Positions 1 through 64,000 of a stretch of DNA of 64,000 nucleotides are shown here, piece by piece. Every line of letters begins with the position of its first letter. Position 1 is the first letter of the stretch. The DNA comes from Trichoplax adhaerens (lineage: Eukaryota; Animalia; Placozoa). Under the pieces are notes generated by a model. It did not search any database. It was not told the DNA's origin and worked only from the letters and a program-made list of their open reading frames with translations. A program made the translations under genes and the position numbers. The DNA is taken from positions 2,159,429 to 2,223,428 of the forward strand of contig NW_002060953.1 in assembly GCF_000150275.1 (NCBI RefSeq), in the 5' to 3' direction.

Positions 1-520
1 AATTGTGAACTTTTCAACTATTGCTGTTGTAGACTTAGACAAACATCGGCTGGATATCATTAATTATGAATTTTCTAGATATAACTGTGTCTTAAATAGA
101 CAAGCATTAGCTGGATATTATGAAACGTCAATCTTCCAATGATTACTAAAGTCTGACATAGTCAAACATCAGCTGGAAATCATTAATATCGAATCTTCCA
201 GCTATTACTGTTGTCTTATATAGTCAAGCATTAGCTGAATATCATGAATCGTCAACCTTTCAACGATTACTGTTGTCCGATATAGTCAATCATCACTAGG
301 ATATAATTAATCGTGAATCAGCTACTATTGGTCTTATGTAGTCAAACACTAGCTGGATATCGTTAATCGTGAATCTCAAACTATTGCTGTTGTCTTATAT
401 AATCAAGCATTAGTAGAATATCATTCATTACGCATCTCCTAACTATTTCTTTTGTCTGACATTTCCAAGCATCAACAGGATATCATTAATCGCGAATCTT
501 CCAGCCATTGCTGTTGTCTT
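1..520. repeat. Degenerate minisatellite, ~59-60 bp unit, about 9 copies (probably inside a VAT-1 intron)
   Basis: Recurring unit similar to ATTAATCGTGAATCTTCCARCTATTRCTGTTGTCTTATATAGTCAAGCATYAGCTGGATATC; lines 1-481 align almost in register. Confidence 0.85.
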
Positions 521-1424
521 ACTAGTCTAGAGGAATAAGCATATCGTCATATTAAGCAGCTACTTGTCTATTATGTATTAGGTTTCAATCTCTTTAGATG
601 AAATACCCCTTGTAGCAAATTTATTGCAAACTGTGATTGTAAACATGCGAAATAGGAGTATCATAATCATACATAGTTCTAAGCAGTCTCTTGCGCTGTT
701 TCTTAGCTCTTATGAGTTTTTCCCAAGGTAATATGGTTGTGATCGGCAAAGCTTTGAGCTACTAGTTTACTTTAAATGGATTGATATTAATGCTTCTCAT
801 CTTCGAGTAATTGTACCTAAGATAAAATCGCTGTTCCCTTCAATAATGGGAATTATGAGTGGCCTACTAAGTTACAAGGTATTCTTACTCTATCAATATC
901 TCTTGGTACGCGTTAGAGGAATCTTATGATAAAATAGAATCATTGCGTGGTTCGTAGTCATTCAATACGGGAAGATTGCGTTGAATTATTATCTGGCCAC
1001 AGCTACTCACTTTCTATATCTATCAGCTATTTCATTTACTTATATCTCTTCATTTACGCATTATATTATGATGCTTCTAGTCAAATACACTAATCCGTAA
1101 AAACATAGTATAATATTTTACTTATGTTGTCGAAATTATAAAAGAAGTAAAAATAGTTAAAGTAACCTATTTCCTATATAATAACGGTCTTTATGCCGGA
1201 AGGTAAATTTGAGCAGAGAGTCAATTTAAATTCTACTTATAACAATATAAATTATTCCTTAGTTTTATCAAAATTAAAAGTGTTTTTGTTACAGCTATAT
1301 ATGATCTAATCCAGTATGATGGTTTCGTTATAATATTTTATTTGATTTTACTAGTATAATTTCAACTCAACAGACATAGCATAATTTTAACTGTGGCATT
1401 TTTTAAATTATTTATTTATTGTAG

Positions 1425-3594
1425 CGGCATTAACTTTGCTGATATGATGGCCCGTCAGGGAATCTATCGCATCAATCCTAAACCACCTTGCGTTCTGGGT
1501 TATGAAGTATCAGGAATAGTAGAGTCGCATGGTATTGGAGTAACACAGCCCGCTGTAAGTTTTAAAATTGTATTAAAAGTCAGCTCAGAGGGTCTAAATG
1601 GTTTTATTCAGCCATTATACTCGTCATAAAACTGTTGTTGTGCCGTGCATGGTTAAGAAATCAACGTTTCGTCAATCTGCTAAAACTCGTGCGACTCTTC
1701 TATCCTGTGCTTCAGATTGGTACTAGGGTCATTGGATTTTGCAATAATTTTGGTGGTTGGAGTGAATATGCCCTCGTTCCAGCTGATCTTGTATTTGCAA
1801 TGCCAGAGAACATGAGTTACGAAGAAGGTGCGGCTTTATTGGTAAACTACCTCACAGCTTACTTGCTGCTATTTACGTTTGGCCACCTACAGGAAGGAAA
1901 TACAGTACTATGCCACATGGCTGCAGGAGGAGTAGTATGTGCATTTATGCGAATTATTCCGTTCTGATCCTAATAATAAGTTGATAAACTCGATTCTAAT
2001 GCTCGACGAATTTTCACATTTTTTCTACTTGCTTTCATTACAGGGACATGCAGTTGGTCAGTTATGTAAAACAGTGCCTAACGTCAAACTTTATGGCACT
2101 TGCTCTACATCAAAGGTACGTTTATCCAGCTATTCACGACCTAGAATAGTAAGAATATACTACTCAAGTGCAAAGATCGAAAAAAATTTCTGACCTTTGA
2201 GCAAACTATAGTATGTATCCCTGAATTAGTAGATGAATACTGTTGATGGTATTTATTACTATTAAATAAACTTACCATCCTATATTCCCTATACTCATAA
2301 TAAAATATTGATATATAAATTGTGATCACCCAGAATTTTCATACATGCTCTACTCATAAATAAATAATTCTAGGTAAAGTTGATAATAAAATTATTACAA
2401 GAGCTCGGCAGTGGTTAGCAATTTACATTTGCATTAACACATTAACTAATCTCAAAAAACTATCTTGCAATAATTGCAGCATGAAGATGCCAAGGCAGCT
2501 GGTTATAAGCAACTCATCGATTACAAAAAGTCAGATTATGTTAAGGAGCTACTTCTGTAAGCAGCAATTTACGGAAACCAACAGTATATATTTATGTGAT
2601 AGATGCAACTGATTAGTTAATAACCTGACAGCAAATAAAAATATTCTAAGACTAATGTTTTCAACTGGGTGTTAACTAGATTTTTATATCATTGTACATT
2701 TACTGTATATAAGCGGCAATCGCACTATAATTTGAAATTTGGACTTTCGTGATTTTCTAGTCTAGAGCCAAATGGTGTTGACCTTGTTTTGGACCCTCTG
2801 GGAGGCGCAGATAGTAAAAAATGCTACCGGTTAACTAAACCTTTTGGAAAACAAATTGTCTACGGTATGATTGGATGTTTCAATCACTTTCTCAGAGCCC
2901 ATCTTAGTTTTAACTTTATATCTGCCTATTTGAAACAATAAAATTGCTTTGCCGTGTAACGTAGGGGTTGCTAATGCCATCACTGGTGAAAGACGCAATG
3001 TCCTTCGTCTTGCCAAGACAGTAAGTTGCTTTCATTTAAAGTGCCATCTTACCCATTTATTCATTGATAATTTAAATTTCTCATCATCATCTTAAAAATT
3101 GATCTATCTCTGCTGTAGTGGGCAAGCAATGCAGCAGCTGGTAAAGATCCACTAGCTTTGATGAATGGTAATAAAATGATTGGTGGTGTGCATCTTGGGA
3201 CCATCATGACTGAATACTATAAAGACTTTGCTCCAAAAGCAGTTGCTGACATTTTACGTTGGTATAACGACGGCATTATCAAGCCAAAGATTGATTCTGT
3301 TCATGCCCTAGAAGATGTAAGACCATTTCTACCACAAATAGCGGCAGTAGATAGATAGTTTGTAGAAATAGTTTCTGTTAGCATGAGGACACTATAGTCA
3401 TAACTGTTTACTTTCATTTATCCAATTAGTTCTCTGATGCTTTCCTACGAATCCATGACAGAAAGAATGTTGGTAAAGTCTTATTTTCATTGAGCAAGAA
3501 GTCAAAATCAGCAGTGATTCAGGAAGAGACTAAAGCTCCCATTGCTAATAATAAAGGCTCCGATGAAAATGTCGTTTATGAAAGTAAAGAGTAA
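1425..3594 (+). CDS. VAT1: Synaptic vesicle membrane protein VAT-1 homolog (MDR/quinone oxidoreductase family), 5'-partial, 8 exons
   Basis: GT-AG exons 1425-1554, 1716-1934, 2044-2115, 2480-2556, 2761-2864, 2965-3020, 3119-3316, 3430-3594 splice in frame. Motifs GINFADMMARQGIY, VLGYEVSG, VNYLTAY, VLCHMAAGGVG, GVDLVLDPLGG, IHDRKNVGKV. First exon(s) not found in the window. Confidence 0.9.
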
Positions 3595-5434
3595 AGGATG
3601 TTAGCATTAACACTTTAAAGTAGAGACAAAATCAATTTTCCTGACTGTAGAAAAAAATTCATGCAATATTTGAATTTCAAATGAGCTTATCATTCATTAA
3701 ATACGTTAAATTCCAGTCCTCGATAGAGTTTATGACAGTATCCGAGTTCAAATCTACTGCATAACAAGATTAATATCGGATCATAACTCTATGTCGCTCA
3801 AACAGACAATTTAAGCACACTGCTCTGCATATAACCAATATTCTGGATGATCATCAATCTAGTAAGTTTTTTTTCACGTAATATTCTGCATAATTCTGTA
3901 TTCGTTAGGCTATAATAATTTATAACTGCTCCACTTAAGAGTTTGGAAATAGATGAGTAACTAATCAATTTTCATGAATCTTTAATACAATAAATAATAA
4001 AGTTAAAAGGGTATTATTTATGTTTTTCATGCTCACCCTGTCGTAGAAACTCTTCCTAAATGATATTATATTATCAAGGCGGTTGTTTCCGCTAATACAG
4101 TAAATTACATTAACTCTGATAATACAACTTAATGGTTAGATTACTGAATTTTGGTATTAATTTTCTGTTCGTTGCATAAAAAAAGTGGTGTGAAAACTAA
4201 TAAGTAAATAAATTCTAGAATGAAATTTCTGATGCGTGCCCTATTATTGCCTTTGATGAGTTAAATCTTGTTCTGCTACTGCATTTGTGGAACCTCAAGA
4301 TCTAAACTATTATTTCGCTATCAAGTCCTGAAAAATAACATTTGACAGCGTTCTATTTTGGCAACATTGTTTAGCTTGTTTAGTCAGGTTGTTTGGTATT
4401 CATGATGAGCATGAAAACGAATCTACCTGGCCGATAAAAGAGTAACAGTCTGCAATACTAGTCCTCAATAGTTTGATATTCAGCAAATACCAAGGATGGG
4501 TGAAATGATTTTATTTCAAAAGCTGCATAAAATTTCTTAAACATTAATTGATCTTTCGTACGAGTACACCATCATATTGAATCGTCGATTCTCTAGAAAA
4601 CATTATATGCAAAACGAAATTGACCAAACAGTGCCCTAACCCTCGATTGCTAAGATCGAATCAATCTTAGGCAGAAAAATCAGATTACGTGTATTATACA
4701 AATTAGCAAATAGTTTGAAGTCCAAGTTGGGTATTGGCACATCAGTATGGTCATCATTCCTGTAAGGATAAACATAAGACAAAAAATTTTTTTCTGTTGG
4801 TTCCTGATCGTCAGGACGGCAGCTGCCAAAAAATTGACTGGCAAAGCGATAGAATACAACTAGTACAGTACATTGTATAGTTGAGAAATAGAAAGCTAAT
4901 AATAATAAACAGTAAGCTATTCTACGCTAACTACGGATGACTTTCTAGTAGCCAATTTATAAATTCTACAATAATATCAACAAGGATAACCGTCAATATC
5001 TGTCTGCTCTTGGGCTTAACCGCCTGTAGTAAATGGCACCCAAAAGTTGAGTCTGGCCGTAATTACAAAGACATATTCATACAAAAATTACAGTAGATCC
5101 ATTATGATATTGTTCTTGTCACCAAAAACAAGTGTTCCAAACATATAATACTCGTTCATCTACTTCACCTATTAAATGTACAACGCAAGCCTAAAATAGC
5201 TATTATCGACAGTGGTTGAAAGATTGTATATTCTGGGTTCTACAGTATAAAAGCATAACTATGCAATGCTTAATACAAGGCATTTAATATAATCCGAAAA
5301 AATTTCGGCAAAAACATCTTTGAAGTTTAAAAATGTAACTATGACGTGATTTTTGATATACTGATCAATTAAGTTACGTGGATAAAATCATTATAATGAT
5401 AGCAGTATATATTAATTGCTATTGCAAATGATAT

Positions 5435-8400
5435 CTAAGCTGCAGTTCCTTGTCCTAAATCGCTTGTTGATATAGTTAGCATGGCCTTTGAATGATCACT
5501 ACCGCCATTAGCTTCCTCTACTCCTGGGGAAATATTGGACGTGTTTCGGACAGAAAGTTCATCATTTCCCACCAGTAAGTCTTCGTCACTTGTCTCAAAG
5601 TTTGAGTCCTAAACCAGATAAAATTGTCAAAAATTTGCCGGATTTTAATCGCGGACACAAGAATGATGCAAAATTTTTCATCTAAAATAAGGACTACTGT
5701 ACTGACAATACGTTATCTGTCACGTTACCCTATCTAAGGTCTCATATTTCGTCTTAAAACAAGTACCAAGCCGTTGAAATCGCGTACCCTCAAAAGGATT
5801 TATTGAGCTATGAACAAATATTGGCAACATATATTTACGAAGAAGTTAAGGATCATGAAAACAATCGATTAATGGCAATAAATTCATAATTAATTTAAAA
5901 TCCTAAATTGGTAATGAAATATCTTTTTTGAAAGGATATCCTTTGTCAAAATTGATCCAAACACTAGCCAATGCAGATCGATCACCAACGCTTGATGAGG
6001 TTGCTGCATATGGATTATTTGGCATAGGCTCGGGCAACGATTTCTGAAACAAATTTGAAATTCAATATAGATCAACGTTAAAATTTGTATTACTACAACA
6101 ATATTATACAGTAGAATCAGCTCAATGATTGGATACTGATGCACATACTTGGCTTTCTTCTTCTTCTTCTTCTTCTTCTTCTTGGCCAACTCTGTTATAA
6201 TTTCAGTAATATTAAAGTTATGATATTGTCACCTTAGCAAATGCCATGACGTCGCTATTGATTTAATCTTACCGGATTTTAAGTAATAGCAACATTTGCG
6301 TAGTTGCGCCACCATTGATTAAGACAGTTATGAATACAATCATTAATGTTGTAGTAAACATTAGTTGACGGCTTTCACTGGATGTATTACGAATAGCCAA
6401 AGCAAATGCAATCGCACCACGCAACCCTATCGGTCCCAGTAAGCAAAATTTAATGAGTGTTTGACAGGTCTAGACCCTATAATGTATAAATACAATGCAC
6501 GCAGCATTACCTGCAAAGAACATCATATGCTGTAGATTGTAGCCAATCTTACTTCGGCGGGCTCTATTCAGGATAAAACTAAGCGGATAAACATTACATA
6601 GACGACCGACAAACATTGCCAGCTAGATTTTCCGTAAAGGACAATACACCTCAATCATTGACTGCAACATTGCCAATCTTAAGATAAACAAGGTAGTTGT
6701 GTATAAAAAGTAAATAACACTATCTGAGGAGGATACAAATGCAAAGGCGATAAAACCCATGTACCAACGATGATAAGGAAAGACGAAAAACGAAAGTCCC
6801 ATGTAGGAAAATATGAAGTTTTCGGCTAAAAAGTTGAAGACTTCAAATAACTATCAAAATCAACAAGATTATAAATCAGATTTAAAATTAGGATGATTTC
6901 AATTTTCGATTGCTCGGCAAAAGATTGACAAAGTCGGAGTACATAAAGTTCAACCTGTTTGGTTCTTTTCTTGGATTCATCCGATAAGTTTTTATAAGTG
7001 TAATGTGATTGAGTAATTCCACAAAACAAAATCGCGACAATACCTGAAATGATTGATCAATGCAAATATCAATGGTTATGCATGTACTCAAATAGAATAC
7101 AAAATCGTCCTTTTCACTGTAGTTATCAATTTTCAACCTACCAGTCAACCCTAATGCTTCAGCAACAAGGAAAGTGGAGTATGACATAATGGCAAAAATG
7201 GCAGTTTCCAGTAATGGATATTCCTTAATACTTGTTAGTTTGGTAATGTGCACATTTATTAAGGTCAACAATAAAACATGAATACAGATGACAACTGGCC
7301 AAATTCGTAAACACTACTGTTAAACCATTGTAAACATCAATGAAGGATATCAAAGCCGTGAGTAGTCCCATTAAACAACCAATACCGAAAGAGCCAACAA
7401 ATATGCCAATAAAGATGCCAATCGATCGAAACAATGCTCCAGCATCAAAGACACCTTCGCCCTCGGCAGAGTACGGCGAATAAGTTAAGATGGAGCTATA
7501 GAGGTAGCAAAAATGAATTGACAGTGGTTAGATTATCTGACAAATGGTGGATGAATGTTTGCATATTGTAGACAACCAGAGCTTAACTAAGCACTTTATT
7601 CAAGCTACAAACCTATACAGAACAATGGCTACAGCATCATTTAAGACACTTTCACCAAAAACGAGAGCATACAGTTTGGAATCGACGTGTAGATCGTGAA
7701 AGATGGCCAAGACAGTGACTGCAAGTATACCAAAAATGGTATTTGTTTAATAAGCAATGCATGATGAGAGAGTTAATACTATGCGAAGCAGCGATTCAAT
7801 TTCTAATGCAACCAGACTCATTCTATAACAGTGCTATACCGGGATCAGTAGCGGAAATCATCGCTCCAAAGAGTAGACAATCGACAAAGTTGAAGCCATT
7901 TACACTTCGAATTCTTGACACAAATGCATACATAATACCACTATATAATTAGTAGAAAAAAGAAGTGTTATACGGTATCATTATGCCGATCGATTTTACA
8001 AGTAGTGAGTTGCATCAATACACTCTTACAGTTCCATAAATCAAAGCCTATCTATACTGTAATATATCAATCACCGATCATCATCAAGATTAAATTTTAT
8101 CATCTACTGCAGTGCTAAAGATATGTTGTTTGCAATAGAATGAATGTGACTGTAATACTAAAGACTTGGCATTCACACTTGATTCGGCAGCATTATTTAT
8201 TTCAGGATGTACAGCAAAAATAGTCGATAACTTACCCAATGACAAAGCACGAGATGGTTGTACCAATCATAGCAAATAAGAGAATTGATCCAAAGTTGCG
8301 AAAGAAATGCCTCTACGAGTATCAAAGTCAAAGCAATAATACCCAATTGTTTAATAATTTAAGAAGGATTAGTGGTTTTACAGCTCTCTTTTATGTAAAC

Positions 8401-9954
8401 TGATGGCAAAGCAATAAACTTGCTGAATAAGTTATACAATCTCAAATTAATCCCATTTTTTAACAATATCGTTTTTAACACGCTATCGAGTATGAAATCA
8501 CAGAGGTGATTGATGTCGAAGCTGAGTGTCAATTTGACCCTAACCGATATCGTAAACTTACACGTCTCAAATCATAGCCGGCATAGAATATAATTGGAGG
8601 GAGTAAGACATAAAAAAATACTTCAGGATCAAATACCACCTGCCCCATTCCAAAGCAAGATTACCAAAATTGTTTATAAGAGTAAGATAAGAAAAAAAAA
8701 ATGGATCGATTAGATAATGGTAAGAATTTTCTTTCTTTTCAGATAACAAAATTCTATACTCTATGGTAGAGGTGAAATTTCGAAATGGACTGAGAACGGT
8801 TGAAACATTGATTGATGTTTTATCCTTCTTTTACTCTAATCCACTAGCTAATGAAGTTGTCCATGTCAACCATCATTGCATGGAAAAAGATAAACTACCC
8901 AATATGGCCTACATCATCAGATAATCATGGTTGAACTTACCCTATCGACTAGTTGTGATTGGGGGACGCGTGGCGTTTCGTTGTTATAAGTTGCAGATAA
9001 CTTGTAGGCATAAGTAACATTGTCGCGAACGACATAAAGCTCTGAAGGGATTGTTCTATTGGTGGTATTAACAGGGCAAGTATAGGTCAGTCCAGTCTGA
9101 TTGGGATGGCTTGTATACCGGATTAGCGCTCCCATGATTAAACCTATTGGCATGTACAAAACGTAAACAACAACGGATTAGTTTAGACTGCAAGTAAGAA
9201 CGATGATGGAGAAGTAAACGGCTAGACTGATGTGAGTTATATCTTTGTTGCAAGGAGTCATGCCCTGCCGAGTTCAAACACAACATTGAATTCAACACGG
9301 TGTTAGGCAATATTAGGCTACTCCATCCATTTCCGAATGGATGGAGAGCTACAGGGTGCCCCATCCTTTCGCTATGGAAATGACTACAAGTATACAATGT
9401 AGAGAGACAACAGTGAGCATACGGAATGGACAAGTTATGTAAAGCATTTCAGTCAACATAAACTGAAACTATGATGTCATCAGAATGACAAATTTCGAAC
9501 ATCTGATTGAAGATGAAGACTGAAAATGGATATCCAAAAGGGATGGCTGTGCAAGAGATGAATCCAGCCGTAGCCGAGAATGTTTTGAAGAAACAAACAC
9601 GCCAATTGGATCATCCTCCAATGCATTGTAGCTTGCATACCGTCGTGCACAATCAAGACTATGTCGACGCCATCCACCATAAAGACAGTGCATGGAAAAA
9701 GGCTTACCGTAAATCATGGCTAATCCTGTTTCATGGATAAATCGAATTCGTTTGACTTTAAATCTCCAAATGGTTAAAACGGTAATTAACAGGAGAAAGA
9801 GTAGCGCCATCAACATGACACTGTCCATTCGATGTTGACCTTCTACACGCAGCTCGGTACTGCCTTCATAATTGGTCGATTGTTGGATAGAATAAGGCAA
9901 AGCAGTGAGTAGGATGAGTAAACTAAGGATAGACTGGCCATTAATGAGCGACAT
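5435..9954 (-). CDS. Endosomal-type Na+/H+ exchanger, SLC9A6/7/9-like, paralog A (16 exons, intact)
   Basis: Exons 9954-9708, 9143-8941, 8639-8562, 8312-8236, 7940-7840, 7718-7613, 7495-7351, 7247-7142, 7043-6955, 6850-6737, 6622-6511, 6426-6273, 6191-6149, 6043-5940, 5834-5729, 5608-5435. Motifs [65 protein letters not shown]; signal-peptide-like N-terminus. Confidence 0.93.
5835..5939 (-). other. U12-type intron 14 of NHE-A (AT-AA)
   Basis: 5' ATATCCTTT; branch ATCCTTAAC; 10 nt later ...CGTAA|A TAT ATG TTG CCA. The conserved frame requires an AA end. Confidence 0.82.
6155..6181 (-). repeat. (GAA)9 coding microsatellite giving a poly-Glu run in NHE-A exon 13
   Basis: Spliced frame reads [14 protein letters not shown] then donor gtatgt. 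Confidence 0.85.
6623..6736 (-). other. U12-type intron 10 of NHE-A (GT-AG)
   Basis: 5' GTATCCTC; branch-like GTCCTTTAC close to the AG; no polypyrimidine tract. Confidence 0.8.
7248..7350 (-). other. U12-type intron 7 of NHE-A (AT-AC)
   Basis: 5' ATATCCTTC; branch GACCTTAAT; ends ...GTGCAC before ATT ACC AAA CTA (ITKLT). Confidence 0.9.
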
Positions 9955-10109
9955 GGTGGGACCTGAACGACTGGATGTTGCACTACACAACTGCAATCTT
10001 GAAATAAAGATCGGAATAAATTGATTGGAATGGCCGCGGGATTCCTTTTCTACTTGAGATCAAGTCCTAGATCGGATCGGAGATGAATGCGTCCTCAAGC
10101 CCGGTACCC

Positions 10110-10650
10110 CAGTACAGTACCGAATCGAACCCAATATGGAACTCTATATGGACGAGTCAAAGTCTAGCTTGAACAGAGTAAATGCCAATCTACGTTACCC
10201 TACTCTACTGTACCTCAAGGACAAGAGTCATGATTGAGTAGCACTACTGGCAGTCTTCAACGGAGTCAGAATGGGCGGAAAGGACAGAGTGGACACAGTA
10301 CTTTGTACTGTACTGAGCCAGGCACCACGATACTGTACTGTACATACTGTACCGTACAGTACTGTACTACAGTTAGACTCGAGAAAGGTTCGGTTCAATA
10401 CATTTATGGTCTACTGTATGTCTACAGTATGTGCGTACAGTACAGAGTACTGTAGCATCGGTACTCAAGACACCCTGTTGTACTGTACTGTGAGAACTGG
10501 TACGCCCACAGTTCATGGTGACTATATTAATGCACAATATACTAGGTATAGCCAGCTTTCGATCATAATTTTTGTCACTACCGGTAAAAACGACAGTGCA
10601 GAGTACTGTAGCGTCGTGATACTCACGACACCCTGTTGTACTGTACTGTG
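10110..10650. promoter_or_regulatory. Cluster of TACAGTA/TACTGTA motifs upstream of NHE-A (candidate promoter element)
   Basis: Many copies in both orientations (e.g. cagtacagtac, tactgtactgtacatactgtaccgtacagtactgtactacagt) about 150-700 bp 5' of the ATG; function is inferred. Confidence 0.5.
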
Positions 10651-10757
10651 AGAACTGGTACGCCCGCAGTTCATGGTGACTATATTAATGCACAGTATAC
10701 TAGGTGTAGCCCGCTTTCGATCATAATTTTTGTCACTACCGGTAAAAACAACAGTGC
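10443..10757. repeat. Near-identical ~157-bp tandem duplication (2 copies)
   Basis: cagagtactgtagc...ccggtaaaaacRacagtg at ~10443-10598 and ~10599-10757. Confidence 0.9.
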
Positions 10758-13229
10758 TTTCATAAACTACTCAATCCGACAGAACGGTCAAAGGCGATAA
10801 CTAAAAAATTCCAGCAGCTAGAATTCAAGCAGAATAAAAACTTCGTCATCGCATGAACTACCAAAGAGAGAATGGACTATTCAATATATCACTGGGATTT
10901 CCTGTATTGAGTAGTCGATGAATGTATAATCTGGGATTTCTAGAGATTTTCCACTTAAAAGTCTGTGGTACAAGTAGCGATTACTTCATGTTGCTACCAC
11001 CCTGACAGTACAGTACTTAGTAAAATGTTCCAATACCGATACTGTAGAGTAACTCGATCGGGCTACTCGAAGAGCTCGAGCATTCTCCATTCTAGGCTTG
11101 CCAGTCTTCCCTGCTCTAAAACAACTGAGATATTACTTGCTGTTATCAAAGGTAGCATAGTATAATTGTAGTCAAGTCCATTCTTAAGGGTCCACAATCA
11201 ATCTGTCCAACTGGACTTAAAACCCGAATTAAGCTTTCTTACAATGAAAACCAACCGTAACTGTATTTACAACAAATTATGAACAAGAAGAACGGGCGGA
11301 TCGACTCGTTGGATACGCTTATAAATCGTAGCGCATGACCTATTTAGTAATGGTAGTAACATTATCACGCTTCCACGCGCTTAGCACGGCCATTGAATTG
11401 CTATATTTTGCCTAAGGCACGAGCAACTAATCCCATTAAACTACGCTAGTATTATAGCCTACGGTAGTGAATATTAGTCATTCTATACTTAATTCAGAAT
11501 TCAACTCTAGTACTAAAACTCACGGCAGTGCAATAATATTAGGATTGATACGACTACAATTGTACCAAGTTCAACCTTGCTATCGACCGTTCTCGCCTCG
11601 TTTAGGGTCGACTGCATACAAATTGGCTTTAAAATAATGCTAAGCTGATCCAACTTTTCTTCCTACCAAGCAAACCATGGGCAGAAACGAAATTCGTCGA
11701 ATGAATTATAGTATACATCCCCTTGCTGGATGGCAAGAACTAATATAGTTAGAGGCTGTCTTACTGATTCATCATTGTGAATCAACAACGCTCTGTACCA
11801 AGGCTGATCCAATCCCCTCCCCATACTAAACAACGAATATGCACAACATAGCGTTATACCTGTTGCAGAGCTAAAATGAATAAACCACTTTCAGTGCAAT
11901 CAAAGTACAACCAAAAAAATCAACTGTACCCATGCTCGTCAAGCGCGCAATGCACATCGTATAGCCAAAAATGAATAAACTACTGGGCAAATTCACTTGC
12001 TGGATGTTTTGATGTCTCTTTTGCTTGGCTGTAATCAATTAATCGATCTCAAGAATTCTCTGTACTGTACATACACAAAGTATTCCAAAATATTATCCAT
12101 GTTGGTGATATTGCATAGCCTGATAGCCTATATCAATGCGCAAACTACTATACCCTACAACTGTACAATGGCACTTGCTAATGCATGATCAAATTACTTG
12201 ATACCTCTTTGTATTGCCGTAATGAACTAATCTATTTCAGGAATTCTCTATAATATATTAAGGCATAGCCATAAAAGCCCCCTTCCATCTGCGCTGTCCA
12301 ATGTCCAGCGCACAGCCTAAATGCTATCAATACCCTGTCCAGCTCATAATACAGTACATCTTGCACAGCCAAAATAAATGAGCTACTCAATTGCATAATT
12401 GGATTGCATTTTGAAGCAGTAAGCCAACTACACGCCCACCGACTCATATCAAATTGATCATCAAGAAAGGATATTGTCGACCGTAGTTTACATTTCGTTC
12501 CTTTTTCATTTGCGGTAGATCTGTAATGTTAACAACATTAACTACTCTATTCAATAGCTATTCGTGCTAGTACTGTATAGGAGATCCTACAGTACGCGCA
12601 TATTTTTTATCCTGATAGTTATAATAATGTTATCGACTAAAAGTAAAAGAATAATCTAATCATTTATCATCTATGCCTCATGGAAAGTAGAAGGTAAAAT
12701 GTGGTACATACGAGTACGTACCAGTAGAAGGCGCCACTGTACTCATTAGGAAGTGATTTTTGACTTGATAGGTAGTTAAAGATGCATTCATCAGTCGCCT
12801 ATAATACTGCCAAGTTTTTCTATAATGGTTAGCTCTTATCCTTGATTAACATAGGACTCCCGATGAATTATAATAAAAGGCTATTACTATCCGCTGACGT
12901 TTCATTGGATTTAAATTTTATTGCAAGGTCATCGAGGATTTTTAGGGAAACCTATAGTATGCGATCGATAGTGATTCTACTGACAAGATGCTAAAACTAG
13001 ACGAGAATTTTTACTAGCTATCAACTATATTATAATATATAACTACACCGTATACATTGGTAATGGCAACCTTATTAAGACCTTAGATAAAGTGTATCGT
13101 AATTTGCATTTTTTTAATTTAAAAAATAGTATGCTAGTACTATATTTTCATAATAGCCTAGCATCGATGCCTTGATAGAGCTACTGCATCGTTACGCGTG
13201 GAAACTTTTCAACCCTTATTGAAAGCAAA

Positions 13230-16200
13230 TCATAGCGATGACTCCTGAGTGCCATTCCTTCGTTCTGCATCATGGATCGATATTTCGCTATTTTGAATCA
13301 ATGAGTCATGATCAATTGTCTAAATAAGAAGCAGACGAAAACATTAGTTCAATTTCATCAAGTCATTGGCGATATGTTACCAACGACGAAGCATTTGATC
13401 TCCATAGCAAGAATAGATCAAAGCAATTGAAAAAGTCATGGCAACAGAAAAACGTTGCAATGCTATTTTACCCTCTCTGCGGTCCCATATCGCCTGCTAA
13501 AAATACCACCAAACCATTGAAGCCGTGTACCCTCAACGGGAATAGTTGAGCTACGACAAAATAGGGGCAACATATACTTGTCTAGGGGTTAAGGTAAAGC
13601 AGACGCAATTGGTTGATAATAACCAACAATATCCTAGACACATTAATCGAAAGTGCAAGATAGGCAAATATAAGAATTGATAAACTATCAGCATTGGATA
13701 TTTTTTGTCGAATTGGACCCACGCATTTGCCAAAGCTGATAGATCAGGATTGGGTGAGGAAGCATTTGGATTATTGGGCGTTGATTTCACCGAAGTTTCC
13801 TTTAATGAATCTCATCGTTTAATCATCGTAGGAAATTTGCATCTCTATTCATTATCATCAAGGCATTAAGAATGGGAGTATTACCTGATTTTCTTCCATT
13901 TCATTTTCGCCAGTTCTATCATTAAAACATCAGCATAGTTTAGGTTAAATTCGATATACGTAACGGTACTTCAATTCACTTTCTTCTTCTATCCAATGAA
14001 TCTTACCGAATTTTAAGTAGCGATAGCATTTGCCCGGTGCCCCCACCATTGAAAATGACTGTGGCAAAGACAATCATTAATGTAGTGGTAAACATTAGCT
14101 GACGGCTTTCGCTCGATGTATTACGAATAGCCAAGGCAAATGCAATAGCGCCGCGTAATCCTATCGTCCAAAATGTAAAAGTAGTTAGTTATACAGGAAT
14201 TTTAAGTTTGTCCTAATACAACGATTAGTGCAACTAACAATTAAGATAAAGTTACCTGCAAATAACATCATATGCTGCAGATTGCAGCTGATTTTATTTT
14301 GTCGGACTCTGTTTAAAATAAAACTTAAAGGATAAATATTACAAAGGCGACCAGCAAAGATTGCAAGCTTGATATTTTGTTAAGGATCGCACAAGGTATT
14401 CTCTAATTTTAAAATGAGGCATTAGAGATTAAATATCAAATGGATAGCCTATAAGCATGGCATACACTATATCTCAAGGATACGAATGCAAAACTAATAA
14501 AACCAATATTCCAACGATGATAGGGAAAAACGAAAACTGAAAGTCCCATATAAGAGAATATGAACTTTTCGGCAATAAAGTTCAAAAGTTCAAAAAACTA
14601 CAAGAATCCAAAGAGATGATAAAAGAAAGCCAAAATTAGCATGACTAAATTCACTCACGAGCCAATCTTAAGAGAGAAAAAATATCAGGCAGAAGGTTCT
14701 ACCTGCTTGGTTCTTTTCTGCGATTCAAGAGATAGATTCTTATGTGTATAATGAGATTGGATAATTCCACAAAATAGGATCGCAACAATGCCTGAAAATG
14801 AATACGATGTTATAAAATCATAACATAATGATACATGGACGCAAAATATCAAGTTCTTCTTCTTGCTGCTATCAAGAATAGTAGATCTACCCGTCAGTTT
14901 CATTGCTTCTGCAACTAAAAAAGTAGAGTATGACATCATGGCGAAAATGGTGGTTTCAAGTAATGGATATTTCCCAATACGAGTTAGTTTGGTAAAGTGC
15001 ATCTTCGTTAAGGTCAATTACCGTATAAAGCCAACAAAATCGTGAATAACAAAAATTTTTAGCAATGAAAACACGAATATTGCTGTATCATTTATAGAGA
15101 AAGGATATCAAAGCCATTAATAATCCCATGATGCATCCAACAGCAAATGAACCCAAAAATATACCAAGAAAAACCCCAACCGACCGAAAAAAACCTGCAG
15201 CATTAAAAGTATCTACTCCTTCGGCAGAGTACGGTGAATAGGCCAAGATGGAACTACAGTATAAAAGTCATTTAAAAGTGGTCATATTCTAAAGGATGAT
15301 TCTTGACCAAATAGATGGTGAATAGTGAAGTCTAAGCACAGTGGTTACTTTCAACGCCAAGTCAATTCAGCATTTTAAATTAGGTAATACTCCCAAGCTT
15401 CGAGATACTAACCGATACAGAACGATAGCCACTGCATCATTTAAGACACTTTCGCCAAAAACCAGAACATATAGCTTAGAATCAACATGTAAATCGTGAA
15501 AAACTGCCAAGACGGTTACTGCAAAGACAAGATGCAATATTATTGTAGTTGTTTAATGTTGGAAATGGCATAGAAGGGATACAGTAAATTATAGCGACTT
15601 GAATTTAAAGTAATAAAGCAATTCGTATAACAGTGTAATGAGTGCACTCGTATATACCAGGATCAGTAGCAGAAATCATCGCACCAAAGAGTAGGCAATC
15701 GATGAAATCGAAGCCATTTATAACTTGAATTTTGGAAACGAAAGCATACATTATGCCACTGTGATATGAATCAAAAATCAAAATTAAATGGTACATCAAT
15801 AGCAACATAATCTCTACTGGCAATATACGTCATCAACCATAAGATGCCTTAACCTTTCATACTTTGAGTAAATTAATAGGTAGCAATATATGACATAAAC
15901 CGGATGATAGCTTAAGTAATAATCGTTTCTAACATTTTAATGTGCTAAATTTGCTCATAAGATATACTAGGATAGCAATCATGGGATGAGCTATCGTCAC
16001 GATAGAATCAAGATACAACACCAGCGACACAAATGTCTGCTGAAATTTTAAAATTCGAGCTCAAAATTTAAAGTAGCAGTTATTAATACTATATTGACTA
16101 CTGGATTGAATTGTTAGATACTTTCTAAAAGAGTGAATAAGGATCGTAGTAAAGGTACTTACTAGTAGTCAAAAGGCTTTTAGTATTTCTATCTATAATG

Positions 16201-18228
16201 AATGGCTAACTTACCCAATTACAAAGCAAGAAATGGTGGTGCCAATCACAGCAAACATCAGGATGGAACCAAAGTTGCTAAAAAAGTGTTTCTAAACCCG
16301 TAAAATCAACATCAATTTTATTTACAAATTTTAATTGTTGTATATCCATTTCTAAACTATCCTTTAGTTCATTGAAGTAAAACAAACAAAGCAGAAAAAA
16401 TGCACTATATCTTGATACTAGTTAATGCAGTAATACTTCAATTACAAATTTAGATTCTAAAAAATGTATTTCTAGAACACATAAAATTAACGTCAAGTAA
16501 ATTTATCAGTTTCAAGTGTTTGATATTCATTTTCAGTTATTCTTCATTTTATGCAGGTACAGAGTAGACCATTGGCAGGACCATGATTAGGATTTTGTAT
16601 TTAATTTATTTACGTTCTATTAACACATATCAGTATCTAGGATCTTAGCACTTAACTAGCGTAATAATACTTTAATTACAAATGCTAAATCATGAAGCTT
16701 CAATAACGATTTTGAAAGGATTCATTACACACAGTTAAAATAGTAGGTCCACTTACTTGTCTCAAATCATAACCAGCATAAAATATGATTGGAGGAAGGA
16801 GCACATAAAAAAATACTTCCGGATCGAAACCCACCTTCATCAATGAAAGAAAGATTAATGTTATCGTATATCTACATCGATACTGAAGCATGGCTGAGTA
16901 TTCTTATTCTAATACTGTTGCCCTTGATTCATCGACAGTAAAATATTAGGATTAGGTATAACTAATATATTATTTTTTAATACTGATCGATACAGAATAA
17001 GACATGATTCAGAAATTGAAGCATGACTGACAGTAAGTGCTTCACTACTTTTGGCCTTGATTCATTCCACTGAATCAATCAAGTTCTGCAAATTCACTTC
17101 AGTTCATTAAGTAATACAAATGAAATGATCATCAAGGCCAAACTTCGAGGTAAAACAATATTATACAGTTCAACTCTTTCGTCTACAGATATCTTTCGAA
17201 CTTACCCTATCAACGAGTTCTGATATCGGTAATTCGGGTGTTTCATTGCGGTAAGTTGCAGACAATTTGTAAGCATAGGTAATATTATTGTCTTGTACAT
17301 AAAATGTCGATGGGGTTGTTCTGTTTGTAATGTTGATTGGGAAAGTGTAGGCAATTGCAGTTTCACTTGGCATACTGGTATACCTGATTAATACTCCCAT
17401 CACTCCTCCTATCGTTATGCAAGTCAAAACAGAAACAGGACGCAGTCATATTGATACACATCAAGATGAAATGCTAAGAATATGCCGTATTTACTTCTAT
17501 AGTCTCACTCCTTAAAGTTGGAAGACTAGAGATTATTAACTAAGTAAGTCTTTTAAGTTTAGATCGTAGCTTTAGGCCTAAATTTCTTGACTTTCTGGTA
17601 GAAAGCTCCCAATGATGAAAGCTTCGCACATTAAGTACAGTACTTGTAAGAATAGACGTCTATATTTGAATTCGTTCATACTAACTCAATCCAAAATCTC
17701 GATAATCAAAGCAAGACAATAAAGAAAAACATTCTTGAATATAAAGTTTAGGAGTAAAGATTCTAACACCTTAAGATTACCATAGTTTATCAGTTTTATA
17801 AGCGATCGAAACGATGTTATGAAGAGACTTTTAAATCAAAATTTGGGGGGGGGGAGGAAATGAATTAGTGTCGTCATAATTACAAGTAACAAGTAAATAA
17901 ACTCCCTACTCCTTTTCTCACAAATGAATCTATACGCTATAAACTGCATGCTACAACTATACCCTGCAGTACATCAGTACTTACCGTAAAACATGGATAA
18001 CCCAGTTTCATGCAGAAATCGAACTTGTTTTACTTTTAATCGCCAAGCGGTTAAAGTAGTAAGCAAGGATAGAAAGAGTAAAACCATCAAAAGAATGCTA
18101 TATAGCTGATGTTGGTCTTCAACACGCTGCTCGATCGTGCCTTCATAATTTGTTGGTTTTTGAATTGAATAGGGTAATGCATTTAGCAGCACAACCAAAA
18201 TGACGGCGAAATGATAAAGATTTAACAT
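13230..18228 (-). CDS. Endosomal-type Na+/H+ exchanger, SLC9A6/7/9-like, paralog B (16 exons, apparently intact)
   Basis: Same exon structure as [58 protein letters not shown]; last exon 13319-13230 ends ...QESSL*. Confidence 0.9.
13578..13701 (-). other. U12-type intron 14 of NHE-B (AT-AA, weak 5' site)
   Basis: 5' ATATCCAA; branch TACCTTAAC; ...AGACAA|G TAT ATG TTG CCC. Confidence 0.75.
14368..14483 (-). other. U12-type intron 10 of NHE-B (GT-AG)
   Basis: 5' GTATCCTTG; branch ATCCTTAAC about 11 nt before the AAG| acceptor. Confidence 0.9.
14997..15108 (-). other. U12-type intron 7 of NHE-B (AT-AC)
   Basis: 5' ATATCCTTT; branch GACCTTAAC; ...GATGCAC|TTT ACC AAA CTA. Confidence 0.9.
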
Positions 18229-18723
18229 GATAGAAAAGAACGAAATGATGTCATTTATGATGAAAAGAAGTTTTTAAATATATTTCGAGAGGAAGAAAGC
18301 CTCTAGAATAGTCTGCTATAAAGTCTACACTCGTCCCTATACGCAGAATAATTTGATAATTACACCTGTACCAGGTAAGCTATATCATAAGTACATATAC
18401 ACGCTCTTTGGGCCAAAGAAATTGGCGGTAGGATGGAACAATCATGTGACTTAATCATTAAATAATAGAAAGCAAATGAAATAATGAGAAAGAATAGAAT
18501 GATATCATTTGTTACGAAAAGGAGACTTGCAGTGGATTCGGGAAGAAAGCCATCAGAATTCCCTGCTGGGTACTCTCTATATGTAGAATAATACGATAAT
18601 CGCAACTCTACCAGGTTAATAATGCGATAGCAGTATGCTTAGTTAAGGCAAATTGATTAGTAGAAGAAAGGAATAATTTTTTGATTCATTCAATAAAGAA
18701 TAGCATTGACGTAAACTTGATGG

Positions 18724-18809
18724 AATCCCATGGATTAACCTGTTCTTTACTTCATCTATTAGGAAGGTAGAGTAGATGGAGTAATATAAAGTTTATTCCC
18801 ATGGGGATT
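18724..18809. repeat. Imperfect fold-back inverted repeat (~38-bp arms, ~10-nt loop), MITE-like
   Basis: Left arm aatcccatggattaacctgttctttacttcatctatt versus reverse complement of right arm aatccccatgggaataaactttatattactccatctact. Confidence 0.6.
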
Positions 18810-20311
18810 GATTTACAATTGCACTCTATTTTAAGGCTGTCTATTCGCATTCAATTGCTGAAACGATAGACTACAATCAACGAATGGCTTTCTGAATGCG
18901 CTAGATTTCTCTAGCTGTCTAATAAGGTATGCTTCCTGCAGTGAATAAATTCAATTGTTCCAAGTATACTTAACGTTGCTTAATTACTTCTAGAATAGTA
19001 TTCGTACGTAAATAATTGATCCTTTGAATGAATTCAATCATAAAGACAATAATAATTACATGCAGAATTGAAGGCGTTAACAATGATCAAATGAAACTAA
19101 TTCTTTCTCAAATAGTTGATTTCTTGGCTCGTTGATGAAGACAACTTGATATTAAATTCACGTACGAGGAATGATGAGTATTCCATGCACGTTGAGCCAA
19201 TAGTGTATAAATACTTTATTGCTTCATCGAGTATATGTCTGTATGATGTATCTTCATCTGAGGAAGCACATCCTTTCAAAAGTCATTTAGCACATCTATT
19301 CCAATATTGATAGTTGCAATACTGTTACTAGAAAGGCAATTTTTAATATGTGCAGTACTATGAAATGGAAAAATTCCAGCATGAGGCAACTTAAAGAGTT
19401 AGTTTAATACTTATAATAATTATTGTTTATTTATTAATTAATTGATAATAAATTGAAATTATTCTATGAAGCTATATGGAGAGAATACCTGTCGACGACG
19501 ATTTATAATGTTTCTTCATGAATCAATTGTACTGCAGCTCGTACACGAAATGATCAAGACTTATAACTATTATTTTACATAGCATAGACTACTGGTAGTC
19601 CATATCCAAAAGAAGGGCACAATTGTATTCCCTGCCAAACGATTCCCTATTCTATGAAATTCCTTGATGGTTTGAAAATATCATAAGAAGATAACTCTAT
19701 TCTAATTAATATTCTAAATGATCAAGACCTACGCAAATCATACTACTTGCTAATGGCATGAGTATATTCTCCATCAATCATCGTTATTGCATGAAATTTT
19801 TCAATAGTCTTGAGGCATCACAAGGAGACATACTGTAAACTGCGGATACTGCGTTTTTAACATGGTCTTGATTATATAAGGTATACTCTTTAACGGACAA
19901 AGTTTAGCAACTGACATACATTTGATAAGAGATTAATGTGATTATAATGAGAACGTAATTAATGATTAGTTTCTAAATGCAGTAATGTAAATGAAAGATC
20001 AATTTATCGTACTTTAGAGATGATAGATGGTTTTTAAACTACTGCCAGGATTAACAGACGGTCACATGCCGTTATTACTCATTAGTAGTTGGCAGAGCGG
20101 AGTAAAGATTCTCGTTTTACTGCAAAAACCAGAAAGGTAGATATCACCTCAGTCTGGACTGTAAGTAGCAAGGCATAAAAATGGAATACTCTACGAGAAT
20201 TCTATATATAATGCTTTTCTAATTTCATTTCAATGCAATACTAGAGCCATACAGTAAAAATTTGTATAAAAAAGGCAAATCTTGTTAGCAATCATTCATG
20301 AATAGAATAGA

Positions 20312-21950
20312 CTAGTGCAAACTCCCGTCGCTTTGCTGACGGTTTACGATAATGTGCCATTTAACAGATAGTATTACCATTTGATAGACCTGTCAGAGGT
20401 TCAGTAACTTTTTACCGTTATCCGTGTACTGTATGCTGTACAAAAGTACAGTACTGTTAATTGTACGGGCGGGGCATTTGATAACGTTCCCATTTGTTAA
20501 TAATTAATAGTTAGTATTACCATTCGACATTATATATATCCCGGTAATAGCCGGGCACTACTATATTCACAGCTATGCTTGTAGAATACTACTTTTCAAT
20601 AATGCATTCACGGATGAAACCTTATTACAGTCTTTGATAGTAATTCGGCGATTATAATATCTGCTCTACATATCCTAATGTGAAGAATAATGCTACTGGA
20701 CAGATTAAAATTATATTAACCATTGCTGAGTAGTAATATTATGATTGAACACTCATTTGCAAGTTTACTTTGCATAATTTGACAACATTTTATTAACATC
20801 CGATTACTCTATAATGCTGATTAGAATATTATACATGTATTGCAAAGGAACAATAAAAGTAATATGGCAATTACTCCCTTACATATAACAAATTCATAAT
20901 GCAATAAAATTTATTTACTTTACGTTCGGAATTAAAGCATTACATTTTGTGGCTGCAAAATGTGTTATATAAACTGATATTTGCCTAGACGCTTTATCCT
21001 AAGTATAGTATTATAATCACTAATTCAATGTAGAGCTTCCTTATAAACTACATTACGTGTCACTCGGCATATGCCATTATTGTAACCTGGCAAGTTACTG
21101 TTAACTCTATTATGGAGTAAGGAATTAATTTCCGTTCGATCAATAAACACCTTTAAATCGCGAGGATTTCCAACGCGGCTTATGGCTACATATAGCTGGC
21201 CGTGAGTAAAAACACTGGTAGGCAAAAGTACTCCACATCGATTAAAAGTTTGCCCTTGACTTTTGTTAATACTCATAGCAAATACTGGGCGTATAGGAAA
21301 TTGCCGACGTATTAACTGAAATGGAAGATCAGTGTCAGATGGGGAAATATTAATACGTGGTATTAAAATGATAGAGCCGGCATGTTCTCCACCAAGTATA
21401 CGCGCCACCAACAGTCTTTCAGTAATAGAGGTCAACATGTATCGCGTTCCATTACAATGCCCATTACATGGATCTAGATTACGTAATAACATAATAGGAG
21501 CATTTACTTTTAATGACATTTGATGTGGTGGCAGTCCAGATAAATTTAAAAAATTTAAAAATTCTTGCGGATAAAGACTGGCTTGATCTTCATTGGACAC
21601 GGAATCTATGCTACTAATGATCACCTCTTCGCCAGGCAAACGTTCCATAATTTCATCATTTAATGCGTCCACCACACTATTTTGGGGGTTTAATATTACT
21701 CTAGCAGAAAGCCAAAACTAGGATAATATTTAGTTGATATTGCCGTCTAGTAAATCATGCAATTTTCCAGCCACTGAACTTGCGATAACGATTGATGCAC
21801 TAAATACCAGCTCTATGACGGCGAGTATTCCGCAACCAATTTAGAGCTGAAAATATGTTTATGCTCTTCATCGCCGTTGTTGCCACTCTCACCCCTGTGC
21901 TTATTTTCCTAGCTGTATTTCTACGCATACTCGCCATAAGTTTACATTTA
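20312..21950 (-). mobile_element. 5'-truncated Helitron remnant with an intact 3' terminus
   Basis: Pif1-helicase C-terminal coding sequence, followed ~700 bp downstream by hairpin CCGTC(A)GC-AAA-GCGACGG, 9 nt, then CTAG|T at 20315-20311 (canonical Helitron end). 5' boundary is approximate. Confidence 0.85.
21025..21720 (-). pseudogene. Helitron Rep/Hel Pif1-family helicase C-terminal fragment, intronless
   Basis: SGLPPHQMSLKVNAPIMLLRNL, GHCNGTR, RRQFPIRPVFAMSINKSQGQT, VFTHGQLYVAISRV, TRNVVYKEAL. The upstream WLSARVII segment is frameshifted and further upstream sequence has stops; no Rep domain seen. Confidence 0.9.
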
Positions 21951-22123
21951 ATTCAGTCGAAAGAGGAGAAATCATTGGCTAAAATTTCTCATTACGTAGA
22001 CTGATTCCTAGGTGCCAATTAGCATAATATCCTACTTTTGAGTATAAAAAACCACGATCAAATTTCATATTGAATTATTATTCGATACAATTAATGTATT
22101 ACCTGATAACTCATCTATAAATT

Positions 22124-25100
22124 ATGGAGGAATTCCGGAATTGCCAAGATTGGGCGAGCATTTTGGTGGTCTTGATGACGATATTACCTATCACACAAGC
22201 TAAAGTAGATCATGAAGGGATGACCGAAATTCGTGTTGAAAATCTCCATCGCATGTACAGTGTGACCTTACTGATTTTACTCTTTCTACTCTTGGTAACA
22301 GTGATCACTGCTTGGCAATTTAAAGCAAGGCGTATGCGATTTTTACATGAAACTGGACTAGCTATGATCTATGGTAAGTCTAATGGAAGGAATGAGGAAT
22401 AACTTGACTCTCATTTCATCCGTAAATTACCATTTCCTACTAGTTGTACCCAATTACTTTAAATCCTTGTACTTGCTAGCGAGGTAAACAATTAAATCTT
22501 CCCTAATACTTAGCATAGCCGTGGATTACTAGGCAGAGTATTTAGTAGTCCTTAGCACAACTTACTGTATAAACCTCGTTCATAAATAGTAGCAGTTGTG
22601 TTTAGCTCGAAATCCTAACGGTAAAACTGAACAAAGCCCAGTATGTACAAACAATAATTACATAATTAATTCTCATCGTAAAACTAGATATCGCTATTGT
22701 TCTGCTGATTCAATGATAATGTGATCATTAAAAAACAATATTATCTGCATTTGCAGGAGTAATCATGGGAGCAATTATTAAATACTCTACACAACCTGAT
22801 CAGCAGGATTATCCCATACAGTGCTCTTTGAATAAGACTAACGGTAGTCTTCCGTTGCTGCTGTCTGCAAGCCTTGAAAATGTCAGCTACTCCTATCAAT
22901 TGCTGGCTATACATGACCGAGAAAGCCCTGCTACAGCAGAATCCCCATTAGTTGAAACGGTAAGGAAGATTGCAATATCAGCAATAATGGAATAGCAATC
23001 ATTCAAACCATGATACAGTCAGCTCAGTAACTCTACTTCTATTCTATGTAAGATAGGATTTATGACAAGTAATTTCAGCAAGTAATTTTATCCGAATTAG
23101 TTAATGTTCGATCTAGAAATACTTCTTAATATTTTATTTCTCGAGCTTTCTATATGAGATGTGATTTATGAGAAGTAGTATACAGCAGTTTAAGGCCGTT
23201 ATTTTAATTGAAATAGTGTAATCTCCGACCTAGCGATCTTCTTCAATGTTTTACTTTCTCTACCATTATTCAATACCAAATATGACTTACTAAAAGTGAA
23301 ATACAGTAATTATAACATGCTCTTTCTGTCCAAATAGATGATTTTTGATCCAGAAATATTTTTCTATGTTTTGCTTCCTCCGGTTATCTTTTACGCTGGA
23401 TACAATTTACGACATGTAAGTATTTAAACTCTACATTTTATGGATATTATGATAATACTAGGTCTTTTAGCTACAGTGAATAATGAGAGCTATCATTTCT
23501 GCTATAGAAGCAAAAAATAGCAGCCTTAACCAGAGTTCTGTAGCAAAATTTTTTACTGCCCTTTATTATTATTAGAGGCATTTCTTTAGTAACTTTGCGT
23601 CAATCCTTTTATACGCAATGCTTGGAACCATTATTTCCTGTTTTACGATTGGGTAAGTTTTACTCTGTGCCTAAGTATAGAATTATGTGACTTGCCTAAA
23701 TGCCTACCACCTTAAACTTACTATAAACTGGCTCAGAAGTAGATTTTTCGGTTTGTTGTTGAATTTAAGAATCAGAAAAAAACATATTTACTGCAATAAT
23801 ATCCCAGCACATAACTTCAGAATTTCGTTGTATTAGTGAAAGTTTATATGAACGATACATAAATCTATCTATCGAAAGTTTTGATATTCTAACATTAGTT
23901 TCCATTACTTTATGTGGCAAGTGCTATCATGTACCTATTTGTTTCAAACATTCAACCTATCGGCGACTTTGGTTTCATCGACTGTCTGATATTTGGAGCT
24001 ATGATTTCTGCTACGGATCCTGGTATAGCACTAGCCTAGTGGATTTTAAAATTACAGGATTGAAATATAGTAAGTACCGTAATATCTAATCGTGATGTGC
24101 TTTAATTTTAGTAACTGTTTTGGCAATATTTCACGATTTACACGTTGATTCAAAACTCTACGCTCTGGTTTTTGGCGAAAGTGTCCTAAATGATGCCGTG
24201 GCTATTGTACTGTATAGGTATGTACAATAGCTTCTAGGAAAATAGTAAACAAGAACTTCTTTGATTAATTAAGTACTGAAATGCCAGACCATAAGTAGCA
24301 CTATAAGGCGAAATAAAGTTGTAAATTCCATTTTAGCTCGATCTTGATTTATTCACCGTACTCGCTGCATAGTGAAAGTGGATTTCATGTTGGTGCCTTG
24401 TTTCGATCTATTGCTGGCTTTCTCGGCATATTCGCTGGCTCTTTTTCCTTGGGCTGCTTACTCGGATTAACGACAGCATTAATATCTTATTGATAGTAAT
24501 ATAAGACATAAAATACCTCTGCTAGACTATATAAGTGATACAGTACTGTACGATGTACGATATTATCAATCACAAAGAAACTAACAAACCCTGCTCTTAT
24601 TTCCTGATGAAAAATCGTTGATGCAATTTTTACCATTTAATCAGTACCGTTTGTCACATTTTTGTTAAAAGTTTTATTTAACTCTGTATTAGAATTGTTG
24701 CAATATCGCAGCAAGATATTGCATAGCTGTAACAAACGTTCATTCATAACGTATTTTACAAAATTATTTTATTATACATGTGAATAGTCTGGGATTGTAG
24801 TGATTAGATAAATATATTTCGTGAATCGCTCACGATAATGTTCTTTGTTTGATCCTTAATAACTCTGTAAATCTCTAAGTTGACAAGAATCCGAGAATTT
24901 CCATTATTAGAGACTGCGGTATTTATTATCTTCTCCTATTCGGCATTTCTCATCGCTGAAGCTCTCCGTTTAACGGGTATTGTATCCTATGCCGGCAGCA
25001 TCTCCTTATATATTTATGTATATATATTCTATACATTATAGATATTTTAAATCGAACCTTTTTACAATGTTCTCTATACTTTCTGCTTCTTTAGGTATTG

Positions 25101-26447
25101 TAACTATATTGTTTTGTGGAATAACTCAATCCCACTTTACTTATAAAAATTTATCCGATGAATCCCAGAAAAGAACAAAACAGGTTTATATTTGTTATTT
25201 TTACCTAAGAAGTGACCGTATCTATACTACCGATGAAACTAAATTTCAAAACATTGACGAAAACCACTTCTAGGCCTTTGAAATTATTAATTTCCTCGCA
25301 GAAAATTTCATATTCTCTTATATGGGCCTTTCATTTTTTGTTTTCCCATACCATCGTTGGTATTTTGGATTTATAGCTTTTTCATTTGTATCTTTATGAA
25401 GAATTTGATAATGCTTTTAAAACTAGTGTAAAAATATCTGTATTTATCGGAACTATTCAAGCCCTCAACGTATTACCTAGATAGCCATTTTTGTAGGTCG
25501 GTTATGCAATATATATCCTCTCAGTTTCATCTTAAATCGGACTCGTCGAAATAAGATCAGCTACAATATACAGCATATGATGGTTTTTGCAGGTATAATG
25601 GCATTTGGATCGTCTCCTGTTATAGCTATGATATCAATATGAAACATAATAAAATGTGACGAATTAATTATATTTGTGGTAGGTCTACGCGGTGCTATAG
25701 CATTCGCTTTGGCTATTCGTAATACCTCTAGCGAAAGCCGGCAATTAATGTTTACTACAACATTAATGATTGTATTTGTTACGGTTTTGTTTAATGGAGG
25801 TACAACAACTCTAATGCTGCGGTGGTTGAGAATAGAGTAAGTTTTGTAAATTGCAGTCTAGAAGATTCATTTATATCAATTACACTCTTCATTATTAACT
25901 CCTATTAGTCTTGCTGGATCTGAAGATGAAAGGGATCAGGTATCAATAATGAATAAATCTAGAAAAGAATTTCAAGAATACTGTACTGAAATTATTACGC
26001 TAAACAGTATCTCTCGTAAGTTAAGCATAATGTAAATTGATCATTATAGGCTGAAACTGCGCCAGAAACTGCGCCAGAAACTGAGAATCCCAATGCTTCA
26101 GTATCATCCAAAGATGGAAATCGCTCATTATTGGCTAGATCATTTATAAATTTCGATAAAAAATATCCTAATTTTATTTCCTTGATATCGTGTTACGTAG
26201 CAATTGTTTATTAAAGCTCCATGGGAGAGATGATATTCGAATTTTGCATTAAACTACTAACGCTCTTGCCAATCTTTTGATAAACTGAGTTGAATTCCTT
26301 AATCCATAGCTCAAGTATCTGTCTCCAATATTTGTTCATAGCTCTAAAAATCCTTTTGAAGGTACTCGATTTCAACGTTGGGGTAACTGTTTTAAGACAA
26401 TGGATGAAGAAGATCGGGATAATTTGGTGGAAATGGCTAGTGCATAA
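22124..26447 (+). CDS. Endosomal-type Na+/H+ exchanger, SLC9A6/7/9-like, paralog C (15 exons, short tail)
   Basis: Exons 22124-22373, 22757-22959, 23338-23415, 23576-23652, 23922-24022, 24112-24217, 24337-24481, 24871-24976, 25095-25183, 25274-25387, 25481-25592, 25683-25836, 25909-25939, 26050-26162, 26315-26447. SATDP and GESVLNDA are intact. Confidence 0.9.
23101..23295 (+). pseudogene. Two decayed tandem copies of NHE exon 3 inside intron 2 of paralog C
   Basis: 23101ff reads [14 protein letters not shown]...* and 23217-23295 reads [26 protein letters not shown]|gt, versus the functional exon [26 protein letters not shown]|gt. Confidence 0.7.
24482..24870 (+). other. U12-type intron 7 of NHE-C (AT-AA)
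   Basis: 5' ATATCTTA; branch ATCCTTAAT; ...CTCTGTAA|ATC TCT AAG TTG ACA (ISKLT). Confidence 0.78.
25388..25480 (+). other. U12-type intron 10 of NHE-C (GT-AG, degenerate signals)
   Basis: 5' GTATCTTT; branch-like GCCCTCAAC 11 nt before the intron end. Confidence 0.7.
26163..26314 (+). other. U12-type intron 14 of NHE-C (AT-AA)
   Basis: 5' ATATCCTAA; branch TTCCTTAAT; ...GCTCAA|G TAT CTG TCT CCA. Confidence 0.8.
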
Positions 26448-27117
26448 TCATATTTAGCCCCAATTATAATCTTACTATCTACAACTGAGTTTTTAAGGCA
26501 TTAAATTAAATTCATAAGCAGAATATATATTGTGCATCTTTTCAATGAAGTTGCTAAAAATTAAAAAGCTAAAATTTACAGGTAATGGAATTTTTGTGGC
26601 CAGGAGAAATAGCCAATAGCTGATATTACTGCAATAATTTAGTTGTAATTAAACATATTTATACATCTTAGATAGTAACTACTTTAACTTAATAATCGTA
26701 GTCGTATTAATTAAAGTTTGCAAAGTAAAGCTCCATAGATTCATTTATATTTTATTAAAATTGGATTTCATAATTTTTTATCTGAAATCCGTACCAGTAC
26801 CATTTTGAATGTAACTTCTTGCGGATGTATAATCATCAATGCTTTAAGTGATGCAGTAAAATTACTATTAGAAAGAGCTCATTTACACTGTTGACTCAGT
26901 GCTTTACCTTTACCTATCGATAAAATAATACTTTAGATAAGCTTGGAGTCTATGCAGTATGCATGCTTTAATGGCAATCCTATTGTAATTATCAATTCTA
27001 TATCACAGTATCAAGGCTCGACCATTCAGGATCGAAATTACATCAATGATGTGCTGTTGTTATATTCCATAGGATATTTGTAGCAAGTTTTCTGTACCAA
27101 GCCCGATAGATGAACAA

Positions 27118-27692
27118 TTTAACTTGCTCATATAACTAACGTCCTAGCAGTTGCAAGTTTCGATTCAACATAGTAGCAAAGTGTTTTGAAGGTATAATAA
27201 TGAAAGACGAACAAAATGGCCAGTAAAAACATTTCGTATTTGGCTAATATTCATATTCTATAAGGCATATGTGGGACGCTGTCCGCAGTGAATTCGATTG
27301 ATTGTAATACTAACCTACTCATGTGACTAAAGTGCAATCTGAACGGAGCATGATATAACTATGTAGTGATTTATCTAATTATATTGGTAGAATATTTTGA
27401 AAGTATAGCAACAAAAAATTAATTAAAGGATGAAAAAAATGACCGGAACTTGGCTAATAAATTAATTAAGATAGTTGTAATAATCATATCATAATCATCA
27501 ATTCTATAAAATAACTCTGTACAGTGTTCGATGGATTAAAATATTAATTTGCTCATGTAACTAACGTAAAAACTATTCTGAGTATGGCGTAACAGTGCAG
27601 TGATTAGAGCTAATTAGAGTAGTAAAGTACCTGAAAGTATAATAATGAAATATTAATTAAACGGCCACCAAAAGGCTCCTATTTGGCTAATA
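27118..27692. repeat. Diverged direct repeat (~140 bp) at ~27118 and ~27544 between NHE-C and NHE-D
   Basis: Both copies share ttgctcatRtaactaacgt ... tgaaRgtataataatgaaa ... ggcca ... tatttggctaatat. Confidence 0.65.
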
Positions 27693-28322
27693 TATTGTGT
27701 ATATTACAACGTATAACTTTCAATGATGTCGTATGGCACTCATGTTGCATTAGTTTGGAAGGCAATAGTACTGCTGATGACAATTGATTATACAGTAATT
27801 AGATTGTCTCAGAATAACTAAAATGATTCAAGCTTAAATAACGTAAATTTTAGAATACTTATACTGTAGAAAGCCCAATACCCCACCTTCTACAGTATTT
27901 CATAATACTAATGGCATGAAAGCTCATCTAATCCGCAACGCTGTGTGAATCATAAGATGTTCTGGACATAAGATATTTTAATGCAAGATCGTAGAGATAA
28001 TAGTTGTACTTGCACTACTAAATAATTGTTTGAATATTCGTAAAATCTCCTTATTCACCATATGTTAATGAGTAAATCAAGAATAAAGCACTTGCCTTGC
28101 ATATAGTACTGTATTGGCAGCTGAAACTGCTTTAATATGTAAATATTCTAATTATATGGCAGTAGATGATACACACGCCATTATGCAGGGCGTATGGTCA
28201 TCATCAGTCTTAAGCCCCTGGAATATCGGTGTATTGAGTCTATTTCACGGCCTGTACTCATCAGCTATCTCAGTAAACTAAACTTCAACTCCTCCAATTT
28301 AGGTGCAGAAATTGAGTACATC

Positions 28323-31300
28323 ATGACGCTATTTTCTTTTCGTCGTGCTTGGTGGATAGTATTCTTATTTATCTTGACCACGATACCTCCTTCCTTGCAG
28401 CATAATCGCGAAAGCATTACCGAAGAGGAAGTAGAACATCACCATCATCTATTTCGAAATGTGCTCATCATTATGTTCGTTCTTCTCCTACTCAATATCT
28501 TGACAGCTTGGGTGCTGAGAATCTATCATATTGTTATCGTGCATGAGACGGGACTGGCGATGATATATGGTAAGGAATCTACAATACTTGCAAGAATATG
28601 TTTTTCTCTATTAGAACGCCATGTAATCCTATTATTATCACGTGGAGATTTCTACCATGTTTTAATAATAAATATGCAATAAACAGACACTTCTTATTAC
28701 TGTAATTCCAAGTTTGATTTCTGAAGTTATCTTTACATAGATTGATCTTGATGATTGCAGCTATTATATTATACTTGATTTAAAATCTGTCGATTCAATC
28801 TCAAAACAGATTAAAACATAGCTGGTCGGTACACGATGTCCTTCGAGCTAAACATTTGTATTTAAATGCCCTACGTAATTGTAAGCCTAAAAGCTTTACT
28901 AAAATATAATTCCACAGGCCTGATAACTGGAGCAGTTGTTAAGTATTCTTTGCCACCTGAGGAGCAAGAAATCTCGAAGGCTTGTATGTTTACTGTGAAG
29001 AACGATAACATTCCGGCCATTCTTCATGCAACAATTGATAATAAAACGTGTGCCTATGGATTATTAAATGTTTACGATACCGATAACCCTGATTTACCCC
29101 AACCACAACTGGTCGATATGGTAAGTTAAACACTACTACAAAATAAGGCACGTTTAATCTACGCCATGGACGAGAAAATGTTTATTCTTCCATGTATTTG
29201 TACTGATGCATGATAGCTTAGTTTGTAACTTGAAATCGGATAAATACTAATAACGATAGTATTTCTGAAATCGAATTAGCTCATCTTCAATTCGGAAATC
29301 TTTTTCTATATTATGCTTCCTCCAATCATATTCTTTGCTGGATACGATTTACGACGCGTAAGTAATACTACATTGACTGCAGATTTATAATATTTATAAT
29401 AATTACGGCATTAATCAATGTTGAAACTTGTTGTTAAAATTTAACTCATACATTAGTTATAATCTTTAATGCTCAACAGAACTATAGAGCAGAGTTGCTT
29501 CGGCATAACCTATTTAATGGTAACCTTCAAAATATATCAACTGCCGATATCTGATTTATAACCTAATGCTACATCTGCAAATAGAGGCATTTCTTTCGCA
29601 ATTTTGGATCAATTCTTTTCTATGCCATTGTTGGAACCATTATTTCCTGTTTTGTCATCAGGTAAGTTAAACATCCAAAGTGTACCTTAGTCTTCTTTTA
29701 AAGCCATTAATGAACTACAGTTTGTAGCTAATACATTTAAACTCTTTGCTTCATTTTTTTCGAAAAGACGACGTTGAAACTAACGGAGTTCTATCTGTTT
29801 ATGATCTTCCGTTGTATAAAAATATGGAGATATTACTGATAAAATTTTCGCAGCTTTAAGATTGTACCGTAAGAATCGAATTAGTTCTATATTTGAATTT
29901 ACAGCTGGCAAATTAATTGATGAGGCATATTATCCATGACTAGAATGAACCATGTAGATTTCATATACGTACTCTAAGTATGTGACCATTGTATCAGCGC
30001 TTACTTAGTATATCGAATTCCACACGTTATCATACAAGCAATATTATTTATGATATTTAAATGGTTTCTATCTATGTCCTAAATGAATCTTCGTAGTTTT
30101 TTTTTAAAGTAAATAAATGACAAACAAATTTTGCTAGCAATTTGAGCTAAGATTACTAGTGCTGATTTGTTTTTTGAATATTTACAAGGTTTATAAGCTA
30201 GAATTGATCTATTGGATATTGTTGCTTGTTTACCATTTAGTGGCATAATGTATGGATATGTTACAAAAATTTATCCTATTCCTGGTTTTAAATTTGTCGA
30301 CTGCCTATTATTTGGTGCTATGATTTCAGCAACAGATCCTGGTATGATCTAAATCTTTTAATTTCTATTACCTAGAATACCAGTTCTGAAGTAGCTAATA
30401 CTTCTTCTAATTGAAAAATTTTTCATTATTAGTCACTGTCTTGGCTATTTTTCAACATTTACATGTCGATTCCAAATTGTATGCCTTGGTCTTTGGAGAA
30501 AGTGTTCTCAATGATGCAGTCTCTATCGTTTTATATAGGTAATTAAGTTCCAAATCTATTAATATGGCTTAGGGGAAATTTGATCTTTATAATTGTAAAT
30601 TGATCGATTAATAACCTAAAGAGGCATATCTAGATCCTGTCAACAGCTATGAAAAGGTTCCGTTATCCTATTTTAGTGCTATTTTAACTTATTCACCTGA
30701 TATGAGCGAAAGCGAAAATGGTTTTGATGGTGCTGCATTCTTTGAATTACTGCTCAATTTCCTATGGATTTTTCTTGGTTCATTTGGTGTTGGTTGCTTA
30801 ATGGGCTTATTAACAGCATTAATATCCTACCACGATCATTTTCATGATAAATATCTTTGTGAAATTAGCTACGACTTATTCACTCTATAATATTAGCTAA
30901 TTCTTGAAATTATTCGAACAAAAATTCTTACTACTATTGCCTAATTTTGGATAGTTAAAGATTAGCATCTCACAAATAATTACAGTTGTAGTGCTATCAA
31001 TTACTCTAAAAGAATCGGTGATTAGTTATCAGTCACGATATATCATAGAAAATTACTTACTTTCTTCCGGAATTCTTAGGAATGCGTAGCAATCGTTTGT
31101 TTTCCTAACACTATGCTTACTAATAGTAGGATTAAAAGAGCTAATTTTAGATAGTCAAGTTATCTTCAGCTAGTAATTATAACTTATTCGATATAATTTA
31201 TTGAACGCTACTCTAGCAAATAATTTATGTGGATTTGTTCATTTCTCTTTCGATATAGCGATTAATTGTTAATTTGCCTTTCCTTTTGTAGTTATAGTTC

Positions 31301-33317
31301 TAGCTGAGTTGATACCATTAATTTCATTAAGCTATCTTATGAGATCTACAACAGTAGTAAATATAGTAATACTAGCGTAAAAGTAGTTTCTTAAGAGTAA
31401 ATGCTATCCTTATTACCTTCATACTGTCCTTACGGATAACGGTATGTATAGGATAGTGAGCATACTAGTACTAATATGATATGTGGTTTCGGTATTAATT
31501 TAAAGTATCATAAAGGATAACGGTTAACACAGCATTAAAATTATAAATCCAACCATTCAAATGTTAATGCTATCCGCTTTTTATTATCCACGTAATATGG
31601 TTTCAATATATGCAAACTAATGATAGAATGATAAAACTTTTGTTCTAAACATCTTCTTTCGATCTCTATTCGGCCTTAATCATTTTGTAAATTACTAAGC
31701 TAACCAATATCAAGGAACATCCGATACTGGAAACAGCCATTTTCATCATCATTTCCTATTTAACTTTTCTCATTGCTGAAGCTTTTCATTTAACAGGTAA
31801 TTTAGTTTATACAAATTGCTTTTTTGTCTATTCCAGAAGAGCTCGATTAATAACATGACTTTCTTTTCCACCAGGAATTGTAGCCATTCTATTCTGTGGT
31901 ATTATCCAATCCCATTATACCTATAAAAATTTATCTGCTGAATCTAGAACTAGAACAAAACAAGTTATTTGCCATAGTCGCAAATTTAGAATAAAACTTT
32001 CGTTAATTCGTATTATAGCCCCTTTCTTCTTATCATTTCCTTTATTTATTGTTACAGACTATTGAAATGATCAGCTTCCTAGCTGAAAATGCCGTATTCT
32101 CCTATATGGGACTTTCATGTTTCGTTTTCCCCTATCATAGATTTTATATGGGATTTGTTGTATTTTCATTTGTATCTTTAAGTGTCTTTTTAGACCTTGT
32201 AGCCTATTTAGTGATAACTAACTATTGAAGAACATAAATCTAGTTCCGATTAATCTTGTTGAAAGTTTCTACAAGCCCTTAACCTTTGAATTAGATCGCA
32301 ATTTTAACAGGTCGCCTATGCAATATATATCCAATCAGTTTCATCTTAAATAGAGCTCGTCAAAACAGGATTGGCTACAGGCTTCAGCACATGATGCTTT
32401 TTTCTGGTGAGCCGAGTATTGAATTATCTTACTATTTTAGTATTTTAAAACAGCAGCATAAGTGATAAGGGTTATTTATTTTCGATTATAGGTCTACGAG
32501 GTGCTATCGCCTTCGCTCTGGCTATTCGCAATACATCTAGCAAAGTTCGTCAACTCATGTTTACAACAACGGTGGTAATTGTATTTATTACAGTCTTATT
32601 TAATGGAGGTACAACAACAATGATGTTGCGGTGGCTAAAAATCAAGTTAGTATTAGATATTGAATGATATATAAGAATTTATTGCAAATTCATTATTCAT
32701 TTTATTAATTTCTATCGTCATTGTTAGGGTTGGAATTACCCAAGATGAAGATGATGACAGCGAGGTGCTAATAACATTATTTATTAGCTGAACTGTTCAG
32801 TTTTAATGTAGAATAATATCGCATTAATGAAGCGAGCTTCTCATGGAAATAATCATTGCTATCATTATAGATTGACTACAGGCAAAATAATGTTTATGCT
32901 GCAACATCGTCGAACGCTGCAGATCGTTCACTACTCGCAAAAATGTGGTTTAGCTTGGATGAGAAATATCCTACTCTTAGCTCTAATTTTTATTTATAGT
33001 TGTTTATAACAGCCAACTTTACAAAATACAGCAATCATTTTATTGAACCATCCACTTTATTAGATAGCCTTGTCCACGTATTTCGAGTAATTCAGAGTCA
33101 TTGCCTTAACATCTGGTGTAAGTATTTATCACCAATATTTGTTCATAGAGGTACCAATCCTTTTGAAGGAACTCGATTCCATCAGTGTGGAGTCTGTTTC
33201 AAAACTAAGTATGATGAAGATACTGACCGCAATGAAGATAATGATGAAGAAGTAATCTATAAGAATACAAATGATGAGACAAGGATTCGCTTGACCGACG
33301 CTGTGGTTAACGCATAA
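28323..33317 (+). CDS. Endosomal-type Na+/H+ exchanger, SLC9A6/7/9-like, paralog D (15 exons, appears most divergent)
   Basis: Same exon structure. [56 protein letters not shown]; last exon 33122-33317 ends ...DAVVNA*. Confidence 0.9.
30822..31690 (+). other. U12-type intron 7 of NHE-D (AT-AA)
   Basis: 5' ATATCCTAC; branch GCCTTAAT; ...TTTTGTAA|ATT ACT AAG CTA ACC (ITKLT). Confidence 0.8.
32172..32294 (+). other. U12-type intron 10 of NHE-D (GT-AG)
   Basis: 5' GTATCTTT; branch CCCTTAAC 11 nt before the intron end. Confidence 0.8.
32966..33121 (+). other. U12-type intron 14 of NHE-D (AT-AA)
   Basis: 5' ATATCCTAC; branch TGCCTTAAC; ...GGTGTAA|G TAT TTA TCA CCA. Confidence 0.82.
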
Positions 33318-35863
33318 CTGTGGGATCTAATAGAGTAAGTAACTGATAGTACCTTTTTAAAAATATTCAAATATTAAGAAAAAATGGCCCAACTATTGCC
33401 ATTTTATTCACATTCTAGTATCAAGATATTAAGTAAAAGGCGAAATAGCTGGAAGCAAATTTATTTATAGATTGATTGAACTCGGTCAAGGTGAGGACTT
33501 CAAAAGTACCATTGGAAATTCGATAACTCGATTAGAGTATGATTCAGGCATTATGCTTAAATTCCATTTCCTACTTCGTTCCTGTTTAAGATATTTGCTT
33601 TAATTTAATACTTGCCTATGCATAACCAGCTGAATGAGGTATTTCTGAGTAAGTCTTGTAGTTTAATAATGACCAAGTCTCCTTGAATGATTGCTATTGC
33701 AATTCTTGTTTCTGACGAGATTATGACTACCTTCAGACCTCCTTGCCTTGCTAATAAAATCTATATGCATATTGCCATTAAATCGGAAAATGGTGTCATA
33801 TGTTGCATTAGAAAAAATGGAATGGATTACTCAATTTGGCAGAAGTAATTTCGAAAGAAGGGATTGCTTGATAATGACCATGCCATTAATAGAACGTTAT
33901 TATAATTGTTTCAATTTTAGATCTTTCCAATGATTAAATGCTTTCTGACGAATTATTCTTTATTAAATATCGTAACTAAACTAATAAATGGCTACAAAAT
34001 ATTCAGCAGTATACATAATGGATTTTCCTAAAAGATTAGTTCTCTTTCATGTAATTTACTAGAAAAAATTCCTCCTTAAGATATGCAACATAACGTGAAA
34101 AAAACATTATAGTAGGATTGATGAGCTAAAAGGCAGCCTAAATCAATGATCTAACAGTAAGTTCTTTACTGAATTGCAGACCATTAAACACCTCTATACT
34201 AATTTGTAAGCATAAGTAAATGCTATACCATTGCATATTAGCTCCCTATAAGTTGGTCTGCTAGTTAAGTAACCATAATTGATTGCATCTATTGCATGAT
34301 AGTTAAAAATACATGAAATTGAGCTTCAAGTTCACACTATGTAACTAGGGTGCAGATGTACAGTATAAGAAAGGTATACCATAAATTAGATGAATTCATC
34401 ATCAATAATAATAATTTAATTTATTCCGAATAAAAAGGTCCCAAGTTGTTCTCTGAAGTCGCGTTATATGACGTATAAAAATAGTTTTAGTTATAGCCAA
34501 AAGTTTAGTCTCAATCTGATCTCATAAGACACGCAGAATTATGAGGTAATTTCTATTATTTGGATATAGGGAGAAAAGAAGGTAAACTGTCATACATTAA
34601 TATGTGCGGTAAATATTAGACCTGTACAATTCATTTCACGGACTTAAAAGTGTTTGTCGTAGTTGATCAACACTATTGTACTACTATAGCTATTGAAATC
34701 GTACCTCTAATAAATTCATGTCAAATTTAGTTGGGGTGCGGACATGATTTGCATGCCATAAATTCGATAATTCTTTCTTTTTAAACTAACATGGACCATT
34801 ATGGAAAGGGTAAGATACATTGTTAGCCAAAGGCGACTAGTAAATTAGCATATGACATGATCTAATAGTCACAGCAGGATAGAAACACTTGAGCAAATGA
34901 CTTATTCTGATTTTATTGATCGATCATATTTGAATCACTTCGGTAGAATATCCCATATTAAAATTTGTTTGAATACAACACAACATCACAAACATGGATT
35001 GTAAGATCATAAAAGTTATTATGTAGATATATTTTATATAATTTTTATGCTACATAAAATTGGATTACAATTTGTCTTAACGTCAAGCCAGCAATCAATT
35101 GTAATTTTTATATCGTACTGTATTCGCCTGCGGCCATTTAGTGCATTTATAGACACCTTAATTAAAAAAATAAAGACTTTAAGTATAGTACTGATATCGA
35201 TACGACTCAGATGATAGTTTCCTAGTGATCGTACCGTCGTAAACTTAAAAGTTATCAAGACAATATCACAGGATATTATTCAAGTTCCATAACTTTGAGA
35301 AAAACAACTGTAATCGCAAATGAAATAGCAAAATCAAGACAAAAATTGATAGCATCCATTGTATAATATAATTAATATTTACATATTCCAATCAAAATTT
35401 TTGTACTCTGAACACATTCTGCAAGTGATCGTTTAGTATACAGTAAAATAAATTTAATGAATTACAAGTACAAATATAGTAATTAGGTCAAGTTTCCAAA
35501 AAAAAGATAGTATTCGCTTATCAATAAATTTAGGATGTCATATCCACCCCTCTATTTTATACCTATCAATACGATCAAAAAAGTATATTACATGCCTCGT
35601 TTGCTCTTCTTTTCTAACTCAATTAGCTTAGAGCATAATAGACAATATGTTGCTCACACCGTAGTTGCCTCCATTAGCATATAAAACTGTATATTGGAAA
35701 TTATGTACCAGTCCTCAAATCAATTTTAGTAAAGTAGTAATCATTATACAAAATAGTGCACACGAGTGAGCGGTGAACTTTTGATAATTACAAGTTCAAT
35801 TAGTTAGATATATTCCTGATGTAAAGTGAATTGGTAATCGGGACGAAAGGTATCAAGGTAGGC

Positions 35864-38800
35864 TTAAAATGTCGCTTCCTCAACCGATAGCTGGCCTTCT
35901 TGCTCCTTTTCTAGTAGTTTAATTTGAACCTTCAGATCTATGCAAGCCTGACGTTGCTCATGAATTTTCGTAAATAGCTCGTCAAGATGTAGCTGTAAAG
36001 TTATTAGTAACAATAGTCAGTTTCATAAGATATCAAAACGCTACAATCAAAGCTTGATTACTTCCAATTCTTGATTCTCCTTTGATAATCGATCATGCAA
36101 TTCTTGTTGTTCGGCTTCAGATAGCATTTCCTATGAAGAAGTCATAATTCAGAATCAGTTGTATAGAAATATTGACTATGTCTAATGATAGCATTAGATA
36201 TATTACATCTCCATTCTCTACTGCAGCATCGGAATTCTCCTTTAACTGTTCCGTTAAGGTTGCAATTTCCTCCTGTGGAAGTTAAATACATGAAGTGAAA
36301 GAGGTACGGTACATTACGCTAACAATTACGGTATACGGCCGACAAAAAGGCGAAAATATTGCACTTTAAAACAATGATAATCTGATTACATTAAAATCGT
36401 TAAAATGGTATGCTGAATAAGACATTTACGACACAGAAACTCTTCTACAGCAAGTACCTTTATATTCTCAATCAATTTCTTTTCAGCATCGATCATCTCT
36501 TGCAATTCGTCATGCAACAGTAACAATTCCTGCCAAGTTGAAAAAGCATGGATTGCTTACTGTTAGTATACGTATTTACGACAACTAATAATGTAAGCTT
36601 TCTGCTATAGCTGTTACAACCTGGTTTTCGAGCTTGCAAGAATCTTCTGCGATAGGTACTGAATCTAAATCTTGTAAGGCAAATTAGATTCTATTAATCA
36701 ATATACCTCTGCTAAAAGCTGACTAATTCTTTAATACCGTCTTCTAATTTTTCTTTATCAGTATCCAGTGGCATAGCTTGATCCAAAGATTTAGCTACTT
36801 TTGTTGCTAGACGACGCTACAGGCATATTATTGACAACATCATGAACAAATTTTAATAGTGAAAATTCTTAAAATGGCTACAATAATAGCTTTGCAAAGT
36901 ACCTGTCTAGAAAGTTCCGTAAGCTTTCTTTGAGCAGCCCATAATAATTCTGATTTCTTCTTATGCTATTTATGATATATTTCATTGCATTAGCTGAAGT
37001 TCAAAAGCAGAAACTAAAACGTAGCAATAATTTGATTATGAACATACTTCCTTTCCAGACTTTGGTAATTTGCGTAGACTATCATGAAGGCTATCCAACT
37101 GACTTTCTACCTCGGCGATGGTTTTATTTAATGACCTGTACATAAGGGCAATAGCTGGTTAACCGATTAGCAGCATTATTTGAAAAAGTTTTATTCGGTA
37201 ACAATAAATCACACTTAATTATTTAATATCTCTCCTTCTACAGTATTCAATGTTGATTCTTACTCGACAGTTTCTTCAGCAGACTTTTGTAGGCTTCTAT
37301 CAATGTTTAAAGTACGTCATGCAACATTAAATAACAATAATCAATTCATATAGAAACAATTTCATTATTTTTATCATCCTTTACAACAATCTATACGTAC
37401 GCTTCAAATGGTATGTCACTAAATATTTCGTCGGCGTGGTTTAAAAAAGCTGTAATTACAGGGGTTGGCAAGTGCAAAGTTGGACCAAGAACGATCACCA
37501 TATTTGGTAACGTCATCTTGTTGACACTTTCCTAAAGTTAGCATTGGTTTCATTCAAAAATTTCATTCGTTCTATAAACAAGGTAATATACTTGTTTATA
37601 CCGTAAATGACTTACATTTTTGATAACATTGGCTACATGTTTAATAATCCAGCATATCAGTGTTCGATTAGGAAGGGGAAGTTGTTGTACTAAAGCTTTA
37701 ATAGGCTCCCAACTGCCGTCTTTGAGTGATATAGCTGTAATCAATGATCGTATAACAATGGTCAATTCTATTATTTAAACCTCTCGCAACACCGGTACGA
37801 TGGAATAGAAAATTATTGTGGTTCTTTTATTACCCGACGCTTCCTCAAACTTGTCAGATAATTCACTTGTAAGTAGATTGCAAGGTAATTCTCTTAAATA
37901 TAGTTTTAGTAAACCAGCTACACTATCAGGATCAGCGGTGGAAAAATCGATAGTCCCAACTAGAAAAATAAAGATTTGCAAGAAAGTAAATTAATACTTA
38001 TACAGTACCATGAGGTTACAATTCCGAATAGCATGGAAAGCGGTAAGTAGTCGCGAATTTTTTTATTTACAAGTGGGATAGTGCAAAAATATTAGTCATC
38101 AAGTCTAACAACTGACATGGAAAGAAATTAGTGATAAAATGCAGTGACGAAATGGTTCTAATTACAAGTTATTGAACAAATTACCGCTGTCATACTGAGC
38201 TCTATAAGCCATAATTTTCGATTTGGTACCAGATACACGATAGATACCTTCACTATGAATACCTAAAAAGCAATAGAGAAGAGTTAATACAATGTATATT
38301 GTGCTATTGACGGCTAACTTTACCATCATTTGAAGAAGCTAGGGTGAATTTGTTTATTAACTTAACAACGAAAATTATTAAGCAATTGGATAATACGCAG
38401 TTCATGTTGACCGTAAACAATTGAGAAGAAAATGTAGACAATGTGATATCCTTTTAATTTTGCTATGAGCTACGGTAATCTAATTTAATAGGTGATTGTG
38501 ATGAATACTGTAACTACATGAATAATATTTATTTATTATACTGATCTACTATTGGACGTCAATTTACTGTCCGGCATATTATATATGATGATGCAAACAA
38601 TAAAATGATAAGTACAGAAGGCGATTGATTTCGGCCAGTTTGCTATTGATAAGACAATACAACTTTTAAATTAGCTGATCATAATGAATTTTTAATTGGT
38701 TGTAATCACATTGTAAAAAAGAATAGTAAGTAGTTGAGAATCAAGATATTAAATAAAATGACTAAGTATTATCGCATAGGGTAGTAGAATGTTCTGTCTT

Positions 38801-40790
38801 TACCTGTCCTTTCTAGGTATTGAATACATTCGTAAATAACTCGAGGCAGACAAATGTTATGGGTATTGCTACTTCGTTCTATAGCAACTTCTAGCGGTAC
38901 GCCAAATACTGGTTGAGCATCTAAAAAATAAATAGATGATTAACAAACAGCGTCCATTACTACTGTAGCATCGTTATACTTTTACTACTGTAGTCATGAA
39001 TACCCTAACATGTCGGTGTTAATTTCATTTATCAAGTCGTCTAATTTACATTATCGCCAGTCGATTACGGACGATTGGCTGATAGGGTAGTTTAATTATA
39101 CCTTATTGAAGTGATTATTTAGCCAGTAAAAATGCGTCAATTATACCATGACATAAAGTCTAGACTAGACAATATTTTTTTGTCTTGTCTATTTCTCGTA
39201 TAGCTTGCAAAAAGTCAATCAACCGGTGATTTTGCAAGTGTTCACTTACAGCAATACGATCAGCATCTTAATTCTATACTATGACTCAAGATTAAGATAT
39301 GGAGCCATGAATGACTGGATGATTGATTAAGAGAGTAATCTACGCATGGAGAATGTTGCTACTAATACAAGGTTGTTGCTTTGTAAATAGTGCACGAACA
39401 AGAAAGCTTCTACTACAATTGCTTGTTTAATTGGATCACGGCAAAGCTTTACAATATAAATAGTGCTTATGAATAAATCAACATCATCGATCCTCCTCGT
39501 CGTTGGGGCTAGTAGTATCATTTTGAAATGGATTGGTAGTCCGCTGTATTAGTACTTGCAATTACTTGGTATAGCCAGGGACTCCTGTAAGGCCAATTCT
39601 TCAAGTCCCTGGTCTAGCTGTGGTTGATTTTGATATTTAGGCGTAAAATGATGTGATGGAAAATGACGTCAGCAATCAAAATGATGCATCGAATCGGCAA
39701 TGAAACATAAACGGCGTATTGGGGATGTTGTAAACGCTTAAAATAGCGTCCATTTCCACTTGAAAAGTAGAAGAGTCTATATGCATGTCTTGGTCGGAAA
39801 TAGTCTATGCTTGCATCTTATGATGACAAGTGGATTTGAACTTAGAATAAGAGTACAGTACAGTAGTTGTGTTGATGCGATGTTTTTTTTTGGTCCTTTT
39901 ATGGCCAAGGGCTAGTTGCTGGGTATTTCGATTACCGTTTAGACGTGAAGAATAACCTACCTGAATTTATTGCTTGAGCGGTTGTAGTATTAAGGCCAGC
40001 ATCTCCAGGTTTCTTTACTTTAAAGCGGCCTCTCATTAAATTTTTAACAAAAGAGCTGCTCTTCTTGACTTTAGCAGTCTTTTTCTTGCTTTTACCACCC
40101 CTATAAAAGATGCAAATGGCAATTAGCATCGATCACTACGCTGTCAGTGAATTGGTTATTATTATCTTATCCTATTTGTGACAAGGGAAATCAACCACAA
40201 TCGATCCTTGGAAGAGATTCTGTCTCTTTTAGCATTATTTTGATCAACAGTATCGCTATCCATCGTCGCTTGGAAGACGAATGAATCACGACATTGTAGG
40301 CCGATGAAAATGGAAGGCATGAAAAAATGTTGACCGCAAGATAAAAGCTGTTGATTTAACGTTAGTCCACCTAGACGATATGATCGACAATACCTCTACC
40401 ATGATCTATCCATGATGGTTAAGCTAAAAAGAATTGATTTGGAACAATTTGAGTGTCCAAGATAGCGATCGCTGTTGAAAATATTCCTATTTTCAACAGT
40501 CGATAGGGGATGGTATCGAGGAAAGAGGAGTCTACCACCTCCCACTCGATCCCAATCTTCTATAGACAAGTATGTCTCTCATCGGGCAACATCGATACTG
40601 TATAGACATGGATCACCAACTACTGGGAGAAGCATAGCGCAAGTTTGGTAAAGCAAACGATCCATCGATCGATCATTTCTTACTTGGTGATGGTGTTGCC
40701 ATCGTCTTCATCATCATCACGAAATTTCACTGCTTCCAATTTGCAGTCTTCATCATCGGAATCCATGGTTAACGTTTCTGTTTCCGCCAT
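35864..40790 (-). CDS. RALBP1: RalA-binding protein 1-like (RhoGAP domain plus Ral-binding coiled coils), multi-exon
   Basis: Lys-rich N-terminal exon (40100-39961); PVFGVPLEVAIER...ECIQYLE; EGIYRVSG; VAGLLKLYLRELP; NKMTLPNMVIVLGPTL; ELLWAAQRKLTELSRQ; IHEQRQACIDLKVQIKLL; stop at 35866-35864. First exon 40790-40684 is less certain. Confidence 0.85.
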
Positions 40791-41229
40791 TGCATGAGTA
40801 TGCAGTCTCGATGCACCTTTCCGATTGACAGCCATTTTGCTGCTTGTTGACTACTGGTCAAGTCGGCCTTGGGTATGTCAGTGGTCAGGCAGGTCGATCG
40901 ACTTGTGCGTCAACCCACCAGCGTTACAGTCGATACTCTACAGTACGCCAGTGGTGCACCGCTAAGGCATGTCGGCAGGGCCGCTGGCGCTGGACACCGT
41001 GTAGTCGCTCAAGGCGAGGTAAGATCAAGTAGTCTTATTATGCAGGATGGAGTGAGTTTGTAAGCTTGTAGGGCAATCAAGCACAGTGGATTCAGTCTGC
41101 CCTTTCCAAGTGCTCATTGCACTGTAGGCCAAAACGACTGTCGCCTCCACTCTACTAGTCTTGCCATAGTCGTCCATGGCTCTCCTGCTGTGTACTGAGT
41201 GGTGCCATGATCCTGTGGTGATGCGTGTG

Positions 41230-41282
41230 CGTACAGTACATACTGTACTAAAGTACTGTAGAAAACCAGGGCTGTACTGTAG
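41230..41282. promoter_or_regulatory. TACAGTA/TACTGTA motif cluster upstream of RALBP1
   Basis: cgtacagtacatactgtactaaagtactgta...gtactgta about 450 bp 5' of the ATG. Confidence 0.4.
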
Positions 41283-41387
41283 CCCAGGGAGGTCCGCAGT
41301 TGGGCTTAGCCTATCAAAACGCCTTTCTCTGCCAGACTATCCTCCATCGAGCAGACCTCTGCAGACAACGAGGTCGTGCGCTGATAG

Positions 41388-42410
41388 TGCATTGGAAAAT
41401 GGACATCACATACTGTAGAACCCAACCAAAGTGCCTCAACGTTGCGGCAAATCACCACTCCACGTTCAAAGTGAAGAACCAAGGTGTAAAACATTTGCTT
41501 GGTGCAGTTAAGAAGGAGGTAGCAAAGCAAAACACGACGTGGTGCAATATTTTGCAACAGTTCGTGAAATGGGATTGATCGACGAACTGGCTGCTTCCAT
41601 CAAAAATGATATTGTGCAATAGCATTGCAATCCAAATCGGATACTGCATCAGTGAATGCGCTGACATTGCATTGGAAAATGGACATCACATACCGTAGTA
41701 CCCAACCAAAGTGCCTCAACGTTGCGGCAAATCACTGCGTGGTGTAATATTTTGCAACAGTTCGTGAAATGGGATTGATCGACGAACTGGCTGCTTCCAT
41801 CAAGATGATATTGTGCAATAGCATTGCAATCCAAATCGGATACTACATCAGTGAATGCGCTGACATTGCATTGGAAAATGGACATCACATACCGTAGTAC
41901 CCAACCAAAGTGCCTCAACGTTGCGGCAAATCACCACTCCACGTTCAAAGTGAAGAACCAAGGTGCAAAACATTTGCTTGGTGCAGTTAAGAAGGAGGTA
42001 GCAAAGCAAAACACTGACGTGGTGTAATATTTTGCAACAGTTCGTGAAATGGGATTGATCGACGAACTGGCTGCTTCCATCAAAATGATGTTGTGTAATA
42101 GCATTGGAATCCAAATCGGATACTGCATCAGTGAATGCGCTGACATTGCTTGGAAAATGGACATCACATACCGTACCAGAGTGCCTAAGTTGCGGCAAAT
42201 CACCACTCTACGCCAAAGGTGAAGAAGTAAGGTGCAAACATTTGAGTGGTGAGGTGAAGAAGCAGTCAAGAAGCAGGTTGCAAAGCAAAACACTGCGTGG
42301 TGCAGTATTTTGCTGCACTTCGTGAAATGGGATTGATCTACAAACTGACTGCTTGCATCAAAATAATATTGTGCAACATCATTGGAATCCGAGTCGGATA
42401 GTACATCGAA
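41388..42410. repeat. Tandem array of a ~280-bp unit (4 copies; copy 2 has a ~80-bp internal deletion, copy 4 is diverged)
   Basis: Anchor TTGGAAAATGGACATCACATAC at ~41392, ~41672, ~41871 and ~42150. Confidence 0.92.
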
Positions 42411-43328
42411 TACTATGGCAATGAAACTTCCATACGTGAAACACTTTAAACAAACGGATTAGTCATCAAGCGTTTTGATGGATGCTAAACCAGGAAGTTG
42501 CACTTCATGCTTCCACTTTGGCTTCCTTGTTTAGTTATAGTATGCACCATTCAATTTTCAATTGAATCCAGATTATACCATGAACAGATACCTCCACCCA
42601 AGGCTGCAGCTTGAGTGGCATGATAACTGTCCATTTTTCCCACAACTTACTAGAATTTCATTTTCAATTCAGGTCTGCATTCTGATAGGCTTGACGTTCT
42701 GTCAGCGAAACGGTAACCAATGAATTTATCCTCCATGAAGAGATTTTATGCTTGTATGAAAGATTCCGCATTAGCATTCATTTCTTCCTTGACTTCTATG
42801 CTGAACTCTTTTAACAGAATCTTTGTACGATACTAAAGTGTAGCACAGCAAATAGAAACTATTTTTTATACTACCATACTTCATGCAGCTTAATCTTGCA
42901 CAGCATAAATGATCTCATTCTCAATTCTTAGGCATACAGCACTAGACGGTAGTAATTGAAAGCTTCTTGTTATAACATCAAAAGCGAGTTAGAAAGTACC
43001 GTGTACCCGTATGCCTGTGCAACAATAGGCATGCTACAGTACTGCTTGCTTTCGAATGAATCCATCTCAAATTGAGGATTTACAACGTTTGCATTGAACT
43101 ATCCGAGAAGATAATGCATTCTTAACAACCTGTAAAACCTTGATGTCGCGAATAATAGTTCAACAGCTTCAAATCTTGGAATCATTTATGACCAAGATTT
43201 CAAAGTATTCATAGAGTGCATGATTTAGCACAGTTTATCTGTCAGATCATGGTGCTGACGAGTGATCGTTCAGCAGCTTCAAATCTTCAAATCAAGCTTT
43301 TAACCAAGATTTCAAAGCAGTGATGAAT

Positions 43329-43373
43329 CCTAGACCATGGACTACTAAAATTTTGAGTAGTCCATGCCTAGAC
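43329..43373. mobile_element. 31-bp palindromic insertion with 7-bp target-site duplication; P/Galileo-superfamily footprint or micro-MITE
   Basis: CCTAGAC [CATGGACTACT AAAATTTTG AGTAGTCCATG] CCTAGAC. Confidence 0.75.
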
Positions 43374-44407
43374 TTCCACCAGTTCATGATTTAGTACAAT
43401 TTCTGTACCATCTCATTATGTTACTAACGCGATCGAGTGCTAATACGATAAGTTTTGAAACTGTATAGATGTCATAGATAAACTACAAGACTCATTCTTC
43501 AGATAGGATAGCATAACCTCTACTCAAAAGTCAATCAAACTGAAGGATCCTCAATATCAGTAAAGCACCGTGGTCAGATTCATAGAACGACTAAAGTTTC
43601 TGCTACACACTTAGCCTAGAGGAGTAATTGTAGAAGGGAACAAATGGGAATACGTTGCCCGCGTAAGATAAAGCGACACCATAATAAAGTTAAGTTAATC
43701 CAACTGTGATACCCAATGAATGATCCATCGCGCTATCATCTGTTTCCAAGAAAAAAGCCAAACGCTAGAGTAAACTTCAAAGCAACCGAGCCTATTGATC
43801 ATCAGTATGCGAGCACTTTACTGCATTCATAGCTAATCAAAATAGGGGCTTGCCCATTCCATCGGTGCTCCATTGAACAGATTAAATTGAAGTAACCCTA
43901 ATTTTAACGAGTCCAAATAGGCTTGCAAGATTGCAATTATGCAAATGAGGAGAGTATGCTAGTAGGCATCCAATCAGATACTGCTCGAAGCAAACACAAA
44001 CATATTGCCTTTTTTATTTCAAGGCCATCGTTTGCGGCCAACTGTCTTGCAGACAATCTCTCTATTGTTGATCTCATGTTTACGACGTTGGGTAGAATCG
44101 TCGAATGGATAACGCATTATTCGAGGCATGAATCATTCGGTCAGCAATTAAAAAGATTCTTCCTGTTGTACAACTTAAACCATTTTCTACCATTACATAG
44201 GAAGCTGCTGGCCGATTGTTAAGGAGACAATTTCTGAGAGTTTACTGCAATTAGCTACATTAGACCATCAGTGGATCAAGACTACACGTAGTAACTTGAT
44301 TGCTATCAATCCCTTTGAAGAATTACGTAACTATCAAAATAAAATAAAATAAAAATTAATTCCCTCATCGTTTGTAACCAGATCGCGACTGGCCTTTCTA
44401 GGATAGC

Positions 44408-47400
44408 ATGAAAGCCATCACGTTTAATTCTCTCCTGCTGCTGTTTGCCGCGGTTGTATTACTTCATTGTATGGCTGTCGTTCAATGCCAGAGTGAACAT
44501 GGTAGCCAAGATACTCATCAGACCAGCCATGGATCCAATCAAACGGATCATTCAACCGATGAAGAAGGCCAAATCCGCGTTGCTGGATTTAACTTTGTCC
44601 ATGTCCAGACACCGTTCATTATCTCAATATTTATAGCTGTGATCATTATTTGCAAAATAGGTAAAGTGTGTTCATCGACCTAGCTAAGAGCGTAGATACT
44701 CTGCCATACTAGATTGACAACATGATTGGATGCGATGGTCCAATTCTAATCAGGAATGGACGATAGAGCCAACTGTGATTTATCGTAGCTATTTGTATGA
44801 GTAAACATAAACATTCTATGCGGTATATTTCTAACTACGCTATTGAAGGTGAAGAAAATGCGACTTTTCAATCGAGTGAGAGTAAATTGACCTTGGTGCA
44901 GTAGAGTTAGTGTCAGTAATATACCGTGGCATAGAATGAATTCTTCATCACTTGATAATCTACAGTATATCACAACCTGACTATCGTTCCCCATCTTAAT
45001 TTTCATAAATTTCATACGACTATGAGTCATTCACGCCTTCAAAAACTTGAAAATATCGTATCCGTATATCACAGTTTTACTATATATATTTCCAAAGTGC
45101 TATCTTAAACATTCAAATGATGTTGAAATCATGCATTCGAACAATTTTAATCCATCTTTCGATCGAATATTTCGCTAATGACTTCATATAGATTTATTGA
45201 TACGCCCATCTCGAACATTCATATGGATGACATCATTTCAAACTATAGTTGATGATGGCCCCTAACTCATTTTTAGACTATCTGCAGTATCGCCATTGTA
45301 TCTGTTGTAAATTGAAGTGAATAGTATGATTCATTCCTTAGATACACTTTGCTGCTTTCCGTTTCCCTAACCATTTTTTATTTTTATTCTTTTGCTAATT
45401 GGCTTGTAGTCTTCCATCGATCAGAGTTCCTAACTTCAACTATTCCAGAATCTGTGTAAGTACCGGTAACTGTTTGACTGCCTATTGCATATATCAATGC
45501 ATTTCAAGCTTTCTACTACCAATCTTGATACATCGATGGACCTGGCTGCAGAATCTTTCATTTTGTATCAGCTACTAATGCACTACGACACCTTATACTA
45601 TGATTATTATTGATTGTTGATAAATTAGACTACTAATCGTCGTTGGCATAGCTATGGGAGGATTCCTATCGTAAGTTACTATAGCCGCTTAATGGAGAGG
45701 ATATTAAATGAAATGCAATAACTTCAATAGCTTAAATCACGACATCGAGCAGTTTCTGCTAAAATAGAGACTGGCACACACCTAGATGGGGTTCATATCA
45801 TAAATGGAATGCCAACACTACTATCTTCACAATCTACAAGTTAAATTTGTAACATTACGATTACCTTTGCTTGTTTGCAATGAGTATATCATCAGATGCG
45901 AAATAGAGACTTACAATGGAAAATATTGTCGCCATTGGTTGTAATATCTTCTGTGTTTGGGTAAATTCAAAATTCAACTAATTAATTGACTGATCTGATG
46001 CTTAAACAGAGCCTTCAATGTACAATATTCCTTGGAAACAACTATTTTCTTTCAGTTCCTACTACCGCCGTAAGTATGGATTGATAGGTATTAGATATTG
46101 CTTAAAATGTAGCATCCATCAATACATGCGAGTATTATACTTAATTTATTTAATATTCGTAAATCAGAATTTCTCTACCCTAATTGACCTAATTTCAGTA
46201 CGTTCTAGTACTAATCTATGGATTTACTGCAGTAATGACTCCGACTTAAAGTAGACGGTCTTTCAGAAATACACTCACTAATCTATCATATCTTCACATA
46301 CTCAGCATCGTCTGTAGCATCTGTTAAAAGTACTTTTTTAATTTTTGATGATGGATTGCTGCTGCAATAATTAATATTATTTCCAACTTGAATCCTACGA
46401 CAAATAATTTTAAGGGCCAAATCATACTCACAAGATAGCTACAGACTTGCCCTAATGTTTAAATTTTTTTATCTGACCAGAACAATTGTTTCTAACATTT
46501 TTCCAGTTTAACTAATACTACTTCTGTAGAACATTGCTTAGTACGAATTCACCTTCAGATGATAAAACCCTCATGGTGACCAATGTATATATATAACGAC
46601 CGTAAACTGACATTTCTTTATTAATAAATCTAGAATCATGCTGGAATCTGGATATTTTCTATATAACAAAGTCTTCTTTAGCAATCTTGGCACTATCTTA
46701 TTATTTGCATTTATTGTAAGTTATTGGTCATATTAAATCAGCAATAGTCAATGCTTATCACGTTGAGTTTGCTTACTATTTCTCGAAACTAAGTTCTATC
46801 ATATGTTTGATCATATAGGGGACTTTATTTAATGCAATGGCAATCGGTTCGTCCGTTATTTTGAACTTATCGGTGCCATTATCTATTTTGTTTTTAATCT
46901 ATTCTAAAATTACTCCCTAAAAAATAACTTAGTTCTTGGAAATTAATATCGGATTACAGTTTATTTTTTTTGTGATTTATGTAATTCTTACCAATCTCGC
47001 AATTCTGTAACTTATTTTAAATTACAGGCAGTTCGCTATTTGGTTGTGTTGTTGGTGGCTTAACAGGAATTGCTCCTAGTAACATGACTTACCTGCACAG
47101 TCTGGTATTTGGCAGCTTAATTTCTGCTGTAGATCCAGTAGCAGTAAGTTCTCTGTTATGCATCATCGTTTCATCGCTTACATTGTACTCTAGCTATAGT
47201 TAAATTACTTATTGCATTCTTTCAATTCATTCCATTTTTAGGTAATTGCAGTATTTGATGACGTCCACGTCAATGAGCAGTTATACTTTTTAGTATTTGG
47301 GGAATCATTACTTAATGGTATTTTTTGTCTGAATTTTATTAGAGTAACACGTTAAAGCTTTTCAAATGGATCAAGTAATCTTATTGTCTGATACTATGTT

Positions 47401-50400
47401 ATACGTCCATGTTAATTTATTCTTCTAGATGCTGTTACTGTGGTACTATATAAGTTAATGTACGCATTAAGCCTTTTGCCTACTATCGAAGGCGGGATGG
47501 TAAATACGTACCAAGAACTGATACCATTCTTACACCATTCTTACATTCTAATCTAACTATATTTCTTTCTACTAGGTTGCTCTCGGCATCTTTTCCATGT
47601 TTGTTGTCAGTATCGGTGGGATTGTTATTGGTTTGCTTTATGGCATGCTGGCGGCATTTTTCACTAAATATACTCGCCATGTTGAAAGTATATTACAGTT
47701 TGCTTATTTGCATTATATAAGTCAAATGCATCTAAGTATTAAGTTCACTATTTCCTAACCAATCCTTCCGCTTGTGTGCTTTACTTTCAGTCTTGGAACC
47801 AATGCTTATCCTTGTGATTGCTTATATGTCTTACCTTACAGCAGAGATGCTTGAATGGTCCGGTATCATGAGGTAAAAAATATCTAAGCTCCTTGACTTC
47901 TCAATTGCAAAGACTCATGATAATTGTCTAACAAATTTCTCAATACGCATTATTTAATATCGTAGTATTGCAACGTGCGGGCTAGCTTTAAAACATTACG
48001 CTGAATCCAACATAACTAATGGGTCACTTATAACCTTAAAGTACTTTCTAAAGTCATTAAGGTAAAGTAAACGAATTGATCACCTGTTTATCTTAATTAT
48101 TTACTAATGTAAAAAGCCCCTGTCTAGCGTAGTCAACAGACACAGTACTCTGATATAATTATTGTTTCCATTGTAAATACTTTCATTTAGCTCTAGCGCG
48201 GAATCTATTATTTTCTTGTTCCTTGGTCTATCATTATTTAAAGTTAAACATCATTGGGATATTGGCTTTATTCTTTGGACTCTATTGTTTTGCCTAGTAT
48301 TCCGAATTTTGGGTAAGAAAACCTAGTATCTTATTCATAGATACTTTTTTCCTGAATTCATTTCATCATATATAGGTGTTGTGATCTTTACGTTCCTGGT
48401 CAATAAATATAGACACCATAAAATTGATATCGTTGATCAATTTATTATGGTAAGATTTATATAGAAGCATTGCTCTACATTATTTTGAATTCGAGCTAAT
48501 AGAAAGGAATCTAAAATTGAATCTCTTTGACCGACGTTAGAGTTATGGCGGACTTCGAGGAGCTGTAGCATTTTCACTTGCTGTCTTGCTCAATCATGAG
48601 AAAGTGCCAGCTAAAGATCTAATGACTACGACGGCTTTAGTTGTCATTCTATTTACTGTTTTTATACAGGTAGAGTCCTTTAACTGAGTAATATCAACGA
48701 GATACCATCATCGATATCGTATTTATTGATATATCATGAAGTACTACTGTAATAACAAAGATAAATGGGGTTTGTGTAAAACAATTTCTTAATTGTAGGG
48801 TAGCACAATTAAACCTTTAGTTAACCTACTACACGTCAAGAGGAAAGTGACCAAGGATTTTACAATCAATGAACAAATCCAACTTGATGTAATTTTCATT
48901 CACATAATGAAGTATTGTATTAACGAAATTAACAGTATTTTTGTAAAGCGAAACTTGCTTGATGAGAAAACAATTCAAGCATAAAGTTATATTTCTTCTA
49001 GGTATTTAATCATATTAAGGCAGGGATAGAAGAAATTACTGGCCATTATTCTGACAGTTCCTTAAGGGTAAGAAATGAAAATACATCTATTTATTGTATT
49101 ATCAAAATTTTGGAATGTTGGCATGCTAGATTGTAATCATTAAGTTACACGATCTAAAATTAGTTTTACTGTAACAGTAGAACAAACATGTAAGACAAGA
49201 ACTTTACGAAATGAAATCTTTGATAATATAACTTATAATACCATAAAATACCGATGGCGCTAGATTTTTATATTTATGCTTACGTATTTGGACTGTTTAC
49301 CAAATTACAATAATATCATGGAAAGTAAATACATGACTTTAAAGGGAATATATATCCTATAAGCGTATCAAAGCCTGACGTAGCTTTGCATCAACAACCT
49401 CGGGCTTTCGCAGTTACAATTTCACAATTAAAAAGCAATCACCTAACTATAAAGCATTTATTTCAATTTGATGAAATTATTACATGCAAGCCTAAAGCCA
49501 ATCAAATTACATCTTGCATGACTGATGAATGCATAATTATGACCATTTCCGTAATAATTATTTTTCTTGTTTATTATGAATGTCATGAACAATTAATTTA
49601 CCTATTTTTTTTTTGGCTCTTCAATGGTCTACAGAACATATGGAATTATTACGATGATAAATACTTTAAAAAGCTTTTGCAACGAAATCCTGAATGTGGA
49701 AATTTCGACATAGTCCACCACTACGAGAAATTGCTTTATCAGTGAGTTTGATTAGCAGAAACCTATTTAAATTAATCAATTAAGTATTGGGTATTATTTA
49801 ATTCCAGTCTTTGCGCTTCTAAAATGTACTTAATTATAAAGTATGAGTTTCTAATGCAGAGACGCTGCTAAGAAATTAATGAAATCGGTCAGAAAGGGAG
49901 GAACTGAAGAGTAATTTTACCTGCATTTTTATATAATTATATTTTCAGTCTATATTATTCCCTTACATCAATAAAATTATTCTTTCTATATTTAATCTCA
50001 AATTGAAAATGTTTAACGAATTTTTATATTTCTCTTACACTTCTCCAATTAACTGGCCTACACGATAAACAAAATGATAGTGAAGATGTTCAGATAGCAT
50101 TAGTAAGTATTCAATTATTATTGAATTTCATTTGGTGTTGCGGATGGCAGCATGATTTCTATTACTGTGACTTTACAGATGAGTTTACAGAGTAATCCAG
50201 AGGAAGAGCCTCGGAAACATAAACCGGAGAGTACCATGGTGGCTAGTAAGCCTGAGCAAGCAAGTTCATCAACAGCTCCAGGACAGAGTTCTCATACGGC
50301 TGTGACTGTTGAACGGCAGCAATCAACAGGTGACGTATTAAGCGTTTAAGCGTGTTTTGAAGATATCAATTATTAGTTGGAAATACCTTACGACTTTCAT

Positions 50401-50809
50401 GTATCGCTATCTTTTACAGGATCAGAGGTCAAATATAGAATGAAAAGAAGAATATCTACAGAGGTTAGCAATCAAATTCAGTTAAATCTTATGATTGACC
50501 TCGTCTAACATTTTTACACTTAGAATTTATACAATGCTGTCCATATTGAATAAAAATTTAAGGAACAACCAACTTTACACTGAATCCTTAATTTAATTGT
50601 GACCTTTTTTGTTGCAAAAGTTTGAAGGTAGATACAACTATGGCAGGAGTAAAAGTACTGAAGAAGCAGCTCAAAACCAACTGAAAGCTAGAGAACGCTG
50701 GAGTATGATCTATGCCAAAAAGATAGATATCGTAAATCAAGTAAAAACCTATGAAGTGTCTGTAACATCAGCAGCTCCCACGAAAACATCCCATGATACT
50801 TACGTTTAA
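44408..50809 (+). CDS. Plasma-membrane-type Na+/H+ exchanger (SLC9A1-5/NHE1-3-like), roughly 20 exons, all GT-AG where resolved
   Basis: Signal peptide; [10 protein letters not shown]; IPESVLLIVVG; [15 protein letters not shown]; [17 protein letters not shown]; [16 protein letters not shown]; [14 protein letters not shown]; [10 protein letters not shown]. Tail exons are less certain; ends ...HDTYV*. Confidence 0.9.
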
Positions 50810-53800
50810 TCAGAAGTATCCCTATTTACAACGACGATATAATTATAGAATTTATGCCAATTAAAGGTATTGAACGCTGATATTGTTTAAGAGAACGTGG
50901 TTATAATTGTGATTTCTACCGTTAGCCTTGTGCATAGAGACTGCATAATGCCAGGAAGATTGCAAATTATTTTCGAATATATTTACGGCGAGCTTGTCAT
51001 AAATATATGGATTTGTTTTAAATAGCTTTAACATATGCATACGTAGACATACGTAGATGTGGATTTGTGCTTTCTATTTAATGCAATAACTGAGATTAGG
51101 CTCCTTATTCAGAAAGCTAGCTTATTTTTACGAAAGGACTGCTTCACACTCATTGTTGGCAATACAAGTATGTACAGCTGCTATAAATGCATTTAGATAT
51201 AAGATAATTGTAGCGTGCCTTTAAAGGATAAGTTATTGTTTTGATCAGTGTTGCTAATACTGGTTTTGATACCTAAAACTTGCTTAAATCAAGTTATTTG
51301 GTATGTATGTTAATTGTGATATCAAAATGATGTGCTTTATTTTCTACAAAAATTATAACGTGGAAGATACATGTCAGCTTGTAAGATACACGTATAAATT
51401 GAGAAAATTTAGAACTATACATAACCTTATTAGTCTTTCACTCTAAAATTCTAGCGTAAATTGCGTTTCTAACAACCATTTAATATGGTATACTATAATA
51501 GTTTTTTTTCAACTTTAATTCGGCCTAGTTTAGAGTTATACTAGTATCGCTATAATATCGTACCGACATGTGGTCAATTTTAAATCGACCATGTTGCATT
51601 AGAGACTGTGTGAAATGTTTTGAATAAAAGATTTCGTGAAAGATAGGTAACAAGATATATCATTGCTTGATGGAGATATTACATAGGTATACAAATCGCT
51701 TTTACCCATTTGAATAAACTACGACGTAAACAATAAACTTGAATCAGTCGTTTTAGTAGACAGTCGCATTCGAACGTACAATTGCATTGCTTATATAACG
51801 TATGATATTCTCACATACTAAGACTCGCAGTTTAAAAGGTATAGGCCAAGAACCATTACGAGTTCGAAACCTGTTTTGTACCGACTAGTTTCTAAATGAC
51901 GCTGTTTTATAAGGATGCTAGTATAGCAACAGTAACTGCCGATACAAGATGTAATACTGCATATTCAATTTTAATATCGTAGCTTTTTATTATACTCGTA
52001 TGGCTGTATCTCACGTCACATTTTCAAAGTAAAAAACGCACTAGTACATAAGGTATGTGGCTTCAAAGCTGCAACGCCCTTGAACACTGTTGCAAATACT
52101 TTTTAATGTATGAGAAAATGAATTGTGAAATATCTTTGGGCTAAATATTGCCTATGTCGTAGTCATCATGATGGTCTCGCATAACATAAGCTATACACGT
52201 GTACAGTCGAATTTTTTGATGTTGCTTTTAAGAATTAAATGAGGAATCGAGGAAACTGTTGGTATATAAATCTAGGCAATAATTTGATATCATATCCGTC
52301 TTATACGCTATTTTAGCGACAAATATCATTATCAACTATTCTATTACGTCATTCTAAAAATGATGTTCAGTGTTACTTATAAATATAGAATTGAATGCTT
52401 AGTTAAATTTGCAATGAAAATTGGCCATTTAAATCGACCATGTTGCAAGATGTATATCTAGGGAGGTAAGATTAGCAATGAATATTATTATTTCTACCAC
52501 ATCATGATTCTTGTCTCTTCCTGTAAAGATGAAATTATTTCGCTATGTATTTCACTATGTACACTGATTCAAATATACTAAATGATTGAACTAGTGCGAT
52601 TCTCCTATTTTCAATTCAATCCTAATTACGGTTATAGTTTGGCGGTAGATATGACTATACAGCTAAGCAAAAAGCTGAAGGTCTAGAGCCGCGTCACACG
52701 AGAACATGCAAGTAATGGAACATGTTTTATCCGGCGCCGGTGGAGATGTCAAATCGGAGACTGTTGTACTAACATATGTATGCATCTTTTCGGGTCAATT
52801 TTTTAGTAGCAGCAACATGAGTTTGCTAGCTTTAAACTGTGACATCATCCAGCTATTTTAGAAATTTAATAGTCTACAAAATTTTTAAACACGTATGATG
52901 CATACGTATCGTATCCATATACAAGGCCGTGCTTGTAAATACTCCCACATTCGGTTAATTCTTAGTATGTAAGGCTCCTCTTTACTGACTACATATCTAA
53001 TTAGTGCAGAACTGGAGCTACGACAACTGATTTTCTTTATCGAATGCTAGGCAGTTGTAGCTTAATAGTGTACACAACTAAGGTTGTCAAATCAAAATTG
53101 TGCGTTTTGGATCTAAAGCAGTCAAAGATGCAAGGTTAAATACTTTATAGCATCGTAATCATTTTGTGGCCGGTTTTAAATTGCATCTTAATGCATTGTG
53201 AACTGTCGTATGAGAAGTTAATGCAAACAACAGGCATTTTTGAAAGTTGGTATGGAATGATGCGTTGATAGTTCTGCTGCCATATGAACGTTGAGGATAA
53301 TGGGATGTTATGCCAGGTATGATTGACAAAAACATGTACACAACGACACGATCGGCAATTCGTACAGTACCTACGAGAAAGTTATGGTTTAAATTGATGA
53401 TCAGAGGGTCAGAAAAATTTCTACCGTAGGCGTTTATCCATTGAGAAGAATTTTTATTACTCATTCCTCGTATGCCATTCTTGACAGCCACTGTCATGAT
53501 GCTATCACGGGATAAACCAATGCACGATCAAATTATGGGAAATCATCATGAATAATTGTCAGCGTGCCAAGTGACGCAGATGGTCCGCCGCTACTAGATT
53601 AGCATGGCTCCAGCATCCGTTGTTCTACCAGCAATTTCCATGATGGCGAGCTGATGAACGGAGATTCTACCGTACTGTGGATATGATATGATGGATAATG
53701 ACTGCTATTTTAGTATCGTCAGCATGCTATTGCCCACTTTCCTCTCATCAACCTGATGGTATCCATTGATGGAAGGATAGATCTCGTCGAGAAAGTCATG

Positions 53801-54464
53801 TTGTGATCATATGGCGTACCGGTAAGTAAGCCACAGCTCTCATGAGCTATGATTGGATAGCTGATGCAAAATTAATCCTAAATGAATTGAAAGGCTGCCA
53901 TGCAAGTGTTTGAATAAGCGCTATTCTCCTGTCTGTCTGCGCTAGTTGTCGTCAAGGCGTTGGCTGATTCTATAGGCCTAGTACAGCCACAGTTAAGCAA
54001 ATAAATTGATTTACGCATACTGTCCATGCATTCATCTTGACTGACGTCAATGCATCCAACGGCTCCAGCAAGTCAATAAGGAAATGATGACTAACTGTAC
54101 CGTTTGGAGCTTGGCCTATAGCCCCGATCATTTTGTGGTTAACGATGGCTCAATCATATACCAAACAACACCAGCAAAGATTCATTTAAAGTATTTACGT
54201 AGACATTGCTGAAAATGCTTGCATTGCTTCCACAGTTGCTCTTTCAACATCCATTACCACCTCCATGAGCTGTAATCGACAGCATTGGTTAAGTGGATTT
54301 AGCCGTCGTGGAATTCTTCTCCGCGATGACAATACTTCTGCAAATGAATGCACACCAATGTATAGTATACACCGGCTATAGAGGCGATTGGAAGGAAAGC
54401 TTATGTCGGCATGGGTGCATTGCTAGAGTACAAGGACTACTATGAATTTTGTCCAGGCTTCACA

Positions 54465-54840
54465 CTGTACAGTACAGTACACTGTACTGTACGTACAGTA
54501 CGATTGATTCACTACAGTACAGTACATTGTACTGTACTGTACAGATGGACAGTCTTGTGGACGTGTAGTGCAGTACAGTACATGACAGTACTGTACTATA
54601 CTTGTCCTGTATCAAGTCAACCCCTACAGCTTATGCGCCATCTTGATTTTGCCCACTTACCCATACTGTATTTTAGTTTGTATCATCCTACAAGCCGTCT
54701 AGCAATTTTGGTCATAGTGAAGAAAATCCACAGGCCATTGGTCACATTCATGTTCACCTAGCTTGTGCCTTCTTTTCTAGCTTTTCTTTCGTTTCCTATG
54801 TACAGTAGACTGTAGTTTAAAGTACTAACAGTACAGTACA
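54465..54840. promoter_or_regulatory. TACAGTA/TACTGTA motif cluster upstream of TMTC4
   Basis: ctgtacagtacagtacactgtactgtacgtacagtac ... actacagtacagtacattgtactgtactgtacag, with more copies at ~54800-54840. Confidence 0.5.
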
Positions 54841-56039
54841 TTTCGTGATTGTCATCATGATTTCAACTAATTAATGACTCTACTGTAGTTAACGGTATGT
54901 GTTTTGACTCAAACTACAATCGCAGATTACGACGGGCTCATCAGCATCAAGACAAATGACCATGAAGCAAAATGGTCATCCAGTACTAGCCCCAATCCTT
55001 TATTTAGTTATACCCATAGAGCCCAGATCAACATTTCATCCTCTGCTTATCGACCATGAGAGACGAGTAGGCAGAGGGTAAAAATAGCGCCAATCAATTG
55101 ATCGTTGACCGTAACACCAATCAACTAAACGATCCACGGTAGACAGTAAACGTTCCATCAATGGATGTGTTTAGACATCGCATCCATTTAACAAGCTCCA
55201 ATTAGTCAATTGTTACACTATTGACTTAAGCTTATTGTTATTCATGATGACCAAACAAGGTATAAACATTTTTGTCGTAGTCCGTCTTCGTACTGCCTTC
55301 CATCGTATAGGCAATTTAATTGACTGATTAATTATTATTATCGTCTTGCTTGTTATCAGTATGAAATAGAGGGAAATCTTTTTCAACATAATGTTATCGC
55401 CTTATCATCATCTTGTTGATAACATGGATACCATCGATAAGAGAAACATCTTCCAGCAAAGCAATTGCATGCTGCTTACGGATAGTAATCCATCTTGTAG
55501 GCTATTCTTAATGAGGAAAACATCCATATCCAATTGAACACTCGTGTCAATACAACACATGATTAATTCAACTTGGAAACAATAACATCCAATGATTGAT
55601 TAAAATCGTTCCAAAATAAGTAACAGGACAAAATTGGAACAAGTCACGCCAAGGAATGTGCATGCGTAAGGCCATTTCCACTAGCGTGGGCCCAGACAAC
55701 TTCGGTTAAGGCCAACAAGTTGGCGACGATGAGACAAAAGGGTGGAAAAGTACACAGTACTGTAGAAAGACGATATGAAGTAAATCCAATGGGTTGTTTA
55801 TCTTGTCGCAGTCTTGTCCAAACGACGATAACATTGAGACAATCTCTCGTGTAACTAAACTAACTTGGCTAATTATTCTGCATACCATTGATCGATTATG
55901 ATAAGCTGATGTTGGACAGCAATGGCCACCCCATGCTAACCTTAATTGGCCATCATTGACGCTTTCAATCGACCAAAGCGATTCCAATCTCAACGATATT
56001 GTCTCATTGCCTAGCGTTAATGAGGAGGAAATTAACGCC

Positions 56040-59000
56040 ATGAGTAATAATCGTAAGAAGAAACCATTTATCATGGGTAAAAAAGTGAAAAATGATCATC
56101 AACAAGATCCCTCCAAGTTACAAGTTGTTGATCCATTCGATTCTAGTTTACCTCTTCCATCTTTCAATACTTTTTATGCTTGTTGCTTGATAGCATGTCT
56201 TGCCATCGCTTGCTACATCAATAGCTTGCCCGGTGAATTTGTATTTGATGACGTGGAAGCCATTACTGGCAATCAAGATCTTTTACCCAATACATCCTTC
56301 TCCGCGCTATTTCAACATGATTTCTGGGGTACACCAATCGATTCTATTCATAGTCATAAATCTTATCGTCCATTGACTGTCCTATCGTTTAAATTGAATT
56401 CGATGATGATGGGAAAATTAAATGCTCAAGCATTCCATTGGGTCAACATTATTTTACACGCTATCATTTGTATCCAATATTATTTTTTCGCACGAACGCT
56501 CTTTACCGCTTGTATCCATCCTTTTCCACACGGTCAGCAAAGTCATGATGGCCAAACGATTTCAACGCCTTTACGTGCTCCTTTCCTAGCAGCCTTAATA
56601 TTTACGATTCATCCAATTCACACAGAATGTGTAAGTACAACTATTTTCAACCTAGGATAGTAAAATAATAATTCCATCCTTGTTTTTTATTGATGACATT
56701 GCGCGATACTAATCCTTTTTCTATCTACCATTTTTCCTTCCGATGAATTGCTTTCTTTTCACTTCGACATCCTGCCTATGCCCTTAGGTGGCTAGTATCG
56801 TGGGTCGAGCAGAGTTATTAGCAGCCATCTTTTATTTTCTTGCTTTCTCGTCCTATCAACGTAGCCTACAAACAGAATTTGGTAAGACCATCTCTTTTTC
56901 TTTTCAATACTCCATTTGGACATGTTACATCATCTCCATTTCGCTTAGTAGTCAAGAGACATCACCATACGTTGTTTACATAATTCATGCAAGCATGATT
57001 GATTGATATTTGATTACTATCAATACGTAGATGAAGATGGCCGTCCACAACGTGTACAATGGAGTTATCAAATTTTAACGTTGATCTTTGCAGCAATCGC
57101 TATGCTGTGTAAAGAGCAAGGCATTACTATTATGGTAAGACAAAGTGATTGATGACAACCTGAAAGAGGAGAAGGATTATTTAAATGCACTCTCTTTCTC
57201 TCGTTTAGGGATTTTGTCTAGTTTATGATCTACTTATTAATTGCCGATTCCATCCTTTCCTAATCTTTCGGTCCTCTTCCAGCTACTCTTCCATGGTAAG
57301 TTCTATTATTGAAACTTGGTAAATTATATTATCGATTTGTCAAGGTTCTTCCTCATATAGCATTGTCCATCAAACACTGTACTTCTCATTGAATAATAAC
57401 ATTTCCATTATGGCAGAACGAGAAGCAAAACTCATGGGTTCGATCTTTACTCTATCGTGCACTATTCGTTCTATTGGGGACTAGTTCTGCTATATACTTT
57501 CGCTATTTAATTATGAAATCTGGACCACCCCAATTCCGTCCCAGTGATAATCCAGCATCCTTCGAAGAATCACGATTCATTCGTGTAAGTTCCACAATCA
57601 TAAGTCATTATTTGAATACAAGATCGGCCATTTTTTGTAATGCTTTAACTCGATGTTATTTAGATGCTTAATTACAACTATATCTACACCATTCATGCAT
57701 GGCTGTTAATTAGCCCCAATTGGCTATGCTTTGACTGGTCTATGGGTTGCATCCCATTAATCAAGACTGTTTTCGACTATCGTTGTCTATTTCCAGTCTT
57801 ATTTTGGATTATCGTGGCGATTGTAATTTGCTCTAACTGCAGCTCTAATAAACCAAGTTCCAGGTAGGTCTATGTATGAACTTCCTCTATGTAAAGTACA
57901 AAAAGCTCGTCCAAACAGGTCCAATTGGTTGTCATTTCCTTTACCAATGTCAACATCGTCAATAAAATAGAAAAAGAAATTATGTATAGATCCTATTCTA
58001 ACCTATACACTCGACCAAGAATTAGAAGTGGCATACAACACTCTACAAGAAGATGTATGCATTCATTAGGGTTTAATAACAGTAGTTTTTGAGCCATATT
58101 GATGGAACTATGAAATTATTAAAGCCGTAGTGATATGATTGCTACGATACCTATTCTAAAAGGAGCTCATACAGTAGCCTTCAGCAAGGTTTATGGATTA
58201 TTTCAATTTTATTATTACCTATATTAACCACGCTGATGGCACAATGAAGCTTGTAAAACCGCGGCTATCTCGTAAGCGTATTCTAAAGGGAAATTTTACA
58301 GTAGTTTTCAAAATGATTTATTATGTAGATTATTTAAGTTTAATTATCATCTATCGTGTCCCTTATTAATGGCACGATTAAGTTTGCAAAGCTGTAGCTA
58401 CATTATTGCGAGTAAGCATATTCGAAAGGGAAATTCAAGAATTAGTCTTGAAGATGATTGATAGGGAAATTATACGGTAGTCTTCAATATATTGACTATT
58501 AAAGTTTAATTACTTTCTATATTCCACGATATAGATGTCATGATAAAGAATGTAAAACTATTGCTTTTTTATTGTAAGGCATTCTTTTGCTATGGCCAAG
58601 TAAAACGGAAGTTTTTAAGTTAGAATGATCAATGGCTATTTTTAGATTTTAGAAGATTCGTTCTCTAACTAGTCTGATACTAAATTAAGGCATAATCGCT
58701 GACAATAAAAGAAAATACCACCCTGGAAATGATATTCAAGAACATGCCATGCATGTAAAAGCGGCTCTAGCACCCTTTTTGTTAGAAAAAGATATTAATT
58801 ATTACACCGAAGAAATAGCGTGAAAATCATCAAAACATGATACAAAGGCTTCCAAGACGGCCGATATTTAGGGCAAAGATTTTGACAAATCTTTGCGAAT
58901 TTATGACAAAATTTTTTTTATTTAATTTTCTTTCTCTGACAATGAAGTGGATTTTGTATTAAGAAAGTTTTCGTATTCGTTTTTCATTTTACACAATACC

Positions 59001-62000
59001 TTATGGTTAATTGTTAGCAAAAAATTTTCCATTTTTAGTCATACTTGCCTGAAGGCGTTTCTTTCAATATTTTGTTCCACTGGTAACTTAGATCGTATAC
59101 AATCCTTTTATCGTATTTGCTTATCATCTGGTATTTTTTCTTTGTTTGTTGGTATAGCGATAATCTATCTTGAAATGACTGACGATTTTCTTATTTACTA
59201 TTATACCGATGCAAGGATCGTATTAATTTCCATCCCAACTGTTTACTACTAAAATTTTTATTTTTACTTTTCTAATTTGAAAAGTGAAATTGTTTCTCGG
59301 CATTCTTAAGAGCATTAAACAACTAACGATACAGTAGAAATTTTATTTTTAAAACATCACCATTTTAATATATAAGGAATAACTTGCATAGCTTGAGTAA
59401 CTGGCCATTCGTACACCGATTTTACTTAATGAATATTTTTCATTATTACAAATTTTCAATTCAAGAATAAAATGCGGGTAAGAGTGATTTTCCACTCGTA
59501 CAATCAATTTCATGCTAAAAAAATAGTTCAATTGTCACAATTTTAAATTGAAAAGCAGAATGTGTAACAAGCGCGATTAACAACTGTCGTTACTGATTGT
59601 AAGCTAGAGAATATTTGTTTATTAGGCCTGGTGCCGATGATACAATATTAATTAATTAATGATAATTAATTGATCAGGCGCATAAATTCTCCATTACATC
59701 ATAAACAAAGCTGCATCAAACGTTACCTGCAGTTTTAGCATTAATTGTAGTCGGAAAATAATTTTAAAAGGGCGCCTACTGATTTTTGCAAAGTTGTTTA
59801 ACTGAAGAAGAAATTGTATAGCAAAAGCGATTACGCTCCCATACGTCTGCTTTTGACTAAATAATATTTAACGGAATATTCATATTTTTTCTACAGTAAG
59901 AAATAAGCTTGGTTCTTAAGCTCTTCTTGCCAATATGAGAAAAGATCTAACAATTAAGAGTTCTGTAGCGTAAAGAAAGCAAAAATTATGCATTGTCGCA
60001 GTTTGTGAGTCCCATGATGCCAACCAGGAAAATCGCTTTAAATTATGAATTCTATTACGTAGTTTGTAACTCCCTCCGGTATTTTGCTTCACTTCACTAG
60101 CAGTATAGCATCATTTTAACAGCATAAATGCAATCAAATGATCACGATCTCTCATTCTAGGATAGAACTAATAATGCAATTTGGCGTAGTACAGCATCAT
60201 CCATTTTAACCTCTAATTTTATGCTACTGTGATAAGTATGCAAGATCGAATAGTATAGACGAATCTCAGGGTGCATAACATTACCCCACCCCCACTTTTA
60301 CACTCTATTAAAATTTGAAAACTTTTTGTAGAGAATTGATATCAATCCAATTCTCAAATTTATCACTGATTCGATTCATCGCTGTTATATCGCTGATATG
60401 TTCAAAACTATTTCTGATCGATACTTTACCTATGCTTTTTATTTATCTTCAAGAGTACTTCTACTACTAAAGGATAATTAAAACTATTGATATTGAATCT
60501 AACAATAAATTCTTTTCATATCTATGTGCAAGACTGATCAATATATCTCTGGCGTGTGCAATTATTCCATTTATTCCTGCGTCCAATATTCTATTTCGAG
60601 TTGGTTTTGTCATCGCTGAAAGAGTTTTGTATCTGCCCAGCGTTGGCTACTGTATTTTGCTAACTTACTCATTTTGTGTCTTAAGTCGGAGAGAAGGTTT
60701 AAATAAGGTAAACTTGCACTAGATTAACAAAGTTTCAAATGGTGATATTGCACAATAAAATGCGGTGTGAAATTCTTTCTTACAATTTTACGCTAATACA
60801 CATTTTTGGGGTCAATTCTAATAGGCAATTTTGGCTGGAATTGTTGTATTATTAATCGGATATACATGTAAAACTGTTAAGGTATTTCACTGTAGTAGAT
60901 TTTTGTATAAGAGAAAGATTCTGATTATGAAATAACAATTAATTATTAAGTAAAACTATTAATCTTATTTTGCAATTGGTAGAGAAATACGCAATGGCTG
61001 AATAGTGAAGCACTCTTTGTTTCTGCATTGGATATTTGTCCACTTAATGCCAAGGTAAGGATATCCAATTTGCTCTGGTCATACTTTGCTTAATTTTTAA
61101 CTTGTCAAAAGAGCATCAAAGTATTCATCAAGCTATCGTTGGGTGTTTTAATTGTACAAAGGTTCATTATAATATCGGCAAAGTATATAGCGATTCTGGT
61201 AAGGAACTACTGGCAGAAGAATATTATCGCAAAGCAATCAGGTAATGATTTTAATTGCAATCATTTGGATATATTAAGAGTCGCTATAAAACGTCCATGG
61301 ATCTTTACAGTCTAGAGCCAAATTATGAACAAGCATTGAATAATTTAGGAAATTTACTAAAGGTACAGTGCCACAGTAAAAATGATGATGTCTTCCTGAT
61401 GATTTCACACTATCGAAATATTCTAATACATGAAGGGTATTTCACCGATTGACTCATTTTGATAGGATCGGAAAGCTTTCGATGAAGCGGAGCAATACCT
61501 AAAAAGAGCAGTCCAACTAAGGTTAAACTGAGCAATCATTGCTACTTTTACTATTTTCTTACCTAATCTAATCTAGTAGTGACATATTCAAGCTAATCAA
61601 GCAGAAAGTGATAAGATAGCTTAATCGGACATTTAAAATTACTTGCGATACAGGAAAGACTTTGCAGCTGCATGGATGAATTTAGGCATCGTTCAATCAG
61701 ATCTTGGAAAGTTCAAGGTATAGAGTGGCCCGGCATTTTATAAACGGATCAGGAAACGTATATTTAATTATGACACCTAATCTGATCATTATTCCACATT
61801 AGGAAGCTGAAAATAGCCTTCGAACTGCCACCGTACATCGGTCATACTATCCCGATGCGTATTATAATTTGGGAAATTTGGTATGTCAGTCTTAAGTCCT
61901 CATCTTGCTAGTTAAATATTACGTGATTTGATTATTTTTTAATTTTATATGTTCAGTATATAGCTACTAATGAATTGAGTAAATCAGAAGCCGCTTTTAT

Positions 62001-62871
62001 TAAGGCCATTTCACAAACAGAGCATCATAAACTAGCTTGGAATAATTTGGTTCTAATGCTATTCAACACCGGTAACGTGTAGATTTGGATTTTATAAAGT
62101 CAAAAAATATTCCTTCGGCATTATTAGCATATTATAATTCGCTATCAGTCAGCCCTGATACTACGGCACTAAGTATCGAAATATATTATCCGTAATCCAT
62201 TCAAATCATTTGTTTACAGGCAATTTGGAAAGAGCTGAAAGATATGCCAGAAGAGGAATCCAAGAAAATGCAAACTTTTCAGAAATGCACCATTTACTAG
62301 GCAATGTTTTAGGCAAGCAAAAGAAATACAAGGTAAGAGAAGGTATAATCGCTCCAAGTTAAAGTTAAGCCTGTAGATATTGATAATACATTTCTACTTA
62401 CTACGATAGGAGGCAATCCATCATTTCGAACTGGCCATGTTGAGTCATCCTGATGATCCCGCATTATACGCTAATTTAGGTAAACATTATTTAGATGTAG
62501 TTATTGCAAGATTAAGAACCAAACAAACGTATAAATAATCTATAGCAAAATATATAAAATGGTGTTTGCTAAAACCTATGATTTAATTCGGTGCATACTT
62601 ATGGTAAAAAATGGAAATAAATCTGTTAAAATGATGCTACTAGCTTTCAATCCATTATGCAAAGTAATATTTTATGATTATTAACATGACATAGCATGAA
62701 GCTTAATTTCCACCTTACTAATATTTCCTAATAGGAGTTGTTTATCATTTAAACCAAAACCCTACGCAGGCGGAATTTTATTACAAGAAAGCACTTTCAA
62801 TAGACCCAAATTTTAAAACTGCTCGTGACAATATCAGCAAATTAAAGCGTGAAAAACCCAATGTAGGATAA
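56040..62871 (+). CDS. TMTC4: Protein O-mannosyltransferase TMTC4 (transmembrane, DUF1736 and TPR domains), about 18 exons
   Basis: FVFDDVEAI, HDFWG...SHKSYRPLTV, HPIHTEC|VASIVGRAELL, AMLCKEQGIT, DNPASF, WLCFDWSMGCIPL, PASNILFRVGFVIAERVLYLPS, CPLNAKVHYNIGK, then TPR exons; stop TAA at 62869-62871. Confidence 0.92.
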
Positions 62872-62977
62872 CTATAAAAGAACCATCAAAGCTATTAATG
62901 CTACAGCTATAGTTTTGTTTTTTTTATAACCTTGTAATGTACTATTAAACTGTATTGTCTACTCTGGCCTAGGTCGG

Positions 62978-63293
62978 ATTTGATTTCAATTTAACAGAAC
63001 TAAAATGAAGTTTATGAAAGCAATGATTCAATATTAAATCTCTAGTTAGCTTTGAGGAAAGTTTAGATAGTGTATGATATAATATGTTATACCTTGTTAG
63101 TCTTCTACAAGATCAACAATTTCGGCTGCATTTATTGATTTGATTTCGAGTAAGCAGGACTAAAGTGAAATGTATGAAAGCAGTGATGCTAAATCTGTAT
63201 CAAGTTTTGAAGAATGATTAGATAGTGTACGATAAGCTATATTATATCTTAGTCTCCCACAAAATCAACTGTTTCGGCTGCGTTTATTAATTT
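62978..63293. repeat. Diverged ~160-bp tandem duplication 3' of TMTC4
   Basis: Both copies share gattt...actaaaRtgaa..tatgaaagca...ttagatagtgta...ttagtct...atcaac..tttcggctgcRtttatt. Confidence 0.75.
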
Positions 63294-64000
63294 ATATCTA
63301 GATTTAAATTTTGCACCAATTCGACTTCGTATTTTTTTCTATTTTATAACTCTTCTTCTGTAATGTAAAAATTTCTGCTCAAATTGTCGACTAATTGTAC
63401 ATTCAAATAATAATTTTAAGAGCTATAACTCTTTAAAAATTATATTGCAATAGATATTACAACCAAATCAAAGTTAATTTCACGGTTCAATCCAATATTG
63501 GGTTGCACTTGATATTTAATAGATTAATATCATTTCTCAATTTGACAAGAACAGTCATCGCCTTATTACGATATATGTGTATGTGTAATTATCTACTATA
63601 AATAAAATTTGACGATATTAAGATAAATCGAATACGTATTGCAGTTATATAGCGTACATTCATGCTACCTAGAACTCTTAGATTACTAAAGTATTAAATT
63701 TTCGTAGCAATCTTAGAGATTATGTAATCTCAAAATTAAATTATTTGTACATTCTTGCATTAATAGAGAAAGCTAGTAGACATCAAATTGACCTTAACAT
63801 AAATTTAGCATTAGTTGCAGAACCGTAGATGGCAATTTCAAGGCAATTATTGTTGCACACACTTTCTTAAAGTGCACGTATGCATAATACATATAGTCTT
63901 CATATATTACACTGCTGCTTATCACTCAATAAACTTTACTTCTGATTAAATTAAATATTACGTAGCATTGCTTAACTTTTTCAGCTCTCTCTGTAACTTA

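Follow-up and report, generated by a model that had tools for sequence, protein, structure and literature searches.

Introns of the minor (U12-type) spliceosome that begin with AT and end with AA are documented, and AT-AA is the most frequent non-canonical terminus among minor introns (Sheth et al. 2006, PMC1557818; Larue & Roy 2023, PMC10639083; de Wolf et al. 2021, PMC8280824). Known examples of these A-type (AT-AN) introns occur in human and mouse RASGRP4 and in human MSH3, and both conservation between orthologues and switching between AT-AC and AT-AA have been recorded (PMC1557818, PMC10639083, PMC8280824). Among mammalian genes, only those of the SLC Na/H exchangers contain three U12-type introns (Sheth et al. 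2006, PMC1557818), and SLC9A6 is confirmed as a host of such introns (PMC6239176). The literature bears out two statements made in a preliminary description of the locus studied here, that AT-AA is a rare, known U12 variant and that endosomal Na+/H+ exchanger (NHE) genes are U12 hosts.

The window analysed was a 64,000-nucleotide stretch of the Trichoplax adhaerens genome (contig NW_002060953.1, positions 2,159,429 to 2,223,428) with a cluster of four tandem endosomal NHE paralogs of the SLC9A6/7/9 type, A to D. Paralogs A (5723..10059, minus strand; the span covers conserved exons 1-14) and B (13466..18273, minus strand) are represented by the partial public models TRIADDRAFT_11627 and TRIADDRAFT_11431, and paralogs C (22124..26447, plus strand) and D (28170..33314, plus strand) by TRIADDRAFT_59624 and TRIADDRAFT_29621. 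Pfam searches with single exons as queries matched the Na_H_Exchanger domain PF00999, and NHE6/7/9 names dominated the list of matching database proteins, which places the paralogs among the endosomal NHEs (SLC9A6/7/9, CPA1). Introns 1-6, 8, 9 and 11 are plain GT-AG introns, identical in position and phase in all four paralogs; as all of these are ordinary, the frame logic applied below has a working control. The genome encodes the minor-spliceosome snRNAs U12 (97 bits), U6atac (105), U11 (99) and U4atac (59), each scoring above its Rfam gathering score and in agreement with a published result (PMC2396436). The Trichoplax U12 snRNA contains ATGAGTAAGGAAAATAAC.

Two sequence features mark a U12-type intron: the 5' splice site RTATCCTT, which abuts the exon, and the branch box TCCTTRAY, which precedes the 3' end by about 10-15 nt. 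By these features intron 14 has a U12-type 5' splice site and branch-point box in all four paralogs; its number, as originally given, is correct if the count includes a small acidic exon that lies between exons 12 and 13 of our numbering. Direct reading and scripts found the described ATATCC start and the CCTTAAY box 10-11 nt before the end in 4 of 4 paralogs, and each intron, in phase 2, reads as U12-type AT-AA. In paralog A (5835..5939, minus strand, 105 nt) the intron runs from ATATCCTTTC to TCCTTAAC plus 10 nt and ends in GTAA; in paralog B (13578..13701, minus strand, 124 nt) it runs from ATATCCAATG to ACCTTAAC plus 10 nt and ends in ACAA, followed by G. The corresponding introns of paralog C (26163..26314, plus strand, 152 nt; ATATCCTAAT to TCCTTAAT plus 11 nt) and paralog D (32966..33121, plus strand, 156 nt; ATATCCTACT to GCCTTAAC plus 11 nt) end in TCAA and GTAA, respectively, again followed by G. 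The box is CCTTAAC or CCTTAAT, with 10 nt after it in A and B and 11 nt in C and D, and 11 or 12 nt separate the branch A from the final intron base. ATATCC directly abuts (F/L)D(K/E) plus 2 nt in each paralog; the donor extends to ATATCCTTT in A, and in B, C and D positions +7 to +9 depart from the consensus and are weaker than it. Within the window ATATCC occurs at 3.8e-4 per nt and CCTTAAY at 2.3e-4 per nt, and a chance origin of the motif set is negligible. Identity among the intron interiors was 0.33-0.50, compared with 0.49 for shuffled sequence; the motifs ATATCC, CCTTAA and terminal AA do not vary.

As had been proposed, the AA terminus alone restores the conserved reading frame across intron 14 in all four paralogs. 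The G that follows AA in B, C and D creates an AG 1 nt downstream that shifts the frame, and paralog A has neither AC nor AG within 18 nt after the branch box. A script that searched +-12 nt for AC or AG acceptors, taking ATATCC as the start, found none that kept the frame in any paralog. Downstream of the intron, 36% of codon differences in the AA frame were synonymous and no stops were present, compared with 11% in the AG frame and 9% in the remaining one, both with stops. Only the AA-defined frame looks coding. Homologues keep the same FD-x-x-Y/F spacing (NFDHNYLKPIL, RFDRFYLMPLL), and AA is the sole frame-restoring end that fits both the ATATCC register and the orthologue spacing, a junction that we infer from sequence.

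The preliminary description proposed that distance from the branch point probably sets the 3' site, and this claim held in part. According to the literature, U12 splicing can proceed with non-canonical termini and works best at a distance of 11-13 nt. The distance from the branch A is 11-12 nt for AA and 12-13 nt, equally good, for the neighbouring AG of B-D. As that AG is still within the optimum, something besides distance must favour AA, and distance is only half an explanation. The same spacing would allow the minor spliceosome in B-D to use mainly the +1 AG, with AA minor or unused; the product would be a frameshifted mRNA, probably unproductive or with an alternative tail. Among U12 introns an AT-AG subtype is on record, and the literature describes their selection of 3' sites as error-prone. 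However, the AG frame carries no coding signature and meets a stop in paralog A. Both the paralogs and the orthologues from other phyla conserve the AA frame, with its spacing exact, and paralog A has the same architecture without any AG. We therefore regard predominant use of the AG as improbable.

Public annotation of these genes was predicted to fail at the non-canonical introns, and 6/6 public Trichoplax models from two annotations skip, truncate or mis-splice at AT-type introns. Model P0002 enters paralog C at the AG at 26308-26309, inside intron 14, and the H2-annotation model P0151 places a GT-AG intron there (donor 26197, acceptor 26309) that adds ~13 residues. Excision of such a nested GT-AG intron by the major spliceosome draws on GT-AG pairs that are present in B, C and D, but there is none in A, their positions differ among the paralogs, and the peptides they would insert show no conservation and have no counterpart in any orthologue, so we give this explanation very little weight. 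Likewise, a GT/GC-AG solution for intron 14 as a whole was rejected, with none in A and none common to B-D. The Trichoplax sp. H2 model P0152 terminates a few codons into intron 14, as it would if the intron were retained and transcripts read through to yield tail-less exchangers, and A-type minor introns show relatively high retention in human cells according to the literature. Against retention, 4/4 paralogs conserve the downstream exon in a single frame, its sequence corresponds to the YLKPILTH-type segment of animal NHE6/7/9, and the U12 signals are conserved inside otherwise randomised introns; we judge retention quite unlikely, if slightly less so than the nested intron. Word searches, including one with the exon-14 ORF as query, found no transcript-derived protein spanning the junction. 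Logan contigs with an A-like exon 1 stop short of intron 14, and ENA contig L016 includes the intron 14 donor and stops 4 nt past a branch-like box.

A same-position check in SLC9A6/7/9-type orthologues showed that Asterias, Ptychodera and Acropora each have a U12-type intron there, with identical codon and phase, and all 15 intron positions are common to Trichoplax and these three animals. The orthologous intron 14 is GT-AG in the starfish Asterias (GTATCCTTTT to TTCCTTAAT, AG at +11) and in the hemichordate Ptychodera (GTATCCTTTC to TCCTTAAC, AG at +10), and AT-AC in the coral Acropora (ATATCCTTTG to TTCCTTAAC, AC at +9). The intron of the Acropora digitifera NHE7-like gene (P0162/L014) shares with that of Trichoplax its codon, phase 2, the ATATCC donor and the TTCCTTAAC box; it differs in ending with AC at box+9 and in its length of 895 nt, whereas the Trichoplax introns end with AA at box+10/11 and measure 105-156 nt. 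As the coral orthologue is AT-AC, a single C-to-A step separates the Trichoplax AA from that state. Mammalian SLC9A6/7/9-type genes belong to the same family and, like the Trichoplax paralogs, have the unusual number of three minor introns each; positional identity between mammals and Trichoplax is inferred by way of Asterias, Ptychodera and Acropora, and the terminal subtypes vary by lineage.

The paralogs carry two further U12-type introns, introns 7 and 10. Intron 7 is canonical U12-type AT-AC in paralog A (7248..7350, minus strand, 103 nt, phase 0, CCTTAAT + 10 nt, flanked by ..LLTAL and ITKLT..) and in paralog B (14997..15108, minus strand, 112 nt, CCTTAAC + 10 nt), and apparently AT-AA in C and D. 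In paralog C (24482..24870, plus strand) it runs from ATATCTTATT to TCCTTAAT plus 10 nt and ends in GTAA before ATC TCT AAG; in paralog D (30822..31690, plus strand) it runs from ATATCCTACC to GCCTTAAT plus 10 nt and ends in GTAA before ATT ACT AAG. An in-frame AG lies 9 nt downstream in both (24878-24879 and 31698-31699) and is a real alternative acceptor; its use in C would delete I-S-K. The I(S/T)K residues are conserved in orthologues, and in a C/D-like gene on contig L016 intron 7 ends with AA at box+10 without the +9 AG. Intron 10 is U12-type GT-AG in the orthologues from Asterias, Acropora and Ptychodera, in paralog A (6623..6736, minus strand, phase 0; GTATCCTCCT to TCCTTTAC, AG after 11 nt) and in paralog B (14368..14483, minus strand; GTATCCTTGA to TCCTTAAC, AG after 11 nt). 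Its U12 signals are decaying in C and D: they are weakened in C (25388..25480, plus strand; GTATCTTTAT to CCCTCAAC, AG after 11 nt), and in D (32211..32294, plus strand) the donor GTGATAACTA is no longer U12-like, with CCCTTAAC still 11 nt before AG.

Like the introns of RASGRP4 and MSH3, intron 14 combines a U12 5' splice site, a branch box and a short branch-to-3' distance with a predicted terminal AA one base from AT-AC. It differs in that four tandem paralogs of a placozoan have all retained this AA, and in that intron 7 of the same genes shows an apparent AC-to-AA switch between paralog pairs. As AT-AA is already the commonest non-canonical minor-intron type, the Trichoplax NHE genes would add an example to a known class. 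Three unrelated Trichoplax genes show, between them, at least four independent AA ends (NHE intron 14, NHE intron 7 of C/D, a DEAD-box helicase (L020) and SHMT); three of the AT-type U12 introns examined end in AC (NHE intron 7 of A/B, a DUF4456 gene and a TCP-1-like gene). Since the helicase and SHMT share this terminus, AA ends may be unusually frequent in the Trichoplax genome. It is conceivable, though we hold it only tentatively, that AA is a regular and not an exceptional 3' terminus of placozoan A-type minor introns. This would amount to a lineage-wide relaxation of 3'-terminal nucleotide choice, perhaps tied to the lineage's variant U6atac and hidden by annotations unable to model such introns. 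Counts from a genome-wide strict-motif scan were level with those of a reversed-pattern control, so the scan gives a handful of cases and not a census. Pfam searches with the short flanking exons of L020, L021 and L031 gave no match, and their host genes were identified from neighbouring exons. Candidate L040 was rejected as non-coding, and a U12-like motif pair at 61064/60883 (minus strand) was without evident coding context.

These additional introns also bear on the register of the cut. In B-D both cuts might lie 1 nt further downstream (exon..A|TATCC ... AAG|TAT), giving a TA-AG intron with frame and protein as before, and G follows AA in B, C and D and in the helicase intron. Such a shift conflicts with U12 5' cleavage, which is fixed immediately before RTATCC, and it yields no AG in paralog A, in intron 7 of C/D or in SHMT. 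We consider it the least probable of the alternatives.

Our preferred reading, to which we assign a probability of about 85%, is that NHE intron 14 is a conserved AT-AA U12-type intron that derives from an AT-AC ancestor and is removed by the minor spliceosome. It is supported by the motifs, the snRNA set, orthology in three phyla, frame-specific purifying selection and retention through the duplications. The four paralogs would have kept the ancestral metazoan 15-intron structure, including its three U12-type introns. The 5' end ATATCC would be recognised by U11 and U6atac, CCTTAAY would pair with U12 through the conserved element GUAAGGAA, and the second catalytic step would occur at the AA dinucleotide, 11-12 nt downstream of the branch adenosine; an intron that starts with A may prefer a terminal A over a neighbouring G. 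Before the first duplication, AA most likely arose by one C-to-A change in an AT-AC ancestor, the state of the coral orthologue; all four copies would then have kept it.

The analysis corrects the structure of four Trichoplax genes at their U12-type introns, where public models are wrong, and extends the three-U12-intron architecture of endosomal NHE genes to the placozoan-cnidarian-bilaterian ancestor. One orthologous site offers AT-AC, AT-AA and GT-AG as a natural series for minor-intron evolution, and a second, intron 10, offers the decay of U12 signals among paralogs. If AA ends are common in placozoans, minor-intron censuses based on annotation would undercount them in such genomes.

Comparison of all ORF fragments against one another recovered four paralogs of the endosomal Na+/H+ exchanger, A (about 5.7-10.1 kb, minus strand), B (13.5-18.3 kb, minus), C (22.1-26.4 kb, plus) and D (28.2-33.3 kb, plus), and in exon-by-exon searches single exons matched Pfam Na_H_Exchanger. 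Comparisons at full length relied on database proteins only. Introns 1-6, 8, 9 and 11 are of the ordinary GT-AG type, have GTAAGT-like donors and are identical in position and phase in A-D, which validates the logic of frame restoration within the same genes. The 99-nt GT-AG intron 8 of B (14792-14890, minus) contains no stop and has a length divisible by three, so a transcript retaining it would remain in frame. Two further stretches of the window, 10240-10800 and 41250-42460 (45% GC, high for the window), are internally repetitive and have long ORFs on both strands.

Intron 14 was read directly and recomputed by script in A (5939..5835, minus), B (13701..13578, minus), C (26163..26314, plus) and D (32966..33121, plus). 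In all four it starts with ATATCC, directly after (F/L)D(K/E) and two bases of the next codon, and carries a branch box, CCTTAAC or CCTTAAT; from this box it is 10 nt in A and B and 11 nt in C and D to the predicted intron end, AA. Coordinates, motifs and spacing reproduced those of a preliminary description, whose numbering is correct when a small acidic exon is counted (the intron is number 13 in our scripts). The intron interiors resemble one another no better than shuffled sequences do (pairwise identity 0.33-0.50; mean after shuffling 0.49), and amid these diverged interiors ATATCC, CCTTAA and the putative terminal AA are invariant.

It had also been proposed that only an AA end restores the reading frame. 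In B, C and D a G follows the AA and creates an AG one base downstream, which shifts the frame; in A, neither AC nor AG occurs throughout the 18 nt downstream of the branch box. When the intron start was fixed at ATATCC, none of the paralogs had an in-frame AC or AG acceptor within 12 nt, in agreement with the proposal, and a GT/GC-AG solution was found neither in A nor in common to B-D. When the paralogs were compared over 24 codons downstream of the junction, the AA-defined frame was free of stops, and synonymous changes made up 36% of codon differences. The synonymous share was 11% in the AG-defined frame, with a stop in A, and 9% in the third frame, with many stops.

RefSeq-type proteins of Asterias rubens, Ptychodera flava and Acropora digitifera were mapped onto their own loci. 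All 15 intron positions and phases are common to Trichoplax and these species, and comparison at the intron-14 position (phase 2, second codon after (F/L)D), as the preliminary description had suggested, revealed a consensus U12-type intron in all three outgroups: donor GTATCCTTTT, box TTCCTTAAT + 11 and terminus AG in Asterias; donor GTATCCTTTC, box TCCTTAAC + 10 and terminus AG in Ptychodera; and donor ATATCCTTTG, box TTCCTTAAC + 9 and terminus AC in Acropora. As three other phyla carry a U12-type intron at the same position and phase, Trichoplax intron 14 is orthologous to an ancient minor intron. The AT-AC of Acropora and the predicted AT-AA of Trichoplax are one substitution apart, and the AA junction reproduces the exact spacing of the homologues (NFDHNYLKPIL, RFDRFYLMPLL, DLDHKFFKPIF).

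The whole Trichoplax adhaerens genome (105.6 Mb, 1,414 contigs) was searched for snRNAs at Rfam cut-offs. U12 (97 bits), U6atac (105), U11 (99) and U4atac (59) all scored above these, and the branch-site recognition element in the U12 gene is the standard ATGAGTAAGGAAAATAAC; Trichoplax minor snRNAs have been reported previously (PMC2396436). Motifs, frame, snRNAs and orthology therefore support, at the level of sequence analysis, the reading of the confirmed observation as a conserved AT-AA U12-type intron. Five partial U6atac-like copies (31-50 bits) without the 5' part of the model lie in the 1.1 kb that follow the only full-length U6atac (105 bits; G000:C1402:438491-439592, loci L002-L007). 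In its 5' splice-site pairing region the full-length copy has GCCGA in place of human AAGGA, the 'CC variant' of PMC2396436. AT-type donors in the window often depart from TTT at positions +7 to +9 (ATATCCAAT, ATATCCTAA, ATATCCTAC, ATATCTTAT), and in the starfish, hemichordate and coral orthologues 9/9 U12-type donors read RTATCCTTT; the divergence at these positions may be linked to the U6atac variant.

U12 splicing tolerates non-canonical termini, often at lower efficiency; it depends critically on the spacing between branch point and 3' site, which is best at 11-13 nt, and it is prone to errors in selecting that site. The suggestion that distance sets the 3' site of intron 14 held in part. 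Branch adenosine and AA are separated by 11 nt in A and B and by 12 nt in C and D, within the optimum, but the adjacent AG of B-D would be at 12-13 nt, and distance is therefore not enough to account for the choice of AA. Compatibility of the first and last intron bases probably contributes, since an A-start intron would accept a final C or A more readily than a final G. The AG in B-D may also be used to some extent, as an unproductive side product.

Intron 7 (phase 0, ..TAL/ITKLT..) is a canonical U12-type AT-AC intron in A (7350..7248, minus) and B (15108..14997, minus), with AC exactly 10 nt past CCTTAAY. At the same spacing it appears to end in AA in C (24482..24870, plus) and D (30822..31690, plus), where the AA end would be less clean than for intron 14: a second in-frame acceptor, AG, lies 9 nt past the AA at box+19 (24482-24879 and 30822-31699, plus). 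Its use would delete I-(S/T)-K, residues conserved in all orthologues (VTKFT, LTKFT, VTKLT); AA and AG are possibly alternative 3' sites, with a three-residue difference in a conserved segment. A C/D-like gene (65-69% DNA identity) with the same intron positions was found in a metagenome assembly (ENA ERZ27263980, contig k141_10012, 1845 nt), evidently from a divergent placozoan-like organism; its intron 7 ends in AA at box+10, and the AG found 9 nt further on in C and D is absent from it.

All three outgroups, and Trichoplax A and B, have a U12-type GT-AG intron at the intron-10 position (phase 0). Signals are strong in A (6623-6736, minus) and B (14368-14483, minus), with GTATCCT.. and TCCTT(A/T)AC 11 nt upstream of AG, and weakened in C (25388-25480, plus); D (32211-32294, plus) has a U2-like donor, no longer U12-like, and keeps CCCTTAAC 11 nt from AG. 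The four copies form a series of progressive decay from an ancestral GT-AG intron of U12 type, with U12-to-U2 conversion possibly in progress. Three minor introns per gene have been reported for mammalian SLC Na/H exchangers (PMC1557818), in line with the earlier remark that endosomal NHE genes host U12 introns, and the Trichoplax genes share this architecture. A fifth, distant NHE-like gene (~47242-48684, plus; PF00999 on two exons) has a plain GT-AG intron near this region (GGTAAGAAAA at ~48313), 9 codons downstream of the A-D position, and was therefore assigned to a different NHE subfamily without the intron-10 U12 intron.

A genome scan for strict motifs (ATATCCTT, a 30-240 nt gap, TCCTTAAC) gave counts similar to those of the reversed-pattern control. 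Four cases had ORF support at box+10: the NHE-A intron ending in AA, introns ending in AC in a DUF4456 gene (L021) and a TCP-1-like gene (L031, weak assignment), and a putative U12-type AT-AA/G intron of a DEAD-box helicase, after motif VI (GRTGR; G000:C1412:782208-782306, L020:1501-1599). The exon preceding the latter scored 47 bits for Helicase_C, and the AG adjoining AA would give a stop after 12 codons. In an intron of a multi-exon SHMT gene (G000:C1413:9134950-~9135050, L055; donor G/ATATCCTTAAGG, box TTCCTTGAC), the only in-frame acceptors are two, both ending in AA within an A-run. A second, intronless SHMT copy lies ~100 kb away (9230834-9232030). Frequent AA ends in this genome are a lead rather than a result, the sample being small and partly biased by how cases were found.

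As the preliminary description anticipated, AT-type introns were mishandled in all six public models. TRIADDRAFT_59624 (P0002), identical in sequence to exons of C, skips exons 7, 10 and 13, each directly upstream of a U12-type intron, and re-enters at an AG (26308-26309) within the putative AT-AA intron. In Trichoplax sp. H2, the C orthologue (P0151) has a forced nested GT-AG intron and hence a 13-residue insertion, and the A orthologue (P0152) reads through the intron and then stops. TRIADDRAFT_11431, 29621 and 11627 terminate at exon 12 and mishandle intron 7. AT-AA has been documented before and is the commonest type among non-canonical minor introns; as NHE genes are also known hosts of multiple U12 introns, Trichoplax intron 14 would be a further example of a known phenomenon, of modest evolutionary interest and of practical value for annotation.
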